From: an uncultured Bacteroidales bacterium
GTDB lineage: Bacteria > Bacteroidota > Bacteroidia > Bacteroidales > CAZLJX01
NCBI GenBank assembly: GCA_964559985.1
Contig: CAZLJX010000004.1
Span: forward strand, 24,571-88,570
DNA: 64,000 nucleotides
Reading direction: 5' to 3'
In this document: piece by piece, positions 1 through 64,000 of the stretch
How the letters are laid out: the number at the start of each line of letters is the position of its first letter
Numbering within the stretch: the first letter of the stretch is position 1
Notes under the pieces: generated by a model
Seen by the model: the letters and a program-made list of their open reading frames with translations, nothing else
Told to the model about the DNA's origin: nothing
Databases searched by the model: none
Position numbers and translations under genes: made by a program

Positions 1-2007
1 GATAATATCCGGATTTTATCGGCTGCCATGGTCGAAAAAGCCAGATCCGGACATCCCGGCGGGGCTATGGGAGGTGCTGATTTTATACACATTTTGTATT
101 CCGAATTTCTCGATTTCGACCCCAGCGACCCAAAATGGTTTTTACGTGACCGGTTTTTTCTCGATCCCGGGCACATGTCTCCTATGCTGTACTCCATACT
201 TACCCTTTCAGGCCTGATGGATATTGAAAGCCTGAAAAATTTCAGACAGTGGGGAAGCATCACTCCCGGTCACCCCGAACTTGACCTGGAACACGGAATT
301 GAAAATACATCGGGCCCTTTGGGTCAAGGGCATGCCATGGCTGTCGGAGCTGCCATTGCTGAGCGTTTTCTGGCTGCAAGGTTTGGCGATATAGTTGCCC
401 ACAAAACCTATGCTTACATCTCGGATGGCGGAATTCAGGAAGAAATAAGCCAGGGAGCAGGACGCATTGCAGGACACCTGGGTTTATCGGGCCTTATCAT
501 GTTTTACGACTCAAACGACATTCAGCTGTCAACCGAGACCAATGCTGTTACCAGCGAAGATACAGCCTTGAAATACCAGTCATGGGGCTGGAAAGTAATT
601 ACAATAGACGGACACAACCACGACCAGATCAGAAAAGCCCTTTCAGATGCTAAAAACGAAAAGGAAAAACCAACCTTTATAATCGGAAAAACCATGATGG
701 GAAAAGGCGCTGTTACTGCCGACGAAAAAAATTTTGAACGGCAATGCGAAACCCATGGCCAGCCTTTAAGCGCAGCAGGTGCATCGTTCGAAAAAACCAT
801 TGAAAACCTGGGTGGTAACCCCAAAGATCCATTCATTATTTTTGACGAAGTAAAAAAATACTACCAGCAAAAACGTTCCGAAAAAATTGCTGCTGCTGAA
901 AACAGAAAAGCCATTACCAGGGATTGGGCAGCTCAGAATCCTGAAAAAGCCCTGATGCTCGAAGAATTTTTCAGCGGAAAACCTCCCAAAATAGATTATA
1001 CGGCCATTGCACAAAAAAATAACATTGCTACCCGTGTTGCTTCAGCCGTTGTTCTGGGCGAACTTGCAAAAAAAGCCGGGAACATGATAGTTTGCTCCGC
1101 TGATCTTGCCAATAGTGATAAAACAGATGGATTTTTAAAAAATACCCGGCCATTTACCAGAAATGATTTTTCAGGTGCGTTTCTTCATGCCGGTGTTTCT
1201 GAGCTAACCATGGCAGCTTTATGCAATGGAATGGCATTGCATGGAGGTGTTTTTGCAGCCTGTGGCACTTTCTTCGTTTTCAGCGATTACATGAAACCGG
1301 CTGTAAGGCTTTCAGCACTGATGCAACTTCCGGTAAAATATATCTGGACACACGATGCTTTCCGTGTTGGTGAAGACGGCCCTACTCACCAGCCAGTTGA
1401 ACATGAAGCACAAATCAGGCTGATGGAACAACTTAAAAACCATCATGGAAATATGAGCCTGCTGGCACTAAGGCCTGCAGACGCAGCAGAAACAAATATA
1501 GCCTGGGAAATGGCGCTTGAAAACACAAAATCACCCACTGCGCTCATACTTTCCCGCCAGAACATTAATGACCTGCCTGTGACAGGCGACTCTTCACGGA
1601 TAACCGAAGCAATGCAGGCCAGAAAAGGAGCTTATATAGTGGTAAAACATGACCATCCCGACGTGATTCTGATAGCTTCCGGATCAGAAGTGTCAACCCT
1701 CGTAGCTGCTTCCGGGTTATTGAAAAACAAAGGAATTCAATGCCAGGTGGTATCTGTGATCAGCGAAGGCCTTTTCAGGCAGCAACCACCTCAATACCAG
1801 GAAAATATTATACCAACATCGTTGCCAAAATTTGGACTCACTGCCGGATTACCCATTACCTTACGGAATTTATGCGGTGATAACGGCGTGATTCACGGCC
1901 TCGAAAGTTTTGGGTTTTCGGCACCGGCGGGCACACTTGATGATAAATTAGGTTTTATGCCACAAAATGTTGCCGATAAGATAGAAGAAATGCTTAAAAA
2001 GAAATAA
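1..2007 (+). CDS. tkt: Transketolase, 5'-truncated by the window edge
   Basis: The frame is open from base 1 (DNIRILSAAMVEKARSGHPGGAMG...). Motifs GHPGGAMG, YISDGG.QEE and GEDGPTHQPVEH are typical of transketolase TPP and pyrimidine-binding domains. Stop codon at 2005-2007. Confidence 0.95.
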   Translation, partial: DNIRILSAAMVEKARSGHPGGAMGGADFIHILYSEFLDFDPSDPKWFLRDRFFLDPGHMSPMLYSILTLSGLMDIESLKNFRQWGSITPGHPELDLEHGIENTSGPLGQGHAMAVGAAIAERFLAARFGDIVAHKTYAYISDGGIQEEISQGAGRIAGHLGLSGLIMFYDSNDIQLSTETNAVTSEDTALKYQSWGWKVITIDGHNHDQIRKALSDAKNEKEKPTFIIGKTMMGKGAVTADEKNFERQCETHGQPLSAAGASFEKTIENLGGNPKDPFIIFDEVKKYYQQKRSEKIAAAENRKAITRDWAAQNPEKALMLEEFFSGKPPKIDYTAIAQKNNIATRVASAVVLGELAKKAGNMIVCSADLANSDKTDGFLKNTRPFTRNDFSGAFLHAGVSELTMAALCNGMALHGGVFAACGTFFVFSDYMKPAVRLSALMQLPVKYIWTHDAFRVGEDGPTHQPVEHEAQIRLMEQLKNHHGNMSLLALRPADAAETNIAWEMALENTKSPTALILSRQNINDLPVTGDSSRITEAMQARKGAYIVVKHDHPDVILIASGSEVSTLVAASGLLKNKGIQCQVVSVISEGLFRQQPPQYQENIIPTSLPKFGLTAGLPITLRNLCGDNGVIHGLESFGFSAPAGTLDDKLGFMPQNVADKIEEMLKKK

Positions 2008-2032
2008 TCAAGGATAACTTTGCCATTTTTAA

Positions 2033-2040
2033 TATATTTG
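2033..2040 (+). promoter_or_regulatory. Candidate Bacteroidota -7 promoter box TAtaTTTG upstream of the receiver gene
   Basis: Exact match to TAnnTTTG, 27 nt upstream of the ATG at 2067. A second match, TAacTTTG, lies at 2015-2022. No well-spaced -33 TTTG was seen. Confidence 0.3.
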
Positions 2041-2066
2041 TTAACTTAGCAGGATAAAATTGTAAA

Positions 2067-2447
2067 ATGCCGGAATTACCTAAACATCACGTATTACTTG
2101 TCGAAGACGAAGAGTATAATTATTTATATCTAAAAGAAGTAATACTTAAAACAGGTGTCAAAGTAATAAGAGCTGTAAATGGTAACCAGGCCATTGAATT
2201 ATTTAAAAATAACCCTGATATCAGCCTTATTGTTATGGATATCAGGTTGCCCGATATGAACGGTTATAAAGTTACCAAACAAATAAGGGAAATAAACCCC
2301 AATGTACCTATTATTGCTCTAACAGCTTATGCTTTAAAAGGCGACCGCGAAGAAGCACTCCTGTCGGGCTGCACCGATTACATTCCCAAACCTGTTGAAC
2401 CAGCTTTGCTAAAAGAAAAAATAAAACAGTTTTTGCCCGGGCTTTAG
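2067..2447 (+). CDS. Stand-alone response regulator receiver (CheY-like) protein
   Basis: 126 aa. Acidic pocket LLVEDEE, phospho-acceptor VMDIRLPDMNG, ALTA and the conserved Lys in IPKP. Confidence 0.9.
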   Translation: MPELPKHHVLLVEDEEYNYLYLKEVILKTGVKVIRAVNGNQAIELFKNNPDISLIVMDIRLPDMNGYKVTKQIREINPNVPIIALTAYALKGDREEALLSGCTDYIPKPVEPALLKEKIKQFLPGL

Positions 2448-2758
2448 CTAAAAGACTAAAACAACGTCAGAAAAATTTCTTATCCTCAATTAATTTATAA
2501 GAAGGTATTTGTTGTTTATTTTTCAGGTTGACCAGATTAAATGGATACAATGCTGATAAACTACCACCTTTAACCTTAGTACTATTAAAAACATGGTGGT
2601 TTTGTGAAAGGGAAAATGTACTTTTTTTCAGGAAAACTATTATAAAATTTTAATTATAAATTATTTATTTATAATTATTTAGTATTGTTTTTATAAAAAC
2701 ATTTCCGGTTAAATATTATAATAAGATATCTGAAATTATCATTTTAAATAAAAATTAC

Positions 2759-2766
2759 TATTTTTG
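2759..2766 (+). promoter_or_regulatory. Candidate -7 promoter box TAttTTTG for the CheR operon
   Basis: TAnnTTTG match inside a 378-nt very AT-rich spacer, 60 nt upstream of the CheR1 ATG. Confidence 0.3.
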
Positions 2767-2780
2767 AAAGGATGAAGACC

Positions 2781-2811
2781 GGCTGTAAAACCGGGAAAAA
2801 AATTTACAGCC
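2781..2811 (+). promoter_or_regulatory. Perfect 9-bp inverted repeat (hairpin) in the putative 5' leader of the CheR operon
   Basis: GGCTGTAAA (2781-2789) pairs with TTTACAGCC (2803-2811) across a 13-nt A-rich loop. It ends 14 nt before the ATG at 2826, and no strong T-tract follows. Confidence 0.35.
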
Positions 2812-2825
2812 TTATTTAGGATAAT

Positions 2826-3668
2826 ATGTTTACAAACGAAGATCTGAACCGGTTTATTGCAACATTAAAAACTGCATCAAACTATGATTTTTCTGACTAT
2901 TCAGAGAAATCGTTCCGGCGCCGGGTTGAAAAAATTCTTACCGATTATAAATTGGATATCAATTTGTTAATTAGTAAGATTACCAAAGACCAGGTTTTTC
3001 TCGAAAGGGTTGTGAAAGATATTACCGTCAATACCACCGAGCTTTTCAGAGATCCCGAATTGTGGACAACCTTAAAATACAGAATTCTACCGAATTTCAA
3101 AAAAAATAAATCAATATTTATCTGGCATGCCGGCAGTTCAAGCGGACAGGAAATTTATTCGATGCTCATTTTGCTGGCTGAACTGGATTTATTTGAAAAA
3201 GCCAAGGTTTTTGCTACCGATATCAATACCGATATGCTTGAACTGGCCAAAAAAGGGGAATACCGCTACCGGTTTAATCTTAACTACCTTGATAATTTTG
3301 ACAAAGTGCTGAAAGAAAATCCCTATAACTATGAAGATAAAAAGGACGTTGATTACGGAAAATATTTCGATATCGATAAGGTGAAAGACTCCATCACCAT
3401 GAAAAAATTTCTGCGCGATAAAACCATTTTCCGAAAACACGACCTGGTAAACGATAAAAATATTTTCTATTCAAAATTCGATATTATTTTTTGCCGGAAT
3501 GTGATTATCTATTTCAACAATAACCTTCAGAACCGCGTTATAGAAATGTTTTGTAACAACCTTTACCGCGATGGTTACCTGATACTGGGTGCACATGAAA
3601 GCATTCTTGGCCCTATTGCCAACAATTTTGAGCGTACCAAAGGTTTGTATAAGAAAAAATCATTTTAA
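2826..3668 (+). CDS. cheR: CheR-type protein-glutamate O-methyltransferase (canonical motifs)
   Basis: 280 aa. Motifs TELFRD, IWHAGSSSGQEIYS (compare WSAGCSTGEEPYS), VFATDIN, DIIFCRNVIIYF and GYLILGAHES. Confidence 0.9.
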   Translation: MFTNEDLNRFIATLKTASNYDFSDYSEKSFRRRVEKILTDYKLDINLLISKITKDQVFLERVVKDITVNTTELFRDPELWTTLKYRILPNFKKNKSIFIWHAGSSSGQEIYSMLILLAELDLFEKAKVFATDINTDMLELAKKGEYRYRFNLNYLDNFDKVLKENPYNYEDKKDVDYGKYFDIDKVKDSITMKKFLRDKTIFRKHDLVNDKNIFYSKFDIIFCRNVIIYFNNNLQNRVIEMFCNNLYRDGYLILGAHESILGPIANNFERTKGLYKKKSF

Positions 3669-3677
3669 TAAGCAATA

Positions 3678-4505
3678 ATGATGGTTCAGGACATAGGCAT
3701 AGTCGATACGAAAAAAATTATCAGTGTTATCAAAGATATTCACAACTTTGACCTGAGTAATTTTGCCCTGACCACATTTAAACGCAGGGTGTTGAGAATT
3801 ATTCAGGTATTTAATTTCCAGAATGTTACAGTTTTAATTTCCAAGCTCGAAGAAGATAAAAGCTTTTTTGAAAAATTTCTGGATGAATTGCTGATTGAAC
3901 ATACTGAGTTATTTCGTGACCCTTCCCTGTGGCGTATTCTCAGAGATGTGTACATTCCTGAATTAAGACGCAACAGGGATGTGAAAGTCTGGTTTCCGAT
4001 CACCACCTCGGGAGATGAAGTGCATACTTTTACCATTGTTTTAAAAGAATTAGGATTACTTGATGAATTCAGAATTCTGGTAACAGGCTTTTCAGAGCGA
4101 ATCCTTAACCAGGTAAAGGCCGGTGGCCAGTACGATCTGAAAAAAATTGAAGCAAGTGAGGCAAATTATAAAAGGTATTCCGATCGTTTTGAATTATCTG
4201 ACTATTTTACATCAAGCAACAGTAAAGCTGTTTTCGGCAGTGAATTATTGAAAAATACCGAATTTAAAGTCATCGATTCGGTTGAAACAGAACCTCCGGG
4301 TGGTTTCAAACTTGTAATCTGCCGCAATCAGCTTCTCTATTTCAACCAGTCACTGCACGAAATAGTAGTTAAAAACCTGGCTGAATCGTTAATCGGCTCT
4401 GGTTATCTGGTTCTTGGTTCAAAAGAAAATATGGAAGGTTGCTCAGCTTCAAGCCGTTTTATTCTGATAAATCGTGAAGAAAAAATTTATAAAAAAAAGG
4501 CATAA
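3678..4505 (+). CDS. Divergent CheR paralogue with degenerate SAM-binding motifs
   Basis: 275 aa. It keeps TELFRD and ICRNQLLYF, but motif I reads VWFPITTSGDEVHT and the ATDI acidic post-I position reads VTGF. It starts 9 nt after CheR1. Confidence 0.75.
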   Translation: MMVQDIGIVDTKKIISVIKDIHNFDLSNFALTTFKRRVLRIIQVFNFQNVTVLISKLEEDKSFFEKFLDELLIEHTELFRDPSLWRILRDVYIPELRRNRDVKVWFPITTSGDEVHTFTIVLKELGLLDEFRILVTGFSERILNQVKAGGQYDLKKIEASEANYKRYSDRFELSDYFTSSNSKAVFGSELLKNTEFKVIDSVETEPPGGFKLVICRNQLLYFNQSLHEIVVKNLAESLIGSGYLVLGSKENMEGCSASSRFILINREEKIYKKKA

Positions 4506-4508
4506 ATA

Positions 4509-5069
4509 ATGATTAAAGCAATTATCATAGGTGGTTCAGCGGGAAGTTTCCAGGTAGTTACGCGCATTCTATCAGCCCTGCCTGCAGGTTATCCCATTCC
4601 GGTTTTTCTTTGCCTTCACCGGTTAAAACATGTCAGGTCAGGATTTACTGAAGCACTCTCTATAAAAGCCAACCTCCCGATTGTTGAACCCGATGACAAA
4701 GACCCGATCAAACCAGGGAAAATCTATCTTGCTCCGGCTAATTACCATATGTATATTGAGCTTGGCAACAAATTTGCCCTTTCAACCGAAGAGCCGGTAA
4801 ATCATTCGAGGCCATCGATAGATTTATCATTCTTTTCAGCTTCATATTCCTATAAAAACAAATTAATCGGAATAATTCTTTCAGGAGCCAACAAGGATGG
4901 TGCTTTGGGACTGAAAAGCGTCAAAGATTCGGGAGGTATTGCTATTGTTCAGGATCCCAAAGAATGCCAGGTGCCTACCATGACAACTGCATCGCTCAGG
5001 GCTACTAACGTTGATTATATCTTTAAAACCAATGAAATAATAAATTATCTGCTTAAATTGCAATTTTAA
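4509..5069 (+). CDS. cheB: CheB-type protein-glutamate methylesterase, catalytic domain only (no receiver)
   Basis: 186 aa. IIIGGSAGS (Ser nucleophile region), CLHRLKH (His region) and LSGANKDGALG (Asp region). There is no N-terminal REC domain. Confidence 0.85.
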   Translation: MIKAIIIGGSAGSFQVVTRILSALPAGYPIPVFLCLHRLKHVRSGFTEALSIKANLPIVEPDDKDPIKPGKIYLAPANYHMYIELGNKFALSTEEPVNHSRPSIDLSFFSASYSYKNKLIGIILSGANKDGALGLKSVKDSGGIAIVQDPKECQVPTMTTASLRATNVDYIFKTNEIINYLLKLQF

Positions 5070-5071
5070 TA

Positions 5072-5839
5072 ATGGAAACGCTGAGAAACCATAAAGCATT
5101 TATGTATTTTTTATACCTCATTTTTTTTGTGGTTGCAGTATGGCTGTTTTTTAAATTATTGCCTAACCATCAAACCGGTTCAAAGTTTGATAGTATAATG
5201 GTAATTATTCTTTGGTTGGCAGGAACAGCGTTTTTTATCTTTTCATTGTTAAACACTCAACCTGAAAAAGAGATACAGAATATTGATGACAGCCATGAGC
5301 AACTGGAATCAAAGGTTGAAGACATGGTGAAGGAAACCGCCCAGCAATTATCGCAGACACGAAAAATGCAACTGGAAAAAATTTCAAATCATATTTTCAA
5401 TTCACTCAACCATTTGACAAACCGGGAAACATTTGCTGAAAAATTCCTGATTAACCTGGCACGTGAATTCGAACTTGTTCAGGCACTGATATTCTGGAAT
5501 AAACCCGGAGAAGAACTTTACGAAGTATTAGCAACCTATTCATACTACCGCGAAGAAAAACCCGAAGCATTGCACCCGGGCATTGGCCTTTCGGGACAGG
5601 CTATCAAAGATAAGAAAGCAATGTTTGTCAGTGATGTTCCTGAAAAATACGGAAAAATCATTTCGGGTCTGGGAGCTTCAAAACCGCTTTTTTTAGGATT
5701 AATCCCAGCTATCGAAAATGAAACAGTAACTGGGTTGATTGAAGTAGCATCGTTTGTTGATTGGACTGAAGAACAACAATATATTCTGGAAGAACTGACC
5801 AATATAGCAGCAAAAAAAATTGCAGCATTAAATGCATAA
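5072..5839 (+). CDS. Membrane-anchored coiled-coil/GAF-domain protein
   Basis: 255 aa. Two N-terminal hydrophobic helices, a charged helical linker and a C-terminal GAF-like region (GLSGQAIKDKKAMFVSDV...TGLIEVASF). It starts 2 nt after the CheB stop. Confidence 0.7.
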   Translation: METLRNHKAFMYFLYLIFFVVAVWLFFKLLPNHQTGSKFDSIMVIILWLAGTAFFIFSLLNTQPEKEIQNIDDSHEQLESKVEDMVKETAQQLSQTRKMQLEKISNHIFNSLNHLTNRETFAEKFLINLAREFELVQALIFWNKPGEELYEVLATYSYYREEKPEALHPGIGLSGQAIKDKKAMFVSDVPEKYGKIISGLGASKPLFLGLIPAIENETVTGLIEVASFVDWTEEQQYILEELTNIAAKKIAALNA

Positions 5840-5846
5840 ATGAAAT

Positions 5847-8477
5847 ATGGGTTCAAATAAACATATAGATTTTTTTATTCGCAATGTCTTACTTAAAACC
5901 ATTGGAAAAATCCAATTCCCTATTGGCGGTGTATTGTTTGGTTTTCTGTTTATTCTGGCCGGTATTTTAATTGAATATTTCATCAGGGATTATCCTTTCA
6001 CTTTAAATGCCATAGCATTAATGCATGGTCAGAATCCGTTGCTTTATATAATTGATTTTGCACCCATTATTTTAGGCATGGCTAGCGTCTTTTTCAGGAG
6101 AAATTTTTATTTCCGTCTTTCTGAACAGGAAAAACTATTGGCCGAAAAAGAGGAGCTAATCAAGAAAAATGCACTCATTGCCCGTAAAATAGGCGAAGGT
6201 GATTTATCATTCAATAAAGAAGACATTGAAACTGATGACCAGATTGGCAATGCACTCCTGGTAATGCGTGATAATCTATTGACAACCAAGCTGAAAGAAA
6301 ACGAACAAAGCTGGATTGCTGCCGGCAAAGAAAAAATATCAAATATTTTACGACTTCATACAGACCTCAATGTTCTCTCATACGAAACCCTGGTGAACCT
6401 GATAAACTATATTAAAGTTATTCAAGGAGCCTTTTATATTTATGATGAAGAACAGAATATCCTGACCAATATGGCCACCTATGCCTATAACCGGCGCAAA
6501 TATATCAAACAGGAATTCCGCATAGGGCAAGGTCTTATAGGACAGGCAGCCTATGAAATGGGAACCATTTTCCGCCGGCAGATTCCAGAAGATTATATAA
6601 GCATTACTTCAGGAATTCTGGGTGACCAGAAACCTTCAGCCATATTGATAGTACCTTTAATCAGTGATGATAAACTTCAGGGTGCCCTCGAATTTGCCTC
6701 CATCAAAGACGATATTACTCCTTTAAAAATAAAATTTGTCGAAGAACTGAGCGATATCATAGCCCGTACTATTTTTAACCTGAAAGTCAGTGCCAAAACC
6801 ACCAAACTACTTCAGGATGCCCAGAAAATGACTGAAGAACTGAAGGAGAATGAAGAAGAGCTCAGGCAGAATGCAGAAGAAATGAGGGCTACTCACGAGG
6901 AACTTGAAAAATCGAACGTAAAACTTGAACACCAGGTTCTTGAAGTTGAAAATGCGCAGAAAAGGTTACATTCACTGCTCGAAAATGCCTCTGAAATTAT
7001 CTCTATCTACGACGAAAACCTGAAACTTACCTACGAAAGCCCGTCGGTTACCAATATCTTAGGGTACACCCCTGAAGAAATGATGGAAGGAAAAGACTTT
7101 GAACGTCTGTCGACCAAAGGGGAAACCGACATGAAAGAGATGTTCAATGAGCTGATTAAAAATCCCACCGAAACATATACCATCCAATACACTTACATGA
7201 AAAAGGATGGTAAAAAAATATTTATCGAAGCAACCGGACGAAATCTGCTGCATGACCCTGCAATAAACGGAATCATTATTAATTCGCGCGATATCACCGA
7301 ACGGAAAAGAGCCGAAAAAGAGGAGCGTATGAAAAGCAAAATGCAATCGCTCTCCGAAAACTCGCCCGACATGATTATCCGCCTGAGCCCCGCTGGTCAG
7401 TTTTTCTATGCCAACCCGATTGTAAAAATTTTTACCGGGGTCGATACCAACGAGGTAATGAATAAAACCATTGAAGAAGTTAACTTTAACGAACAGATTG
7501 TTACCTTTTTCAAAGATACCATCAAGCAAATAGTCAAGAACCAGACTAAAATCAATATTGAAATTACTTTTCCGACCAATTTCGGAAATCGTATCATGCA
7601 GGTAAATGCCATTCCGGAATTTAACGAAGAAAAAGAACTTGAAAGTGTACTTTTTGTAGCCCACGACATTACAGAGCGTAAAAATATTGAACTTGAAATA
7701 CAGGAAAAAAACAAAAAAATCACCGAAAGCATTAATTATGCCGAACGTATTCAAAGCTCAATACTGCCCGATACAAAATATATACAGGAATTTCTGCCAA
7801 AATCATTTATTTTTTACAAACCCCGCGATGTGGTAAGCGGCGATTTTCCATGGTTTTTCAAAAAAGAAGAAGACATTTACATAGCCGTTGTCGATTGCAC
7901 CGGGCATGGCGTTCCGGGAGCATTACTTTCATTTATAGGCTATTTCCTGCTCAATAATATTGTTGATCATGATTATGACTGGACTGCCGGAGAAGTGCTC
8001 GATCATCTGCATCAGAATGTAAGACGCACTTTGAAACAGGACCGTGCCGATGCCAATGCCCGTGATGGGATGGATATTGCCCTGGTAAAAATAAACCTGC
8101 AAAAAAACAAATTGCAGTATAGTGGTGCACACAGGCCTTTATATCTGCTGCGCAAAAGCGAGCTTACCGAATTTGAAGGCAACCGCAAAGCCATTGGTGG
8201 CATTCCGCATGCAAAAAAACCCGAAAGCAGTTTTGTTAATCATGTGATAGAAATTACCCCTGGCGATAAAGTATTTTTCTTTTCCGATGGCCTTACCGAC
8301 CAGTTGGGCGGACCCGACCGTCAGAAATATTCTCCCCGCCGGATAAGGGAAATAATTATTGAAAATTCAGATTTTTCAATGACACAATTTTCTAATTATT
8401 TTGCAAGAGATTTTAAAAAATGGAAAGGCGACAACAAACAAATTGATGATGTATTGCTTATTGGCATTGAATTTTAA
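5847..8477 (+). CDS. Membrane sensor PP2C (SpoIIE/RsbU-type) serine phosphatase with HAMP-like, GAF and two PAS domains (SiaA-like)
   Basis: 876 aa. N-terminal TM helices, GDLSF...DDQIGNAL..MRDNL (HAMP-like), a GAF domain (GLIGQAAYEMGTIF) and two PAS blocks each ending DIT(E)RK. The PP2C motifs are VSGDFPWF, VDCTGHGVPGALLS, DGMDIALV, FFFSDGLTDQ and DDVLLIGIEF. Confidence 0.9.
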   Translation: MGSNKHIDFFIRNVLLKTIGKIQFPIGGVLFGFLFILAGILIEYFIRDYPFTLNAIALMHGQNPLLYIIDFAPIILGMASVFFRRNFYFRLSEQEKLLAEKEELIKKNALIARKIGEGDLSFNKEDIETDDQIGNALLVMRDNLLTTKLKENEQSWIAAGKEKISNILRLHTDLNVLSYETLVNLINYIKVIQGAFYIYDEEQNILTNMATYAYNRRKYIKQEFRIGQGLIGQAAYEMGTIFRRQIPEDYISITSGILGDQKPSAILIVPLISDDKLQGALEFASIKDDITPLKIKFVEELSDIIARTIFNLKVSAKTTKLLQDAQKMTEELKENEEELRQNAEEMRATHEELEKSNVKLEHQVLEVENAQKRLHSLLENASEIISIYDENLKLTYESPSVTNILGYTPEEMMEGKDFERLSTKGETDMKEMFNELIKNPTETYTIQYTYMKKDGKKIFIEATGRNLLHDPAINGIIINSRDITERKRAEKEERMKSKMQSLSENSPDMIIRLSPAGQFFYANPIVKIFTGVDTNEVMNKTIEEVNFNEQIVTFFKDTIKQIVKNQTKINIEITFPTNFGNRIMQVNAIPEFNEEKELESVLFVAHDITERKNIELEIQEKNKKITESINYAERIQSSILPDTKYIQEFLPKSFIFYKPRDVVSGDFPWFFKKEEDIYIAVVDCTGHGVPGALLSFIGYFLLNNIVDHDYDWTAGEVLDHLHQNVRRTLKQDRADANARDGMDIALVKINLQKNKLQYSGAHRPLYLLRKSELTEFEGNRKAIGGIPHAKKPESSFVNHVIEITPGDKVFFFSDGLTDQLGGPDRQKYSPRRIREIIIENSDFSMTQFSNYFARDFKKWKGDNKQIDDVLLIGIEF

Positions 8478-8510
8478 TATGATGAAAATAATTACTAAAT
8501 AACAGGCACT

Positions 8511-9095
8511 ATGGATGGAAATAACATCGACGTAAAAGGATTCCTCGAATTCGTTTATAGCTTTTATAAAACGATGAAGGATCATGATATCATCCTGGTT
8601 TATGAAGGTGAAGTTACACACCAGATTACCAAGGCTTTTACATCATTAACTGAAACCAATATGGAACAACAGATGGAGGCCAGCTCCACCCAGAAAAAGG
8701 TTTTCCATGTCATGGTTGAAGCCTTGCAGAATATCAGCAAACATGCTGATAATCCGGATGGTAGTGTCAGAAATGACGGCAGAGGGATATTTATGCTGAG
8801 TAAAAACAGTGAAGAATATACCATCACTACAGGAAACGTTTGCGAACGTTCAAAAATTCCACGCATGACAGAAACCCTTGAAAAAATTAACAGCCTTGAC
8901 AAAGAAGGACTTAAAGAGATGTATAAAAGCCAGATAAAGGAAGGAATTATCTCAAACCGGGGTGGTGCGGGACTTGGGTTTATTGATATTGCAAAAAAAA
9001 CCGGTAATAAACTGCATTACTCATTTCTGACCATCAACAATGAATATTCGTTTTTTGTATTAATGACTAAGATATCAAGAAGTAGTAATTTATAA
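8511..9095 (+). CDS. SiaB-like / anti-sigma-factor-type (GHKL ATPase fold) serine-threonine protein kinase
   Basis: 194 aa. N-box-like EALQNISKHA and G-box GGAGLGFIDIAKK. Its size and its position after a PP2C gene and before a DUF1987 gene match the SiaB arrangement. Confidence 0.75.
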   Translation: MDGNNIDVKGFLEFVYSFYKTMKDHDIILVYEGEVTHQITKAFTSLTETNMEQQMEASSTQKKVFHVMVEALQNISKHADNPDGSVRNDGRGIFMLSKNSEEYTITTGNVCERSKIPRMTETLEKINSLDKEGLKEMYKSQIKEGIISNRGGAGLGFIDIAKKTGNKLHYSFLTINNEYSFFVLMTKISRSSNL

Positions 9096-9107
9096 AAACA
9101 TACAATT

Positions 9108-9491
9108 ATGGAAGTAATCAAAATTGTTGGCACCGACGACACTCCCAGTGTAACCCTTGATGCTGATAACGATATTTTCGAAATTAGCGGCAGATCATTG
9201 CCCGAAGACGTCTCGGCATTTTACGAGCCGATTCTCGATTGGCTTGAACGCTATGCAGAAAATACCAATCCGAAAACCATCTTCAATTTTAAACTGGTAT
9301 ATTTCAATACCGCCTCATCAAAAATGCTCCTCGATATTCTGCTGAAACTTGAAGAAATGTATGAAGGTGGCAAAGATGTGCTGGTTAGATGGCATTTCCC
9401 CGAAGATGATGAAGATATGGAAGAAGCAGGACAGGAATATGCTGATATTGTTGAGGTTCCGTTTGAACAGGTAAGCTATTCCATGGACTAA
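9108..9491 (+). CDS. DUF1987 / SiaC-like phosphoprotein (partner-switch substrate)
   Basis: 127 aa. TPSV.LD......EISGRSLPED, YEPILDWL, and the FNTASSKMLLDIL motif containing the Thr that is the phospho-site in the SiaC family. Confidence 0.75.
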   Translation: MEVIKIVGTDDTPSVTLDADNDIFEISGRSLPEDVSAFYEPILDWLERYAENTNPKTIFNFKLVYFNTASSKMLLDILLKLEEMYEGGKDVLVRWHFPEDDEDMEEAGQEYADIVEVPFEQVSYSMD

Positions 9492-9542
9492 CAGATGTCT
9501 TTTTATTGCAAAACCAATTTGCTATTTTAAACCGCTTAATGC

Positions 9543-12500
9543 ATGAGTGAAGAGATTCTAAAAGCGTTGATGCAACTGTTTGCCATCATTGCAAAACAAG
9601 ATGAAGGCGTTGAATCAAACGAAATTGAATATGTCAGTAATTTCCTGAATCAACAGTTAAATGCCGAAGCTGCCCGGGAATATCTTCAACTTTTTTATGA
9701 ACATGCCGGTTTAAAAGAAGGAAAAGAATCTGAAGGAAAAGAAAAAGACGAACCGAAACTTACCTCGGTAAAAGACTCGGTTAGAATTCTGGGTATTTGC
9801 AAAAAAATCAATAAAAAACTTACCCAGGAACAAAAAGTGGTTGTGCTTGTCCGCCTTTGGGAATTGGTGAATACCGACCGAAAATTTTCCGACCAGCGCA
9901 TGGCCATTATTAACACCGCAGCCGAAGTATTTAATATTACTACGGAAGAATTTAAAAGCGTTGAATCTTTTGTCATTAAAGATGATCCTGCTTCACTCGA
10001 CACCAGCAATATACTCATAATAAACGACAAAGAGAAAACCGGCGAGTTATCGAAACACATCCGTACCGAAGCACTCGACGGACTCCTGTTGATTTTACAG
10101 ATAAAAAGCGTTGATCTGTACTTTCTGCGATATACCGGACATGAAGAAATATTTCTGAATGGTTTACCTGTAAATTCAAAGCGTATTTATTTGTTTGCCA
10201 ACGGAAGTGCTATCCGCCTGCCAAAAGGCAAACCCATTTATTACAGCGACGTTGTTGCCCGGTTTATGGCCGATATTACTTCGGCGCATATTTCTTACAA
10301 TGTCAGAAACCTTGAATACCGCTTCCCAAATGGTGCTCTGGGATTGCGAAATATTAACCTTTCTGAAGAACACGGGAAACTTATTGGCATCATGGGTGCC
10401 AGCGGGGCAGGAAAAACTACCCTGCTGAATGTTTTAACCGGTATTGAAAATCCTTCTGCCGGCGAAGTGGTCATTAACAGTATTAACCTTCATACACAAC
10501 ACGATAAAATTGAAGGTGTTATCGGTTACATTCCACAGGACGATCTGCTTATTGAAGAACTTACTGTTTTCGAAAACCTGTATTATAACGCCAAACTTTG
10601 TTTTAAAGATAAAACCGAAGAAGAATTAATTTCGCTGGTCGATAAAACACTGGCCAGTTTGGGCCTGCTTGACCGTAAAATGCTCAAAGTGGGTTCACCC
10701 CTCAATAAAACCATCAGCGGCGGACAACGAAAAAGGCTTAATATTGCCCTTGAACTCATTCGTGAACCATCCATCCTGTTTGTCGATGAGCCTACTTCGG
10801 GGCTTTCGTCACGCGATTCGGAAAATGTAATGGACCTGCTGCGTGAACTTGCACTGAAAGGAAAATTGATTTTTGTTGTCATTCACCAGCCATCGTCCGA
10901 CATTTATAAAATGTTTGACAAAATGATTATTCTCGATACAGGTGGATACCTTATATATTATGGTAACCCCGTTGAAGCGGTAACATTTTTCAAAAAGGCT
11001 GATATGCAGATTAACAGCGATGTTGGCGAATGCCCGACCTGTGGTAGCGTAAATCCGGAACTTATTTTCAATATCATAGATGCACAGGTTGTAGATGAAT
11101 TCGGCCGTTACACCGACAAACGAAAGGTGATGCCCGAACAGTGGGAAAATCTTTATGGCAGTAAGATAAAACCAGAAATTATTGAAGATGCACATGAAGA
11201 ACCTCCACGGTCACTCGATATTCCAAACTGGATAAACCAGTTTAAAATATATACCATCCGCGACTTTGTTTCAAAAATCAGCAACCGGCAGTATATAATT
11301 CTTAACCTGCTCGAAGCACCCGTACTGGGCCTGATATTATCATTCCTTATCCGCTACATTGCCGATCCGAGTTCGAAAATTTATATTTTCAGGGATAACG
11401 AAAACATTCCTCCATATATCTTCATGAGCCTTATTGTTGCCATGTTTCTCGGATTTATGGTGAGTGCCGAAGAAATTTTCCGCGACCGTAAAATCCTTAA
11501 GCGGGAAGCATTTCTCAACCTGAGCCGGTCAAGTTATCTTGTCTCAAAAGTGCTTATTATGCTTATCATTTCTGCCATACAAAGTTTATTCTATGTCATG
11601 GTAGGCAATCTAATATTGGGCATCCACGGCTTGTGGTTCGAATACTGGTGGGCATTGTTTACCATTGCAGCTTTCTCGAATATGCAGGGACTCAATATTT
11701 CATCCGCTTTCAATTCGGCGGTTACCATTTATATTATGATTCCGCTGCTTATGATTCCGCAGATGGCCTTAGGAGGGGCTATGTTCAGTTTCGACAAACT
11801 AAACCGGGTTATCGGCAGCGTTGATAAAGTGCCCATGGTAGCTGAATTTATTGCCACTAGGTGGTCATACGAAGCCCTCATGGTTAGACAGTTCAAAGAC
11901 AATAAATTTGAAAAAAAATATTACGAGCTCGAAAAAGATATCAGTGTGTCTGACTTCAAGCAGGTATATTATTTTGCCGAAATTACCGAACGGCTCGACT
12001 TTGTTAGCCAGAATATTAAAAGCAAAGATCCCGAAATAAAAAAACAGGTACTCATGGACCTGGCACTTTTAAAACATGAACTTGCAAAAGAAAAAAGAAA
12101 AGTGCCCGAAATTCAGTTTAATTTTATTGATTCACTTACCTATGATGTTTTTAATGACTATGTTGCATACAATACCAATGATTATATAGAGAACCTGAAA
12201 TCATACTACAGCCAGAAATTTGAAGCTGCCACCGATAAAAAAGAAACTATCATAGAATACCTTAACGAAAACCGCCCTGGCCTGTATAACAAAACACGAA
12301 ATCATTACCATAATGAAGCCGTCCAGGAAATTGTTACCAATCTTTACGAAAAAAATAAAATCATCCGTTATAAAGAAAAACTGGTACAACAATCCGATCC
12401 CATTTTTCAGGACCCCGAACCGGAAGGATTTTTAAGTTTCAGGGCGCATTTTTATGCACCTAAAAAACATTTTGCCGGAAAATATTTCGATACATTCTGG

Positions 12501-12596
12501 TTTAACCAGGTTATTGTATGGATTATGACCATTTTACTTTATATTGCCCTTTATTATGATGCCCTGAAAAAACTATTAAATTTATCGGGAAAATAA
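9543..12596 (+). CDS. ABCG/ABC-2-type transporter (fused ATPase and permease) with a ~270-aa N-terminal non-transporter extension
   Basis: 1017 aa. Walker A GASGAGKTTLLN, signature SGGQRKRLNIA, Walker B ILFVDEPTSGLS, then a multi-TM ABC-2 region. The N-terminus (LMQLFAIIAKQDEGVESNEIEYV) looks TerB-like by eye, but this is unverified. Confidence 0.85.
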   Translation: MSEEILKALMQLFAIIAKQDEGVESNEIEYVSNFLNQQLNAEAAREYLQLFYEHAGLKEGKESEGKEKDEPKLTSVKDSVRILGICKKINKKLTQEQKVVVLVRLWELVNTDRKFSDQRMAIINTAAEVFNITTEEFKSVESFVIKDDPASLDTSNILIINDKEKTGELSKHIRTEALDGLLLILQIKSVDLYFLRYTGHEEIFLNGLPVNSKRIYLFANGSAIRLPKGKPIYYSDVVARFMADITSAHISYNVRNLEYRFPNGALGLRNINLSEEHGKLIGIMGASGAGKTTLLNVLTGIENPSAGEVVINSINLHTQHDKIEGVIGYIPQDDLLIEELTVFENLYYNAKLCFKDKTEEELISLVDKTLASLGLLDRKMLKVGSPLNKTISGGQRKRLNIALELIREPSILFVDEPTSGLSSRDSENVMDLLRELALKGKLIFVVIHQPSSDIYKMFDKMIILDTGGYLIYYGNPVEAVTFFKKADMQINSDVGECPTCGSVNPELIFNIIDAQVVDEFGRYTDKRKVMPEQWENLYGSKIKPEIIEDAHEEPPRSLDIPNWINQFKIYTIRDFVSKISNRQYIILNLLEAPVLGLILSFLIRYIADPSSKIYIFRDNENIPPYIFMSLIVAMFLGFMVSAEEIFRDRKILKREAFLNLSRSSYLVSKVLIMLIISAIQSLFYVMVGNLILGIHGLWFEYWWALFTIAAFSNMQGLNISSAFNSAVTIYIMIPLLMIPQMALGGAMFSFDKLNRVIGSVDKVPMVAEFIATRWSYEALMVRQFKDNKFEKKYYELEKDISVSDFKQVYYFAEITERLDFVSQNIKSKDPEIKKQVLMDLALLKHELAKEKRKVPEIQFNFIDSLTYDVFNDYVAYNTNDYIENLKSYYSQKFEAATDKKETIIEYLNENRPGLYNKTRNHYHNEAVQEIVTNLYEKNKIIRYKEKLVQQSDPIFQDPEPEGFLSFRAHFYAPKKHFAGKYFDTFWFNQVIVWIMTILLYIALYYDALKKLLNLSGK

Positions 12597-12653
12597 ACGG
12601 GTATTTTTTAATTCAAAAATATTATATACTTTTATGCTATAAAATGAATATCT

Positions 12654-13565
12654 ATGGATAAGCGTTTCATTTATCTTTTTTACAGTCTGCTGTTAATATT
12701 GTCTGCATATTCCTGTAACAATTCAGGCAGTTCTGATTCCGGAGATGTTGATATACCGGATTCCATTTTTGAGAAAAAACCTTTGCTGGTATCGAACGAA
12801 CAGATGGAAAACATCATCCAGAATATTTCGTCACCGGTTGAAATGGCTGCTTTGCTTAAAAATACAGGAGTTCCGTTTCAACGTAAAATTCTGGCATCAA
12901 CAAACAGGATTGATAAATTAAATACAAATTTCAAAAGAGCCCTTAACCTGGGTATTATGGGTGCCGATCTTGGATACCTGAATATGTATGAAAAAACAGG
13001 ATCAGTGATGGAAAACCTTTCATCTATCAAATCTTTATCGGAAGAATTAAAAATAGGGCAGTTTTTTGATTTCAGCACCATCAAGCGGCTTGCTATGAAT
13101 AGCGAAAACCTTGATTCATTGATGTATATTTCTGTTGCCAGTTTCAACAACATGGATGAATACCTGCGTAAGGTAAACCGTACAAACATCAGCTCACTGA
13201 TTGTAACCGGAATATGGATTGAAGGGATGTATCTTTCGACACAGGTGGCCAAAGAAGCACCAAAAAAAGAAATTGTTGAAAGGATAGGCGAACAGAAAAT
13301 CATACTAAACGACCTTTTAATTATTTTAAAAAATTACAGCAGCGACCGCAATTTTTATGAACTGGTACAGGATATTGAAAGAATAAAAAAAGAATACCAG
13401 GAGGTAAAAATTACTTATGAAGTTGGCGAGCCCGAATCAAAAGAGGTTGACGGGATGCTTATCATTGTTCAGAACGAAAAAAGTATTGTAACAATGAATG
13501 ACGAACAGCTCGTCAATATTACCCGCGTTGTTGAAGAAGTTCGTAACAAATTAATCAATATGTAG
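12654..13565 (+). CDS. Hypothetical lipoprotein
   Basis: 303 aa. Signal peptide with lipobox LSAYSC. No recognisable catalytic motif. Confidence 0.6.
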   Translation: MDKRFIYLFYSLLLILSAYSCNNSGSSDSGDVDIPDSIFEKKPLLVSNEQMENIIQNISSPVEMAALLKNTGVPFQRKILASTNRIDKLNTNFKRALNLGIMGADLGYLNMYEKTGSVMENLSSIKSLSEELKIGQFFDFSTIKRLAMNSENLDSLMYISVASFNNMDEYLRKVNRTNISSLIVTGIWIEGMYLSTQVAKEAPKKEIVERIGEQKIILNDLLIILKNYSSDRNFYELVQDIERIKKEYQEVKITYEVGEPESKEVDGMLIIVQNEKSIVTMNDEQLVNITRVVEEVRNKLINM

Positions 13566-13567
13566 TT

Positions 13568-13999
13568 ATGAGGAGTTTTCTACTTTCTATAATAGCCTTG
13601 TTTATAATCGGCACTATTCAGACGCAGGCACAGACCGATGAGTTGGTAAACACCTGTGCCCTGGATATCGGAAACGCTACCTACCTGAAAGATTTTAAAG
13701 TTAAACTTCAGCAAAGTAATGTAAAACCTGCTCCTTCAGCCAAATTTTCGGTGGTGCTTAACAAAGGCACTGTTTATAAAATAAATGTTTGCAATGCCCA
13801 GGGTTACGAAGGCAAAGCTGTTGTAAAGCTTATGGAAAACAATACCCTGCTTGGCACAAACCAGAAAACCGACGGTTCTTTCCTCGATGCATTAGGATTT
13901 GCCTGTCAGAAAACCGGAGTTTACCAGATACAGATTTCTTTTGATGATGGAAAAGAGGGAGCGGCTGTAGCTATTCTCTCATTCATTAATAAAAGCTAA
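13568..13999 (+). CDS. Hypothetical secreted protein
   Basis: 143 aa. N-terminal signal peptide (LFIIGTIQTQAQT). It starts 2 nt after the previous stop. Confidence 0.55.
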   Translation: MRSFLLSIIALFIIGTIQTQAQTDELVNTCALDIGNATYLKDFKVKLQQSNVKPAPSAKFSVVLNKGTVYKINVCNAQGYEGKAVVKLMENNTLLGTNQKTDGSFLDALGFACQKTGVYQIQISFDDGKEGAAVAILSFINKS

Positions 14000-14015
14000 A
14001 CAGATATTATATCTG

Positions 14016-14053
14016 AAAAAGAGGCTGCATTTTCAAAATGTGGCCTTTTTTTT
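14016..14053. terminator. Bidirectional rho-independent terminator between convergent genes
   Basis: A-run, then the stem AGGCTGCAT (14022-14030) / ATGTGGCCT (14038-14046; 9 bp including two G-T wobbles), a 7-nt loop and a T7 run. Confidence 0.55.
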
Positions 14054-15029
14054 ATGCAGGAAAAATCAGGTAAACATAACGGATTACCACCAGGCTTAGA
14101 ATAAATAATATAAACAAAAAATTTGCCCATCTGCCCGGCCTGATCGTACAAAATAAATATCCGACCAAAAATGATGAAGGTAAATTAAACAGATAGATAT
14201 ATCCGGCACTATAACCCGGAAGGAAATAATTGAGTAAAAATAAATATATGACCAGGAATATGAAAAGCCTGAAATATTTGCTGGTGACTATTTTCCTGAC
14301 ATTTTGCCTGTACAGTGAAAAAAGCATTGCCCCTGTCAATATGGCTGAAGGAAAAATTAAAACATACCATCCGGGCGATACAGCCGGGTAATAATTGTCA
14401 TTGCCATTGATCAGCTGTAAAAAAACAGAATAATCGAAAGGGATATCGAAAGTGAAAAAGACAGTAGCCAGAAAAATAAGAGGGACAAAAAAACCTAAAA
14501 AACCCGTTATCCATTCACGCCAGTTGAAAGGACGTAATACAATAATGATCAGTAAAAAAAACGGATAAATAAAAATTAACCCGGGATAGATGATAAATGC
14601 TAAAAAAAATAAAAAACTCCCTTCAAAATAATTGCCGATATACAGGCCGCCTTTATCGCTCACAAAGTACCGGTCAATGGCAAATAAGATGAAAAAATTA
14701 GCAATCAGTGCATTATTCAATCCGGATAGAAAATAAAAAATACTGCTGAAAAGGACATATAAAAATGATGGTAAATAAGTAGCTCCTTCAATAAAAATGT
14801 ACTTGTAGTTTAACCGGCTCAGATAAAATGCCTGGGTTATTATTAATAACGATCCAACAATGGCCGATAAAATACCATAACGCGTTGTAAATGAAACAAA
14901 AGTATCATTAAAAAAAAGCATCAATGGTTGATAGCTGCTTTCTGATAACGGAAAAGCCAGACCTATGCCCGATAAAACCATTACAAACAAAACAAGGATG
15001 CTGTCACTTCTGAAAAAACGTAGTATCAT
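14052..15029 (-). CDS. Polytopic membrane protein of unknown function
   Basis: About 325 aa and highly hydrophobic. I place the start at the ATG at 15029 (MILRFFRSD), 4 nt after the purD stop, rather than the track start at 15143, which overlaps purD by 110 nt. Confidence 0.65.
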   Translation of the reverse strand: MILRFFRSDSILVLFVMVLSGIGLAFPLSESSYQPLMLFFNDTFVSFTTRYGILSAIVGSLLIITQAFYLSRLNYKYIFIEGATYLPSFLYVLFSSIFYFLSGLNNALIANFFILFAIDRYFVSDKGGLYIGNYFEGSFLFFLAFIIYPGLIFIYPFFLLIIIVLRPFNWREWITGFLGFFVPLIFLATVFFTFDIPFDYSVFLQLINGNDNYYPAVSPGWYVLIFPSAILTGAMLFSLYRQNVRKIVTSKYFRLFIFLVIYLFLLNYFLPGYSAGYIYLFNLPSSFLVGYLFCTIRPGRWANFLFILFILSLVVIRYVYLIFPA

Positions 15030-15033
15030 GCCA

Positions 15034-16308
15034 TCAGTATTTAATGTCGAAACCAATATCGGGCCTGAAATATTTACCTTCGAACTGAATAAAACCGGCA
15101 TTGCGGTAACAAAGTTTAAGCGCCTGATTAAGGCCTGATGCAACAGAGGTTACTGCCATTACCCGCCCGCCGGAAGTTACTGTCTGTGCATTTTCAAGCG
15201 ATGTACCGGCATGAAAGATGACCGAATTGGCAACATGCTGCAAACCTGAAATAATGTATCCTTTTTGGTACTCGCCGGGATACCCCCCTGAAACAAGCAT
15301 TACAGTTGCTGCGGTATAGGGTGAAACCTGCACCTTAAATTTATGAAGTGACTGGTTTGAAACAGCGAGCATAAGTTCAATAATATCTGATTCGAGGCGT
15401 GGAATTATCACTTCCGTTTCAGGGTCCCCAAGCCGGCAATTATATTCAATTACAAAAGGATTACCTTCAACATTCATCAAGCCAAAAAAGATAAAACCCT
15501 GGTAATCAATCCCTTCAGCATGCAGGCCTTTTACAGTAGGTTCAATAATCCGGTTCACTACCTTTTCCATAAAAGCTTTATCAGCAAAACTTACCGGCGA
15601 AACAGCCCCCATGCCCCCGGTATTGGGACCTGTGTCGTTTTCGCCCACCTTTTTATAATCCTTGGCTTCGGGCAATAAAACATAATTTCTTCCGTCAATA
15701 GCAATAAAACACGACAGTTCAATTCCTTTTAAAAATTCTTCAATCACTATTTTTGAACTTGCATTTCCAAACATGCCATTAACCATTTCTTTTACCAGGC
15801 TTTTTGCCTCAACGAAATCTGAAGTTATAAGCACACCTTTTCCGGCAGCCAGCCCATCGGCTTTCAGCACATATGGAGGGTTGAGTTTGTCGATAAACCG
15901 AAAACCCTCTTCTATATTGTCGTTTGAAACGGTAATTGAAGCAGCTGTTGGAATATGATGCCTGTTCATAAAATGCTTGGCCCAGTCCTTACTCCCTTCA
16001 AGCCTTGCACCCATAGCTCCGGGACCTATCATTTTTACATGGGCTAAACCTGCTTGTTGTGAGAAATAATCGGTAATGCCATTTACCAGTGGATCTTCGG
16101 GACCGACGACCACCATATGGATATCGTATTCGGCAACAACATTTTTCACAAAATCAAAATCGAGTGGATTGCCTTTGATATTTTTACCATACTGCAGCGT
16201 ACCTGCATTGCCGGGTAAAATATACAACTGGTCAAGGTAGGGGCTTTTAGCCATTTTCCATGCCAGTGCGCTTTCACGGCCGCCACCGCCTATCAGTAAA
16301 ATATTCAT
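15034..16308 (-). CDS. purD: Phosphoribosylamine--glycine ligase
   Basis: 424 aa. MNILLIGGGGRESALAWK N-terminus, the ATP-grasp core (VLKADGLAAGKGV) and NCRLGDPE. Confidence 0.95.
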   Translation of the reverse strand: MNILLIGGGGRESALAWKMAKSPYLDQLYILPGNAGTLQYGKNIKGNPLDFDFVKNVVAEYDIHMVVVGPEDPLVNGITDYFSQQAGLAHVKMIGPGAMGARLEGSKDWAKHFMNRHHIPTAASITVSNDNIEEGFRFIDKLNPPYVLKADGLAAGKGVLITSDFVEAKSLVKEMVNGMFGNASSKIVIEEFLKGIELSCFIAIDGRNYVLLPEAKDYKKVGENDTGPNTGGMGAVSPVSFADKAFMEKVVNRIIEPTVKGLHAEGIDYQGFIFFGLMNVEGNPFVIEYNCRLGDPETEVIIPRLESDIIELMLAVSNQSLHKFKVQVSPYTAATVMLVSGGYPGEYQKGYIISGLQHVANSVIFHAGTSLENAQTVTSGGRVMAVTSVASGLNQALKLCYRNAGFIQFEGKYFRPDIGFDIKY

Positions 16309-16524
16309 AGTTACTGGTTTTTCGGCAAATTTAGGGCTTACATCGACATTTACAAAAATATAAACCTGTTTGTAACAATAAGCCTTCAGATCTGTATTGA
16401 AAATATATAAAATATGAATATTAATCCATGATTAAAACCTTCAATATACATCTGCCGGGTAAAACCGGTTGCACCGGTTTATTATCCGTAAATGAATAAT
16501 TATTGGCCTTGTACCAGAAGGTTT

Positions 16525-16677
16525 TTAATATTCTTCGTCTTCGTACTGATAATTTCGGAGTTTGCGGTATTTTTCCTTTTTAACCGGAGCCAGTTTTGAT
16601 GACTTACGCTTGCGTACCTGCACCTGCTCTGTGTCGTTTTGAAGATCGTGGCGTTCCTGTCCCTTCTTAAACTTCAT
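16525..16677 (-). CDS. Possible small basic protein (50 aa), absent from the ORF track
   Basis: ATG at 16677 to TAA at 16525-16527, translating to MKFKKGQERHDLQNDTEQVQVRKRKSSKLAPVKKEKYRKLRNYQYEDEEY. It lies in an otherwise empty 630-nt intergenic region and is followed by the palindrome AAACCGGT-TGC-ACCGGTTT at 16462-16480. I recognise no homologue. Confidence 0.25.
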   Translation of the reverse strand: MKFKKGQERHDLQNDTEQVQVRKRKSSKLAPVKKEKYRKLRNYQYEDEEY

Positions 16678-16940
16678 CTGAGTGATATTTTTTAACTGAT
16701 TTTAAAATGAGTTGATACATTTCATGCAGCAAAGAAAAAAAAAAATATTTTTTTTTCAAAAAACAGGAGCAAAAACGCTGGATTTTTTGTCATCTGTAAT
16801 AAGTAAATATTATCATCAAAAATGACTGAAAATTCATGTTAAAATAATGATAAACCAATCCACGATATTAAAATATTTCGTACTTTTGGGTATTATGCCA
16901 TCGTGTGCCGTTGAATGAAAAATCAGCAACAGAAAGAGAA

Positions 16941-17336
16941 ATGGATAACATTGTAGTAATAGCCCATGATAAAAAGAAGCCCGACATGGTCAGGTTTTTA
17001 AAAGATCGCAGCGACTGGATTCCTGAAATAAATCTCATTGCCACCGGCCGTACGGCAGAATTTATTGAAAAAGAAGGAATCAGGGTGAGCCATTTAAGCC
17101 CTGGGGCTACCGGTGGGTACACTAAAATTCACAAACTTATACGTAACAAAGAAGTTGCCATGGTAATTTTTTTCATGGATCCTGCCGTAAAACAACACCA
17201 CGAGGATATTGAGCAACTGATTGATTTATGCAATACCGATAATATCCCCCTGGCTACCAACCCCATGGCCGCCGAACTGATGATACTCGGGTATATCAGG
17301 CAAATGGTAGTGCGCCGTACCCGTGGCGAAATTTAA
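16941..17336 (+). CDS. Methylglyoxal synthase-like (MGS-like domain) protein
   Basis: Collinear with E. coli MgsA: VIAHDKKK (compare VAHDHCK), IATGRTAEF (compare ATGTTGN) and VIFFMDP (compare LIFFWDP). The GGD catalytic Asp position reads GGY. The start is taken at the ATG at 16941 (MDNIVV). Confidence 0.8.
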   Translation: MDNIVVIAHDKKKPDMVRFLKDRSDWIPEINLIATGRTAEFIEKEGIRVSHLSPGATGGYTKIHKLIRNKEVAMVIFFMDPAVKQHHEDIEQLIDLCNTDNIPLATNPMAAELMILGYIRQMVVRRTRGEI

Positions 17337-17348
17337 AACCTTTAACCT

Positions 17349-17591
17349 ATGACGCAAAACACCAACCGCATTGAATTTTATGTACCTGTTGAAAACATGG
17401 CTGAGTTTGTAACTATTCTTACCACAGCAGAGATTGACAATGAAATTATAGGCATTACCGACGAAAACGAAATTATTATTTACGCCGAATATGTCAACGA
17501 CCAGGACGAAGCCATTGCCCGCCTCACCGATCTGGTTGATTATTATGATTATGAGGAAGGCAGTGAAAATGATGAAATGAATTTAAACTGA
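17349..17591 (+). CDS. Small acidic hypothetical protein
   Basis: 80 aa, Asp/Glu-rich C-terminus. It starts 12 nt after the MGS-like gene. Confidence 0.5.
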   Translation: MTQNTNRIEFYVPVENMAEFVTILTTAEIDNEIIGITDENEIIIYAEYVNDQDEAIARLTDLVDYYDYEEGSENDEMNLN

Positions 17592-17610
17592 AACATTAAC
17601 TTTAAAATTT

Positions 17611-20600
17611 ATGCAAATGAGAAAAGTACTTTATTTATTGATTCTAGCTATAAATTGGCTGGATCTTTTTCCGCAATCGGCTACAGTGACACTAAGGCCT
17701 CAGTATATAGATCTATCGTCTGCAACAGCGCAAAGTGGTGTATTAATGACTTTGTCATCCTATTCCAGTAATGATGCAAAGTATAGGCTTTATAACGGTG
17801 CCAATCAATACAATTGCTGGGATGGAACCCAATATGTTACATCAACCGCATATGCCAGCGGACCTTCAGTGCCAGGTACACCTACTACTTCTACAACATT
17901 CTGGATATTATTCCAGAGAGGTGCAAATAATGCTACTGCCGCTTCGTATCGCGACAGGCTTGGACCTGCATATTCTTCAAATTATCAAACTGTAGCATTG
18001 TCGGCAGCAACTTCAATTACAACTCCCTTTACTCTTAGCGGTAATGTTACTGCCGGAGGTGGAAATAACCTTGACGTTAAATACGCAGTACTTGGATGGT
18101 CAACAACAAATTTAATTACGGTTACATCAACCGATTTAACGACAGGTTCTTTTTCATTGGTAGCTCCTGATGGTACGACAATCGATAAAATTGAAATCAG
18201 AAAAACTAATAATACCAGCATAACAGAAAAAACCGGCTCATGGACAAGTACAGGTTCAGTAGGTAACATTTCTCTTGGATCAGTTTCAGATCCCGAACCC
18301 ACTAACCATGTGGAAAATCTTGATGTCATTATGCCTAATCCGGGCACTATGACGGTTAGCTACACTGAAAATGACGGAGCCCAACCTCCGCACGGCTACC
18401 TGATTATTGTTAATACATTACCAATAACCCCGCCAACAGATGGTGTTCCACAATCAAACGATAATGACCTCAGTTCAACCGGTGGTGTTATGAATGTCAG
18501 TCATGGAGTAGTTTCGGTAAATTTTTACAATCCTCTGCCTGGCCAAACTTATAATGTTACTGTTTACCCATATACAAATACCGGAGTTAGTATTGACTAT
18601 AAAACCGGTGGAGATGTTCCTGAAATTCAATTTGAAGCGCCTGCATTTACCGTAGCAAAATATTTTGACGATAATACCCAGGGGAATGCCATTGTTAAAG
18701 ATGAAGAAGGTGCCCAGTCATGGGGATTTTCAAGTGGATTTGCACGTATGAACGGCTATTCGGGTGCTTCTATTCCGAATACCGACTGGCTTATTCTGCC
18801 ACAGGTAAATCTTAGTGCCACCAGTTACCTGACTTTTATTACCCGCTGGCATTTTGGCAGCCTGGATGCCGATGATTACCTGAAACTGATGTATTCGCAG
18901 GATTATGACGGGACGGGAGCTCCATCAGGATTTACATGGAATGAAGTCAGTTTTAACATAGGAGCCGATAATGCATGGACAAACTCTGGCCCGATAAAAA
19001 TACCAGTAACCGGAAACACTTATATCGCATTTAAATATAAAAGTAATGATGGCGCCCGCCAGTGGGATGTTGACGAAGTACTTATTGCTTCACAAGTCGT
19101 GTTTACAGGTGCTTCAAGCAATGATATGTCTGATCCGGCCAACTGGACTGGTGGTGTTTTCCCTGAAACATTTTCGGTTGTTAAAATTGAAAATACCCTT
19201 GGCGTTATCAGCGGAACACTTGAATGTCAGCACATGATGATTGAGCCTGCAGGTAAATTAACTGTTAACGGAGGAGGTACACTCACAGTAAATGGTGAAT
19301 TATATATCAAAGCCAACGGAACAGGCAGAGGTTCATTTATTCCTTTGGGAACAGCTACCTATTCTACCGGTACCGTAGAAATATTTTTTGAAAATATGCT
19401 TCAAAACTACCATTTCTCTATTCCTGTTACTACTGCCAAGGCTAGTGTAATGGGTGACCTTAATGTAAACTTCCTGTATGAATACAATACAGCTGGTTCT
19501 TCATGGTCGCGCATCACCGATGGCAATGCCGATCTGGTAGCGGGTAAAGGATATGTTTATAAAAATACATCCGGCAGTTATACCGCTAAATTTACCGGAA
19601 CTATTGCCAACGGGACCATCAATCCTCCAGTGCTAAGCAATACTGGTAACAACTGGTGGCTGGTAGGTAATTCTTATCCCTCGGCTATTGATCTTGGCTG
19701 TGGCGACACTCCCATAGGTGGCTGGGTAATGACAGACCTTAGACCAACATTTTATACCCGCACCAATGGTGCCGTAGTTACTTATAACTGGACAGGCCCG
19801 GGAGGCGGGGTTAACGGAGGTAGCAGGTATTTTGCCAACAACCATGCAATATGGATTAAAGTTACCGGTGCAAGCCCGGCATTTACCATGGCAAATACTG
19901 TCAGGGTACATAACGATGTTACTTTCCTGAAAGCATCTGAAATAATGCCTGTTTTAAGGCTTTCGGCTGTTAACGGAGATTTCAGCGACGAAACCCTTAT
20001 CCGTTTCCATAGCAATTCGCTAACAGGATTGGACGATTATGACAGTGAAAAAATGCTGACCGAAGATACACGTTATGCAGAAATTTATACGATTTCAGAA
20101 AATAGCAAACTGGCAATCAATACCTACCCCGAAACAGGAGACCGCCTTGAAATACCTGTAGGTTTCCGTTGTAAAGCTGATGGCCAATATACCATCAAGG
20201 TTTCTGAAATGGCAAATTTCCCCGCTGATGTAACCATATTACTGGCCGATAATCAATTAAACAAAATTGTTGACTTGAACATAACCCAATCCTATGCCTT
20301 TTTCAGCACAGTTACCGATAACAGTTCACGTTTTACCCTATATTTCATCAAAGGCCTGGTACCCGACGACCTTAGCGGAGATAATGGCATAGCTGCCGGA
20401 ATGGGTGAAAATAACCAGAACAAAATTAAAATATATGGTTACAACAACCAGATTCTGGTGAGCACGCCCGAAACTTCCGGTAAAATTATGGTTTACGATT
20501 TAACCGGCAAACTGGTAACCGATGTTACCATGAACGGGAATAATTACAGCATCAACGTTGAAAACAAAGGATATTATATGGTTAAAGTTGCAACCAGTCA

Positions 20601-20634
20601 ACAGGTTATTACACGTAAAGTGTTTGTAAAATAA
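17611..20634 (+). CDS. Large secreted protein with a T9SS C-terminal sorting domain
   Basis: 1007 aa. Signal peptide, a central region resembling the choice-of-anchor J / MAM-like module (DWLILPQVNL...WDVDEVLI), and a C-terminus KIMVYDLTGKLV...GYYMVKVATSQQVITRKVFVK typical of Por/T9SS tails. Confidence 0.85.
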   Translation: MQMRKVLYLLILAINWLDLFPQSATVTLRPQYIDLSSATAQSGVLMTLSSYSSNDAKYRLYNGANQYNCWDGTQYVTSTAYASGPSVPGTPTTSTTFWILFQRGANNATAASYRDRLGPAYSSNYQTVALSAATSITTPFTLSGNVTAGGGNNLDVKYAVLGWSTTNLITVTSTDLTTGSFSLVAPDGTTIDKIEIRKTNNTSITEKTGSWTSTGSVGNISLGSVSDPEPTNHVENLDVIMPNPGTMTVSYTENDGAQPPHGYLIIVNTLPITPPTDGVPQSNDNDLSSTGGVMNVSHGVVSVNFYNPLPGQTYNVTVYPYTNTGVSIDYKTGGDVPEIQFEAPAFTVAKYFDDNTQGNAIVKDEEGAQSWGFSSGFARMNGYSGASIPNTDWLILPQVNLSATSYLTFITRWHFGSLDADDYLKLMYSQDYDGTGAPSGFTWNEVSFNIGADNAWTNSGPIKIPVTGNTYIAFKYKSNDGARQWDVDEVLIASQVVFTGASSNDMSDPANWTGGVFPETFSVVKIENTLGVISGTLECQHMMIEPAGKLTVNGGGTLTVNGELYIKANGTGRGSFIPLGTATYSTGTVEIFFENMLQNYHFSIPVTTAKASVMGDLNVNFLYEYNTAGSSWSRITDGNADLVAGKGYVYKNTSGSYTAKFTGTIANGTINPPVLSNTGNNWWLVGNSYPSAIDLGCGDTPIGGWVMTDLRPTFYTRTNGAVVTYNWTGPGGGVNGGSRYFANNHAIWIKVTGASPAFTMANTVRVHNDVTFLKASEIMPVLRLSAVNGDFSDETLIRFHSNSLTGLDDYDSEKMLTEDTRYAEIYTISENSKLAINTYPETGDRLEIPVGFRCKADGQYTIKVSEMANFPADVTILLADNQLNKIVDLNITQSYAFFSTVTDNSSRFTLYFIKGLVPDDLSGDNGIAAGMGENNQNKIKIYGYNNQILVSTPETSGKIMVYDLTGKLVTDVTMNGNNYSINVENKGYYMVKVATSQQVITRKVFVK

Positions 20635-20636
20635 TA

Positions 20637-20930
20637 TTGACTATTAAAATGACGCGCATTTATAAACATACAGGCCAGATGATGGTGAAAGAAATAGGCA
20701 ATGAAAAAATTCTTGTCCCCCTGCGCAGCAATGTGGCCGATATGGAACAGATTTATACCCTCAACGAAACAGCAGCTTTTATATGGGAACGCATGAATGG
20801 CAAACATTCAACCGATGAAATTGCCAGTCAGCTTGCTGATGAATACGATGTAAAGCTTGAAACTGCTGTTACCGATGTGGAAGAATTTGTAACTGAAATG
20901 CGTGATTTTCTTGAATTGATAAACGGATAA
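20637..20930 (+). CDS. PqqD-family protein (RiPP recognition element, lasso B1-like)
   Basis: 97 aa. The pattern ...EKILVPL......IYTLNETAAFIWERMNGKHSTDEIASQLADEYDV....AVTDVEEFV matches the PqqD fold. The track start is TTG at 20637; ATG at 20649 (MTRIYK) is more likely. Confidence 0.8.
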   Translation: MTIKMTRIYKHTGQMMVKEIGNEKILVPLRSNVADMEQIYTLNETAAFIWERMNGKHSTDEIASQLADEYDVKLETAVTDVEEFVTEMRDFLELING

Positions 20931-20948
20931 TAAATAATTAAAAAACAA

Positions 20949-21098
20949 ATGCTTATGAAAATAGAAAAAAAGGCTTTAAAAAAGGTTTACTCAAAACCAG
21001 CCGTAGGTAAAATAAAAATCGACCGTGGTATTTCAATGGTGATGCAATCAGACCCTCCGGGCGACCCCGGGATGAAAACCGGAAACCCTTTTAAATAG
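20949..21098 (+). CDS. Candidate RiPP precursor peptide (49 aa), not in the ORF track
   Basis: ATG at 20949 to TAG at 21096-21098, translating to MLMKIEKKALKKVYSKPAVGKIKIDRGISMVMQSDPPGDPGMKTGNPFK. It starts 18 nt after the PqqD gene. The Lys-rich leader has a YSKPAV motif (compare the lasso-leader YxxPxL and the paeninodin YSKPSL). The C-terminal part is rich in Pro, Gly and Asp, and a strong hairpin follows. Confidence 0.55.
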   Translation: MLMKIEKKALKKVYSKPAVGKIKIDRGISMVMQSDPPGDPGMKTGNPFK

Positions 21099-21118
21099 AA
21101 TTTTTCAGGAATAAAAAC

Positions 21119-21151
21119 GGAGGTTTCGTCTTTGGCGAAACCTCTTTTTTT
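21119..21151 (+). terminator. Rho-independent terminator/attenuator directly after the precursor ORF
   Basis: GAGGTTTCG (21120-21128) pairs with CGAAACCTC (21136-21144). The 9-bp perfect stem has a 7-nt loop and is followed by T7 (21145-21151). Confidence 0.55.
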
Positions 21152-21175
21152 ATTTCTTTGCATATTATTAAAAAA

Positions 21176-22081
21176 ATGATCTGTTTCGAAAAAGCATTCC
21201 AACTCTGCATTGCCGGAGTAAATTTCAGGTTTAACCATGCTACGGGGCAATTCCGTCTTGCCCTGGAACAGTTTTACGAACATTTCGTTGTGCCCTGCGA
21301 TATTGCTCCGGATATTGTCATCGAAGTTAAACACGGAACTTCTGATTTTCTCAAAAACACCAGGCAAGTTTTCAGCGCTGAATTTGAACATGGTCTGCTT
21401 GAAAAAATTCAATACCGTTGGGCTATTTTTCAACCCGGGTATTGTATGGCATGCTATACCGATAAGAATGAACAAATACCTTATGTAACCTGCCTTCCGG
21501 GCAAGGATAATGAACCCTGGCAAATACAGGTTCAGACGCCCCGGATCATTTCCGGAAATTGCTGCCTTGAACCCCTGCCCTACCCTTTGGGCCCCCTGAT
21601 CATGTATCACTACTTTACACATCATAATGCTGTGATGCTTCATGCCTCAGGTATTTTTGACCAGGTTACGCAAAAAGGTTTCGTTTTCAGCGCTGTATCA
21701 GGAACTGGAAAAACTACCATGTCGCAATTGTGGGCTGAAAAAGGATGCACCGTGATAAACGACGACCGGCTGATCTTAAAAGCAGAAAATGAAAAAATTA
21801 CAATGTATAACAATCCGTTATATATCAAAGACATTCCAAGGAGTACACCGGTTTCGGCTATTTTTTTAATTCACCAGGCACCCGTTCACCAGATAAGGCG
21901 CATTGAAGGGGTTTCAGCCTTTGCCGGGCTGATGGCTTTCTGCATACAGCATCATTACGATAAAATTATGATGGAACTGCTGACCGGAACCCTTATACAA
22001 ATAATAGATAAAGTGCCGGTATATGAACTGGGTTTTGCATTGAACAGCAATATTGTTGATTATGTCAGAAACAATATCTGA
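21176..22081 (+). CDS. HPr-kinase-like (HprK C-terminal domain) putative peptide kinase
   Basis: MLHASGIFDQVTQKGFVFSAVSGTGKTTMSQLWAEKGCTVINDDRLIL matches the HprK-type P-loop and the following DD, as in lasso-peptide kinases and HprK-related kinases. ATG at 21176; the track start is TTG at 21158. Confidence 0.75.
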   Translation: MICFEKAFQLCIAGVNFRFNHATGQFRLALEQFYEHFVVPCDIAPDIVIEVKHGTSDFLKNTRQVFSAEFEHGLLEKIQYRWAIFQPGYCMACYTDKNEQIPYVTCLPGKDNEPWQIQVQTPRIISGNCCLEPLPYPLGPLIMYHYFTHHNAVMLHASGIFDQVTQKGFVFSAVSGTGKTTMSQLWAEKGCTVINDDRLILKAENEKITMYNNPLYIKDIPRSTPVSAIFLIHQAPVHQIRRIEGVSAFAGLMAFCIQHHYDKIMMELLTGTLIQIIDKVPVYELGFALNSNIVDYVRNNI

Positions 22082-22523
22082 AGGTACACTGGATTTGCTT
22101 GCCGTTGACCTGCTAAGGCAAGGCAGGAAATTGAAAATCAGGCTTTCGGGAGCCAGTATGTTTCCCTGCCTTGTAAGCAGCGATATGGCTGTTGTCATTC
22201 CGGCAGGCGAAAAAATTACCCGTGGCGATATAGTGGCATTTGCTTCTGGAGAAAAGGTTATTCTGCACAGGGTTAGAAAAATAACCAACAAAAACGTAAT
22301 CTGCAAAGGCGACAGCAATTGCTTTTATGACGAACCGGTTGAAACAGAAAATATTGCCGGAAAACTTCATCACATTGAGAGAAAGGGAAAAATCATGATG
22401 GTAAATAAACATCCATGGTTTATGTTTTGGAAATTTGTTACGGCTTTTTGCCCTTGTATTCCCCCTTTACTAAAAAAATGCTACCTTTATCTTCACAATG
22501 TCTATGGCAGAAAAACAGTATGA
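22062..22523 (+). CDS. S24/S26-family (signal-peptidase-I / LexA-like) serine peptidase
   Basis: LSGASMFPCL (Ser nucleophile motif GxSMxP), GDIVAF, HRVRKI...CKGDSN (Lys / GD motifs) and a hydrophobic C-terminal tail. It overlaps the kinase gene end by 20 nt. Confidence 0.7.
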   Translation: MSETISEGTLDLLAVDLLRQGRKLKIRLSGASMFPCLVSSDMAVVIPAGEKITRGDIVAFASGEKVILHRVRKITNKNVICKGDSNCFYDEPVETENIAGKLHHIERKGKIMMVNKHPWFMFWKFVTAFCPCIPPLLKKCYLYLHNVYGRKTV

Positions 22524-24288
22524 ACATATTTTGCGGTCAATAACACTGATCAGAAAACATAATCCATTTGTATTCAATTTTCTGGTTTTTTTATCTGTTA
22601 TTTCGGGTTTTGTTCCGTTGGTTACTGTATGGCTGATAAAACTTTTAATCGATTATTTGCTTAAAGCCATTGAAACACAGCATGGATTTGACACCACATT
22701 TTATTTTCTGATTGCAGCCACCACCCTAACTGTACTGCTGAGCCTGCTTCTTCACTCTTTGTTATTGTGGATAAGCGAGTTACATTCATCCAAACTTACA
22801 GGGAAGCTTTTTGATGAATTACATCGAAAATCAACCGGGCTTGGGTATCCGGTGTTTGAAAATCCGGGAGAGCAGGATGTGGCCTTTAGGGCACGTAACG
22901 AATTGGCATACAGACCTCATCGCCTTACCGGACAAATCATGAACTTTATTCAGGGTTTAACGGCATTTCTGACCTCTATATGGCTGGTAGCCTATCTTAA
23001 CCCATGGATGGCCATTGTTTTTTTTGCATTGATGATACCTGCCATCTGGGTAAGGTTAAATTATGCAAATCATGAATGGGAATGGAAAAGAAAAAAAACC
23101 CGCCTTGAGCGTAAAAATATGTATTTCGGGCGCATCCTTACCGATGCTGTATTTGCTAAAGAAATAAGGCTTTTCGGACTTTCTGATTACTTTACCCATG
23201 AATTTGGCAGGTCGTACAATACTTTATTAAAAGAAAAAAACCAGTTTTTGCGCCTGAAGAACCTGACTGAGCTCAAAGGTTATCTGTTTATTTCACTGGT
23301 TTTTATGGTTGCCTTGCTTTATGTGGCGCACAAAGCCATTCATAAATCCATTACTCCGGGCGATGCTGTGATGTATATGCTGGTGTTTCAACGAACATTA
23401 ACTTTTATAAGGACCATCATGACATCCATCACAGGCATTTATGAAGATACCCTGGGAATGAAAAACCTGTTTGAATTTTTAAGCCGTCCTGAGCCGGAAA
23501 AAACACCTGTCAATGAAACCAATCAACCACAACTCCATCATAATATTATTATTCAAAATGTTTCATTTACCTATACATCTCAAAAACAAACAGTTTTTAA
23601 AAATCTGAACCTTGAAATCCCGGCAGGGAAAACCACGATTCTTGTCGGGGAAAACGGCTCGGGAAAAACCACCCTGGTAAAATTGCTGGCCCGTTTATAT
23701 CATCCCGACTCAGGCACTATTTATTTTGATAACACCGATATCCGTTCATTTCCGGAAAAACAGTACCGCGAATTTGTGAGTGTTTTGTTTCAGGATTTTG
23801 TATTGTATCATCTTTCGGCACGCGAAAACATTGCTTTTGGTAAAATAAGTGAACTTAACAACGATGATCGCCTAAGACAGGCAGCTAAAAAAGCTGGTAT
23901 TTCAGATGCCATTGAATCAATGCCTTCATCCTATGAGACAACCCTTGGATTTCTTGATGAAAACAGTGTGGAGCTAAGTATGGGACAATGGCAGCGACTG
24001 GCTATGGCACGCAGTTTTTTTAAAGATTCGGAAATCATTTTATTAGACGAACCCACCAGTGCCTTGGATGCTTTTCATGAAGCCATGCTTTTTCAGACAT
24101 TAAAGGAACTTGTCAGGAATAAAACAGCCATTATTGTAAGCCACAGGCTTTCGCTGGCACGAAACGCCGATCATATTATCCTGCTGACCAGCCAGGGAGA
24201 TACTGAAACCGGAACCCACTCCCAGCTGATGCAAAAAAACGGAACTTATGCAAGAATGTTTTTATTGCAATCGCAATTATACATATAG
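22498..24288 (+). CDS. ABC exporter, fused permease and ATPase (type I exporter, McjD/MsbA-like); no C39 peptidase domain
   Basis: 596 aa. Six N-terminal TM helices, Walker A GENGSGKTTLVK, signature LSMGQWQRLAMAR and Walker B ILLDEPTSALD. It overlaps the peptidase gene by 26 nt. Confidence 0.9.
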   Translation: MSMAEKQYEHILRSITLIRKHNPFVFNFLVFLSVISGFVPLVTVWLIKLLIDYLLKAIETQHGFDTTFYFLIAATTLTVLLSLLLHSLLLWISELHSSKLTGKLFDELHRKSTGLGYPVFENPGEQDVAFRARNELAYRPHRLTGQIMNFIQGLTAFLTSIWLVAYLNPWMAIVFFALMIPAIWVRLNYANHEWEWKRKKTRLERKNMYFGRILTDAVFAKEIRLFGLSDYFTHEFGRSYNTLLKEKNQFLRLKNLTELKGYLFISLVFMVALLYVAHKAIHKSITPGDAVMYMLVFQRTLTFIRTIMTSITGIYEDTLGMKNLFEFLSRPEPEKTPVNETNQPQLHHNIIIQNVSFTYTSQKQTVFKNLNLEIPAGKTTILVGENGSGKTTLVKLLARLYHPDSGTIYFDNTDIRSFPEKQYREFVSVLFQDFVLYHLSARENIAFGKISELNNDDRLRQAAKKAGISDAIESMPSSYETTLGFLDENSVELSMGQWQRLAMARSFFKDSEIILLDEPTSALDAFHEAMLFQTLKELVRNKTAIIVSHRLSLARNADHIILLTSQGDTETGTHSQLMQKNGTYARMFLLQSQLYI

Positions 24289-24344
24289 GTTTTTAGCCGG
24301 CAATTTTATATCTTGTACCATGCTTTTCAGCCAAAATATTGACT

Positions 24345-25061
24345 ATGAAAATCAAATGCATTATTGTTGATGACGATCCGGCAGCACTTGCTGTTTTGGA
24401 AAATTATGTAAAAAAAATACCGGTGCTCGATTTGCTTGCCCGTTGCGAAAATGCCCTCGAAGCAATTGCTTTTCTCGGAAATAATAAGGTTGATTTAATC
24501 ATTCTCGATATCGAAATGCCCCATCTTACAGGAATTGATTTTTTAAAAACCCTTTCACATCCTCCTAAAGCTATCATTACTTCGGCCAATAAAGAATATG
24601 CACTCGAAGGTTTTGAACTCAATGTACTGGATTATTTGCTTAAACCTATCACCTTTGAGCGATTGCTGAGGGCTGTCAACCGATTCCCGTCTCCGGAAGC
24701 CGAACAAAAACCTGCATCTGGCGCTGATGAACAGGATTGCATCTATGTAAAAGAGAATAAAAAAATTGTCAAAATCTGTATTAAAGATATCCTTTATATC
24801 GAAAGCCTTAAAGATTATATCAAAATTCACCTTGCCGGAAAATCGGTTGTCACCAGACAAACCCTTTCATCTATTGAAGCAGCCCTTCCGGACGGAAAAT
24901 TTCTCCGCATTCATAAATCCTTTATTGTATCGCTCGAAAAAATTGATGCATATACCGCTGTGAGTATCGAAATAGCAAAGAAAGAACTTCCCGTTGGCCG
25001 TCAGTACAAAGAACAGGTACATCAGAAACTGGGAATTTCCATTTCTGGCCAGGAAGATTAA
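24345..25061 (+). CDS. LytTR-family DNA-binding response regulator
   Basis: Receiver motifs IIVDDD, ILDIEMPHLTG and LLKP, plus a C-terminal LytTR domain (IYVKENKKIVKI...ILYIESLKDYIKIHL...FLRIHKSFIV). ATG at 24345; the track start is TTG at 24339. Confidence 0.9.
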   Translation: MKIKCIIVDDDPAALAVLENYVKKIPVLDLLARCENALEAIAFLGNNKVDLIILDIEMPHLTGIDFLKTLSHPPKAIITSANKEYALEGFELNVLDYLLKPITFERLLRAVNRFPSPEAEQKPASGADEQDCIYVKENKKIVKICIKDILYIESLKDYIKIHLAGKSVVTRQTLSSIEAALPDGKFLRIHKSFIVSLEKIDAYTAVSIEIAKKELPVGRQYKEQVHQKLGISISGQED

Positions 25062-25185
25062 AACCTGTCATTAATTACTATCATTTTTACCGATTTTTTA
25101 TTAATTTTCAAAAAAATAAATAATGACATCCTTAGGGGAAAAAAATCGTTATTTATTTGATCCTTAAAAGGTTCATCTGTAAAAA

Positions 25186-28100
25186 ATGGTCAGAATTTTT
25201 GTAAATATCTTCATTTGCTTTATTCTTATTATCATTTCAGGATTTTCGGAAGCTGAAGGCCAGGAAAAAGGGAAACCTTTCAGCAGGCATTACGGCCCAA
25301 AAGATTATAAAGGAGGAACCCAGAACTGGGCTGTGGTGGAAGATAATCACGGAATGATATACATTGCCAACCAGCAAGGCGTGATACAATATGATGGTGC
25401 TGAATGGCATGCTATACCTAATAAAAATAAAAGTACAATCCGCTCACTTGCCCTTGACGACCATGGGCAAATTTGGGTAGGCGCCTATGGTGAAATGGGT
25501 TTTCTTGCTCCCGAAAAAAATGGCGCTCTGACATTTCAGTCCATCACCAGCCTGGTTGACAAAGAACACATTAACTTTGCTGAAGTCTGGAATATTCAAC
25601 CTGCCGACAGCAGCATTTATCTGCTTACCGACAATTATTTGTTCCGCTACCGTCAGCATACCCTCAAAGCATGGACATGTAAAGGAGAGTATTTCTATAC
25701 CGAAATGGCTTGTCGTAATCATTTTTTATTCCAGGAAATTGGAGGAGGCCTTCATGCCATTATCAACGACTCATTGGTTTCAGTTACCGGAAGCGATTTT
25801 TTCAGGCAAAGCCGTATTCATGCATTTTTCGACCTGGGCGGTGATACTGTGCTCATTGGAACAAGGTCGCAAGGTTTATTTACAGCCGTTGTTGAAATCG
25901 CTGGTTATAAAATCCATTTAAGACAACTTCATTCCATCGAAGGAGAGGCTACAGAATATTTTATAAAACATTCTTTATACCATGGAATAAAATTACTGAA
26001 TGGTGATATGGCATTTGCCACCATCAGGGGTGGTGTTATTTTGATCGATAAAAACTTCAGAATAAAAGAAATTTATACCAGCCAGACTGCCATCGGTCAC
26101 GAAGCCTGCTATTACCTTATCCAGGCCAAGGATAAATCTTTATGGGTAGCTTTAGATAACGGATTGGCGCATATCGAGTTAAACAGCCCATTTCGCTACT
26201 GGGACAATGAATCGGGATATAAAGGTACCATTACCGATATTAACCGTCACAATAAAACGCTATATATTTCCACCGCTTCGGGAGTTTACTATCTGGATGA
26301 AACTGCTGGTACCTATATTTCACGTTTTATACAAATTCCTGATTTCAGCCAGCAAACATGGTGTCTGCTTAAGGTTAACGACCTGAGATATAAAGGCGAT
26401 AGTGCTTTACTGGCCAGTACAAGCGAAAATATTTTCCTGATTGAAAACCACCGGGCACGTTCAATATATTCAAATAAAAGTAATTACGAAATTTTCCGTT
26501 CACCACGCAACCCCAGGTTGTTATATGCCGGAACACGTAACGGCCTGCAGGTCCTTGAATTTAAAACAGGAAAATATAGACTAAAAAGTCATATCAACGG
26601 CATTAATTATGAAGTGCGTGGCCTGGCCGAAGACAAATCAGGCGATTTATGGGCAAGTGTCAGTTATAAAGGAGTAGCACGGATATCGTTTACCGATAGT
26701 TCATTTTCACGTTATTCCATCGAATATTTCGATACTACCGACGGGTTGCCCGACCTGAAACAGGTTACACCGGTTTTCCTGGCAAACGACCTTGTATTTG
26801 CTTCGGATAGCGGAATTATGACTTTTGTGCCTGAAAACCGGAAGTTTACATTTTATCAGAAACTGGGCAGCAACCTTTCCAGGCTGCAGCTTAACCGCTT
26901 TGCCACCGGCAAAAACGGCCATATTTATATCAATGGGAATATCGTTTTAAAACCTTACGGAAACGGATATATTGCAGATAGTACCCCTTTCAGGCGCATT
27001 CCGGCAACCGAATCAGATGCTGTTTTTGCCGATCATGATGGAAAAATATGGATTGGAAATCCCGACGGCCTTTATGTTTATAAACCCGAGCTTTACAAAC
27101 CTTCCGAAATTGTATTTGAAGCACTTATCAGGGAAGCATCCCTTTCGAGCGGTCAAAAAATTTTTATGGGCCATGGAAAACCCGAAAAACCTGAAATCGA
27201 TTATAAAAACAATTCACTGATATTCAAATATGCTGCTCCGTTTTTCGATGTTGAAAATCAGACCCTGTACAGTTATATGCTTGAGGGTTTTGACCTGGGT
27301 TGGTCGGAATTTACAGGTGAAAAACGCAAGGAATATACCAATCTTTCTGAAGGGGAATATACTTTTAAAGTCAGGGCAAAAAATATTTACGGGCAAATCA
27401 GTACAACAGCAACCTACCATTTTATCATCCTTCCACCCTGGTTCAGGACAAACTGGGCTTTTGCCATTTATGCCATATTAATTATTCTGATTTTCAGGCT
27501 TTTTATCAAACTTCGTACCCGCCAGATTTTACGCGAAAAAGATAAACTGGAAAAAATAATCGAAGAACGGACTGCCCAGATTAACATGCAAAAAGAAGAA
27601 TTGCTTTCGCAGGCCGAACAACTTAAGGCCATTAATGCTGAACTTGAGAAACTCTCAATTGTTGTTCGCGAAACAGCCACGGCAGTTACCATGTTCGATA
27701 ATACCGGAAAATTTCTATGGGTCAATGAAGGTTTTACAAGAATGTATGGCTATACTTTCGACCAGTTTGTCACCGAAAGAAGTGATAATATTTTCAACTG
27801 CGACCTGGCTCCCAATATTAAAAGACTGATTGCGGGCTGCATTCAGAATAAAAAAACCATTATTTACGATTTCTTTACCACCACCAGAAGCGGAGAAGGG
27901 TTATGGGCACAAACAACCCTTACACCGGTTTTGAATGACCTTGGCGAAACCATCAGCCTTATTGCCATTGATTCTGATATTACAAGGCTCAAAGATGCAG
28001 AACAGGAAATATTTTACCAGAAAGATAAAATCGAAAAACAAACACAACTGCTTGAGCAAAAAAACATTGAACTCGAAAAACTTTCTATTGTTGCCCGCGA

Positions 28101-29157
28101 AACCGATAATGCCATCATTATTATGGATTCAAAAGGCAATTTTGAATGGGTAAACGAAGGTTTTACACGAATGTATGGCTACACCATTGATCGTTTGATT
28201 GCCGAAAAAAGTCATAACATTGTCGGCGCCAGTGCCAACCTGAACATCAAAGACCTGATCAACGTATGGTTTGGTAACAAAAAGCCTATTGTTTACGAAT
28301 CAATGAATTCAACACGCGATGGCCGTTTAATCTGGACACAGACTACCCTGACGCCAATCCTCGATCGCAGCGGAAACCTGGTAAAGATGGTTGCTATCGA
28401 TACCGATATCACTAAACTGAAAGAAGCACAGAAACAAATTGAGGAACAACGTAATGAGCTTGAAAAAGCCAATGCCACAAAAGATAAATTCTTCAGTATT
28501 ATTGCCCATGATTTACGAAGCCCTTTTGCCTCACTGCTCAGTCTGATCAATATTCTCAACGATGAATTTGATAATCTGGATGAGGCGCTAAAGAAAAAAT
28601 ATATCGGTTCGGTACAGGAAGGGGCCAAACGTACATTCAGCCTGCTCGAAAACCTGTTAGACTGGTCGCGGATCCAGAAAGGGCACATCAAATTTACCCC
28701 GGCGCACCTCGAAATGGCTTTTCTCATTCAGGAAAGTATTTCGTTACATGCTGAAATTATCACCAAGAAAAATATTGCAGTACAAACGGATATTCCCGAT
28801 CAGGTGACCGTTTTTGCCGATGAAAATATGATTCGCACCATACTGCGTAATTTAATTTCAAATGCTATAAAATTCAGTTTCCCGGAAGGAAAAATTGAAA
28901 TTTCGTACCAAAAAAACGAAAAGGAAATTGTTTTCATGGTTCGCGATCATGGTACAGGTATTCAGCCCGATGACCTGCAAAAACTTTTCCGCATTGATAT
29001 ACATCATACCACCCTGGGCACGGCTAAAGAACGTGGCACGGGTCTTGGACTGGTTTTATGCCGCGAATTTGCCGAACGCAACAACGGACGCATCTGGGTT
29101 GAAAGCGAACCGGGGGAAGGCAGTACTTTCTATTTCTCACTGCCGTTATCGGAATAA
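25186..29157 (+). CDS. Sensor histidine kinase with a periplasmic two-component-regulator propeller/Y_Y_Y region, TM helix, two PAS domains, HisKA and HATPase_c
   Basis: 1323 aa. Repeated beta-propeller-like segments (IWVGAYGEMGF, LWVALDNGLAHI, IWIGNPDGLYVY) and YSYMLEGFDLGWSE..EYTNLSEGEYTFKVRAKN (Y_Y_Y). A TM helix (WAFAIYAILIILIF) is followed by the H-box FFSIIAHDLRSP and the ATPase boxes NLISNAIKFS, DHGTGI and GTGLGL. Confidence 0.9.
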   Translation: MVRIFVNIFICFILIIISGFSEAEGQEKGKPFSRHYGPKDYKGGTQNWAVVEDNHGMIYIANQQGVIQYDGAEWHAIPNKNKSTIRSLALDDHGQIWVGAYGEMGFLAPEKNGALTFQSITSLVDKEHINFAEVWNIQPADSSIYLLTDNYLFRYRQHTLKAWTCKGEYFYTEMACRNHFLFQEIGGGLHAIINDSLVSVTGSDFFRQSRIHAFFDLGGDTVLIGTRSQGLFTAVVEIAGYKIHLRQLHSIEGEATEYFIKHSLYHGIKLLNGDMAFATIRGGVILIDKNFRIKEIYTSQTAIGHEACYYLIQAKDKSLWVALDNGLAHIELNSPFRYWDNESGYKGTITDINRHNKTLYISTASGVYYLDETAGTYISRFIQIPDFSQQTWCLLKVNDLRYKGDSALLASTSENIFLIENHRARSIYSNKSNYEIFRSPRNPRLLYAGTRNGLQVLEFKTGKYRLKSHINGINYEVRGLAEDKSGDLWASVSYKGVARISFTDSSFSRYSIEYFDTTDGLPDLKQVTPVFLANDLVFASDSGIMTFVPENRKFTFYQKLGSNLSRLQLNRFATGKNGHIYINGNIVLKPYGNGYIADSTPFRRIPATESDAVFADHDGKIWIGNPDGLYVYKPELYKPSEIVFEALIREASLSSGQKIFMGHGKPEKPEIDYKNNSLIFKYAAPFFDVENQTLYSYMLEGFDLGWSEFTGEKRKEYTNLSEGEYTFKVRAKNIYGQISTTATYHFIILPPWFRTNWAFAIYAILIILIFRLFIKLRTRQILREKDKLEKIIEERTAQINMQKEELLSQAEQLKAINAELEKLSIVVRETATAVTMFDNTGKFLWVNEGFTRMYGYTFDQFVTERSDNIFNCDLAPNIKRLIAGCIQNKKTIIYDFFTTTRSGEGLWAQTTLTPVLNDLGETISLIAIDSDITRLKDAEQEIFYQKDKIEKQTQLLEQKNIELEKLSIVARETDNAIIIMDSKGNFEWVNEGFTRMYGYTIDRLIAEKSHNIVGASANLNIKDLINVWFGNKKPIVYESMNSTRDGRLIWTQTTLTPILDRSGNLVKMVAIDTDITKLKEAQKQIEEQRNELEKANATKDKFFSIIAHDLRSPFASLLSLINILNDEFDNLDEALKKKYIGSVQEGAKRTFSLLENLLDWSRIQKGHIKFTPAHLEMAFLIQESISLHAEIITKKNIAVQTDIPDQVTVFADENMIRTILRNLISNAIKFSFPEGKIEISYQKNEKEIVFMVRDHGTGIQPDDLQKLFRIDIHHTTLGTAKERGTGLGLVLCREFAERNNGRIWVESEPGEGSTFYFSLPLSE
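27640..28497 (+). repeat. Internal tandem duplication (2 x 429 nt) encoding two paralogous coiled-coil+PAS units
   Basis: Unit 1 (27640-28068) begins ELEKLSIVVRET...WVNEGFTRMYGYT...QTTLTPVL...IAIDSDITRLKDAEQEI. Unit 2 (28069-28497) begins ELEKLSIVARET...WVNEGFTRMYGYT...QTTLTPIL...VAIDTDITKLKEAQKQI. By eye, roughly half of the residues are identical. Confidence 0.7.
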
Positions 29158-29189
29158 AATTATAAAAACGTAACCCGTTGTAAGCGTCA

Positions 29190-30086
29190 TTATTTTTTTA
29201 ATTTTTTAGCTTCTTTATAATAATAATCAGCTTTTTCCTTATTATCAAAACGGGTATAAATATTTCCCAGGAAAGTGGCATAGCGCTCGTCGGGTTTTAT
29301 TTTATATAATTTCAGAAAATAATCGCGCGAAATTTTGAAATTTTCGTTTAGTATTTTAAATGCCTTCATCATTTTGTCATACTGGGCTTTTGACTTGTTT
29401 TTTTCGTATGCTTTGGTTTCTGTCTGATAGGAGTTTTCGGCCAGGTAATAGTATTTTTCGGCCAGGTATTCAAGTGCTGCAACATTTTCTTTTTCTGCTT
29501 TCAGAATTTGTTTTGCCAGGCTTTCGAGGTCATTTTTCTTTTCAAGTTTTTTATTAACAGCAAAGATTTTTTCAGCAACCCTGATATCTTTTTTGATTTC
29601 CGGGTCAAGTTTTGCCCATAACTCATTGGCCTGTTCCCAGTTTTCGCTTTCAACATAAGCTATAAAAAGCTGCTGGCGCACTTGTTTCAGATAATCGCCT
29701 TCCGGAAATTTTGAAATATATAATTCAAGATTGGTAATTTCTTTTGAGAGGTTATTAATTTCCTTATATCCCTGTGCCAGTATATAATAAACTTTTTGTT
29801 CAAGAATGCCTCCTCGTTTGGCATTTTCAAGATAATCAAGTGCTTTGGGATGCTGGTTCAGTTCCCAGGCAGCAATACCGGCCATAGAATAAACTTTTGG
29901 ATCGACTTCCTGATTTTTCTTTTTTTGCAAAGCAATAAGATCTTCGCTTGCCTGCAGTGCTTTCTGATGGTCGCCCTGCTGGCTTGCTGTTTCAATATCG
30001 GTTTTAAGCTGTGTTGTTTTTTGCGTACCTGCACATGCCCAAAACATAACCGACCATGCTATAATGCAATAAATGGTTGTTTTCAT
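29190..30086 (-). CDS. TPR-like repeat lipoprotein
   Basis: 298 aa. Signal peptide with lipobox FWAC, then helical repeats rich in A/L/Y/K (ALDYLENA, AEKYYYLAE, GNIYTRFDNKEKADYYYKEA). Confidence 0.7.
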   Translation of the reverse strand: MKTTIYCIIAWSVMFWACAGTQKTTQLKTDIETASQQGDHQKALQASEDLIALQKKKNQEVDPKVYSMAGIAAWELNQHPKALDYLENAKRGGILEQKVYYILAQGYKEINNLSKEITNLELYISKFPEGDYLKQVRQQLFIAYVESENWEQANELWAKLDPEIKKDIRVAEKIFAVNKKLEKKNDLESLAKQILKAEKENVAALEYLAEKYYYLAENSYQTETKAYEKNKSKAQYDKMMKAFKILNENFKISRDYFLKLYKIKPDERYATFLGNIYTRFDNKEKADYYYKEAKKLKK

Positions 30087-30263
30087 CGGGATTTTTTTTT
30101 TACAAAATTAATTTTTTGGAGGAAATACCATAATTTTTATTTATCCCGTACTTTACTAATAATGGTTTATAAACAAGTACTGTGTACTTATTTAATATAA
30201 ATACTTTACGTACAATAAAATCAAATATTTAACAATTTAATTTTTTAATTTGGTTTTGAATTT

Positions 30264-30271
30264 TACCTTTG
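30264..30271 (+). promoter_or_regulatory. Candidate -7 promoter box TAccTTTG upstream of the ferredoxin gene
   Basis: TAnnTTTG match 30 nt upstream of the ATG at 30301. TTTG elements lie at 30249-30252 and 30255-30258, but their spacing is shorter than the consensus. Confidence 0.3.
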
Positions 30272-30300
30272 CAGCAGATTAATCATAAAATTTTATTGCC

Positions 30301-30468
30301 ATGGCATACAAAATTACTGAAGATTGTGTAGCATGCGGAACATGCATCAGCGAATGCCCGGTCGAAGCTATTTCTGAAGGCGATATTTATAAAATCGATC
30401 CTGATAAATGCACCGATTGCGGAGCATGCGCAAGTGTTTGCCCGGTTGAAGCCATTCTTCCGGCCTGA
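30301..30468 (+). CDS. 2x[4Fe-4S] ferredoxin (55 aa), not in the ORF track
   Basis: MAYKITEDCVACGTCISECPVEAISEGDIYKIDPDKCTDCGACASVCPVEAILPA carries two CxxCxxCxxxCP clusters. TGA at 30466-30468. Confidence 0.85.
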   Translation: MAYKITEDCVACGTCISECPVEAISEGDIYKIDPDKCTDCGACASVCPVEAILPA

Positions 30469-30488
30469 TAAAATGCTTAACTTACAGT

Positions 30489-30522
30489 AAAGCCGCTCTT
30501 ACAGGGCGGCTTTTATTTTTTT
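30489..30522 (+). terminator. Rho-independent terminator after the ferredoxin gene
   Basis: AAAGCCGC (30489-30496) pairs with GCGGCTTT (30506-30513) across a 9-nt loop, followed by a T-rich run to 30522. Confidence 0.6.
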
Positions 30523-30633
30523 ATACATGGAGCTTTCATTTGAAAAGATTTTTAAAATTGAAACCGTTATTATGTAAAAACACCTATTTTTACCTGTTTG
30601 TGAATAAAAACGTTGGGATATTATCAAAGCAGT

Positions 30634-32151
30634 ATGCTCAAATATAAATTTATATTGGGTTTTGTATCGCGCATTTTCGTACAGATGCTTCAGCTGGTAG
30701 CCACTATTTTTATTGCCCGTATTGCAGGTCCTTCGGTGTTAGGCACCATCGCTTTCGGAATGGCTTTTGTTGATATGTTTTCATTTATTGGCAGCCTTGG
30801 ACTTGGTTCAGCACATACAAAACTCATCAATGAAGGAGAAAACATTGACGATTGCACAACCACTTATGCCATTCTTCATATTATCACCAAATTTATATTT
30901 TTTATCACGGTGCTGACGTATTTTATTTTACAGAAATACGTTTTTCATTTTCCGTTTGAAAGCAGGGAGCATGAATATGTGATCATCATCAGCATGGTTA
31001 CAGTTTTGATTAATACCATGATTGACATTCCGGTAAGCAATTTTGCAGCACGAATGGAACAAGCCAAATCGGATATTCCCGAAATGTTTCGTAATATTTT
31101 TCTTGCACCATCCCGGATTATAACGGTCATTGTTGGGGGGGCTGCTGTAGCATTGGCTTTTGTCAATTTTTTATCTTACCTCATCATCATTCCTTTTTAC
31201 TGGTATCTGTTCTTTAAAACATACCATTTTGGAAAATTCAGTTTTCCACTTGCAGGAAAATATTTCAGATATGGTATTCCATTGATTGTTTTAAGCCTAT
31301 CTGTGTCTTTTTCAAATACATTAGATAAGGTATTATTGCAATACTTTACCAACAGCGAAATGGTTGGCATTTACACTGCCGGATTCCGCATAGGGGGCTA
31401 TTTTCTGCTTATCGGACAATCGGCAGGTTTAATCTTTTTCCCGTTATTTTCAAAAGCAGTAAGTGAGCACAATATTCAGATGATTGATGATGCAATAGCG
31501 CGTTATCACAGGTTTGTTTTTCTATTTGTCATGCCTGTTATGATATTGCTGGCATTGCTCAGCAGCCCGATTGTGAGTATTATGCTTGGCGAAAAATATT
31601 ACCAAAGCATCCCTGTATTGACCATTATCACAATCGCACAACTGATATACCTGGTTCATATTCCGTACGGTAATTTAATCAGCGGCATGGGAAAATTCAG
31701 ACTGGCAGCCCTGATCAATATCATCAATGTGCTGGTAATATCCTTAGCGCTACTAATGCTGGTGCATCCCGCCTTTGCTGGATTGGCTTCAAAAGGAGCA
31801 GCGTGGTCATTCCTGATTTCCAATATTTTTCTTGCAGCCTGTTTTGTTTATTATGCAAAAAAATTTGCCCCGGGTATTCAACTCAAAACTTATTTCCGAT
31901 TTTTACTGATTGGCATTATACTATTTGTTGGTTTTTATTATTCATACTGCTGGTGGGTTGGAAGCAAAACCCTCCATCAAATCATTTTTGTTTTCCTATA
32001 TTTTACGGTAGTGTACAGCATTTTTAATTATTCAGGAATTATGAGAAATTCAGATTGGAAGTACCTGTTATCTTTGGGCCGCATGGATGAGTTATTTAAA
32101 TATGTGCGATCAGAAATTTTTTACCGGAAAAAAGAAGAACAAAAACATTGA
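30634..32151 (+). CDS. Polysaccharide flippase (Wzx / MOP superfamily)
   Basis: About 505 aa and about 12 or more hydrophobic helices. The N-terminus LQLVATIFIARIAGPSVLG is typical of polysaccharide-biosynthesis (Wzx) proteins. ATG at 30634; the track start is TTG at 30613. Confidence 0.8.
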   Translation: MLKYKFILGFVSRIFVQMLQLVATIFIARIAGPSVLGTIAFGMAFVDMFSFIGSLGLGSAHTKLINEGENIDDCTTTYAILHIITKFIFFITVLTYFILQKYVFHFPFESREHEYVIIISMVTVLINTMIDIPVSNFAARMEQAKSDIPEMFRNIFLAPSRIITVIVGGAAVALAFVNFLSYLIIIPFYWYLFFKTYHFGKFSFPLAGKYFRYGIPLIVLSLSVSFSNTLDKVLLQYFTNSEMVGIYTAGFRIGGYFLLIGQSAGLIFFPLFSKAVSEHNIQMIDDAIARYHRFVFLFVMPVMILLALLSSPIVSIMLGEKYYQSIPVLTIITIAQLIYLVHIPYGNLISGMGKFRLAALINIINVLVISLALLMLVHPAFAGLASKGAAWSFLISNIFLAACFVYYAKKFAPGIQLKTYFRFLLIGIILFVGFYYSYCWWVGSKTLHQIIFVFLYFTVVYSIFNYSGIMRNSDWKYLLSLGRMDELFKYVRSEIFYRKKEEQKH

Positions 32152-33608
32152 ATGCTGAATTAACCATATTAGAAACACAAGGTAAAACTACATTAAGCAG
32201 AGATATACCTGAATTTCTGTTGGTCATTGGATTGGCCTTTCTCGGTATTTTTTATCTGCCAAAATTTCTGACATATACCATTTTCGTTATATTTTTTATC
32301 CTTGCATGGAGGACAAAACGTGATTATTTCTGGTTTGCTGTTTGCCTGGTATTTTTTGCCAATCCGGCTGATTTTTTTAACCAGGGCGCTTCGGATGCAC
32401 CATACAGGTTGCCTTTATTTACTTTTGCGCAGGGACTTTCATTTAATGCAACCGATAGCTTTCTCATTATCTTTTTTTTAAAGGCAATATTCAAATCACC
32501 ACCATATCCCATCCTGATAAGGCCGGTTTTTTATATTTTTTTCTTCCTGATGTTTATCGGAATTCTTATGGCCATTTTTTATGGTACCGATATGGATATT
32601 CTTGTAATGAACCTGAGAATATATTTTACGGTAACAGCCGTTTATTCATTCATCAGGCTGGTCAGGAACCGCGAAAATATTTACCGGTTTTTTATTTTAA
32701 TTTCGCTGCTTATGCCCCTGGTACTGCTTGAACAGATTCTAAACAATAATGACAGTTCTGTTTTAAGCGAACTTGGAAAATCGAATGTACTGAAATTTAT
32801 GATTTTTGAAGATACTGAGGCTAAACGGCTTACCATGAAAGGTGTTCTCATCAATTTTTTCTGTATTTTCCTTCCTTTTGCCTTTTTAAAATATAATAGA
32901 ATTGCTGCTATCTGGTTCTATTTTATTATATTAGTTGTTGTGATAAGTAATTTTTTATCGGCTACCCGTTTCTGGATTTATTCGCTTACAGGTTTTATTG
33001 CACTGCTGACTCTTTTTTCGTTCAGAAATATTTCTTTTTCCTTCAGGATGCTGACTATTTCAGGTTTGATAATCATTGTAGCCTTACAGGTCGAAATTCC
33101 TTCGGAGCAGTTTCAGGCAATACTGAACCGGATAGTGCCGGCAGCAGGCTCACTGATTGAAGGAAATATTGAAGAAGTGGATTCCGGTCTTACCCGTCTC
33201 GAAAAAATAAAAACCTATAAAGCAAAAATTGACGAAAGTAAAATTATCGGATACGGCTTCAGTTCAGGCAATTTCAACGACAATGACCTGGGATTCTGGA
33301 ATACCTTGATTGCATTCGGATGGGTTGGTGTTGCAGCATACTCTGTTATGTTGCTGTACATCATTTATATCATCACCGGCACTTTGAAAAGTTCAATCTG
33401 TACAGCCGAATCAAAAAATTTACTTGTTGTTTTATTACTCGGTTGGCTGATCATTGTACTTGGGTACCTTACCGTATGGGATTTTTTTCACGTAGGAGCC
33501 GACCGGCTTTTTGCAGCCATGTGCTTAATGGGAATGATTCATATTGTAGTGGTTGAAACTCGGCTCATGTCCATTAACTTTTTGAAAAATACAATAAATG
33601 GAATCTAA
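32148..33608 (+). CDS. O-antigen polymerase/ligase-like (Wzy-type) polytopic membrane protein
   Basis: 486 aa with many TM helices and one larger loop (EIPSEQFQAILNRIVPAAGSL...RLEKIK), sitting next to Wzx. The only in-frame start near the 5' end is TTG at 32148, which overlaps the Wzx stop. Confidence 0.65.
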   Translation: MNAELTILETQGKTTLSRDIPEFLLVIGLAFLGIFYLPKFLTYTIFVIFFILAWRTKRDYFWFAVCLVFFANPADFFNQGASDAPYRLPLFTFAQGLSFNATDSFLIIFFLKAIFKSPPYPILIRPVFYIFFFLMFIGILMAIFYGTDMDILVMNLRIYFTVTAVYSFIRLVRNRENIYRFFILISLLMPLVLLEQILNNNDSSVLSELGKSNVLKFMIFEDTEAKRLTMKGVLINFFCIFLPFAFLKYNRIAAIWFYFIILVVVISNFLSATRFWIYSLTGFIALLTLFSFRNISFSFRMLTISGLIIIVALQVEIPSEQFQAILNRIVPAAGSLIEGNIEEVDSGLTRLEKIKTYKAKIDESKIIGYGFSSGNFNDNDLGFWNTLIAFGWVGVAAYSVMLLYIIYIITGTLKSSICTAESKNLLVVLLLGWLIIVLGYLTVWDFFHVGADRLFAAMCLMGMIHIVVVETRLMSINFLKNTINGI

Positions 33609-34545
33609 AGTCGCTGTCCTTTTGCTCAATTATAACCAGAGCAACATGACCCTTGAATGTGTGGCTTCGGTCTTAAACACTGATTACCCCGATTTCGAAA
33701 TTTTTGTTATCGATAACGGATCAAAAACCGAAGACAGGGAAAATCTGAAAAATAAATTACCCGGAAACATCCATTTTGCAGTTATAGAAAAAAACCGTGG
33801 CTATGTGGGTGGTATGAACTTTGCGCTTGAAACAGCATCGAAACACAACCCCGCTTATTTCCTGGTGATGAATAATGATACCCTGATTGATCCTCATGCC
33901 ATAAAATCATTGGTTGTAACTTCCCAAAAATATCAGGATCATTGCATTGTAACCGGTAAGGTTTATCATTTCGACCAGCCAGCAATCATTCAGCATATAG
34001 GATGGGAATTTACCAACAAAAAAATGCTGAAGATGAGGCGAATTGGCGATAACGTCCCCGACCAGGGACAATTTGACCAGGAAACGGTTATGGACATGAT
34101 TGACGATATTTTCTGGCTGCTTCCGGCACAGGTTTATAAGCAGGTTGGAGGCTATTCAACCTATTTCTGGTTCAACGCCGAGCAGGCCGACCTTGCCCTG
34201 CGGGCAGTAAAACAGGGAAATAAACTGATTTATACTCCCAATGCAAAACTTTGGCATAAAGGAAGTTTGAGTATCGGGGGAAGGGATAATAATCCCCGCT
34301 TAATCTATTACAATTTGTACAGTCATTTATTATTTTTGTTCCTGCATATTACCTGGTACCGTTTTATATGGGTTTTTATTGTTGTAAAAGGGCATTTCAT
34401 ATTGCATCTTGTAAAAAATATAATAAAACTCATCATTGGCAGAAAAACCAATTTTCTTTGCACTTTTGCGGAATTCAGGGCAATCATCTCTTTTGTGAAG
34501 TGGATAATAATACGGAACAAAAACAGTGGATTTAATCCGTTTTAG
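33598..34545 (+). CDS. Family 2 glycosyltransferase
   Basis: VAVLLLNYNQSNMTLECVASVLNTDYPDFEIFVIDNGS and a DxD-like MNNDT. Confidence 0.85.
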   Translation: MESKVAVLLLNYNQSNMTLECVASVLNTDYPDFEIFVIDNGSKTEDRENLKNKLPGNIHFAVIEKNRGYVGGMNFALETASKHNPAYFLVMNNDTLIDPHAIKSLVVTSQKYQDHCIVTGKVYHFDQPAIIQHIGWEFTNKKMLKMRRIGDNVPDQGQFDQETVMDMIDDIFWLLPAQVYKQVGGYSTYFWFNAEQADLALRAVKQGNKLIYTPNAKLWHKGSLSIGGRDNNPRLIYYNLYSHLLFLFLHITWYRFIWVFIVVKGHFILHLVKNIIKLIIGRKTNFLCTFAEFRAIISFVKWIIIRNKNSGFNPF

Positions 34546-34546
34546 T

Positions 34547-35854
34547 ATGGAGAAGTTTTTAAAAAAAAATCTCTGGCTTCCTTATCATTTCAGAGGATAT
34601 AAAAAAGAAACCCTTGATCTGCTTAAAGAAAGCCAGTGGTGGCCGGAAGTAACTAAAAATAAATATATATCTGAGCAACTGGCTGAAATTATTATATTTT
34701 CCCAGCAGCAAGTACCTTATTACAAAACGTATCCAGCAATTTCAGAAACTGATATGATGCAGGCCATAAAAAGCCTTCCGGTGATAACCAAAGATATTCT
34801 GAAAAAAAATGCTGATCAGTTCAATCCGCAAATTCCTGAAAAAAAATACACTATCGAAAAATCGGGAGGAACAACCGGCGATCCGGTAATACTGAAACGT
34901 TCGATGCTTTCTTCAAAGTTTATAGCAGCATCATTTTATCGTTTTCACAGCTGGCATGGAATTGGCCCCGAAGCAAGGCATGTACTTATCTGGGGTGGTA
35001 AAAGGCCTGTAAAGCCTGAAAAAAATATTTACAGCGGGTTGAGAGATCTGGTTCTGGCGCCACCTCTTGTTATCTACTCCTCAGAATTTGAAACCAAAAA
35101 ACCAAAAGAATGGATAAAAATAATTACAAATTACAAACCTGAATATTTCAGAGGATATCCATCTGCTTTAATACAGTTTGCCGAATATATTGGTAATGAA
35201 ACACATCATATTAAAAAATTAAAATTAAAAGCGGTAATACTGACAGCCGAAATGGTTTTTCAGCAGGATAATGTAGAAATTTCAAGTCATTATCATACAA
35301 AGACCATCAGGGAATACGGTGCACGCGACGGAGGGCTGATTGCCCTGGAATGCGAAAAAGGGAACCTGCATCTGCAGGACGAATCGGTATTTGCTTTTAC
35401 CCGCCCCGACCATTCCATAGTGATTACCGAGATGCATAATTTTGCCATGCCTGTTATTAATTATGAATTAGGTGATTGTATAACATTTAGCAATGAAAAA
35501 TGTAGTTGCGGGAGGACATCAAAAGTAATTTCACAAATCCTCGGACGGAAATCAGATATGGTTCGTTTATCAGATGGTACATTAAAAAGCCCTTATCTGA
35601 TTGATGAAATCGTACAAAAAATCAGATCTCGTTATGGAATAGCCTGTATCAAAAAATACATGGCCATTCAAAATGAAGAGGGAATCACCTTTCAGATTAT
35701 TCCAGGAACTGAGCATAACAATCATATTGACAATGGAATCATTGCCGAAACAATTGAAGCAACCGGAATTAATCATGTTTCAGTGTTGCATGTTGATTCC
35801 CTGGAAACAACTTCGGCAGGCAAATACCGCAATTTCAAATCGGCCATTTTATGA
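34547..35854 (+). CDS. Phenylacetate-CoA-ligase-like (PaaK/CapK family) adenylate-forming enzyme
   Basis: EKSGGTTGDPV (adenylation P-loop-like motif) and an overall layout like the CapK-type proteins of capsule loci. ATG at 34547, directly after the GT2 stop; the track start is GTG at 34526. Confidence 0.75.
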   Translation: MEKFLKKNLWLPYHFRGYKKETLDLLKESQWWPEVTKNKYISEQLAEIIIFSQQQVPYYKTYPAISETDMMQAIKSLPVITKDILKKNADQFNPQIPEKKYTIEKSGGTTGDPVILKRSMLSSKFIAASFYRFHSWHGIGPEARHVLIWGGKRPVKPEKNIYSGLRDLVLAPPLVIYSSEFETKKPKEWIKIITNYKPEYFRGYPSALIQFAEYIGNETHHIKKLKLKAVILTAEMVFQQDNVEISSHYHTKTIREYGARDGGLIALECEKGNLHLQDESVFAFTRPDHSIVITEMHNFAMPVINYELGDCITFSNEKCSCGRTSKVISQILGRKSDMVRLSDGTLKSPYLIDEIVQKIRSRYGIACIKKYMAIQNEEGITFQIIPGTEHNNHIDNGIIAETIEATGINHVSVLHVDSLETTSAGKYRNFKSAIL

Positions 35855-37086
35855 AAACACGATTTATATACCTTGCCACGCTCGATTTTGGGAATGTGTT
35901 TAAAACGCAGATTATAAGCTGGTTGAACTTATACCGGCAAAACGGAATTGATTTCAGCCTGATCAGGATTTATGATATCAGAAAACTATTGCGTTTTAAT
36001 AAAGTTACAGATGAAAATAACAAAATCAGGAATCTGTTTCCCTTTGTTTTATATAACCGCTGGTTTATTCCGGGGAAAAACATAGTCAGCCGGATTTTAT
36101 CTTTTTTATTTGTTACAATCCAATTTTTGAGCATCCTGTTTTCTCGTAAAAAAACTGTTTTTCAGACCCGAAGTCCGCAATTTTGGAGAGAGTTTAAGTT
36201 TTTAAAGACCCTGTTTGGCAACAGGTGTATTGTCATTTTCGATTCAAGGGCGGCGGCGGCTGAAGAATTAAAATATCAGCATAAGCATCATCTTACCAAC
36301 CACATGATAAAAAGAATCAAAAATACCGGGGAAGATGAAAAACAAATGAATATTGTATCCGATAAAGTTTTTTGCGTCTCAAACCATCTGATTGCATACC
36401 ATTTGGAGCAAAACCCACAGCTTACACCCGCTAAAATGGTTTATTATCCATGCAGTGCGGATTCAAAATATTTCTTTTACTCGTCCGAAGAACGACAAAT
36501 AATGAGAAATAAACTCGGTTTAAACGATAAGATTATCATTGTATATAGCGGCAGTCTTGACCTTCCGTGGCATATGGCAGAAGAAATATTCGGGTTTTTC
36601 AAATTGTTGAACCAGCAAAATTCCGGAACTTTCCTTTTGGTGTTGAGTTATGAAACAGAAATTGCCGGGAAACTAAGCCTGAAATGTGAATTAACAGAAA
36701 ACAATTACTTATGTAAGGCAATAGAAAACAACGAAATAAGAAAATATCTGAACGCTGCCGATGCAGGAATTATTATGCGTGAAGATGTACCTATGAACCA
36801 GGTAGCATCGCCTACCAAATTTGCCGAATACCAGTTGTGTGGTTTACCTGCAATACTGACTCCCGGTGTAGGCGATTTTTCAGATTTTGTTGTCAGGCAT
36901 CAAACCGGTGGTTGTTACAATCTGCTTCATCCCGATGAATCAATATTATGCCAGGTTACCAGCGATTTAAAATCTTGGTTTAACAATGAGAATCTCAGGA
37001 AAACAATATCTGAAACCGGATACAACCATTTTTCCAAACAAATTGTTTTAAATCATATTTTAGAAATATATTCGTCCTTTAAATAA
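35851..37086 (+). CDS. GT-B fold (GT4-like) glycosyltransferase
   Basis: The C-terminal half, IIIVYSGSLD...ASPTKFAEYQLCGLPAILTPGVGD, resembles the GT4 nucleotide-sugar binding region. ATGA overlap with the upstream gene. Confidence 0.65.
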   Translation: MKTRFIYLATLDFGNVFKTQIISWLNLYRQNGIDFSLIRIYDIRKLLRFNKVTDENNKIRNLFPFVLYNRWFIPGKNIVSRILSFLFVTIQFLSILFSRKKTVFQTRSPQFWREFKFLKTLFGNRCIVIFDSRAAAAEELKYQHKHHLTNHMIKRIKNTGEDEKQMNIVSDKVFCVSNHLIAYHLEQNPQLTPAKMVYYPCSADSKYFFYSSEERQIMRNKLGLNDKIIIVYSGSLDLPWHMAEEIFGFFKLLNQQNSGTFLLVLSYETEIAGKLSLKCELTENNYLCKAIENNEIRKYLNAADAGIIMREDVPMNQVASPTKFAEYQLCGLPAILTPGVGDFSDFVVRHQTGGCYNLLHPDESILCQVTSDLKSWFNNENLRKTISETGYNHFSKQIVLNHILEIYSSFK

Positions 37087-37097
37087 CGGATTATACC

Positions 37098-38234
37098 ATG
37101 AAAATCATCTTTTCCGGCGATTTGGCCCCGGTCGGGCGAGTTGAAACCCTGCTCACAGCAGGACAAACCAGCATGGTTTTCGGTGAGGTAATTCCATTGT
37201 TTCAGCAAGCCGGTTTTGTTGTTGCAAACCTCGAATGCCCTGTTTGTGGCAGCGATAAGTCAATTGTCAAATCCGGACCACATTTAAAGGCAAATCCGGC
37301 AGTTATAAAAGCAATCCGCGAGGCTGGCATTGGTGTTGTAAGCCTTGCCAACAACCATATCAGGGATTTTGGAGATGATGGGGTAAAAGAAACCTTGGAT
37401 AACTGCCACATAAATAATATACTGATTGTGGGTGCCGGGAAAAATAATGATGACGCCTCAAAACCAATTATTCTGGAAAAAGACGGGATCAGAACCGCTT
37501 TGATATCATCGTGCGAGGAAGAATTCTCGGCCTCAGCACAAAACCGCGCCGGAGCAAATATTTTTAACCCATATACATTTTTCAGCAGCATCAAACAATT
37601 AAAGGCTGAAGTTGATTTTATCATCAGCATCTTTCATGGTGGCACCGAAGGCTATCCCCTGCCCGACCCCGAAATGGTGCAGATTTGCCGTTTTATGATT
37701 GCTGCAGGGGCCGATGCCGTTATCTGCCACCATAGCCATTGTTTCAGCGGTAATGAAACCTGGAACGAAAAACCCATTTACTACGGACTGGGAAATTTTG
37801 TATTTGATGATGCTGAAATGACTGGAAAAGAATGGAATACAGGAATTCTGGCCGAAATTACCTTAGGACAAGGTCATATTGAAACGGTAAACCACTTCAT
37901 CAGCCAGCATGATTATAACCGTGGCATTATACTCCTTTCTGGAGAAGACCTGACGGATGCCCAACATAAATTCAAAAATTTGTCTCAAACCATTGCCAAC
38001 CATGAATTACTCGAAAAAGAATGGAACCGGTTTGCCGGGAAAAATGCTTATGGATATTTCAAAAACATCATAAAACCCGGAATTTTCAGAAAAATTTTAT
38101 ATAAATTTGGTTTGGCCGATTACAAAAAATTTCCGGCTACAAAGGTTGCCAATACATTAAATCTGCTGCGATGCCGTTCGCATAACCGGCTTGCAGTAAA
38201 AACACTTGAAAACATTTTGAATCATGACCATTAA
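37098..38234 (+). CDS. CapA / PGA_cap family metallophosphoesterase-like protein
   Basis: FSGDLAPVGR, SLANNHIRDFG, IFHGGTEGYP and CHHSHC are the metal-ligand motifs seen in poly-gamma-glutamate CapA-family proteins. Confidence 0.8.
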   Translation: MKIIFSGDLAPVGRVETLLTAGQTSMVFGEVIPLFQQAGFVVANLECPVCGSDKSIVKSGPHLKANPAVIKAIREAGIGVVSLANNHIRDFGDDGVKETLDNCHINNILIVGAGKNNDDASKPIILEKDGIRTALISSCEEEFSASAQNRAGANIFNPYTFFSSIKQLKAEVDFIISIFHGGTEGYPLPDPEMVQICRFMIAAGADAVICHHSHCFSGNETWNEKPIYYGLGNFVFDDAEMTGKEWNTGILAEITLGQGHIETVNHFISQHDYNRGIILLSGEDLTDAQHKFKNLSQTIANHELLEKEWNRFAGKNAYGYFKNIIKPGIFRKILYKFGLADYKKFPATKVANTLNLLRCRSHNRLAVKTLENILNHDH

Positions 38235-39312
38235 AGTTGGAATACATAAAGCATGGCACAACAAAGTTGACCCCGAGCTGGAAATATACCGCAAAATATT
38301 GTCGCACAACAATATTCATTTTATCGATATGGATTCGAGCCAACCCGGATTCTGGGATGAAGTTAAAACCATTACCCATTTCATTTTCAAATGGGGACAT
38401 ATCGACAATCACCACCAACTGGCATTGACCATTATTCCCATCATCGAAAAAGAATATGGCATTCCCTGTTTTCCAAATACAGCCACCTGCTGGCATTATG
38501 ACAACAAAATACGGCAGGACCTGCTGTTGAAAGCCCATGGATTCCCGTTTTGCGAAAGCTTTATATGCTGGGAAAAAGCTCCGGCCATGAAATGGGCCGA
38601 AACTGCCCGGTTACCGCTGGTTTTTAAATTAACCAAAGGAGCCAGTTCACACAATGTGGTTCTGGTAAAATCAAGGTACCATCTGAAAAAAATAATCCGC
38701 CGTATGTTTGGCCGGGGAGTCAACCAGGATAAAATTGGTTTTTTTAAAAGATTAAAAGTTTTTAATTACAGCCTGAAAAAATTATATATCCATTACGGCA
38801 TCATCATCAGAAATTTTTTATACGGACGCGACCTTACCCACTGGTGGATGAAACATAAAAACTATGTGTATTTTCAGAAGTTCATGCCCGGCAACGAATA
38901 CGACACCCGGGTAACCATCAGTGGCGGTAAACGCGCCTATGCCCTGATAAGGTACAACCGTAAAGGCGATTTCAGGGCATCGGGCAGTAATATGTGGAGC
39001 CTCGACCACGATAAAATTGATATGCAGTTTGTTAAACTGGCTTTTGAAATCTCAAAAAAACTCGGATTTCAGTCTATGGCTTTCGATTTCATGTATGACC
39101 AAAACCGTAAACCTGTTATTGGCGAAATTACCTATTGCTTTGGCGACTGGCCCGAATTTTCTGACGGTCACTGGGACGAAAACCTGGTATGGCACACCGG
39201 AAATCATTGCCCCCAGTATTTCGAACTGGTTGACCTGCTGGATATGCCTGATCTGAAAATGCCCAAAATAGACTATACCTCGCCCTACCTGAAAGCAAAA
39301 ATCAAAAAATAA
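38224..39312 (+). CDS. ATP-grasp-like ligase (RimK-like pattern), function unknown
   Basis: LPLVFKLTKGASSHNVVLVKS, VYFQKFMPGNEYDTRVTISG and MAFDFMYDQNRKPVIGEITYCF follow the ATP-grasp strand/loop pattern. Confidence 0.6.
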   Translation: MTIKVGIHKAWHNKVDPELEIYRKILSHNNIHFIDMDSSQPGFWDEVKTITHFIFKWGHIDNHHQLALTIIPIIEKEYGIPCFPNTATCWHYDNKIRQDLLLKAHGFPFCESFICWEKAPAMKWAETARLPLVFKLTKGASSHNVVLVKSRYHLKKIIRRMFGRGVNQDKIGFFKRLKVFNYSLKKLYIHYGIIIRNFLYGRDLTHWWMKHKNYVYFQKFMPGNEYDTRVTISGGKRAYALIRYNRKGDFRASGSNMWSLDHDKIDMQFVKLAFEISKKLGFQSMAFDFMYDQNRKPVIGEITYCFGDWPEFSDGHWDENLVWHTGNHCPQYFELVDLLDMPDLKMPKIDYTSPYLKAKIKK

Positions 39313-39318
39313 ACCCCC

Positions 39319-39774
39319 ATGAAACCATCAAACCTCGGCAATTATTTTGAAGATTTTGAAAAAGGTCAAATTATTAATCATGCTTTATCAAAAACCATTT
39401 TTGAAAGCGACAACAACCTGTTTTCGCTGCTTACCATGAACCATCACCCGCTGCATACAAACGCCGATTTTGCCATGAAGGAACAACACGGAAAAATACT
39501 GGTGGTTGGTACATTGGTTTTTAGTATCGTCGTTGGAATGACAGTACCTGATATCAGTGGAAAAGCCATTGCAAACCTGGGTTATGAAAAGGTTGAACAC
39601 CTTGCCCCTGTTTTTATCAACGATACTTTATATGCCCGCACCACCATTCTTGATGTCAAGGAATCAAAAACCAAACCCGACAGGGGATTGGTATATGTAG
39701 AAACCGTTGCTTATAATCAAAATGGAGTTGATGTGTTAAGATTCCGAAGGACTGTATTGATAAAGAAAAAATAA
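39319..39774 (+). CDS. MaoC-like (R-specific enoyl-CoA hydratase, hot-dog fold) dehydratase
   Basis: 151 aa. FSLLTMNHHPLHTNADFA and GLVYVETVAYNQNGVDVLRFRRTVLI are typical of MaoC dehydratase domains. Confidence 0.8.
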   Translation: MKPSNLGNYFEDFEKGQIINHALSKTIFESDNNLFSLLTMNHHPLHTNADFAMKEQHGKILVVGTLVFSIVVGMTVPDISGKAIANLGYEKVEHLAPVFINDTLYARTTILDVKESKTKPDRGLVYVETVAYNQNGVDVLRFRRTVLIKKK

Positions 39775-39778
39775 CAAC

Positions 39779-40060
39779 ATGCATTCAATCCAAATGAAGC
39801 AGTTTTTAAGGGAATATGCTTATCTATTCTGGCACACCCCGGCTCATAAAAAAGAGAATATCAGTGATGAGTTACTAGTGGAAATAATATTGAATTATGG
39901 CGATTTTTCAGCCATCAGAAAACTATTTGCTATATTAGGCAGGCAAAAGATAGCAGAGATTTTTTACAGAGCAGAAGGAAGAAAGAAACTTAATTATTAT
40001 CCGGAGATTTATAATTTTTTTAATCTTTACTTTGGCAAATATGCACATCGAAATTCTTGA
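39779..40060 (+). CDS. Small protein, putative cognate partner (antitoxin-like) of the downstream nucleotidyltransferase
   Basis: 93 aa. It overlaps the NTase gene by 20 nt. I recognise no motif; the assignment is by position only. Confidence 0.45.
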   Translation: MHSIQMKQFLREYAYLFWHTPAHKKENISDELLVEIILNYGDFSAIRKLFAILGRQKIAEIFYRAEGRKKLNYYPEIYNFFNLYFGKYAHRNS

Positions 40061-40661
40061 CAACAATCAGGTTAAATTGTTGCCATTGTTAAATACTTTC
40101 AAAAGAGAGTTTTATATGGTTGGTGGTACTGCCATTGCGTTATATATTGGCCATCGCAGATCAGTTGATTTTGATTTATTTAAACCAACCCCAATACATG
40201 CAAATAAAATTCTTCAAAAAGTTCGTGGTTTTTCACAACAAATTACAGTAACAAGGAATGTTCACGAGCAGGTCAATCTGATTGTGAACGATGTTAAAAT
40301 GACTTTTTATGAATTTCCATACCAGGTTAAAGCTTCTTTCTCCTTTAATGGCTACATCAAACTGCCACACCTGCTTACGCTTGCCGCCATGAAATCATTT
40401 GTACTTGGAAGACGTTCCAAATGGAAGGATTACGTTGATTTATATTTCATTATCCGGGATTATTACTCCATAGAGGAAATTGCTATTGAAGCACAGAATA
40501 TTTTCGGAGATCTTTTTTCTGAAAAGTTATTCAGAGCCCAATTATGTTATTTTGAAGATGTTGATTATACAGAAGAAATTGATTTTATGCCTGGTTATGA
40601 AACTTGTAGTAATAAAATTAAAAGCTTTCTTACCGAGAATTCATTGAGCATTGATTTGTAA
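40041..40661 (+). CDS. Nucleotidyltransferase of the AbiEii/AbiGii toxin-like (DUF1814-type) family
   Basis: MVGGTAIALYIGHRRSVDFDLF matches the pol-beta NTase signature G[GS]...D.D and the GGTAL..HR.S.D.D motif of AbiEii-type proteins. ATG at 40041; the track start is TTG at 40032. Confidence 0.7.
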   Translation: MHIEILDNNQVKLLPLLNTFKREFYMVGGTAIALYIGHRRSVDFDLFKPTPIHANKILQKVRGFSQQITVTRNVHEQVNLIVNDVKMTFYEFPYQVKASFSFNGYIKLPHLLTLAAMKSFVLGRRSKWKDYVDLYFIIRDYYSIEEIAIEAQNIFGDLFSEKLFRAQLCYFEDVDYTEEIDFMPGYETCSNKIKSFLTENSLSIDL

Positions 40662-40700
40662 GAAGTATTTTTAGAAATACATTTACATAAATATATATCT

Positions 40701-41585
40701 ATGACCCAGTACCTGATGAGGAGCCTGATGTTTGTTCCCGGACACAATGAAAGGCTCATGGCCAGCGCGGCAAAAAGCGATGCCGATGTTTTACTCCCCG
40801 ACCTGGAGGATTCTGTACAACCTGTAGGAAATAAACAAGTTGCCAGAGAAACTATTAAAAAATATATCGAAAACAACCAGTTTAAAAACCATATCGTTTT
40901 TCCAAGGGTAAACGACCGTGAAAGCGGACAACTGCTCAAAGATGTTGATTCATTGACCATTCCGGGCGTTCATGGCTTTATGTATCCCAAATCGAAAACC
41001 GGTCAGGATGTATATTTTTTTGATAAACTGCTCGAAACCATTGAATATGAAAAAAATATACCCGTTGGCACTTATAAGATTATTCCACTGATAGAAACAT
41101 CGGCAGCGGTATTAAATGCACAGGATATCTGCAGGGCTTCATCAAGGGTGGTGGCCATTGCCTATGGTTGCGAAGATTTTATTGCCGACCTGGAGGGAAT
41201 TCATGACCCAGAACACCAGAGCCTTTTCACTCCGCGGGCCATTATTGCCATGGCAGCCCGTGCCAATGGTGTAATACCCATTGATACTGTTCACATTAAC
41301 GTTCACGATCTTGTTGACCTTGAAAAAAACCTAATTCTGGCCAAAAACCTCGGATTTGAAGGCATGTTGGTGTTAAACCCGAAAGAACTGCCACTGGTAC
41401 ACCGCTATTTTACTCCCTCAGAAAAAGAAGTAGCAGAAGCCCGCGAAATGCTAAGACTGGCCGAAGAAGCACAAAAAGACGGCAAAGGCGTTGCCATCAT
41501 GAACGGAAAATTTATAGGGCCGCCGATGATAATCAGTGCTAAGAAAATCATTCAGAAACATCAGCTTGAAAATAAAAACAGGTAA
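40701..41585 (+). CDS. HpcH/HpaI aldolase / citrate lyase beta-subunit-like (CitE-like) acyl-CoA lyase
   Basis: RSLMFVPGHNERLMASAAKSDADVLLPDLEDSV and PLIETSAAVLNA are typical CitE-family motifs. Confidence 0.85.
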   Translation: MTQYLMRSLMFVPGHNERLMASAAKSDADVLLPDLEDSVQPVGNKQVARETIKKYIENNQFKNHIVFPRVNDRESGQLLKDVDSLTIPGVHGFMYPKSKTGQDVYFFDKLLETIEYEKNIPVGTYKIIPLIETSAAVLNAQDICRASSRVVAIAYGCEDFIADLEGIHDPEHQSLFTPRAIIAMAARANGVIPIDTVHINVHDLVDLEKNLILAKNLGFEGMLVLNPKELPLVHRYFTPSEKEVAEAREMLRLAEEAQKDGKGVAIMNGKFIGPPMIISAKKIIQKHQLENKNR

Positions 41586-41654
41586 ATTCTGTACAAATCT
41601 GATTATTTTTCCATGGTTAAACTATTCTATTTTTCAATTAAATAAGGAGATAAA

Positions 41655-42647
41655 GTGAATATCAGAAAAAAGTTTACCATTTTTTTTAAAATTCTGATAA
41701 CCGGATTTATTTTGTATTTTATTACCAGGTTTTTTAATGTCGATTTTATAAATGCATTAAAAGGAATTCAAAACCCGTTCTTTATCATAATATCATTGAT
41801 TATTCCTTTGTTCATCAATCCATTGATCGGTAATAACCGATGGAAACTTTTTTTAGCGGTTCAGAATATACACGAACCATTTCTTTCACTGGTAAAAATA
41901 AATTTTACTTCCATTTTTTTTGGTTTTATGCTCCCCTCATCAACCGGTTATGACACAATACGGGCCTATCAGATTGAAAAAAGACACAGGAATAATACCG
42001 GTTCAGGTATTGCATCTGTTATTATTGAACGATTACTTGGATTTCTTCTTTTATCTTTTCTTGGTTTAACAGGTTCTGTAATCTCACTTTTTTATGGAAT
42101 ATCTTTCAACCTTGTTATTATAGTAGCATTTATACATCTAAGTATTCTTGCGCTAATAATAATCCTTAAAAACGACAGAATTCATCAATATTTTTCAGTC
42201 AGGTTACTAAAAATGTCTAAAGGGAAAAGAATAATTCAATACTTTATATCAACATATCTGGCTATCAATAAATTTCCATTAAAAAAAATACTTCTTCCGT
42301 CCATTCCTTTGATATTCGGTTTTCAGCTTACAACCATATTATGCGGATATTTACTTTTTCTTTCTTTTAATATTCATATTCCATTTTTTTACCATCTGGC
42401 ATTCATCCCATTAATACAAATCTTATCAATAATTCCGGTTTCTTTATCGGGTTTTGGTCTGCGCGAAGGAGGTTTTGTTTATTTTTACAGCCTGCTTAAT
42501 GTGGACGGGAATATTTCTTTTATGGTTTCTTTACTTTATTTTGCCGTTATCACGCTTACCCCAGCATTTATAGGTATGTTAATATTTCTATTTGACAGAC
42601 AATATAATTCAGAAATGATTAAAGAAATTCAAAAAGATGAAAAATAA
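41655..42647 (+). CDS. Flippase-like polytopic membrane protein (LPG-synthase-TM / UPF0104-like)
   Basis: 330 aa with about 8 TM helices. The N-terminal region with NNRWKLFL resembles the lysylphosphatidylglycerol synthase TM-region family. GTG start. Confidence 0.6.
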   Translation: MNIRKKFTIFFKILITGFILYFITRFFNVDFINALKGIQNPFFIIISLIIPLFINPLIGNNRWKLFLAVQNIHEPFLSLVKINFTSIFFGFMLPSSTGYDTIRAYQIEKRHRNNTGSGIASVIIERLLGFLLLSFLGLTGSVISLFYGISFNLVIIVAFIHLSILALIIILKNDRIHQYFSVRLLKMSKGKRIIQYFISTYLAINKFPLKKILLPSIPLIFGFQLTTILCGYLLFLSFNIHIPFFYHLAFIPLIQILSIIPVSLSGFGLREGGFVYFYSLLNVDGNISFMVSLLYFAVITLTPAFIGMLIFLFDRQYNSEMIKEIQKDEK

Positions 42648-43569
42648 CGCTATTACCATCCTTATCCCCGTTTACAACGATTTTGAAGTGCTTGACGAGC
42701 TTACCCGTCGCCTGATGACAGTTTTACCAACCCTCTCCGATAACTTCGAGATTGTGCTGATTGATGATGGCAGTAAAGACAATTCTTGGAAAAAAATTCA
42801 GGAACTTGCTAACCAAAATAAACATATCACAGGCATGAAGCTGATGCGTAATTTTGGCCAGCAGAATGCTATTGCAGCAGGGCTTGATTATGCTACAGGT
42901 GATATAGTAGTAATAATGGATTCTGATCTGCAGGACCGGCCCGAAGATATTCCTTTACTCATCGAAGCCCTTGAAAAAACCAATGCCTCAATGGCCATTT
43001 CGAAATGGACAGGCCGGAAAGATGGTTTGTTCAAACGAATGGTTTCTAAATTATTTTTCAATGTATCAAAACGTATTACCCATATCCACCATCAGCCCAA
43101 CCTTGGCGTTTTCAGGGCCATACGCAAAGAAATAGTGGAAGAACTGAAAAAATACCCTGAAAAAACTTCTACCTCACTAAGCCTGCTTTATTGGATTGGT
43201 GTAGATTATGTTACTGTTGAGTTAAAACGTGATGCCCGTTTTGCCGGTAAAAGTGGTTACACCATCCGTAAAATGCTGAAACTGACTTTCGACCGGATTT
43301 TTTCTTTTTCGATGTTCCCTATCAGGCTGGCTTCATATATGGGATTTAGCATTGCCCTTGTCAGCTTTTTGTCGGGATTGATATTGATTATTCGTTGGTT
43401 TTTTGATAAAGTTGCACCCGGGTGGACTTCTATCTTTGTCTTAATGTTGTTCTTATTTGGCTTAAACTTCCTGTTTTTAGGAATTATTGGCGAATATCTT
43501 GGCAGAATTTTTATCGAATCAAAAAAAAGGCCTAAATATATCATACAAAAAATTATCAGGAAAAAATGA
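42637..43569 (+). CDS. GT2 polyprenol-phosphate glycosyltransferase (ArnC/GtrB-like)
   Basis: ITILIPVYNDFE, EIVLIDDGSKDNSW and MDSDLQDRPEDIP, plus two C-terminal TM helices. This is the architecture typical of ArnC/GtrB/DPM1-like enzymes. Confidence 0.85.
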   Translation: MKNNAITILIPVYNDFEVLDELTRRLMTVLPTLSDNFEIVLIDDGSKDNSWKKIQELANQNKHITGMKLMRNFGQQNAIAAGLDYATGDIVVIMDSDLQDRPEDIPLLIEALEKTNASMAISKWTGRKDGLFKRMVSKLFFNVSKRITHIHHQPNLGVFRAIRKEIVEELKKYPEKTSTSLSLLYWIGVDYVTVELKRDARFAGKSGYTIRKMLKLTFDRIFSFSMFPIRLASYMGFSIALVSFLSGLILIIRWFFDKVAPGWTSIFVLMLFLFGLNFLFLGIIGEYLGRIFIESKKRPKYIIQKIIRKK

Positions 43570-44222
43570 AAAAAGTGATTATTATCGGCGGACTTGGCAA
43601 TGGCAGTGTAATTGCCAATGCCATGATTGATGCCAAAAAAAGAGGAGGTTGTGAATGGGAATTTGCCGGGTATCTAAACGATCGCACAAAGCCCGGCGAT
43701 ACTATTGAAGGCCTTCCCGTGCTGGGGCCATTGTCAGATACCCGGAAATTTCTTGAACAGGGGTATTATTTCATCAACACCATTTTGCGCATTGATGGCC
43801 AAAACGAAAGAATAAAATTATTTGAAAATCTGAATATACCCGATGAAAAACTTGCTACGTTTATTCATCCGCTCTCGTATGTTGCTCCTGATGTTAAATT
43901 CGGACCAGGCTGTGTTATCATGCCAAATGTATCGGTATCTTCAGGAACGGTATTCGGAAAATGCTGTCTGGTGATGGTTGGTGCCACCATCGGCCATAAT
44001 GACCAAATTGGGAATTACTGCCATTTTGCTGCCCAGTGCTGTACAGGAGCCTATCTGAAAATAGCCGATGGCGTTCATATAGGCTTAAATGCTACTATTC
44101 GCGAAGACCTTACCATTGGTAAAAATGCCACCCTAGGCATGGGTTCGGTTTTGACCAAAAATATCGGCGAAAATGAAATATGGGTTGGCAACCCGGCAAA
44201 GTATTTACGCCATGCCCAATAA
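43566..44222 (+). CDS. NeuD/PglB-type sugar N/O-acyltransferase (left-handed beta-helix)
   Basis: An N-terminal Rossmann-like KVIIIGGLGNGSVIA followed by hexapeptide repeats (IGHNDQIGNYCHF, IADGVHIGLNATI). Confidence 0.8.
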   Translation: MKKVIIIGGLGNGSVIANAMIDAKKRGGCEWEFAGYLNDRTKPGDTIEGLPVLGPLSDTRKFLEQGYYFINTILRIDGQNERIKLFENLNIPDEKLATFIHPLSYVAPDVKFGPGCVIMPNVSVSSGTVFGKCCLVMVGATIGHNDQIGNYCHFAAQCCTGAYLKIADGVHIGLNATIREDLTIGKNATLGMGSVLTKNIGENEIWVGNPAKYLRHAQ

Positions 44223-45375
44223 AAAACTGATTATTATCGGAGCAAATAATTTCCAGCTTCCGCTGATAAAAAAAGCGAATGAGATGGGGCTTGAAACCCA
44301 TGTTTTTGCTTGGGAAAACGGAGCCGTGGGCAAACCGTTTGCACACCGTTTTTATCCTGTTTCCATCACCGAAAAAGAGAAAATTTCAGCGATTTCGAAA
44401 AGTATAAAACCTGATGGTGTTATCTCCATTGGTTCAGACCTGGCAAGTGTAACGGTAAATTATGTTGCCGCTCAGTTTGGCCTTACATGCAACTCGTTGC
44501 ATTGCACAAATCTGACCACCAACAAACTGGCTATGCGGCAAGCCCTCAGCCGGGCCGGACTTCCCTGCCCCGCCTTTGTCAAATCAGAAAATTCTGATGA
44601 AATCATTTCATATTGTGGCTCTTTTCCATTGATTGTAAAACCTGCAGACAGGTCGGGGAGCAGGGGCGTAACCCGGGTCGACACAAGGAATGAACTTATC
44701 AAAGCCATAGAAAGAGCACGTAGCGAATCATTTTGCCATGAATTTATTGCAGAACAGTTTATTGAAGGTGATGAATTCAGTATTGAAATGATATCGTGGA
44801 AGGGAGAACACCATTTTATTGAAATAACAGAGAAAGAAACAACCGGAGCCCCCTATTTTGTTGAAAAAGGCCAGCATCAGCCTGCTATGACCGATCAAAA
44901 ACTTAAAAATTCCATGATCAGCATCATCGGTTCAGCGCTTACGGCTTTGGGTGTTGAATATGGCGCTTCGCATTCCGAAGTACTTGTTACCAAAAATAAA
45001 GAAATATACATTGTTGAAATCGGAGCACGGATGGGTGGCGATTATATTGGCTCACACCTTGTGCGGCTGTCAACAGGTTATGATTTTGTAAAAGCAGTGA
45101 TTGAAGTTTCTCTCGGGGAATTTTTTCCGGTGATCAAAACCCATCAGAAATATGCCGGTGTTTATTATTTTACCCCAAAGCCCGGCAAAATAGCAGGTAT
45201 TACAGACCATTCGGGGAGGTATCCTGAAATTGTGGAAACTGAAATATACTGTAAACCAGGAGATTTGATCAGAGAAACCCGCGAAAGTAACGACAGGGCA
45301 GCCTGCATTATTTACCAATCAGATAAAGGGAAAATGAAATTCTCTGATAAAATAATTGATTTTCAAATAATTTGA
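44212..45375 (+). CDS. ATP-grasp domain ligase
   Basis: KKLIIIGANNFQLPLIKKANEMGLETHVF, PLIVKPADRSGSRGV, IAEQFIEGDEFSIE and VEIGARMGGD. The start is taken at ATG 44212, overlapping the upstream stop. Confidence 0.8.
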   Translation: MPNKKLIIIGANNFQLPLIKKANEMGLETHVFAWENGAVGKPFAHRFYPVSITEKEKISAISKSIKPDGVISIGSDLASVTVNYVAAQFGLTCNSLHCTNLTTNKLAMRQALSRAGLPCPAFVKSENSDEIISYCGSFPLIVKPADRSGSRGVTRVDTRNELIKAIERARSESFCHEFIAEQFIEGDEFSIEMISWKGEHHFIEITEKETTGAPYFVEKGQHQPAMTDQKLKNSMISIIGSALTALGVEYGASHSEVLVTKNKEIYIVEIGARMGGDYIGSHLVRLSTGYDFVKAVIEVSLGEFFPVIKTHQKYAGVYYFTPKPGKIAGITDHSGRYPEIVETEIYCKPGDLIRETRESNDRAACIIYQSDKGKMKFSDKIIDFQII

Positions 45376-45378
45376 ATT

Positions 45379-46527
45379 ATGATCCCCTTCAACAAACCAT
45401 ACCTGACAGGCAAGGAAGTGCATTATATTTATGATGCAGTGGCTTCAGGAAAAATTTCGGGCAACGGAAAATATACCAAAATGTGCCAGCAGTTTTTTGA
45501 AGAAAAATACGGATTTAAAAAGATCCTGCTTACCACCAGTTGTACCGATGCGCTCGAAATGTGTGCATTGTTACTCGATATAAAGCCCGGCGATGAGGTA
45601 ATTGTGCCTTCTTATACTTTTGTCAGTTCTGCCCTTGCTTTTGCCAGGCAGGGAGCAAAAATTGTATTTGCCGACAGCCGGCCTGACCATCCAGGGATTG
45701 ACGAAGAGGCCATTGAAAATTTAATTACCGGCAACACCCGGGCTATTGTTGTTGTTCATTATGCCGGGATAGCATGTAACATGGATAAAATAACAGAAAT
45801 AGCACGAAAACATGACATTTTTGTGGTTGAAGATGCCGCCCAGGCCATCGACAGTTATTTTACAGTTAAAAACGGAGTCAAAACCCCTTTAGGTACGATT
45901 GGCCACCTGGCAGCCTTTTCGTTTCATGAAACCAAAAATATTCAATGTGGTGAAGGGGGCATGCTGGCCATCAACGACCAGAGGTTTATAAAACGCGCTG
46001 AAATTATCTGGGAAAAAGGTACTAACCGGGCAGCATTTTTCAGGGGCGAAATCGATAAATACGGATGGGTAGATACCGGTTCATCGTTTTTACCTTCCGA
46101 TATTATTGCAGCATTTCTTTTTGCACAAGCCGAAAACCTTGAACCAATACAGGATCGCCGCAAATCGATTACTGAAAGGTATTTCAGAAATCTTGGTAAT
46201 ATTCAGTCAAAAGGAAGGGTGCATTTGCCCTACATTCCGTATTTTGCTACCAACAACGGACATATGTTTTACATCCTGTGCAAAAACCTTTATCAGCGTA
46301 CACAACTCATGCAATTTTTGCGTGAAAAACAGATACAAACGGTATTTCATTACCAGAGCCTGCATCGCAGCAGCTATTACAAAGAAAAATACCACGGACT
46401 CCCGCTCCCAAATGCCGATATTTATACCGATTGCCTCGTGCGTTTACCTTTATTTTTTGAACTTGCCGACAGCCAGGTCGATTATATCACCACCTCCATC
46501 AACCAGTTTTTCGAAAATCATGAATAA
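45379..46527 (+). CDS. wecE: dTDP-4-amino-4,6-dideoxygalactose transaminase (DegT/WecE family)
   Basis: Near-collinear with E. coli WecE by eye: MIPFNKPYLTGKE, SGK.SGNGKYT, LLTTSCTDALEMCALLLDIKPGDEVIVPSYTFVS, and the PLP-Lys motif SFHETKN. Confidence 0.9.
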   Translation: MIPFNKPYLTGKEVHYIYDAVASGKISGNGKYTKMCQQFFEEKYGFKKILLTTSCTDALEMCALLLDIKPGDEVIVPSYTFVSSALAFARQGAKIVFADSRPDHPGIDEEAIENLITGNTRAIVVVHYAGIACNMDKITEIARKHDIFVVEDAAQAIDSYFTVKNGVKTPLGTIGHLAAFSFHETKNIQCGEGGMLAINDQRFIKRAEIIWEKGTNRAAFFRGEIDKYGWVDTGSSFLPSDIIAAFLFAQAENLEPIQDRRKSITERYFRNLGNIQSKGRVHLPYIPYFATNNGHMFYILCKNLYQRTQLMQFLREKQIQTVFHYQSLHRSSYYKEKYHGLPLPNADIYTDCLVRLPLFFELADSQVDYITTSINQFFENHE

Positions 46528-47941
46528 AAAGTTCCTGATATTTATCTTTCTCCTTAACCTGCTTTTAGCGCTGATTGCAACACCTATAACCGATTTTGGC
46601 GACACCTCAGCATATATTATACTGGCAAGGCAATTTACAGGACAGCAAACCGGCATTGATCTTTCGCACCGCTCTCCGCTTTTTTCCATTTTAATGGCCG
46701 GCCTGATGATGCTGTTTGCTGAAAAAACAGTTTTTTCATTGATGATTTTTATTCATTACCTGATGATTGCAGCCACATCGTGGATAATTTACCTGATGAT
46801 GAAAAAACTTACCGGAAAAAACAGTCTGGCTATTGACGCATCGCTGCTTTTCAATCTTTCACTGGCAACCATTTTTTATGCCAATATCCTGATAACCGAG
46901 ACCTTGTCGGTATTCCTGATGGTTGTTTCAACATGGTACCTGCTTAAACTGTACGAAAAAGAATCGCTGAAATTTGCCGTTTTTTCAGGCACCGGAATCG
47001 GGTTGCTTTCGCTTGCACGCTTCAGCGCAGTACCGCTGATTGTGACTTTTATTGCTATGATGATATATATTGCCGTATTGAAAAAATCTGACCTGAAAAG
47101 CACTTTAAAACTTTTGGCTGTATTTACAGTACCTTACCTGATTATCATTAATTTATGGTGTTTCTACAATTATTCCCATCATGGCTATTACCGGTTTTTT
47201 CATGCTTCAGGAATGGGTGTCCCCCGCAATATCACCGTAAGTTCCATTAAACCCGGCATGATAATTTCAGATGAAAACAAACCTGTTTATAATATCTTTC
47301 TGCAGGCACGCCGCGAATACCTGGAGGGCGATACAGTAAAAACCAAAGGCAGTTTCCGGTCGCTTGACCGGCTGAATATTACCGCTGACCTTTACAGTGG
47401 TTTTCTGATATGGCGCAAGGCATTACCTGTACTGAAACAGCACTTTGGCATTGCTGAGCATGAACATGAAAGCAAACTGAATACGCATCTGAAAAGTTTT
47501 TTCTCTGAAATATCGGCTCAGAATAAATCATACATTATGAAATTCCGTTTCTACTCGTTGCTGAGCAGTTTCAGGGCATCGGCCAGCCCGGCACTTCCCG
47601 ACAGCTATGGAAAAATCAACCTCAACATTTTACCTTCGATGGTAATTAAATTTTATAAGATCAGCATTCCGCTCATTTCACTGATCGTTTTTTTTGCATT
47701 TTTTGTATTTATTTTCAAAGCATTATTAAAATTGAAATGGCCCGGGTTTTATCAAACTGTCATGTTCAGTATTATTCTTTCATTTTATGGCATTAACTTT
47801 GTTTTTGCAACCGCCGGCGATGCCGACCGGTTTAAATATCCGGCCGATCCGTTTATTTTCTGCCTTTTTGTAATCACCGGCTGGAATTTGTTCACCTTTT
47901 TTCAAAAAAAGCTGCCAGCAATAGATTTTAAAAAATCATGA
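46520..47941 (+). CDS. GT-C fold (GT39/ArnT-like) polytopic glycosyltransferase
   Basis: About 473 aa with 10 or more TM helices and an acidic first-loop motif DFGDTSAY. The start is taken at ATG 46520 (MNKKFLIFIFLL), overlapping the wecE stop. The track ORF start at 46106 would overlap wecE by about 420 nt. Confidence 0.65.
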   Translation: MNKKFLIFIFLLNLLLALIATPITDFGDTSAYIILARQFTGQQTGIDLSHRSPLFSILMAGLMMLFAEKTVFSLMIFIHYLMIAATSWIIYLMMKKLTGKNSLAIDASLLFNLSLATIFYANILITETLSVFLMVVSTWYLLKLYEKESLKFAVFSGTGIGLLSLARFSAVPLIVTFIAMMIYIAVLKKSDLKSTLKLLAVFTVPYLIIINLWCFYNYSHHGYYRFFHASGMGVPRNITVSSIKPGMIISDENKPVYNIFLQARREYLEGDTVKTKGSFRSLDRLNITADLYSGFLIWRKALPVLKQHFGIAEHEHESKLNTHLKSFFSEISAQNKSYIMKFRFYSLLSSFRASASPALPDSYGKINLNILPSMVIKFYKISIPLISLIVFFAFFVFIFKALLKLKWPGFYQTVMFSIILSFYGINFVFATAGDADRFKYPADPFIFCLFVITGWNLFTFFQKKLPAIDFKKS

Positions 47942-49005
47942 AGGTACTCTATATCATTGATACATTGACATCAGGAGGCAAAGAGCGGCAACTGGTCGAG
48001 ATCATTAAAAAGCTGCCTGCCAATTATATTGCCGGGGTACTGACTTTTGACGGCCAGCAACATTATACTGAACAAGTCAGACAGTTATGCCCGTTTTACC
48101 GCGAACTGAAAAAAAGGCCCACCCGTTTGGAACCTTTTTTTACCATCTGGAAAATTTTCAGGGATTTTAAACCCGACCTGGTACATACCTGGGACCCTTT
48201 GTCATCGCTATATTGCTTTTTGCCCTGCCGGTGGCACGGAATTCCTTACATCGAAGGTTCTGTCAGGGATGCAGGAATTGAAAAAGGATGGGAATACCAT
48301 TACAAACGTTTCTTTTTAAAAATGGCCAATGGCGTGATTGCCAACTCACAGGCCGGACTCAATTATTACAGGGTTAAAGGCAATATTGTGTATAACCTGA
48401 TTGACATCAACCGCTTCACACTTGCTGAAAACACAAAAGAGAACAACCTGGTGAATGTTTCAAATTTTACGGATTATAAAGACCATACAACATTTTTCAA
48501 AGCGGTGGTTCCGCTGGTTAAGAATGGTCTGCTTGACCATGTTTTTGTGATTGGCACCGGCAAATATGAAGCTTACTGGCGGCAGAAAATTGCAGAAGAA
48601 GGGGTTACAGTTGCTTCAAAAATAATTTTTACCGGCCGGACTCACGATATTGAACAATACCTTGCCCAATGCAAAATTGGGGTATTATGTTCAACCCGCA
48701 AATATTCTGAAGGCATTTCAAATTCGGTGCTTGAATATATGGCTTCGGGGCTGATAGCCGTTGCTGCACGTACAGGGGCCATACCCGAAATGATTGAAAA
48801 CGGGAAAAACGGATTTCTTTACCAGCCCGGCAATGCCGATGACCTGAGACAAAAAATTGAACTTATTCTCTTGGGAAATGTTCATCATGAAGAGATTAAA
48901 AAAGAAGCTTTCAACATCCTGTCAGAGAAATTTGGTTTTGAAAACAATATGAAAAAATTGCTTGAAATTTATGAAACTACCAAGGCCAGTACAAAACACC
49001 CTTAG
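47938..49005 (+). CDS. Family 4 glycosyltransferase
   Basis: MKVLYIIDTLTSGGKERQ and EGISNSVLEYMASGLIAVAARTGAIPEMIENGKNGFL (EX7E region). Confidence 0.85.
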   Translation: MKVLYIIDTLTSGGKERQLVEIIKKLPANYIAGVLTFDGQQHYTEQVRQLCPFYRELKKRPTRLEPFFTIWKIFRDFKPDLVHTWDPLSSLYCFLPCRWHGIPYIEGSVRDAGIEKGWEYHYKRFFLKMANGVIANSQAGLNYYRVKGNIVYNLIDINRFTLAENTKENNLVNVSNFTDYKDHTTFFKAVVPLVKNGLLDHVFVIGTGKYEAYWRQKIAEEGVTVASKIIFTGRTHDIEQYLAQCKIGVLCSTRKYSEGISNSVLEYMASGLIAVAARTGAIPEMIENGKNGFLYQPGNADDLRQKIELILLGNVHHEEIKKEAFNILSEKFGFENNMKKLLEIYETTKASTKHP

Positions 49006-49978
49006 CAAAATAAACTTTGCCCTGGGCCGAAACCCGGTAATAGAAAAACCGACAGCATGGCAACGTTTCATCCCATCGGGATATCAGTCGGTTTGCCTCA
49101 TTTCGGCCGATTTTGAGCTGGCATGGGCATGGCGGTATTCGAAAAAATATGCCGATCCAATGGTTATGGCTATTGAAAATGCACGTCGTGAACGACAGAA
49201 TATTCCCGGCCTGCTTAAGCTGTTTGAAAAATATAAAACCCCTGTAACATGGGCTACCGTGGGGCACCTGTTTTTGTCGTCGTGCAGCAGCACCAACGGA
49301 AAAGCACATCCTGAAATTCCACAGCTGCAACCTTTCGAAAACCAGTTCTGGAAATATACAGGCAGCGACTGGTTTGAACATGACCCCTGCACCAGTCTGG
49401 AACAAAATCCTGAATGGTATGCCCCCGACCTGATTAAACAAATTCTCAGTTCACAGGTTAAACACGAAATAGCCTGCCATACTTTTTCGCATATTGATTG
49501 TACCGACCATGTTTGCCCTGCCGAAGTGCTTGAAAATGAAATTAAAGCATCGCGAGAAGCTGCCCGGCCGTTTGGTGTTGAACTTACCTCTTTTGTCCAC
49601 CCGGGATTTACTATTGGTAATCTGCCATTGATTGAAAAACTGGGATTTACAAATTTCAGAACCGACTATGGCAACACACTTGGTTATCCCGAAAAACACG
49701 GTAACAGCCTTTGGCAGCTTAAGGGCACTATGGAACTGGCATGGCGCGAAGGATGGACCGCAAAATACCAGGCCTGCCGCTATAAAACCATCATTGACAG
49801 GGCCATAAAAAACCATAGTGTGTGTGTTTTCTGGTTTCACCCATCGATGGATAAAAGATTTACCGGACTGGTTTTGCCTGAAATACTTGAACATCTCCAG
49901 CATAACACAAACCGGATTGCAAAAATGACCCATCGTGAGTATATTGCCTTTCTGAATAAAAGCCTGAAAAAACCTTGA
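48971..49978 (+). CDS. NodB-homology polysaccharide deacetylase (ArnD-like position)
   Basis: ISADFELAW, TWATVGHLF and HEIACHTFSH (the H-x-x-x-H metal motif). Confidence 0.75.
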   Translation: MKLPRPVQNTLSKINFALGRNPVIEKPTAWQRFIPSGYQSVCLISADFELAWAWRYSKKYADPMVMAIENARRERQNIPGLLKLFEKYKTPVTWATVGHLFLSSCSSTNGKAHPEIPQLQPFENQFWKYTGSDWFEHDPCTSLEQNPEWYAPDLIKQILSSQVKHEIACHTFSHIDCTDHVCPAEVLENEIKASREAARPFGVELTSFVHPGFTIGNLPLIEKLGFTNFRTDYGNTLGYPEKHGNSLWQLKGTMELAWREGWTAKYQACRYKTIIDRAIKNHSVCVFWFHPSMDKRFTGLVLPEILEHLQHNTNRIAKMTHREYIAFLNKSLKKP

Positions 49979-49980
49979 CC

Positions 49981-51219
49981 ATGAAAAAGCCTGAAAATCC
50001 TGCATTTGTTCTCGGAATGTTTGAAACAGGGCTGGGCGTTGCGCGCAGTTTGGGCATGACAGGAATTAAAGTTTTCGGGCTTGACCATAAAAAAGACATC
50101 GGTTTTTATTCAAGGTTTGTAAAAGCAGTTAGCTGCCCCCACCCGGCTTTGGATAATGAAAATTTTATAGATTTTCTGGCAGAAAAAGCAAAAAAAATGA
50201 AAGCAAAACCGGTACTTTTTATCACTTCCGATGATTTTTTAAAATCTGTTTCAGAAAACCGCGAAAAACTGAGTCAATATTTTTATTTTAACCTGCCTGA
50301 CGACCGTCTTCTGCAGCAGATATCTGACAAATACAATCAGTTCAGACTGGCCCGGCAGGCTGGCATTGATGTACCTGAAACTGTACTTGTTTACCAAGAC
50401 TTTAACGACGAAAATGAAATAAGTAAACTCAGGTTTCCGGTAATCATCAAGGCAAAAGATGTAACTACCTGGCGAAAAAAAATCAGTGCCACACAGAAAG
50501 GCTTTATTGCCCAATCTGCGGCAGACCTGTTGCCTGTTCTTGATCAAATACGCAACAGTGGGGTTGAAGCCGTAATTCAGGAAATTATACCCGGCCCCGA
50601 TACAAATCATTTTAAATTTTGCGGTTACTACGATAGCCAGGGCAGCCTTGTTGCGGGGTTTACCCTTCAAAAACTCAGGCAGAACCCCGTCAGGTTTGGC
50701 GTGGGAAGCCTGGTGCAAAGCATTGATTATAAAGAACTATTTGAAACCGGCGACCGGCTTTTCAGGAATATCGGATATAAAGGTATTGGTTCGGCCGAAT
50801 TCAAACTCGATGCCAACAACCAACAGCTTAAGCTGATTGAAATTAACCCCAGGTACTGGCAGCAGAATTTCCTGTCGACCCGCTGCGGGATTAATTTCCC
50901 GGCATTAGACTATTCCTGCTCACTCGGAGATGCACCAGAAAATCAGTTATATTTTAAAACCCATGTCAAATGGGTAAATATTTACATGGATTTTGATTCG
51001 TTCAACACTTACCGGAAAGAAAAAAGCATCACGTACGGCCAGTGGATAAAAAGCCTGAAAGGGAAAAAAGTTTTTTCCGATTGGTGGTATAAAGACCCTT
51101 TGCCCGGATTTTACGAAATCAGGTTTGGGCTGAGACTTTTTAAAATATTCCCAGTTATACTGAAAAAAATTAAAAAAAACGCCATTGGAAAAACTCGGAC
51201 TAAAGTTTCTGATTTTTAA
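49981..51219 (+). CDS. ATP-grasp superfamily carboxylate-amine ligase
   Basis: FVLGMFETGLGVARSLGMTGIKVFGLD, FPVIIKAKD, VIQEIIPGPD and SAEFKLD...LKLIEINPR. Confidence 0.75.
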   Translation: MKKPENPAFVLGMFETGLGVARSLGMTGIKVFGLDHKKDIGFYSRFVKAVSCPHPALDNENFIDFLAEKAKKMKAKPVLFITSDDFLKSVSENREKLSQYFYFNLPDDRLLQQISDKYNQFRLARQAGIDVPETVLVYQDFNDENEISKLRFPVIIKAKDVTTWRKKISATQKGFIAQSAADLLPVLDQIRNSGVEAVIQEIIPGPDTNHFKFCGYYDSQGSLVAGFTLQKLRQNPVRFGVGSLVQSIDYKELFETGDRLFRNIGYKGIGSAEFKLDANNQQLKLIEINPRYWQQNFLSTRCGINFPALDYSCSLGDAPENQLYFKTHVKWVNIYMDFDSFNTYRKEKSITYGQWIKSLKGKKVFSDWWYKDPLPGFYEIRFGLRLFKIFPVILKKIKKNAIGKTRTKVSDF

Positions 51220-51241
51220 CCGAAAAATTACAGATAAAAAA

Positions 51242-52063
51242 ATGAAAAAATATATTTGCCCGTCCTGCGAAAATTCAGATTTCAATAAAATTTCTTTTTT
51301 CTTCGATGGACACCAGAAACTTGTAAAATGCAAAATCTGCAAATTAATTTTCAGAATCAGACTGGAGTCATTCAATGAAGAAATTAATTATTCAGCCGAA
51401 ACTTTAAACGAAAGTTATAAAAAGGACTTGCTCGATAGTATCAGTTTCAGGAAGGAGTATAAATCATACATACTGAATTTGTTGAAAAAATATGTAGCAT
51501 CCCCTGTTTCATTTTTAGACATTGGTTGTTCCATAGGATCTTTTTTAAATATTGCCGGTGAAATATTTCCTGGGACAAAATTGATTGGTATTGAGCCATC
51601 ATTGGCAGAAGTAAATTTGGGAAAGAGCCTCTTTGCGAATATCACATTTATAAATACACTCTACAGAAAAGAATTATTTAATCATGAAGAATTTGATATT
51701 ATACATCATTCTCACGTTATTGAACATATTGTTCACCCAAAAGATTTCATAGAAAATAATTATTATCATTTAAAAAAAGGAGGGATATTGCTTATAACCT
51801 ATCCAAGTGCAAAATCATTCTATTTTTTCTGGGACCTTATTACAAGGAAGAATCCGGGACATATTATACAGAATCAGCATTTTAACTATTTTACATCATC
51901 AAGTATGAGGAATTTATTACAAAATAATGGTTTTGATATTTTAGAAGAGTTATATGGCCTGACTTACATTAAACGAAAAAGTGCATTTTATAAATTTTCG
52001 ATAGATCCGGTGTTTAAATTCTTTAAAATCGGAGAGCCCTATTTTATCTGCAGAAAAAGGTGA
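51242..52063 (+). CDS. Class I SAM-dependent methyltransferase with an N-terminal Cys4 zinc-ribbon
   Basis: CPSCEN...CKICK, then motif I FLDIGCSIGSF, followed by FDIIHHSHVIEHI and GGILLITYP. Confidence 0.8.
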   Translation: MKKYICPSCENSDFNKISFFFDGHQKLVKCKICKLIFRIRLESFNEEINYSAETLNESYKKDLLDSISFRKEYKSYILNLLKKYVASPVSFLDIGCSIGSFLNIAGEIFPGTKLIGIEPSLAEVNLGKSLFANITFINTLYRKELFNHEEFDIIHHSHVIEHIVHPKDFIENNYYHLKKGGILLITYPSAKSFYFFWDLITRKNPGHIIQNQHFNYFTSSSMRNLLQNNGFDILEELYGLTYIKRKSAFYKFSIDPVFKFFKIGEPYFICRKR

Positions 52064-52219
52064 AAACCATTAATATCCCGATAATAAAAATCAATTGTAT
52101 CAATTACATTTTCTGTCGGTATTAATTAGCATTTAACCCGGCATAATAATATTTGATTTTAGTTCGGCCATTATAAGTTTTTAGCTATTTTTGAAAAAAA
52201 ATTGGTTCATTAATAATAA

Positions 52220-52227
52220 TATATTTG
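52220..52227 (+). promoter_or_regulatory. Candidate internal -7 promoter box TAtaTTTG within the glycan locus
   Basis: TAnnTTTG match in the only sizeable (177-nt) AT-rich gap of the locus, 14 nt upstream of the GTG at 52241. Confidence 0.3.
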
Positions 52228-52240
52228 AAATCACCCATTT

Positions 52241-52975
52241 GTGGCTATTATTAAAAATATAAAAAACGGAGCTTTAAAAGTTAAAATTCTTATTACAGGT
52301 ATCAATGGAACATTGGGACAGATAATTGCAAAAGAGTTGTGCAATAATCCTGATTATGAATTGATTGGCACTGATTATCATTCTTGCCTTGAATGCACAT
52401 CTGCTGGTAAAATTGAATACTATCCGTGCGATTTGTCCGATTTTGAGCAGGTTAACAAACTTGCTGATTTAATTTTGCAAATCTACGGTGGTGTCCATGT
52501 ACTGATAAACAACGCAGCCATCAAAGATTTTGACAATTTTGACTTATACCCGCCATCAAGAATTGTAAACGCCGTTCATGTAAACCTGCTGGCACCCATG
52601 GTTTTAACCAACCATTTTATCCGTTTTATGAAAACTGAAAAATTCGGAAAAATCATTCATATTTCTTCTCCGTCGGCATTTGAGTATTACGAAAAAGGCT
52701 GGCTTTACTGCACCACCAAAGCTGCTCTTGCCGGATTACCAAACTACACCGGAGACGAAACCTTCAGATCGGGTATTACCATGCATACCATTTACCCGCA
52801 ATCGTTTATAAAGCGTAACGGAATAAAACTTCAAGGTTATCATTATATTACACTCAAAGTGGCAAAATACATCACCGGAATTATCAAAGGCGATAGAAAG
52901 AAAAAATGGTATGCAGCCGGGAGTTTTTTATTTACTCTTAAAATAAATATCCTCAACTGGCTCAGGTATGTTTGA
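52241..52975 (+). CDS. Short-chain dehydrogenase/reductase (SDR)
   Basis: ILITGINGTLGQ (Rossmann), NNAA, and a Ser with YCTTK (the YxxxK catalytic motif). GTG start. Confidence 0.75.
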   Translation: MAIIKNIKNGALKVKILITGINGTLGQIIAKELCNNPDYELIGTDYHSCLECTSAGKIEYYPCDLSDFEQVNKLADLILQIYGGVHVLINNAAIKDFDNFDLYPPSRIVNAVHVNLLAPMVLTNHFIRFMKTEKFGKIIHISSPSAFEYYEKGWLYCTTKAALAGLPNYTGDETFRSGITMHTIYPQSFIKRNGIKLQGYHYITLKVAKYITGIIKGDRKKKWYAAGSFLFTLKINILNWLRYV

Positions 52976-54797
52976 TTTGTTTATTGATTATTGCTTTACG
53001 CCGGAACAACCCCGTGAAATTGATTTTTCACGGTTATCAAGGTATAAAGATATAAAAGGAAAAACCGGAAGTTTTAGAACCCCGTCATTATCTGTTTCAT
53101 GGCTCGAACGGGAATCGACATTAAAAAAAATGCACCATTCCGGAAATTTAACTTTTATGGTTTTCGGTTCGGTTTTTACCAATCAGAAATATGCCTTACA
53201 GACAGGAATTAAGCCACATGCAGCCGGAGCCGATTTTATTGAAAACCTTTACCTGAATTATCACCACCGGTTTATAAAATGGATAAAAGGTTCATTTATC
53301 ATCATCATCATCAATCATCACGATAGCAGCATTCAAATGTTTACCGACCAGTTGAATGTATTACCACTCTATTATTTTCATCCGGCAGAAAGAGTGGTTA
53401 TCACCTCTAATACAGCTTTGTTTGCTGAATTGGGCATTTGTGATATAAAACCCAATATGACTGCCCTTGCCGAACAGGCTATTTTTGATTATCCCCTGTC
53501 AGACTCTCATTTTATTTCAGGAATAAAACAAACCCTTCCGGCCAGCCACTATACTTTTAGCAAGGGGCAAACACAGATTCAACCATACTGGGACGTATCT
53601 GAACTAATTTCGCAGGAACTGCTTCCCCGCCGCCAATCGCTCGACCTGCTGGCTGAGCAGTTATTTGAAAATGTTGCCCTGTACACTTCCGATACCGAAA
53701 AATTACTGGTTTCGCTCACAGGCGGATTTGACGGACGAACCAACCTGGCTATGCTGCGTAAACCAGCAGGTGATTTTCTTTGTTACTCTTACGGCATGCC
53801 CGGCAGCCTGCAGATTGAAATCCCTCAGCAAATCAGTAAAAAGCTCGGCATACCATATAAACCTGTTTACCTTGACCAGACTTTTGAACAACAATATGGC
53901 ACTCTTGCGGGTAAAGCCATATATTTTTCAAACGGTATGGCACCATTAATGCGGGCCAATTATCCTTATGCCTACCAGCAACTTAATTCCTTTGCCGATA
54001 CCATTCTCACAGGCCTGTTTGGCTCAGAAATTCTGCGGCCCATTTTCAGCATGGGTATTTTTTATAACGACGATACCATTGATATTTTTCTTTCGGGCAA
54101 TCCTGAATCAGCCTTGAAAAATACCATCAGAAAAATTAAATCATTCCAACTGATTGATGACGATATTTTAGACCAGGCTGAACCCGCCATTCTTGAAAAA
54201 CTGAAAAAAAACTATTTCGACAAATATAAAGACATTGACCCTGTTATGCGGTTTTTCCTTTTTATTATCAACGAAGGGCTGAGAAAATATTTTATGCAGG
54301 AAATTCAGATTGAACGGGTTTATGTTACCACCCGTTTTCCGTATTTTGATATCGATTTTGTTGAACTGATTCACAAAACTCCATATGCAGGTATGTACAA
54401 TGGTTTTCTGGGCAACAGCAAAATAAAACGACGCAAAGGGCAGTTGCTGTATGCACACATATTTAAACGTTATAACCCTGAACTAGGAAAAATAACACTC
54501 GACCGTGGCTACACCCCCGACACCCTGCTGCAGCCTTTCCCTGCAAATTATATCAATATTTATAGAGGTGTTCTGAAAATGAAACAATACTATAAACAAA
54601 AAGGGAATGAAACCTTTAACAGCGAGGTTTGGAGCATTCCATTCATAACCAATGTATTAAAAAATTATGAACCCAAAAAAACCTGGGGCACCGGGATAAA
54701 AAGCCTTTTTGAAAACAAACAGCACCGGCAGATATTTTTAAAATATGCGCACATACTGTCAGTATATCAATATTTTAATATGATTGCTAAAAAATAA
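52968..54797 (+). CDS. Asparagine-synthase-like protein lacking the N-terminal Cys nucleophile and carrying a degenerate PP-loop
   Basis: 609 aa. The N-terminus is MFDLFIDY (no Cys2). An Ntn-like segment reads GSFIIIIINHHDSSIQMFTDQLNVLPLYYF. The PP-loop position reads SLTGGFDGR instead of SGG.DS. Confidence 0.75.
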   Translation: MFDLFIDYCFTPEQPREIDFSRLSRYKDIKGKTGSFRTPSLSVSWLERESTLKKMHHSGNLTFMVFGSVFTNQKYALQTGIKPHAAGADFIENLYLNYHHRFIKWIKGSFIIIIINHHDSSIQMFTDQLNVLPLYYFHPAERVVITSNTALFAELGICDIKPNMTALAEQAIFDYPLSDSHFISGIKQTLPASHYTFSKGQTQIQPYWDVSELISQELLPRRQSLDLLAEQLFENVALYTSDTEKLLVSLTGGFDGRTNLAMLRKPAGDFLCYSYGMPGSLQIEIPQQISKKLGIPYKPVYLDQTFEQQYGTLAGKAIYFSNGMAPLMRANYPYAYQQLNSFADTILTGLFGSEILRPIFSMGIFYNDDTIDIFLSGNPESALKNTIRKIKSFQLIDDDILDQAEPAILEKLKKNYFDKYKDIDPVMRFFLFIINEGLRKYFMQEIQIERVYVTTRFPYFDIDFVELIHKTPYAGMYNGFLGNSKIKRRKGQLLYAHIFKRYNPELGKITLDRGYTPDTLLQPFPANYINIYRGVLKMKQYYKQKGNETFNSEVWSIPFITNVLKNYEPKKTWGTGIKSLFENKQHRQIFLKYAHILSVYQYFNMIAKK

Positions 54798-54802
54798 ATG
54801 GA

Positions 54803-55978
54803 ATGAAAAAGAGGGTTTTACATATTACCCGCAGGGCTACCGAACTGAAAGCGACGTTTATTAAAATTCAATACGAAAATCATATCGAATACGAAGCATT
54901 GGCCGCATTCCGCATCAATGATCTTTCAACTGACGATGGCCGCTTTCCTGAATTGCAGCTCAAAAATGAAAATTTGCTCAATTTATCTGAAAATGAAACC
55001 TTAAAAGAAAAAATCTTTTATAAGCTTTTTAAAATAATATCAAACAGGCAGGTGAAAATGCTGAGTGACTTTATTAATAAAAACGATATCCGACTTTGTC
55101 ATTTTCATTTCGGTTCTGATTGCGGTGTTTTTTACCCGTTTACCAAACATTTACCTGTTCCGGCAGTAGTTTCATATTATGGTTACGATACATCATCATT
55201 CCCGAAGATGTTATCCGGATATGGCGCAAAGTACCTTCAAAACAGGGTTTTCAAACATGTTAACCTCTCATTGGCTATGAGTCCCGACATGCAGACCGAC
55301 CTTGAAAAAGCAGGTTGCCCGGCCGGAAAAATCAAAGTGCATTATTACGGTATTGAAACCGAAAAATTTTTTATGCAGCGACAGTACAACACGCAAAACA
55401 AAATCAACATACTGATCATTGCCAGCCTGGTCCCTCAAAAAGGACATGAATTCCTGTTAAAAGCCATCCAATTGTTAAAAAATGAAAATAGCTGCCATTT
55501 TGAACTCAGAATTGTTGGTGGAGGAGAATTGGAAAACCATCTTAAAAATCTGGTAAAAAAACTTCATTTACAAGATGTTGTAATTTTCCCCGGCGTTGTA
55601 AGGTATGGTTCACAGTCTATGATGGATGAACTGAAAAACGCCGATATATTTGTTCATCCGAGTGTTACGGCTCCTAACGGAGATAAGGAAGGAATTCCCG
55701 GTACCATCGTTGAAGCCATGGCTGCAGGTCTGCCGGTTGTTTCTACTTTTCATGCAGGTATACCTTTTATTATTGAACCCGGAAAATCAGGTGAACTGGT
55801 AAAAGAGTATGATTATCACGGCTTGAAAAATGCTTTGTCAAACCTGATAGCCAGCAAAGATTTACGCGAAAAATATGGCAAAGCAGGACAGGAATTTGTA
55901 ATGCAAAACCTGAACCATAAAAGGAAAATCATTCAGCTTGAAAATACGTATGACAATCTGATAAATAACATTCAATGA
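54803..55978 (+). CDS. Family 4 glycosyltransferase
   Basis: EGIPGTIVEAMAAGLPVVSTFHAGIPFIIEPGKSGELV (EX7E region) and IIASLVPQKGHEFLL. Confidence 0.85.
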   Translation: MKKRVLHITRRATELKATFIKIQYENHIEYEALAAFRINDLSTDDGRFPELQLKNENLLNLSENETLKEKIFYKLFKIISNRQVKMLSDFINKNDIRLCHFHFGSDCGVFYPFTKHLPVPAVVSYYGYDTSSFPKMLSGYGAKYLQNRVFKHVNLSLAMSPDMQTDLEKAGCPAGKIKVHYYGIETEKFFMQRQYNTQNKINILIIASLVPQKGHEFLLKAIQLLKNENSCHFELRIVGGGELENHLKNLVKKLHLQDVVIFPGVVRYGSQSMMDELKNADIFVHPSVTAPNGDKEGIPGTIVEAMAAGLPVVSTFHAGIPFIIEPGKSGELVKEYDYHGLKNALSNLIASKDLREKYGKAGQEFVMQNLNHKRKIIQLENTYDNLINNIQ

Positions 55979-56035
55979 ATTTTTAATGCCGACACACATT
56001 ATGGCCTTATTTTATGAATAAACGGTTTGACAACA

Positions 56036-56983
56036 ATGAACAATGAAAAAATAATTCCGCTATTACGTGGCACTGTTACACATCTTCCCGGAATAAAAAA
56101 AGTAATACCAAACCGCACAGGGGGTACCATTGAAAGCAGGTATTGTTATTCGGTATGGATGAGGCATTTAATATACCTGAGCCATTTTAAAAATGAAATT
56201 CCAGAAAATTGTGCCGAACTCGGTCCCGGTGATTCATTCGGAATCGGTTTGGCTGCGCTATTATCAGGTTGTCAGTGTATTCATGCTTTAGATGTTGTTA
56301 AATACGGCTCAAACAAAAACAACCTCAGAATTTTTAACGAACTGGTTGAACTCTTCAGAAATAAGGCAGACATTCCTGACGAAACGGAATACCCAAATGT
56401 AAAACCCAAAATAGAAAACTATCATTTCCCATCCGGGATAATTTCCGATAAAATCTTACATGAATCTTTATTGGAAAACCGGCTTAATGCCATTAGAAAG
56501 GAAATCTCTGACCTTTATAATCCACAGAACTCGTTCATAAAAGTTTACATACCCTGGAACAATGCCGGTATTATTCAAAATGAAAGTATAGATTTTATTT
56601 ATTCCCAGGCGGTTCTTGAACACGTTGAAAATCTGGAAGATACCTATCTGGCAATGAAAAAATGGCTTAAGCCATTGGGATTCATGTCACATACTATTGA
56701 TTTTAAATCGCATGGTATAACAAAAAGCTGGAATGGGCATTGGTTATTCAGCGATTTTGAATGGAATATTGTAAAAGGTGGTAAACCTTTTCTCATCAAC
56801 AGGCAGCCACAATCAAAACATATTGAACTACATTTAAAGTTCGGATTTGAGATTGCAGTTGCTCTTCCTGTAAAACTGAAAAATAACCTGAAAATAAAAG
56901 ACATATCCGATAAATTCAAAAACTTATCTGAAACTGATCTGACGACCAGTGGTATTTATATCTTATCAAAAAAAATGATCTGA
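56036..56983 (+). CDS. Putative class I SAM-dependent methyltransferase
   Basis: Motif I-like AELGPGDSFGIG, and post-motif FIYSQAVLEHVENL. ATG at 56036; the track start is TTG at 56027. Confidence 0.6.
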   Translation: MNNEKIIPLLRGTVTHLPGIKKVIPNRTGGTIESRYCYSVWMRHLIYLSHFKNEIPENCAELGPGDSFGIGLAALLSGCQCIHALDVVKYGSNKNNLRIFNELVELFRNKADIPDETEYPNVKPKIENYHFPSGIISDKILHESLLENRLNAIRKEISDLYNPQNSFIKVYIPWNNAGIIQNESIDFIYSQAVLEHVENLEDTYLAMKKWLKPLGFMSHTIDFKSHGITKSWNGHWLFSDFEWNIVKGGKPFLINRQPQSKHIELHLKFGFEIAVALPVKLKNNLKIKDISDKFKNLSETDLTTSGIYILSKKMI

Positions 56984-57047
56984 TTTCTGCTTAGCTGGCA
57001 TAATTTGCATTTCCGCCATTGCATTAAAACGATCTGATAAAATAAAT

Positions 57048-57055
57048 TAACTTTG
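57048..57055 (+). promoter_or_regulatory. Candidate -7 promoter box TAacTTTG upstream of asnB
   Basis: TAnnTTTG match 31 nt upstream of the ATG at 57086, in a 100-nt gap. Confidence 0.3.
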
Positions 57056-57085
57056 CTAACCTTGGTTTGTTACAAAAGAATAAAC

Positions 57086-58960
57086 ATGTGCGGCATTTGC
57101 GGAATATTGAACTATAACGGGCAGGATACCGGCGAAATCATAAAAAAAATGACCGCCATCATGGCTCACCGCGGGCCCGATGATGAAGGAACCTGGCATA
57201 ACAATCATATAGCACTGGGACAGCGGCGGCTTTCCATTATAGACCTGTCGCCGGCCGGGCATCAGCCGATGTGGACTGCCGATAACCGCTTTGTGATTGT
57301 ATTCAACGGTGAAATCTACAATTTCCCCGAGCTCCGCAAAAACCTCATCAAAGAAGGAATGGTTTTCCGCAGCCAGTCCGACACCGAAGTGATTCTGTAC
57401 CTCTACAGCAAATATAAAACCAACACTCCTAAATACCTTAACGGCATTTTTGCATTTGCCATATACGACACCTTTGAAAAAGAACTTTTTATTGCCCGCG
57501 ACCATTTTGGTGTAAAACCGTTATATTATTCGGTACACAACAACTGTCTTGCTTTTGCATCCGAAATAAAATCGTTGCTGCAGGCACCCGGTTTCAGTGC
57601 ATCGTTAAACCTGCAGGCGCTCGACAGCCTGCTTACCTTCCGTCATGTGCCATCGCCCGACACCTTGTTTAATGGCATTTTTAAACTTCCGCCTGCCTCC
57701 GGTATGCTTGTAAAGCAGAATGTTGATATGACGATTGAATGTTACTGGGACTACACCCCACAGATAGACTACAAAAGAACCGAAAACGATACCGTTGCCA
57801 GGCTCAGGTTGCTATATGAAGAAGCCATACAACGACAAATGATAAGCGATGCACCGGTTGGCCTGTCGCTCAGCGGAGGTGTTGATTCGGGCGTGCTGAT
57901 GGCCCTGATGTCACAGTTTTCGGGTGCACCCGTAAAAGCATTTACCGTAGGATTTGAAGACGGTGAACAATACAATGAAATTGAAAAAGCCCGGGAGACA
58001 GCAAAAATGTTTGGAGCCGGTTTTTACCCATACCTGATCAAAACCAACGATTATATTGATTTTTTTGAAAAATATATCTGGCATCTCGAGGAACCCATGG
58101 GTAACGAATCGGCAGCTGCCTATTATTTTGTGGCACGCGAAGCCGGGAAACAGGTAAAAGTATTGCTCAACGGACAGGGAATTGACGAAACCATGGCCGG
58201 ATACGACCGCTACCTGGGTGCGGCCTACGGCAGATATTACAGAATGGTGCCGGCTATGATCCGCAACAGTGTTGTGAAACCGCTGGCTTTGCAGCTCAAA
58301 GGCAGGGAACAGCTGAAAAGAAGTGTATTGTCGCTGGGGATAAAAGACGAAAAAGAAAGGCTCCGGCATATTTATTCCATCCTGCCCGGAACCATGAAAC
58401 ATCAACTTTACAATCCCGGGTTCATCCATGCATTAACTGAAAAGAAAGACGATTATTTTTCGGCTTACTATCAACGTACCGGGCATCTGACTGAGCTGGA
58501 GAAAATGCTGTATATTGATGCCCGTACATCTTTGTCCGACAACCTGTTGCTGTGCGAAGACAAAATGGCCATGGCTTCATCGGTCGAGGCAAGGGTACCC
58601 TTCCTTGATGTGCCGTTGGCAGAATTTATCGAAACCATTCCGGGAACTTTGAAGCTGAAAGGATTAAACAGAAAATACATGCATAAAAAAGCGGTTGAAA
58701 AATGGTTGCCCAAAGAAAAAATATACCATAAGAAAATAGGGTTTGACATACCGATGGACTTATGGCTGAAAACAAAACTAAAACCGCTTTTTATGGAACT
58801 CACCGGCAATGCCTCATCAGTAACACACAATTACCTGGACCACAATATGATTGAGCGCATTTATTGCCAGCATGAAACAGGCAGGGAAAATCATACCCGT
58901 TTCCTTTTCCTGCTGCTGAGCATTGAGTTGTGGAACAAAAAATTCCTGATTGATGGCTGA
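57086..58960 (+). CDS. asnB: Asparagine synthase (glutamine-hydrolysing), canonical
   Basis: MCGICGIL (Cys2 nucleophile), RGPDDEG, HRRLSIIDL, ARDHFGVKPLYY and an intact PP-loop SLSGGVDS. The start is taken at ATG 57086. Confidence 0.9.
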   Translation: MCGICGILNYNGQDTGEIIKKMTAIMAHRGPDDEGTWHNNHIALGQRRLSIIDLSPAGHQPMWTADNRFVIVFNGEIYNFPELRKNLIKEGMVFRSQSDTEVILYLYSKYKTNTPKYLNGIFAFAIYDTFEKELFIARDHFGVKPLYYSVHNNCLAFASEIKSLLQAPGFSASLNLQALDSLLTFRHVPSPDTLFNGIFKLPPASGMLVKQNVDMTIECYWDYTPQIDYKRTENDTVARLRLLYEEAIQRQMISDAPVGLSLSGGVDSGVLMALMSQFSGAPVKAFTVGFEDGEQYNEIEKARETAKMFGAGFYPYLIKTNDYIDFFEKYIWHLEEPMGNESAAAYYFVAREAGKQVKVLLNGQGIDETMAGYDRYLGAAYGRYYRMVPAMIRNSVVKPLALQLKGREQLKRSVLSLGIKDEKERLRHIYSILPGTMKHQLYNPGFIHALTEKKDDYFSAYYQRTGHLTELEKMLYIDARTSLSDNLLLCEDKMAMASSVEARVPFLDVPLAEFIETIPGTLKLKGLNRKYMHKKAVEKWLPKEKIYHKKIGFDIPMDLWLKTKLKPLFMELTGNASSVTHNYLDHNMIERIYCQHETGRENHTRFLFLLLSIELWNKKFLIDG

Positions 58961-60113
58961 TAGAAAGAAAAATATTCTGTTTATTGTTGAAAACGATTAT
59001 TTCCCTCAGGATATCAGGGTTTTGAACGAAGTGGTTTCTCTTTCGCAATGTTTTAATTGCTATGTTATTGCCCCTCGCGGAAAAAATCAGCAATGGATTG
59101 AAAAGTATTCCGGATCAACCTGCTACCGGTTTCCGCATATTGAAGCCCGGCAAATACATTTTATTTTTATTGAATATTTAATTGCAGCTTTTTGGATAGC
59201 ATTTTATGTTCCTTTTATTTCCCTTATTAAAAGAATTCGTGTAATTCATGTTGCCAACCCGCCTGATTTTATCATCCCAATAATATGCTGGCTCCGGATT
59301 TCAGGGATAAAAATCATTTTTGACATGCATGACCTTTCGGTCGAGACATTTAAAGGAAAATCAATCAGCCGGACATTAACAGGAAAAATTTTTCAGGCTT
59401 TCCTGGTTTTCTTTGAAAAATTAAGCGTTAAAAGCAGCCATAGAATCATTGCCACCAATCATTCTATTAAAAATTATGCACTGGAGAAAACCAACAAACC
59501 GGTTTTTGTAGTCAGGAACAGTAATCGGGTTATTTACAATAATTTGAATGAAATTAATAAAACCGCATCTGAAAAAATGATCATCGGTTACTTTGGGGTA
59601 TTATCTGACGATGAAGCTTCAGGACTGGAAAATCTGGTTACACTTGCTGATTCTCTGTTAAAAAAAAATATTTCCTTCGAGTTACAAATAATTGGGAGAG
59701 GAACCGGAATAAAAGTTTTGCAGCAAATTCTGGTTACCAGAGGTTTGACAGAATATTTTAAATTTTATGGTTTTATTCCACTTCCTGAAGCTTTTAAATT
59801 TATCAGAAATTTTGATTTCGGACTGGTTACCTGGGGATATATGCCTAAAAACCATCTTCATACTGCCATGAAAATTATGGATTATATGTGTTGTGGCGTT
59901 CCGGTTTGTTCGCTCAGATTAAAAGAACAAATTTATTCAACAAATGGTATTGGAATCCATACAGATGATTTTACAATGATGGCAGATGAGTTAATTAAAA
60001 TATACCGTGATTCAAATATTTATGAAATGTTAAGGCAAAAAACCCTTGATCATTTTAACCAGAATCTGGCCTGGGAAATTCAGGAAAAAAACCTTTTTGA
60101 AGCATATCAATAA
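58953..60113 (+). CDS. GT-B fold (GT4-like) glycosyltransferase
   Basis: NILFIVENDYFPQDIRV and IIGYFGVLSDDE...KIMDYMCCGVPVCS resemble WbuB-like GT4 enzymes. It overlaps the asnB stop. Confidence 0.65.
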   Translation: MADRKKNILFIVENDYFPQDIRVLNEVVSLSQCFNCYVIAPRGKNQQWIEKYSGSTCYRFPHIEARQIHFIFIEYLIAAFWIAFYVPFISLIKRIRVIHVANPPDFIIPIICWLRISGIKIIFDMHDLSVETFKGKSISRTLTGKIFQAFLVFFEKLSVKSSHRIIATNHSIKNYALEKTNKPVFVVRNSNRVIYNNLNEINKTASEKMIIGYFGVLSDDEASGLENLVTLADSLLKKNISFELQIIGRGTGIKVLQQILVTRGLTEYFKFYGFIPLPEAFKFIRNFDFGLVTWGYMPKNHLHTAMKIMDYMCCGVPVCSLRLKEQIYSTNGIGIHTDDFTMMADELIKIYRDSNIYEMLRQKTLDHFNQNLAWEIQEKNLFEAYQ

Positions 60114-60278
60114 TAACTATTGTGAAAAGTTAAAATATCCATTCATATTTTAACCCATTAATAAATAAAGGACTTAATTGATTATCTATTTTACAAATAA
60201 TGATTATACATAAAAGACATATAACTTCTAATATATTGCCCTAATAAAAGATATAATCAGACTTTTTTTAAAATCAGC

Positions 60279-60286
60279 TATATTTG
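60279..60286 (+). promoter_or_regulatory. Candidate -7 promoter box TAtaTTTG upstream of the FemAB-like gene
   Basis: TAnnTTTG match in a 199-nt AT-rich gap, 27 nt upstream of the TTG at 60313. Confidence 0.3.
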
Positions 60287-60312
60287 CCCTGATAATAAAT
60301 GTATTCAGTATT

Positions 60313-61332
60313 TTGATAACGATCATCAATCCTTTAACTGATTCCCGCTGGCTTTCCTTTATATCGGGGAATTCCGGTTCGTGCATTTTTCATCACCCGG
60401 CATGGCTGGTTTTGCTTGAAAAACAATATGGATTTGAAACGAAAGCAGCAGTTTTAACAGAAAATGACAACATTACTGCCGGAATACCCTATGCTGTTAT
60501 TAAAGGTAAAAAATGGATTTCGCTGCCTTTTTCCGATTACTGTAACCCGCTTTTTAACAGCGATGAACAAAAAACATTGCTATGGAGCGAGCTTCATGAT
60601 TTTTTCGGAATAAATTCCGTTACGGCCGAAATCAGGTGGCGTGCGCCTGGTGAAATACCTTTCGCAAGTGTTACTGAGCACTGGCTTCATATAAAAAATA
60701 TTGAAGCGACAGAAAATGAGCTTTTTAGAAGTCTAAAAACCACCCGGGTGCAGCAACCCATACAAAAAGCCATCAAAAATAACCTCACTTTCGAAACCAG
60801 AACCGACCAGGAAGCCATGCAGTATTTTTACCGGCTGCATCTTCAAAACAGGCGCAGGCTGGGTGTTCCGGTGCAACCCCGCAACTACTTTACCCATTTC
60901 AATAACCTGATTATTGAGCCCGGGCTTGGTTTTACCGGTCTGGTAAAAAAAGACGATACAATGATTGCAGCAGCCATTTTCTGCGGTTTCAACCAGACTA
61001 TGACCTATAAATACGGAGCATCTGACCCTGCTTACCATCACCTGTCGCCCAACCATTTTATGCTGTGGAAAGCCATGCTGTTTGCAAAAGAAAAAGGTTT
61101 CAAGGTATTTGATTTTGGCAAAACATCGTTCTCAACACCAGGCCTGCGTGATTTTAAAGCCGGTTTTGGCTGCACAGAAAGCGAACTGTCATTTTCTTAT
61201 TTTCCCCGGCCACCTGCAAAAAATTTTATGGAAAAAACAAACCATTATGTTGTAAAACCCATCCTGAAAAACTCGCCTTTATGGGTCTGCCGCTTTACAG
61301 GGGAGCTTTTTTACAAACGATTCGGAACCTGA
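60313..61332 (+). CDS. FemAB-family / GNAT-fold aminoacyl- or acyl-transferase
   Basis: 339 aa. FHHPAWLVLLEKQYGFE, FYRLHLQNRRRLGVPVQPRNYF and YKYGASDPAYHHLSPNHFMLWKAMLFAKEKGFKVFDFG are typical of FemAB-like proteins found in EPS loci. TTG start. Confidence 0.7.
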   Translation: MITIINPLTDSRWLSFISGNSGSCIFHHPAWLVLLEKQYGFETKAAVLTENDNITAGIPYAVIKGKKWISLPFSDYCNPLFNSDEQKTLLWSELHDFFGINSVTAEIRWRAPGEIPFASVTEHWLHIKNIEATENELFRSLKTTRVQQPIQKAIKNNLTFETRTDQEAMQYFYRLHLQNRRRLGVPVQPRNYFTHFNNLIIEPGLGFTGLVKKDDTMIAAAIFCGFNQTMTYKYGASDPAYHHLSPNHFMLWKAMLFAKEKGFKVFDFGKTSFSTPGLRDFKAGFGCTESELSFSYFPRPPAKNFMEKTNHYVVKPILKNSPLWVCRFTGELFYKRFGT

Positions 61333-61337
61333 GATGG

Positions 61338-64000
61338 CTATTTCACCACTTTCAGGTGGTATATTCCGCCCCCCAGCCTCACTGTGATAAAATATACGCC
61401 GCTGCATTGCAAAAAGCACTGATACTGGTTATTCCCCGGTTCAACTTCAAAGCATAAGTGTTTCACAACTTTGCCGTTTACATCGTTCATTTCCATGTCG
61501 GCCAGCAACCGGTTATTGGTATAATTGACAATAACCAGGGCATCATTAGTTAATGAATAATACATTTTAAAAGCCTCTGTACTGGTAATTATATTTACCG
61601 GTTTAACGGCCAGAAACTGATATATGCCGTTAAAGTCAAACTGTTGCAAACGGTAATAGGATAAACCATAAAAAGGATTTTGGTCGGTGATGGAGTAATC
61701 CGTTCTGACTTGTGAATTTCCGGCCCCTTCAACAAAATCAACCCTGATCCAGTTTTTACAGTCGGTGCTTTTTTCAACCATAAACCCGCTGTTTTCCGAT
61801 TCACTGGCTGTAGCCCAGTGTATTATCACTTTTCCCTGATGCGGATATGGTGTAAAATAAAGCAGTTCAACCGGTAGTGGAGATTCTCCCTGTTCAAGGG
61901 TAAAATCGCTGAAACCAATTACAGAACTTGCCGTTACGGTATTGGCGCTGATATCACGGGTACATGGATATGACCTCCATGCATTCTCAGGCGTTGAGGT
62001 GGGTAAAGGATAGATATACGGGTTTTTTGCAATATTCATCGCCGATTCATCATCAATGGTCTGCATCATACTTTCATCGTAATAAAGGGTCAGGTCGTAG
62101 GTATAATTCGCGATGTCGCCACCAGTGGCTGTAATCCGCCAGAAACCATTTCCAAACCTTGTTCCGGCTAATGTACCAAGTGCATCATCGGCAGGATTTT
62201 TACCAATAAAACCTTTCAGGTCAACGGTTGGGAAATCACTTCCGTGCCAGGTAATAGCAGCATAGGTTTTGCCTGCAAAGGTATAGGTAGTGGTATTTCC
62301 ATCAGCGATGGAACCGGTCTGGTCGGCCGAAACAGGATCGACCGAAGGGGTAAACTCATAGGCTCCGATATCGGTTGCCCCGCTGGTAATTGCTGTATAG
62401 CGTACATTTCCGGCATAATCAGTGGCAATAGTCAGTTGGGTTCCCTGTCCGTTCAGAAACCAGCATTCTGTATTGGCTGACTTTACCGACAAATCGCCGC
62501 CGGCAATATTGGTAAACAGGTTCCCGGCATTGAGCTGGCTTGCTGTGGTAGAGGCAGCTGTATAAACAGCTGACAAACTTCTTGCATCACAGCCTGTTAC
62601 GCTTTTCCATTGGGTAAAAGTACGGGCAAAACCTCCAAAGTAACCAATCTGAGATGATGAATTGGATACCAACAGGTTGTAATTCGATGTATTACCCCAT
62701 CCGGTTGATGCTCCCTGGTTGCTGATGGCATAATGCCCCCCTGTGCCACCGCTCCTGAAATTGATAAAAGCATTGTTTTTATAATTCATGACAAAATTTT
62801 CCGGTGTTGTGCCTCCAAATTGTCCCCTGATAAGGCCAAAAGATGAAATAGCCCCTGAAGATACAGTTCCGGAAATAACAACGGTATTATAAAAAATATT
62901 GGTACTCACCGATGCCGAAGGATTTGTATTGAGCCAGATTCCGGCAAACTGAGTGTTGGTAGTTGTTCCGTTGCCCAGCGAAATGACATTGTTGGCCACA
63001 TCAATACCGGCAACTACAGCTCCGGCAGTGATTCCCGAGGCAGTTGCAGGGGTGCCGGTATTGTTCCTTGTTGATAAATTGGTCAGGTTATAAATTTTAT
63101 TTTTTGATATCTGTGGCGATGTAGCTGCTGTAACAACAATACCGCTGACATTGGTCTGAACAGTGCCCGTATTGGTGGCAGACAGATTATAAATGGTATT
63201 GCCATTGATAGTAACGCCTGAAGTACTTGCACCATAGGCATTTATTCCGGAGATGGTTTGATTCAGCACATCGGTTTGTACCGACGAAGCAGTAAAATTA
63301 TAAATCAGATTGTCAGAAATGATGGCCATCCCTGTTCCGGTATGATGAATTCCCCTGAGCTGTGCATTGCCTGTTGAGGTAGCGGAAAAATCATGAATCT
63401 GGTTATTGCGGCAGGTAAAATAAGATGAACCTTCGTGTCTGATTCCCGAAATATCGGTAGCTCCTGAAGTTATATCCGAAATGATATTGCCCGAAGTTGT
63501 ACCTACCAGATTATTTCCGCCGGCAACCAGAATTCCGTAGAAAGCAGTGCCTGATGTTCCCTGAACATCGAAATGCTGAATGGTATTATTATCTATACGG
63601 GATGGATTTGTCGTTCCTGAATAGATGTATATGCCCCTGATTGAAGTTCCTGAAGCATTTTGCCAGTTGCCTCCGCCACAACTGGTGGTCCTGCCGCCGA
63701 TAAAATTACCTGAAACCGTCAGGGCATTACCATCGATAATGATGATGGCAGTTTGTGAACCTGTTGGTGCAGGCGACTGGTTATCGAAAAAATGATTGGA
63801 TACCACCGACGATGAATCGCCAATATACCTGAAATATATCCCAGTGCGGCTGAAGTTATAAATACTGTTCCCGGAAACAGTAATTTTTTTATTCCCTGTA
63901 CTATATGAATAAAGCAGGTAATAAGGAATTCCAATGGTTCCGCCCGTTGAGGCCGTAATATTATTGTTTGAAATGGTAATTTTCTGATTTGTGCCTGTTG
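61338..64000 (-). CDS. Large secreted right-handed beta-helix repeat protein with a T9SS C-terminal sorting domain, 5'-truncated by the window edge
   Basis: Repeated N.I.N/D..(S/A)..G(I) turns (NNTIQHFDVQG, GNIISDITSG, NNQIHDFSAT, DNLIYNFTAS, GNTIYNLSAT, KNKIYNLTNL) and a C-terminus ending GVYFITVRLGGGIYHLKVVK. The same frame has no stop between 63806 and 64000, so the GTG at 63806 is not the true start. Confidence 0.85.
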   Translation of the reverse strand, partial: TGTNQKITISNNNITASTGGTIGIPYYLLYSYSTGNKKITVSGNSIYNFSRTGIYFRYIGDSSSVVSNHFFDNQSPAPTGSQTAIIIIDGNALTVSGNFIGGRTTSCGGGNWQNASGTSIRGIYIYSGTTNPSRIDNNTIQHFDVQGTSGTAFYGILVAGGNNLVGTTSGNIISDITSGATDISGIRHEGSSYFTCRNNQIHDFSATSTGNAQLRGIHHTGTGMAIISDNLIYNFTASSVQTDVLNQTISGINAYGASTSGVTINGNTIYNLSATNTGTVQTNVSGIVVTAATSPQISKNKIYNLTNLSTRNNTGTPATASGITAGAVVAGIDVANNVISLGNGTTTNTQFAGIWLNTNPSASVSTNIFYNTVVISGTVSSGAISSFGLIRGQFGGTTPENFVMNYKNNAFINFRSGGTGGHYAISNQGASTGWGNTSNYNLLVSNSSSQIGYFGGFARTFTQWKSVTGCDARSLSAVYTAASTTASQLNAGNLFTNIAGGDLSVKSANTECWFLNGQGTQLTIATDYAGNVRYTAITSGATDIGAYEFTPSVDPVSADQTGSIADGNTTTYTFAGKTYAAITWHGSDFPTVDLKGFIGKNPADDALGTLAGTRFGNGFWRITATGGDIANYTYDLTLYYDESMMQTIDDESAMNIAKNPYIYPLPTSTPENAWRSYPCTRDISANTVTASSVIGFSDFTLEQGESPLPVELLYFTPYPHQGKVIIHWATASESENSGFMVEKSTDCKNWIRVDFVEGAGNSQVRTDYSITDQNPFYGLSYYRLQQFDFNGIYQFLAVKPVNIITSTEAFKMYYSLTNDALVIVNYTNNRLLADMEMNDVNGKVVKHLCFEVEPGNNQYQCFLQCSGVYFITVRLGGGIYHLKVVK

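Follow-up and report, generated by a model that had tools for sequence, protein, structure and literature searches.

Judged from its conservation, the small ORF located between a discrete RRE gene and a kinase gene in the window (the whole stretch of DNA that was analysed, 64,000 nucleotides) is a real, conserved precursor-peptide gene. The encoded peptide is probably the precursor (A) from which a linear phosphorylated RiPP arises, and the product would be made by a five-gene Bacteroidota cassette (B, A, K, S, and T), whose members are arranged in the following order: a PqqD-type RRE, the precursor, an HprK-like kinase, a SipW/archaeal-type SpI-like protease, and an MsbA-like exporter (Table 1). 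A linear phosphopeptide is preferred to a lasso peptide because an RRE, a kinase, an SpI-like protease, and an exporter are present, while a cyclase is not. The system used here for comparison is that of the linear polyphosphorylated peptides (LPPs), which has been experimentally defined and which comprises lppA/B/K/S, an NTP transferase, and an exporter of the MsbA-like type (Popov et al., Nat Commun 2026; PMC13381572).

Table 1. Positions of the cassette, its predicted elements, and the neighbouring genes in the window
Feature	Position	Strand	Remarks
T9SS-secreted protein, 1007 aa	17611..20634	+	Por_Secre_tail; directly upstream
Discrete PqqD-family RRE	20637..20930	+	PF05402, E = 1.4e-18; probable start ATG at 20649
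Precursor peptide gene	20955..21098	+	47 aa from ATG at 20955 (likely start); stop codon 21096-21098
YSKPAV, predicted RRE-binding leader motif	20988..21005	+	Residues 14-19; Y14, P17, V19
D25-R-G-I-S29, local form of the DNEIS box	21021..21035	+	Conserved box; Ser29 is the predicted -1 residue
Predicted core MVMQSDPPGDPGMKTGNPFK	21036..21095	+	PPGDPG box and C-terminal NPFK box
Ser34, predicted phospho-acceptor	21048-21050	+	S/T column conserved in the family
Intrinsic-terminator-like hairpin and T7	21119..21151	+	21 nt past the stop codon
HprK-like kinase (Pfam ScmC, PF27840), 301 aa	21176..22081	+	HprK_rel_B and PEPCK matches over the P-loop region
SipW/archaeal-type SpI-like protease, predicted leader peptidase	22062..22523	+	TIGR02228 sigpep_I_arch, 50.4 bits; Peptidase_S24 match
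MsbA-like ABC exporter (TMD + NBD)	22498..24288	+	ABC_membrane and ABC_tran; best NCBIfam match MsbA
LytTR response regulator	24339-25061	+	Candidate local regulator
Y_Y_Y/PAS hybrid histidine kinase	25186-29157	+	Candidate local regulator
AsnB, Asn-synthase homologue	57053-58957		Starts MCG, GATase domains; inside the polysaccharide locus

The 49-aa ORF claimed in the original prediction is present at 20949..21098 on the + strand, and its translation agrees exactly with the quoted peptide. The start codon is likely to be the ATG at 20955 (MKIEKK...) instead of the earlier 20949, because the relatives begin with MKxxKK and public gene calls use 20955: the 47-aa form, which starts at the third codon of the 49-aa ORF, is annotated as a gene on six public contigs. 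A single-sequence search with the peptide gave no match beyond the peptide itself, and the relatives were reached only through synteny and profile searches. The profile built from these relatives provided 356 clusters at E ≤ 0.01 in a search of 5.8 billion proteins, and at least 161 distinct homologous precursor peptides were obtained, every one of which is labelled "hypothetical". Two checks that had been proposed for the peptide, the occurrence of homologues and the dN/dS, both came out in its favour. One is that 46 homologous small ORFs were found in 34 of the 80 syntenic Bacteroidota loci. Another is that the dN/dS was 0.18 between the precursor and a 74%-identical copy (in locus L091), the two genes using different codons at 13 of their 32 identical residues. 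At the sequence level, the precursor family is under purifying selection, and the claim of a genuine RiPP precursor gene is borne out by the family conservation, the synteny, and this dN/dS.

It is scarcely credible, in contrast, that the 49-aa ORF is no gene, being either a chance ORF or the mere reflection, on the other strand, of a 218-aa antisense ORF (20987-21643), which had been named as the competing gene. In an AT-rich region such as this one, ORFs of so short a length can arise randomly; nevertheless, the 161 distinct homologues share invariant residues, and the low dN/dS and the syntenic position also argue against chance. The antisense ORF has no family match in Pfam or NCBIfam and overlaps two conserved genes on the + strand, including the kinase gene, and in the orthologous region of L091 its frame is interrupted by a stop. 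It does not stand as a real gene.

A recognisable precursor was found within 6 kb in 34 of the 80 related loci and in none of the other 46. When a second precursor family was sought in these 46 loci by regular expressions and by all-against-all clustering of small ORFs, only off-frame gene shadows and a small HTH protein were obtained; in these loci the precursor gene probably lies apart from the cassette, as it does in L090 and L091. The precursor family is absent from Pfam and NCBIfam, and genome-mining tools will therefore miss it. For the Bacteroidota family, no name or annotation was found in the databases searched, nor was the family found in the literature searched.

The peptides of the family share the motif KKxYxKPx[VI]xK[IV]x[IL]DNEIS-L[VQ][ML]xS (the hyphen marks the cut, a predicted one in this family, here and in the DNEIS, FET, and DRGIS motifs below), behind which come a tail rich in Pro and Gly and, at the C-terminus, NP[FY]K. 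The YSKPAV sequence pointed out in the original prediction is present, and YxxPxV is the kind of motif bound by PqqD-type RREs; the motif Tyr and the motif Pro each occur in 160 of the 161 family peptides. In crystal structures, [Y/W]xxPx[V/L] is bound by LppB and by the lasso B1 RREs (PMC13381572). The DNEIS box is similarly conserved (D in 161, I in 159, and S in 157 of the 161 peptides), and its Ser, Ser29 in the window, is predicted to be the last leader residue (-1). Ser29 is located at Tyr+15, which equals the spacing from Y-16 to T-1 in LppA. The penultimate leader Thr (-2 in lasso leaders of the YxxPxL type), which had been noted as missing, is indeed absent, and this near-invariant Ser is found at the equivalent distance from the Tyr. 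A cut after Ser29 is favoured because the Tyr-to-cut-site spacing is identical to that of LppA and because truncated family members exist: the short members of L039 and L074 terminate right after the next conserved Ser. From the motif, [ML]-x-S before the cut, like F-E-T before the cut in LppA, an alternative cut after Ser34 is also conceivable.

That next conserved residue, Ser34, is predicted to be the phosphorylation site: its column holds Ser or Thr in all of the 161 peptides (154 S and 7 T). The C-terminal box of the xP[YFLM][KRQNDHM] type, for example NPFK or DPYK, was found in 139 of the 161 peptides, and the near-orthologues P0159 and P0212 retain ISMVMQS.PPGDPGMK.GNP. The precursor family is thus marked by two near-invariant Ser residues together with conserved core boxes.

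A terminator hairpin 3′ of the ORF had also been claimed and was verified: GAGGTTTCG and CGAAACCTC form the stem, T7 follows, and the scan lengthens the stem to 12 pairs. The 66-nt segment containing the hairpin has a folding energy of -27.3 kcal/mol (z = -6.9), and none of 200 shuffles was equally stable. A hairpin with a T-run was found after 22 of the 46 family ORFs, as compared with 24 of 460 random windows (about 5%; Fisher p = 1e-13), and the stand-alone precursor copy in L091 likewise carries a hairpin and a T-run 3′ of the ORF. The terminator, which had been regarded as part of the design of the locus, is accordingly a conserved feature of the family.

For the cassette enzymes, 245 kinase relatives were found in the GTDB species-representative genomes, and 80 of their loci were examined. 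In these loci, the kinase gene is accompanied by a PqqD gene in 76, by a gene for an SpI-like protease in 67, and by an ABC exporter gene in 56; the PqqD gene adjoins the kinase gene in all of the 76, and the exporter gene is located 3′ of the protease gene in all of the 56. The RRE of the window matches the lasso and PQQ PqqD models below their cut-offs, and its matches in the PDB are TfuB1, PqqD, and LppB/PbaB1. Its residues N39, D76, and F80 align with N33, D70, and F74 of LppB, which hold the leader Pro and Tyr (PMC13381572). For the kinase family, the PF27840 assignment is precomputed, and the invariant residues are H156, S158, SGxGK (175-179), D196, and D197. The AF2 model of the kinase (pLDDT 93) matches the catalytic domains of PEPCK and HPrK/P, and an HprK-like kinase fold is confirmed at the level of this model. 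Sequence searches of the PDB gave no match for either the kinase or the protease. By BLASTP, the protease shares 30% identity with LppS over 115 aa (E = 2e-17); its S32, H69, and D90 align with the catalytic S29, H68, and D93 of LppS and are invariant in 44 of 44 relatives. No C39 peptidase domain was found in the ABC exporter by the Pfam and NCBIfam domain scan. In some relatives, the exporter and the protease are fused.

On the basis of these features, the following pathway can be proposed. The precursor would be co-transcribed with the upstream RRE gene, and probably also with the gene for the T9SS protein, and most transcripts would end at the hairpin at 21119-21151, leaving the precursor in excess over the K-S-T enzymes; the conservation of the hairpin is consistent with this step. 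The PqqD-type RRE may bind the leader at Y14-x-x-P17-x-V19, as the conserved contact residues suggest. With ATP, the kinase would place one or more phosphates on the conserved Ser, most likely on Ser34, by analogy with LppK. Under the guidance of the RRE, the membrane-associated peptidase with its Ser/His/Asp triad would then cut after Ser29 (DRGIS-MVMQS), yielding the 20-residue core MVMQ(pS)DPPGDPGMKTGNPFK, and the ABC exporter would take the product out of the cytoplasm.

Several steps of this pathway have counterparts in the LPP system. The LppA motif is YxxPxVLxHQxIxFET-xxS, and the cleavage of its leader depends on the RRE; LppK polyphosphorylates Ser3 of the core (PMC13381572). Both systems have a discrete YxxP-binding RRE, a kinase of the HprK-like type, an SpI-like Ser/His/Asp peptidase, and an MsbA-like exporter, and neither has a macrolactam cyclase; the likeness between the kinase of the window and LppK is at the family and fold level (HprK-like). 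The precursors are alike in part: KxYxxPxV stands near the N-terminus of each, the residue at Tyr+15 carries a hydroxyl group in both, and a conserved Ser comes soon after it; YSKPAVGKIKIDRGIS in the window and YARPMVLSQQPVRFET in LPP are 16 residues each, with the hydroxyl residue last in both. The cores of both have a variable Pro/Gly/Asn-rich tail and a C-terminal [ND]P[YF]K-like box, and both systems occur near polysaccharide loci. When the precursor was compared with LppA by hhalign, only the KKxYxxPxV region was aligned, with a probability of 1%, and when the PDB was searched for the LppA leader with the profile of the peptide, nothing meaningful was obtained.

The window family can be distinguished from the LPPs in several respects. 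It occurs in Bacteroidota, which are Gram-negative, whereas the LPPs are restricted to Bacillota according to their authors, in whose supplementary table alone two Bacteroidota SpI-RRE pairs appear, with the precursor given as "ND" (PMC13381572). The box is DNEIS-LxLxS instead of HQxIxFET-xxS, and the probable acceptor Ser is at core +5 instead of +3. The window has no NTP transferase, though about one third of the relatives carry one. In addition, the precursor gene of this family often adjoins a T9SS cargo gene, and the precursor and the RRE can be unlinked from K-S-T.

The original prediction had taken the ORF for a lasso-peptide precursor in which an isopeptide ring would be closed from G27 or S29 to D35. 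Two enzymes are required in lasso systems: a cyclase of the Asn-synthetase-like type and B2, a transglutaminase-like cysteine protease that removes the leader. The YxxPxV leader motif and the discrete PqqD RRE agree with such a precursor, the lasso PqqD models are the best NCBIfam matches of the RRE (though below the cut-offs), and HprK-like kinases are found in paeninodin-type lasso clusters. A lasso product is nevertheless very improbable. Neither a macrolactam cyclase nor a B2 protease turned up among the cassette proteins or across 90 related loci (the B2 domain scan covered the cassette proteins and, elsewhere in the window, ORFs of 200 aa or more); an SpI-like serine protease occupies the place of B2, as for the LPPs, and the gene set fits LPP. 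The three ring residues are physically there, but D35 is not conserved (Asp in 49 of the 161 peptides), and no conserved acidic residue was found at lasso ring distance in the 161 peptides. The predicted core opens with Met or Leu, not with Gly, Ala, Ser, or Cys. The paeninodin/Bsf-type lasso system (padeA/B1/B2/C/K) resembles the cassette in its discrete PqqD RRE for [Y/W]xxPx[L/V], its HprK-like kinase, and its ABC exporter, and it differs in having the Asn-synthetase-like cyclase, the B2 cysteine protease, and the phosphorylation of a C-terminal Ser, none of which was found here. The expectation that the chemistry would be unlike the C-terminal-Ser phosphorylation of lasso peptides was sound. 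The sole Asn-synthase homologue of the window is located 36 kb away; it scores 465 bits with the TIGR01536 AsnB model, above the cut-off of 267, and 249 bits with the NF033535 lasso-cyclase model, below the cut-off of 525, and it was rejected as a cyclase, being a genuine glutamine-hydrolysing AsnB.

Some likeness to other known systems was also found. In Bacillus subtilis, TasA and TapA are processed by SipW, a signal peptidase I of the archaeal/ER type. The protease of the window belongs to the same subfamily and shares the GxSMxP Ser box, the HR His box, and GD...D; SipW cuts the Sec signal peptides of proteins that are exported, whereas the partners of the window protease, like those of LppS, are an RRE and a leader that has no signal-peptide features. 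The SynChlorMet (Scm) cassette consists of ScmC (HprK-like, PF27840), ScmD (PqqD-like), and two radical SAM/SPASM enzymes, and has no SpI-like protease. It shares with the cassette of the window the pairing of HprK-like and PqqD-like proteins, and the kinase family bears the Pfam label ScmC. The identity with SynChlorMet was rejected: no radical SAM domain was found in the cassette proteins, and the match of the RRE to the ScmD model (E = 1.5e-9, 37.9 bits) is under the cut-off of 100. Phospeptin is a polyphosphorylated linear RiPP from 'Ca. Eudoremicrobium' (Paoli et al., Nature 2022, PMC9259500). It is comparable as a linear ribosomal end product that retains phosphate groups, and a dehydrated form was considered for it (PMC9259500). 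Its enzymology is unrelated: the context is lanthipeptide-synthetase-like, with no PqqD RRE, HprK-like kinase, or SpI-like protease.

The surroundings of the cassette may bear on the function of the product. Homologues of the C-terminal module (about 500 aa) of the upstream T9SS protein were found in 21 of the 80 loci, 18 of which have a precursor (Fisher p = 4e-6), and in 14 loci the stop codon of the gene carrying this module is less than 300 bp from the precursor gene. The module is an all-beta chain with a CTD; the matches of its fold search were limited to beta-sandwich chains of a generic kind and to T9SS CTDs, which point to no function. The T9SS protein is a possible partner of the precursor system. 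On the other side, a polysaccharide locus of about 30 kb begins 6 kb downstream of the cassette, and a two-component system and a gene on the opposite strand lie between them. By tblastn with a Parapedobacter protein as the query, an NTP_transf_5 homologue was found in 27 of the 80 related loci and none in the 64-kb window. In the Parapedobacter locus itself, the NTP_transf_5 gene occurs with LicD, cytidylyltransferase, and polysaccharide genes.

These associations allow the possibility, which we regard as rather unlikely, that the product resembles an LPP no further than an early step, the Ser-phosphate being a handle that is extended, for instance by a nucleotide, a sugar-phosphate, or a polyol-phosphate, or that joins the peptide to surface proteins or to polymers of the envelope; what the product does would then depend on the polysaccharide and T9SS genes nearby and not on a free phosphopeptide. 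In the LPP study, polyphosphorylation was regarded as an intermediate stage and the final product could not be identified, and LPP clusters lie within capsule loci and include the NTP transferase (PMC13381572). The nearby polysaccharide locus, the NTP_transf_5 genes of the relatives, the LicD and cytidylyltransferase genes beside one cassette, and the 14 precursor genes directly behind T9SS cargo genes point in the same direction. Against this, the window has no NTP_transf_5 homologue, the polysaccharide locus is parted from the cassette by the intervening genes, and the T9SS module is so common (6886 clusters) that its adjacency may be incidental or merely transcriptional. In a broader form, with a similarly small chance of being correct, the locus would be more than the LPPs extended to another phylum: it would form a system of its own, whose phosphorylated linear peptide has a functional link to the cell surface. 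This idea draws on the C-terminal NP[FY]K box, on the typical position of the precursor gene behind a T9SS multi-beta-sandwich gene, and on the NTP-transferase, LicD, and polysaccharide genes that are often near. The coupling could take the form of a phospho-linked tag or anchor joining the peptide, the glycan, and the T9SS cargo, or of a signal controlling their production. If this were true, LPP-type chemistry would gain its first function, and RiPPs would be linked in a new way to type IX secretion.

Another proposal, modelled on the bacteriocin and quorum-sensing loci of Gram-positive bacteria, is that the peptide is a secreted signalling pheromone; the hybrid histidine kinase and the LytTR regulator next to the cassette would sense it and would in turn control the cassette. 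Both regulators directly follow the exporter gene, a PAS kinase and LytTR pair occurs 3.5 kb upstream in L090, which holds the closest kinase relative, and a Y_Y_Y sensor and response regulators occur upstream of the cassette in L088. Similar regulators were found near relatives only in these cases and in L089 and L015: LytTR in one related locus (L090), and Y_Y_Y sensors in about two independent loci, L088/L089, which hold the same genes, and L015. Judged from this distribution, the LytTR regulator and the hybrid kinase do not belong to what is conserved in the system, and a pheromone is improbable. It would in any case be compatible with LPP-like biosynthesis and bears on the function of the product only.

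Taking the linear phosphorylated RiPP as the preferred reading, the comparison shows, as far as gene content and motifs can indicate, that the LPP-like enzyme logic (RRE-guided Ser phosphorylation and SpI-like leader removal) is widespread in Bacteroidota, with the 245 kinase relatives and at least 356 precursor clusters giving its breadth. The LPPs were described only in 2026, from Bacillota. The present family provides a second, independent sequence family for mapping the recognition by the kinase and the protease, and its new genomic associations (T9SS cargo, polysaccharide, LicD, and cytidylyltransferase genes) could lead to the function. Compact substrates are also on offer: the predicted core in the window has 20 residues, and those of some relatives have 5-7. 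Finally, some relatives were found to hold the full LPP gene set.

The 49-codon ORF that the original prediction took for a lasso-type precursor is present, with a translation identical to the quoted 49 residues and with YSKPAV at residues 14–19, counted from 20949. The identical peptide is already gene-called on six public contigs as 47 aa from the third codon (Met at 20955), and this Met is the more likely start of the precursor gene, because the relatives begin with MKxxKK. The neighbouring genes share the strand of the small ORF and are close-packed, as listed in the table.

Features in and around the precursor cassette
Feature	Position	Strand	Remarks
T9SS protein, 1007 aa	17611-20634	+	signal peptide and T9SS C-terminal sorting domain (CTD)
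PqqD-family protein (RRE)	20637-20930	+	PF05402, E = 1.4e-18
Precursor ORF	20949..21098	+	ATG-initiated, 49 residues
Antisense ORF, 218 aa	20987-21643	-	domain family match sought, none found; overlaps peptide and kinase genes
Hairpin and T7	21119-21151	+	GAGGTTTCG-loop-CGAAACCTC, then T7; 21 bases past the stop codon
Kinase, 301 aa	21176-22081	+	P-loop region matches HprK-related kinase B and PEPCK; family carries Pfam PF27840 (ScmC)
SpI-like protease, 153 aa	22062-22523	+	archaeal-type signal peptidase I (TIGR02228, 50 bits); Peptidase_S24 match
MsbA-like ABC exporter	22498-24288	+	without peptidase domain
LytTR response regulator and 1323-aa Y_Y_Y/PAS hybrid histidine kinase	24339-29157	+	directly downstream of the exporter

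The structure model of the kinase (pLDDT 93) matches the catalytic domains of PEPCK and HPrK/P, and H156, SGxGK(175-179) and D196-D197 are invariant in its family; we take these to be, respectively, the His, the P-loop and the catalytic Asp pair of HPrK/P. Among the matches listed, which were word-index candidates of 5.8 billion proteins, 98 kinase relatives were found, and those with a source name carried mostly Bacteroidota labels. Species-representative genomes contained 245 kinase relatives, and 80 of these loci were inspected: the kinase has a PqqD gene just before it in 76 and the SpI-like protease downstream of it in 67, and the ABC exporter comes after the protease in 56.

Profile searches of all stop-to-stop segments revealed 46 small ORFs homologous to the precursor in 34 of the 80 loci. 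They are nearly always on the cassette strand and usually just upstream of PqqD, often in 2–4 tandem copies. A profile built from 26 family peptides retrieved 356 protein clusters (E ≤ 0.01), all of 45–91 aa, without Pfam domain and named 'hypothetical'. Among 161 distinct peptides, the conserved columns are Tyr (160), Pro (160), Asp (161), Ile (159), Ser (157) and Leu/Met (161), and a second conserved hydroxyl column is invariably Ser/Thr (154 S, 7 T). The family pattern is KKxYxKPx[VI]xK[IV]x[IL]D[NS][ED]IS[LM][VQ][ML]x[ST] followed by a Pro/Gly-rich stretch, and an NPFK/DPYK-like box (xP[YFLM][KRQNDHM]) stands near the C-terminus in 139 peptides. The window peptide has Y14, P17, D25, I28, S29, M32 and S34, then PPGDPG and NPFK. 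Near-orthologues retain the entire C-terminal half; relative to a 74%-identical copy, different codons are used at 13 of the 32 identical residues, and dN/dS is 0.18. Judged by this conservation, the small ORF is a real gene of a large family, and the view that it encodes a RiPP precursor is borne out.

The terminator hairpin attributed to this ORF was also seen, and a scan lengthened its stem (GAGGTTTCG/CGAAACCTC) to 12 pairs. The 66-nt hairpin segment gave -27.3 kcal/mol on folding (z = -6.9). Since a hairpin with a T-run occurs within 110 nt past the stop in 22 of the 46 family ORFs (random windows: 24 of 460), and also past a stand-alone precursor copy (locus L091), the ORF's own terminator is a family trait.

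The closest described system is that of the linear polyphosphorylated peptides (LPPs) of Bacillota (Popov et al., Nat Commun 2026, PMC13381572). LPP clusters comprise a discrete RRE (LppB), an HprK-like kinase (LppK) and an uncharacterised NTP transferase, together with an MsbA-like exporter, with no cyclase; LppS is an archaeal-type, SipW-like signal peptidase I with catalytic S29, H68 and D93, and LppK puts several phosphates on core Ser3. The precursor consensus is YxxPxVLxHQxIxFET|xxS, and the RRE is required for leader removal after T-1 (PMC13381572). This gene set is present in the window cassette apart from the NTP transferase: no NTP_transf_5 homologue was found anywhere in the 64-kb window. 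Against the LPP sequences in the Supplementary Data of PMC13381572, the window protease shows 30% identity to LppS over 115 residues (E = 2e-17), and its S32, H69 and D90, invariant in 44 relatives, line up with the catalytic triad. A gap-free alignment of the window RRE to LppB spans 47 residues; the retained N39, D76 and F80 of the RRE correspond to LppB N33, D70 and F74, by which the leader Pro and Tyr are held (PMC13381572). Counted from Tyr up to the conserved hydroxyl residue, the stretch is 16 residues long in both precursors, YSKPAVGKIKIDRGIS in the window and YARPMVLSQQPVRFET in LppA. The box after YxxPxV differs between the families, and hhalign aligns the YxxP region alone. The host phylum differs as well: LPPs were stated to be restricted to Bacillota (PMC13381572), while the window cassette and its relatives are from Bacteroidota. 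Two Bacteroidota SpI-RRE pairs are in the Supplementary Data of that study, as an unstudied SSN cluster with precursor 'ND', and one of them is our locus L080. Taken together, the comparison makes it probable that the small ORF encodes the precursor in a Bacteroidota version of the LPP system.

The protease and exporter genes of the window share 26 nt, read in different frames. In L080 (6830-9043) and in Paludibacter propionicigenes WP_013444635.1, the protease is fused to the exporter N-terminus (743-747 aa), a layout analogous to that of C39-peptidase-containing bacteriocin exporters; the latter protein appears in Supplementary Data 1 of PMC13381572.

What is observed is the gene set, together with the conservation of residues and terminator; on these a pathway may be drawn by analogy. 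The RRE would bind Y14, P17 and V19 of the leader, a claim that we accept as plausible given its retained LppB contact counterparts; the kinase would phosphorylate a conserved Ser, the SpI-like enzyme would remove the leader with the aid of the RRE, and the ABC protein would export the product. The sites, a predicted cut after Ser29 and a predicted phosphate on Ser34, are proposed with less confidence than the LPP class itself. The cut is placed after Ser29 because the spacing of this residue from Tyr equals that of LppA T-1. Alternatively, cleavage might follow Ser34, where [ML]-x-S resembles the F-E-T of LPPs; however, seven family peptides (three from the Parapedobacter locus L039 and four from L074) end 0–3 residues from the second conserved Ser/Thr and would then keep no core. 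If the cut came after Ser29, these peptides would retain 5–7-residue cores that carry Ser/Thr close to the C-terminal end.

The lasso ring with D35 as acceptor, also part of the original prediction, did not stand. Domain searches of the cassette proteins detected no Asn-synthetase-like cyclase and no B2 protease of the transglutaminase-like type, and the D35 column holds Asp in only 49 of the 161 peptides. A cyclase scan covered ORFs of at least 200 aa from 29 kb to the window end and two upstream ORFs; five others upstream (255-876 aa; at 2826-8477 and 12654-13565) lay outside its range. The sole Asn-synthase homologue among the scanned ORFs (57053-58957) begins with MCGICG, has both GATase domains and stands among glycosyltransferases of a polysaccharide locus of ~30 kb. 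Its score exceeded the cut-off of the AsnB model (465 against 267 bits) and fell below that of the lasso-cyclase model (249 against 525 bits); on its scores, start and domains, it was ruled out as a lasso cyclase. Used as a probe, its protein found zero homologues in 90 related loci. The lasso cluster reading is thus rejected, while the RRE-bound RiPP precursor, a chemistry unlike that of a lasso kinase substrate and the terminator design are retained.

The cassette is not always contiguous. In L091 (263-400), the 74%-identical precursor gene is solitary: it is followed by a terminator of its own, and the surrounding 5 kb hold no cassette. L090 (8001-11192) carries the closest kinase relative (47%) with protease and exporter adjoining and no RRE or precursor. 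Precursor and RRE are therefore separable from kinase, protease and exporter, and the system can be split across the genome. An unlinked precursor may explain the 46 of 80 loci without a recognisable one. Nine such loci (L047, L058, L060, L067, L068, L073, L078, L079 and L082) encode, downstream of the ABC gene, a conserved HTH-like protein of ~67 aa (MNKFERESYK...SERSIKR...), which may be a dedicated regulator.

An NTP_transf_5 homologue occurs in 27 of the 80 relatives. The Parapedobacter MAG locus (L039, also L087; 7275-14185) has three tandem precursors of 30-32 aa, two of them gene-called, which stop right after the conserved Ser, and a MatE exporter replaces the ABC exporter. Since NTP_transf_5, LicD and cytidylyltransferase genes, then sugar-modifying (polysaccharide) genes, adjoin this cassette, the set hints at a phosphodiester-type decoration, e.g., phosphocholine or polyol-phosphate.

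The upstream T9SS protein contains a conserved module (about 19111-20631; the C-terminal ~500 residues), modelled as a chain of beta-sandwich domains ending in the T9SS CTD (pLDDT 86), with no Pfam domain before the CTD. The module recurs in 21 of the 80 loci, 18 of which also have a precursor (Fisher p = 4e-6, phylogeny ignored), and in 14 loci the stop of the T9SS protein lies <300 bp from the precursor gene. Loci with the module include L017, L021, L031, L059 and L088; the N-terminal parts are varied (M36 peptidase, choice-of-anchor J, PATR), and the module is very common overall (6886 clusters, 50% library). Further upstream, at 9543-12596, a 1017-aa protein shows an unusual fusion of an N-terminal TerB domain, an ABC ATPase and an ABC-2 membrane domain, which has no relation to the precursor finding. 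L088/L089, L015 and L090 have, close to the cassette, sensors like the Y_Y_Y/PAS and LytTR pair of the window, but most loci lack them.

The polysaccharide locus (30613-61332, +) and the cassette are 6 kb apart. The locus has genes for a Wzx-like flippase, GT2 and GT1/4 glycosyltransferases, PGA_cap, two ATP-grasp proteins, a DegT aminotransferase, a hexapeptide acyltransferase, a methyltransferase, a deacetylase, AsnB and a FemAB-like protein. Inside it, a 209-aa ORF (40032-40658) partially matches an AbiEii-type nucleotidyltransferase (E = 3e-11) and shows, at the threshold used, no homology to the NTP_transf_5 of related cassettes. The nearness of this locus may be meaningful, because LPP clusters of Bacillota are often within capsule loci (PMC13381572).

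Follow-up and report, generated by a model that had tools for sequence, protein, structure and literature searches.

A strain-variable, mosaic surface-polysaccharide locus of an uncultured Bacteroidota bacterium with two recurring cassettes that probably add decorated amino sugars

The hallmarks of three-component glycosylation systems have been described (PMC11127046). A set consisting of AsnB, FemAB, a deacetylase and GT4 also has a studied precedent, the product of which is an aminoacylated uronamide sugar; there, VimA matches TIGR03019, VimE belongs to CE4 and WbpS matches TIGR03108 (PMC7468200). The PGA_cap homologue MslH is a peptide epimerase (PMC8179263). As for the products, N-malyl amino sugars are known in O-polysaccharides, one from a Flavobacterium (PMC3210612), and E. 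coli O antigens contain amide-linked amino acids (PMC7685785).

The locus analysed here, located in a stretch of 64,000 nucleotides (the window), is a real and fairly ordinary surface-sugar cluster of an uncultured Bacteroidota bacterium. The reading favoured—a composite, strain-variable surface-polysaccharide locus of three modules, with the chemistry proposed below—is given a probability of roughly 0.55. The ORF map agrees with the 28 co-directional ORFs counted in an earlier note on this DNA (30613/30634–61332, all on the plus strand), the junctions being mostly overlapping or shorter than 12 nt and only three gaps exceeding 100 nt (Table 1). The family calls of that note, tested by Pfam, NCBIfam and PDB sequence searches, were nearly all upheld, as was the surface-glycan nature of the locus; the matches are weak for two GT4s (35851 and 58953), the deacetylase (48971), a methyltransferase (56036) and two ATP-grasps (38224 and 49981). 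The MaoC (39319), the 93-aa ORF with the AbiEii-family gene (39779–40661), the CitE-like HpcH lyase (40701) and the flippase-like protein (41655) had gone unmentioned there.

Table 1 Features of the locus and its flanks, with positions in the window
Feature	Position	Strand	Evidence
4Fe-4S ferredoxin, flank gene	30301..30468	+	NF058577 FdxA_fam 87 bits (cut-off 65)
Intrinsic-terminator-like hairpin, 3' of ferredoxin gene	30489..30513	+	11-bp stem, 6 GC pairs, then T-run
Wzx/MOP-family flippase	30634..32151	+	Polysacc_synt_3 82 bits; Polysacc_synt 79 bits; MatE 29 bits; 11 predicted TM segments
Wzy-like polytopic membrane protein (weak assignment)	32148..33608	+	at least 9 TM segments
GT2, ordinary	33598..34545	+	Glycos_transf_2 E = 1.6e-19
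PaaK/CapK-like adenylate-forming enzyme, cassette A accessory	34547..35854	+	NCBIfam PaaK/F390-related E = 1e-19 to 1e-7
GT4-like (weak)	35851..37086	+	Glycos_transf_1 21.6 bits (below cut-off); TIGR04157, TuaH weak
PGA_cap (CapA-family) protein, cassette A accessory	37098..38234	+	PF09587 196 bits
RimK-like ATP-grasp ligase (weak)	38224..39312	+	Pfam RimK 28 bits; TIGR00768 E = 1.4e-13
MaoC-type (R)-enoyl-CoA hydratase, RipB/Ich-like	39319..39774	+	MaoC_dehydratas E = 2.6e-19; NF038241 RipB_Ich E = 3e-42
Strain-specific insertion, 930 bp	39770..40699	+	93-aa ORF 39779–40060; AbiEii-family nucleotidyltransferase 40041–40661
CitE/malyl-CoA-lyase-like acyl-CoA C-C lyase (HpcH family)	40701..41585	+	HpcH_HpaI E = 6e-40
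Flippase-like LPG_synthase_TM protein	41655..42647	+	PF03706 103 bits; TIGR00374 84 bits (cut-off 43)
Polyisoprenyl-phosphate glycosyltransferase, GtrB/ArnC type	42637..43569	+	PgfS, ArnC NCBIfam models E = 1e-57; two C-terminal TM segments
NeuD/PglB/VioB-family sugar N-acyltransferase (LbH)	43566..44222	+	TIGR03570 166 bits (cut-off 160.8); Hexapep
L-amino-acid-ligase-type ATP-grasp (strong), cassette A signature gene	44212..45375	+	ATP-grasp_4 E = 4e-22; LAL_C2
WecE-type dTDP-4-keto-6-deoxyhexose 4-aminotransferase	45379..46527	+	NF008687 531 bits (375); TIGR02379 469 bits (435); equivalog cut-offs passed
GT-C fold glycosyltransferase (PMT_2 family)	46520..47941	+	PF13231 35 bits (cut-off 26); at least 8 TM segments
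GT4, stp2-like, start of cassette B	47938..49005	+	Glyco_trans_1_4 E = 3e-26; TIGR03088 stp2 E = 2.4e-30
CE4 polysaccharide deacetylase (weak), VimE-like role	48971..49978	+	Polysacc_deac_1 29 bits
ATP-grasp ligase, PRK12767 'CPS-like' type (weak)	49981..51219	+	NF009406 E = 4e-14; CPSase_L_D2 weak
SAM-dependent methyltransferase	51242..52063	+	Methyltransf_23 E = 6.7e-24
AT-rich gap, GC 0.24	52064..52240	+	TAnnTTTG x2, at 52186 and 52220
Classical SDR, 3-hydroxybutyrate dehydrogenase/FabG-like	52241..52975	+	adh_short E = 2e-28; NF009093 E = 1.8e-20
AsnB-like protein without glutaminase nucleophile, cassette B	52968..54797	+	TIGR01536 E = 2e-13, partial length
GT4, cassette B	54803..55978	+	Glycos_transf_1 E = 3e-33
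Methyltransferase-like protein (weak)	56036..56983	+	Methyltransf_11 22 bits; no match in NCBIfam search
AT-rich gap	56984..57085	+	TAnnTTTG at 57048
Glutamine-dependent amidotransferase, AsnB/WbpS-like	57086..58960	+	Asn_synthase E = 5e-79
GT4 paired with FemAB, VimF-like position (weak)	58953..60113	+	Glyco_trans_1_4 E = 7.5e-10
AT-rich gap, GC 0.21	60114..60312	+	TAnnTTTG at 60279
FemAB-family (VimA-like) aminoacyl transferase	60313..61332	+	Acetyltransf_6 E = 7e-14; FemAB E = 3e-12; TIGR03019 E = 1e-34
Convergent flank ORF	61338..63806	-	T9SS C-terminal sorting domain TIGR04183 19.6 bits (cut-off 23)

Concerning the boundaries, a ferredoxin gene with its own terminator had been proposed on one side, and the hairpin is the top terminator-like site of 29–46 kb. 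It should be noted that this flank gene is nevertheless syntenic with the locus in a sister strain, the shared block starting from 30185 (blastn). On the other side, the convergent ORF is confirmed, its T9SS domain being, however, sub-threshold and the Pfam search yielding no match. The candidate promoters placed in the three AT-rich gaps gain support from the Bacteroidota-type motif TAnnTTTG, present in each of them (4 observed vs 0.38 expected; P = 2.5e-4).

The locus is strain-variable and mosaic. A sister contig shares with it three blocks of 96–97% identity, separated by one insertion and one replacement. The AbiEii insertion (AbiEii-family gene: Pfam 44 bits, cut-off 22.5; PADLOC AbiEii matches weak) is missing in this 96%-identical contig, where the MaoC and HpcH genes abut; the flippase-like gene is swapped there for a block with a second Wzx-like gene, and the GT-C gene has kept its position.

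The head module (30634–34545) gathers Wzx, a Wzy-like membrane protein and a GT2. The second of these has no match in Pfam or NCBIfam and just three homologues among 5.8 billion proteins, one of which, P0123 (E = 9e-21 at 24% identity), shows a Wzy_C match below threshold that aligns with residues 258–399, a link weakly suggestive of a Wzy-like function. The GT2 (33598) was also considered as GtrB-like and rejected, its PDB matches being N-terminal and limited to the chondroitin synthase/SpsA type.

Cassette A (34547–47941) has a core of WecE, the VioB-type acyltransferase and the L-amino-acid-ligase-type ATP-grasp, accompanied by the MaoC, CitE-like, CapK-like and PGA_cap proteins. In the PDB, the CapK-like protein—with a homologue in locus L008 that has CapK_C—matches the phenylacetate-CoA ligase 9s3l (E = 7e-18), the ATP-grasp the L-amino acid ligase 3vot (E = 2.5e-32) and the CitE-like protein the malyl-CoA lyase 5ugr (E = 1.9e-29; also TIGR01588 citE, E = 5e-58, and RipC, E = 2.5e-33). 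The GT2 at 42637 matches, over its full length, GtrB 5ekp (E = 7.6e-60), ArnC 9hwj (E = 1e-50) and DPMS (E = 2e-21). Judged by sequence, this enzyme, the flippase-like protein—a candidate Und-P-sugar flippase, its gene located immediately 5' of that of the GtrB-like GT2 in 7–8 relatives—and the GT-C would form a three-component periplasmic glycosylation system. The earlier view of one Wzx/Wzy locus thus keeps its Wzx/Wzy head, but the locus is not homogeneous, with the putative three-component system lying within it; being pieced together from three parts, the locus bears out that interpretation only in part. The note had also named, as grounds for refutation, an initiating transferase hidden among its GT4-like or flippase-like ORFs; it is partly contradicted on this point because a transferase predicted to charge the lipid carrier (42637), although not a phosphoglycosyltransferase, sits among the glycosyltransferases.

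The ATP-grasp family of cassette A counts more than 7,500 homologues at E < 1e-10 and is present in at least 585 species from many phyla, the count given for the recurrence of the core as well. Forty-eight loci extend for 5 kb or more to both sides; in these, the same-strand neighbours within 5 kb of the ATP-grasp include a WecE-like gene in 38, a GtrB-like GT2 in 29 and LbH in 25. The loci closest to this one (L014, L016, L022, L044 and L059) again contain MaoC, HpcH, PaaK, PGA_cap and the flippase-like gene, and RmlA/RmlB-type genes adjoin the cassette in L006 and L008. Across 80 related loci, no homologue of the GT-C was detectable. The GT-C link appears frequent, not universal, since known GT-C families cover ~17 of 60 neighbouring polytopic proteins (PMT_2 8, YfhO 4, DUF2142 4, GtrII 1), and 16 of the 60 are Wzx-like.

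Cassette B (47938–61332) comprises a Cys-less AsnB-like protein, a GT4, the CE4 deacetylase, AsnB, another GT4 and FemAB, and this full set, in the same order (AsnB-like, GT4b, CE4, AsnB, GT4c, FemAB), is found in three metagenomic loci (L100/L179, L108/L178 and L172). The AsnB is bona fide, with both Cys2 and SGGVDS (TIGR01536 465 bits vs 267; TIGR03108 460 bits, full-length), whereas the AsnB-like protein is degenerate, without Cys2 and with TGGFDG as PP-loop. Homologues of the latter (30–33% identity) are the first gene of the cassette in L100, L172, L178 and L179, which also hold counterparts of the GT4 at 54803 (38–44%); the deacetylase is 38–42% identical to those of L178 and L179. Of 37 metagenomic loci, 25 combine the FemAB gene with a homologue of GT4c (58953; 21–53% identity), the one in L097 being 53% identical and immediately 5' of FemAB. 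Behind the set in L179 come DegT, Bac_transf, GFO_IDH_MocA, LbH and a UDP-sugar dehydrogenase, i.e. the Wbp genes and an initiating transferase.

Eight enzymes had been assigned to amide, acyl or aminoacyl chemistry, and seven belong to the proposed families. For FemAB the aminoacyl role is supported, its family profile matching in the PDB only aminoacyl-tRNA-dependent transferases (e.g. 6snr, E = 4.7e-18). The exception is CapA (37098), which gives no evidence for amide formation, there being neither CapB nor CapC; its sole characterised homologue found is the epimerase MslH (NF038314, E = 2e-19; PDB 8gq9, E = 3.6e-15), and the protein is possibly an aminoacyl/peptidyl epimerase. The RimK-like ATP-grasp adjoins PGA_cap both here and in L017. 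The supposedly unusual accumulation of amide-bond enzymes does not hold, these falling into two cassettes that recur elsewhere.

The scan took in all 28 locus ORFs and, upstream of them, the main ORFs of 100 aa or more; none of these matched Bac_transf, WecA-type, Wza, Wzc or UpxY, in line with the reported lack of an initiating phosphoglycosyltransferase, Wza/Wzc and UpxY in the window. O-antigen-type loci are normally without initiation, export and UpxY genes, and the absence is therefore unremarkable and of no added interest. Neither RmlA/RmlB or a 4,6-dehydratase to feed WecE, nor WbpA/WbpB to feed cassette B, are present in the window.

The data, all of them metagenome assemblies, show directly which gene families are present, that the modules recur and that strains are mosaic; in the scheme built on this, we infer every substrate, the order of the steps and the GT-C acceptor. 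In the head module, Wzx, the very divergent Wzy-like polymerase, the GT2 and downstream GT4s would build an Und-PP-linked repeat unit and polymerise it, with the initiating phosphoglycosyltransferase, WaaL/Wzz and the nucleotide-sugar genes (RmlA/B, WbpA/B) presumably elsewhere in the genome. What the two cassettes add are probably amino sugars decorated with amino acids or acyl groups. In cassette A, WecE would yield a dTDP-4-amino-4,6-dideoxyhexose, and the VioB-type acyltransferase would act with the L-amino-acid-ligase-type ATP-grasp to N-acylate or aminoacylate its 4-amino group. A hydroxy-dicarboxylic (malyl-/citramalyl-like) acyl-CoA may serve as acyl donor, provided by the CitE-like lyase together with the MaoC hydratase and the CapK-like ligase, and PGA_cap and the RimK-like ligase may tailor the peptide part. 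The GtrB/ArnC-type GT2 would then load undecaprenyl phosphate with the finished sugar, the flippase-like protein would carry it to the periplasm and the GT-C would attach it there as a side branch of the polymer. To our knowledge, there is no precedent for a GtrB/ArnC-type enzyme using a dTDP-sugar, which counts against this scheme. In cassette B, the CE4 deacetylase would act on an N-acetylated amino-uronic acid to free its amine, which the FemAB-type enzyme would aminoacylate from aminoacyl-tRNA, and AsnB would convert the carboxyl to an amide. Further amides would come from the third ATP-grasp and from the AsnB-like enzyme that lacks the Cys, and GT4s would insert the sugars.

The FemAB, AsnB and GT4 proteins score below the trusted cut-offs of the PEP-CTERM/Vim-type NCBIfam models. 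Cassette B agrees with both the Porphyromonas Vim/WbpS logic and the PEP-CTERM EPS gene families, and the N-malyl sugars and amide-linked amino acids of O-polysaccharides provide the chemical precedent for the proposed model.

The surface-glycan locus consists, as the earlier note had counted, of 28 co-directional ORFs on the plus strand, extending from 30613/30634 to 61332, with most neighbours overlapping or separated by fewer than 12 nt. Nearly all the family assignments previously made from the sequence were borne out by searches against Pfam, NCBIfam and PDB sequences. The glycan-assembly set covers Wzx, two GT2, four GT4-like enzymes (those at 35851 and 58953 matching weakly) and one GT-C, the latter above the cut-off for PMT_2; the sugar-tailoring set comprises WecE (two equivalog cut-offs passed), a VioB-family LbH acyltransferase, a classical SDR and a weakly matching CE4 deacetylase, for which the PDB sequence search gave no match. 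These are accompanied by two methyltransferases, one clear and one weak (Pfam/NCBIfam), and by an amide/acyl set of three ATP-grasp proteins, a PaaK/CapK-like adenylating enzyme, PGA_cap, two AsnB homologues and a FemAB-family protein. The searches further brought to light the MaoC gene, the CitE/malyl-CoA-lyase-like HpcH gene, the LPG_synthase_TM flippase-like gene and the pair formed by a 93-aa ORF and an AbiEii-family gene. The Rfam and tRNA scans revealed no RNA genes in the window.

Positions of the principal features in and beside the surface-glycan locus
Feature	Position	Strand	Content
TPR lipoprotein gene	29190-30086		
Ferredoxin gene	30301-30468		
Terminator-like hairpin	30489-30513		strongest of the region
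Head of the locus	30634-34545	+	Wzx, Wzy-like (32148), GT2 (33598)
Cassette A	34547-47941	+	CapK-like, PGA_cap (37098), MaoC (39319), HpcH (40701), flippase-like (41655), GT2 (42637), LbH (43566), ATP-grasp (44212), WecE (45379), GT-C (46520-47941)
Insertion within cassette A	39770-40699		930 bp, AT-rich; 93-aa ORF and AbiEii-family nucleotidyltransferase gene (39779-40661); splits the MaoC/HpcH pair mid-operon
Cassette B	47938-61332	+	GT4, CE4, ATP-grasp (49981), AsnB-like (52968), GT4b (54803), AsnB (57086), GT4c (58953), FemAB (60313)
Gaps longer than 100 nt (the only three in the locus)	52064-52240; 56984-57085; 60114-60312		
Convergent ORF	61338-63806	-	

Overall, the locus is a further example of a hypervariable surface-glycan region, ordinary and serotype-determining for the organism, and its "amide-rich" character, taken previously as an unusual feature of this one locus, resolves into two conserved and recurrent cassettes, A and B, the one being widespread but unstudied and the other having a clear biochemical precedent in the Vim/WbpS enzymes. 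O antigens and capsules often carry amino acids and hydroxy acids in amide linkage, which shape their antigenicity—Gly, Ala, Ser and Thr occur in this form in E. coli O antigens (PMC7685785)—and the enzymes attaching them are mostly unassigned. All the substrates named below, as well as the GT-C acceptor and the identity of the Wzy, are predictions from sequence, yielding a specific and testable pathway.

Cassette A probably encodes a three-component periplasmic glycosylation system. On its boldest reading, which has a probability of roughly 0.3, it represents an uncharacterised pathway of many phyla (at least 585 species), in which a 4-amino-4,6-dideoxyhexose with an N-aminoacyl or hydroxy-dicarboxyl-acyl group would be made, loaded onto Und-P from a dTDP donor and grafted by the GT-C onto envelope polymers in the periplasm. 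Its GT2 at 42637 gave full-length PDB matches to GtrB 5ekp (7.6e-60), ArnC 9hwj (1e-50) and the dolichol-phosphate mannose synthase 5mlz (2e-21) and ends in two C-terminal TM segments; the same search revealed no GtrB/ArnC-type likeness for the GT2 at 33598. Directly upstream of the former lies the candidate flippase, which passes the TIGR00374 cut-off and is not of the GtrA/SMR type, while the GT-C gene follows after three tailoring genes. The GT-C is a polytopic protein with a PMT_2 score of 35 bits (cut-off 26), its fold being predicted from the sequence family; it has no PDB sequence match, and its AlphaFold (AF2) model, computed from a single sequence, is too poor for a fold search (pLDDT 43). 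The three-component periplasmic glycosylation systems found within O-antigen loci are characterised by their combination of Und-P-sugar synthase, flippase and GT-C (PMC11127046). If the bold reading is correct, the cassette A sugar would add a new donor class to such systems, and the ATP-grasp protein would be the long-missing type of enzyme placing amide-linked acids on amino sugars.

Concerning the tailoring enzymes of cassette A, the ATP-grasp protein at 44212 carries a LAL_C2 domain and is nearest to L-amino-acid ligases (3vot, 2.5e-32), the WecE is an equivalog-level match, and NCBIfam places the LbH protein in the VioB family of acyltransferases. The MaoC protein matches RipB_Ich (E = 3e-42), and the HpcH protein CitE (5e-58), RipC (2.5e-33) and the malyl-CoA lyase 5ugr (1.9e-29); the two would form an acyl-CoA branch as the basis for a hydroxy-acyl decoration, the pair presumably acting in the biosynthetic direction. 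Amino sugars bearing N-malyl or related hydroxy-acid amides are known, one of them from a Flavobacterium (PMC3210612). The CapA homologue (PGA_cap), counted earlier among the evidence for amide formation, does not serve as such: among the homologues found, only the peptide epimerase MslH is characterised (PMC8179263), which suggests epimerisation rather than amide formation. Poly-gamma-glutamate synthesis (CapBCA/PgsBCA) was considered separately and rejected, PGA_cap being the only one of these proteins present, with no CapB or CapC.

The ATP-grasp family of cassette A counts more than 7,500 homologues at E below 1e-10 and retains about 60% identity even in MAGs of Aminicenantes and Syntrophaceae. 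In the scan of species-representative genomes, its carriers include Bacteroidota, Cloacimonadota, Planctomycetota and Clostridia, the best of them being only 62% identical, so that the window's own species is not among the carriers scanned; cultivable ones are Bacteroides faecichinchillae JCM 17102, Clostridium sartagoforme JCM 1413, Gracilimonas sp. BCB1 and Solibaculum intestinale. A census of 80 related loci (tblastn/HMM) defined the core as a GtrB-like GT2, LbH, ATP-grasp and a WecE-like aminotransferase: of the 48 loci that extend 5 kb or more to each side, 38 have the aminotransferase gene no farther than 5 kb from the ATP-grasp gene and on its strand, the corresponding numbers for the GT2 and LbH being 29 and 25. 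In the closest loci (L014, L016, L022, L044 and L059), this core is joined by MaoC with the CitE-like lyase, by PGA_cap and by the CapK-like ligase and flippase-like genes, L022 from Cloacimonadota showing nearly the gene order of the window. Polytopic proteins encoded no more than 5 kb from the ATP-grasp gene belong to GT-C families (PMT_2, YfhO, DUF2142, GtrII) in 17/60 cases and are Wzx-like in 16/60, the association of GT-C with the cassette being defined by the Pfam families of these neighbours; the GT-C of the window itself has no homologue in the 80 loci by phmmer and HMM iteration. RmlA/RmlB-type genes flank the cassette in two relatives, L006 and L008, consistent with a dTDP-sugar substrate. 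The Wzy-like protein, the weak GT4s, the deacetylase and FemAB of the window never co-occur with cassette A in the census, and Wzx-, AsnB- and other GT4-type genes are found with it in scattered cases only. No paper was found on this gene combination or on a three-component system with a WecE/ATP-grasp core.

Cassette B is recurrent as well. The nearest FemAB homologue (48% identity) comes from a locus with the order AsnB, formyltransferase, CE4, GT4 (53% identical to the GT4 at 58953) and FemAB, and in the metagenome scan, covering loci of at least 6 kb, a GT4c homologue lies beside the FemAB gene in 25 of the 37 loci. Three loci hold the full set in the window's order—Cys-less AsnB-like, GT4b, CE4, AsnB, GT4c and FemAB—at 21-45% identity. 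The two Asn-synthase homologues claimed earlier are both present, although only AsnB 57086 has Cys2 and SGGVDS; the AsnB-like protein at 52968 is without the N-terminal Cys, and its PP-loop is degenerate (TGGFDG). With the FemAB family profile, only aminoacyl-tRNA-dependent transferases were matched in PDB; FemAB itself scores 120 bits against TIGR03019 (trusted cut-off 260) and AsnB 460 bits against TIGR03108 (trusted cut-off 817). In Porphyromonas and Tannerella, VimE (CE4) takes off an N-acetyl group, VimA (TIGR03019-type) adds Ser or Gly, and WbpS (TIGR03108-type AsnB) makes a uronamide (PMC7468200), a scheme to which the gene set of cassette B corresponds. In one relative, locus L179 (Ga0208244_100385, positions 11946-17395), cassette B is followed directly by DegT, Bac_transf, GFO_IDH_MocA, LbH and UDP-sugar dehydrogenase genes, which are those of the Wbp pathway (WbpB-, WbpD- and WbpA-type) with a WbaP-type initiating transferase, so offering a model of the genes that the window lacks.

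A reading of low probability is that cassette B, and perhaps the whole locus, makes an anchor glycan equivalent to A-LPS, with an aminoacylated linking sugar that is joined to T9SS cargo as in Porphyromonas and Tannerella. The VimA-like FemAB, VimE-like CE4, VimF-like GT4 and WbpS-like AsnB have their precedent there (PMC7468200), the related locus has the full Wbp set with WbaP, and proteins with T9SS C-terminal domains are encoded beside the locus in both the window and a near-identical strain. The same gene set is, however, widespread in the PEP-CTERM-type EPS loci of organisms that have no T9SS (PMC7468200; descriptions of TIGR03019 and TIGR03108); WbpA-, WbpB- and WbpE-type genes are absent from the window, where no UDP-sugar dehydrogenase or GFO_IDH_MocA was found and the sole DegT protein is of the WecE type; and nearness to T9SS cargo genes may be due to chance, since these are numerous. 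The match in the flank is sub-threshold. As for the flanks themselves, two large proteins with T9SS C-terminal sorting domains are encoded at 17611-20634 and by the convergent ORF; the latter confirms the convergent gene described earlier, its T9SS domain match being below the threshold. This ORF lacks a signal peptide, and its start immediately follows a stop codon; the gene may be longer, or disrupted.

The earlier note had taken the whole region for a single Wzx/Wzy locus. As a conventional locus of this kind, its 28 products would all act in the cytoplasm on one heavily amidated repeat unit, with the GT-C and the flippase-like protein accessory or irrelevant. The tightly packed co-directional genes agree with this, as do the single Wzx, the single Wzy-like protein and the six cytoplasmic GTs. 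Wzx is well supported (Polysacc_synt_3, 82 bits against a cut-off of 23; 11 TM segments). The Wzy-like protein has no family match even at E = 10, but is 24% identical to its homologue P0123, which has a sub-threshold Wzy_C match (27.4 vs 31.7 bits) over the aligned region; its AlphaFold (AF2) model, obtained from a 4-sequence alignment, is too poor for a fold search (pLDDT 45). Against a single conventional locus, the polyprenyl-phosphate GT2 at 42637, flanked by the flippase-like gene and followed by the GT-C, is the hallmark of periplasmic post-polymerisation glycosylation (PMC11127046), and each of the two cassettes is found independently of the other as well as of the Wzx/Wzy pair seen here. 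Because this putative three-component set lies in the same locus, the locus is not purely Wzx/Wzy. The conventional reading is improbable.

Other observations made earlier on the region stand. No Bac_transf or Glycos_transf_4/WecA-type initiating transferase was matched in any scanned window ORF, and neither were Wza, Wzc or UpxY-type proteins. The absence of all of these is unremarkable for an O-antigen-type locus; in E. coli, WecA is encoded outside the O-antigen clusters. In L179, the initiating transferase (Bac_transf) adjoins cassette B. A Bacteroides-type UpxY capsule locus was also considered and was rejected, UpxY/UpxZ and Wza/Wzc-type genes not being found in the scanned window ORFs; features of such CPS loci are lacking there, with no NusG-like gene, no Wza/Wzc, and ferredoxin and the TPR lipoprotein as the 5' ORFs.

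An Arn/Lgm-like envelope-charge system, in which the GT-C would move the modified amino sugar to lipid A or the LPS core instead of the locus polysaccharide, is less probable still. Cassette A does offer an aminotransferase, an N-acyltransferase, an ArnC-like GT2 (E = 1e-50), a flippase and a PMT_2-family GT-C, with a CE4 deacetylase nearby; the aminotransferase is, however, of the WecE type and not ArnB (216 bits vs a cut-off of 631), there is no ArnA-like dehydrogenase or formyltransferase and no ArnT sequence match, the deacetylase is a part of cassette B, and MAGs of Clostridia and other monoderms, which have no lipid A, carry the cassette core as well. Membership in the Arn pathway proper (L-Ara4N on lipid A) was rejected for the type of the aminotransferase and the lack of an ArnA-like gene. 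Least probable is a Pgf- or PMT-like protein O-glycosylation, in which the GT-C would take the sugar from Und-P and attach it to envelope proteins at Ser/Thr: in NCBIfam, the GT2 matches best PgfS from the protein-glycosylation system of Streptococcus (E = 1.3e-57) and the GT-C matches the protein-mannosyltransferase-type PMT_2, but this family is broad and includes ArnT-like enzymes, the scores are far under the model cut-offs (195 vs 500), and the cassette of the relatives is embedded in polysaccharide loci with Wzx-like genes.

The remodelling of the locus can be seen in a sister contig from another sample (SRR30230055_332, 26.1 kb, holding the related loci L090 and L005), 96-97% identical to 30185-39769, 40700-41558 and 42655-48507. 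MaoC and HpcH abut there, and the 930 bp between them in the window are therefore an insertion. Its AbiEii-family gene scores 44 bits in Pfam (cut-off 22.5), covering a part of the profile only (PADLOC E = 6e-4), and the upstream 93-aa ORF has no family match; the two are a possible toxin-antitoxin pair. In the place of window positions 41559-42654, with the 1.1-kb flippase-like gene, the sister contig has 7.65 kb (12598-20251), which, besides a second PGA_cap and a second Wzx-like protein, encode LicD, a nucleotidyltransferase, a 428-aa protein and two ATPgrasp_ST proteins; ligase genes are thus even more numerous in the sister strain. The swap of one candidate flippase for another is consistent with the requirement for a flippase at this point. 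The left breakpoint of homology, at 30185, is located 116 bp upstream of the ferredoxin gene, so the latter travels with the glycan locus; it does have, as proposed earlier, its own terminator-like hairpin. Beyond the breakpoint, a T9SS cargo gene of the sister contig stands where the window has the TPR lipoprotein gene. Near-identical strains show in this way how fast such loci are remodelled.

Each of the three longer gaps contains a TAnnTTTG box, which we take to be the -7 promoter element of Bacteroidota, 13-47 nt upstream of the next start codon; four boxes were observed against 0.38 expected in shuffles (P = 2.5e-4), an enrichment supporting the sub-operons and internal promoters suggested previously for these AT-rich gaps. 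There is no such box ahead of Wzx. The two-box pattern TTTG-N17-23-TAnnTTTG showed no enrichment, and neither sigma-70-type promoter matches nor terminators were more numerous than in shuffles; only the -7 box alone is informative. Farther upstream, two other gene blocks should be mentioned. The one at 2826-9491, 21 kb from the locus, encodes two CheR, CheB, a GAF protein, a PAS/GAF/SpoIIE phosphatase, DUF6272 and SiaC, and resembles a SiaABC-like partner-switch system of the kind controlling aggregation and biofilm; the other, at 21158-29157, has an HprK-related-kinase-B-like protein, an archaeal-type signal peptidase I-like protein and an ABC exporter, followed by a LytTR regulator and a 1323-aa hybrid sensor kinase (Reg_prop/Y_Y_Y), and may be a peptide export or signalling unit.

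Compared with the Wbp/Vim pathway for the T9SS linking sugar of P. gingivalis and T. forsythia (PMC7468200), cassette B has VimA-, VimE-, VimF- and WbpS-type genes, the FemAB and AsnB scores being below the trusted cut-offs; the set is conserved, and one relative links it to WbpA/B/D/E and WbaP. The window adds the Cys-less AsnB-like enzyme, an extra ATP-grasp protein and the methyltransferases, and no evidence links the locus to T9SS cargo. In NCBIfam, its FemAB, AsnB and GT4s match best the families of the PEP-CTERM/XrtA EPS loci (TIGR03019, TIGR03108, TIGR03088 and TIGR04063), all below trusted cut-offs; unlike in those loci, the host is a T9SS-bearing member of Bacteroidota, and membership in a PEP-CTERM/exosortase system was rejected, no exosortase or PEP-CTERM protein family being found in the scanned window ORFs.

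As regards cassette A, its MaoC/CitE-like gene pair recalls the enzymes RipB/Ich and RipC/Ccl of the itaconate/C5-dicarboxylate CoA pathway and malyl-CoA lyase, all the scores being below the equivalog cut-offs; the pair lies, however, within glycan loci and is partnered by a CapK-like ligase instead of a CoA-transferase. The equivalog-level WecE and the VioB-family acyltransferase are shared with the Fuc4NAc/Qui4N pathways of ECA and O antigens (WecE/VioA with WecD/VioB), and the predicted N-acyl/aminoacyl 4-amino-6-deoxyhexose has chemical precedents in O antigens with amide-linked amino acids (PMC7685785); unlike in those pathways, the sugar is seemingly routed via Und-P and the GT-C, with an uncharacterised ATP-grasp ligase alongside. 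Finally, the known three-component systems—GtrA/GtrB/Gtr*, ArnC/ArnEF/ArnT, CsbB/GtcA/YfhO and the pentofuranose system of Citrobacter O1/O2 (PMC11127046)—have in common with cassette A the full-length GtrB/ArnC-like GT2, the adjacent candidate flippase, the GT-C and the embedding in a Wzx/Wzy-type locus. Whereas their donors carry Glc, GlcNAc, Ara4N or Ribf and their flippases are of the GtrA/SMR type, the flippase candidate of cassette A is an LPG_synthase_TM protein and the predicted donor a WecE-derived 4-amino-4,6-dideoxyhexose, to which the cassette adds ATP-grasp and LbH tailoring and an acyl-CoA sub-pathway.
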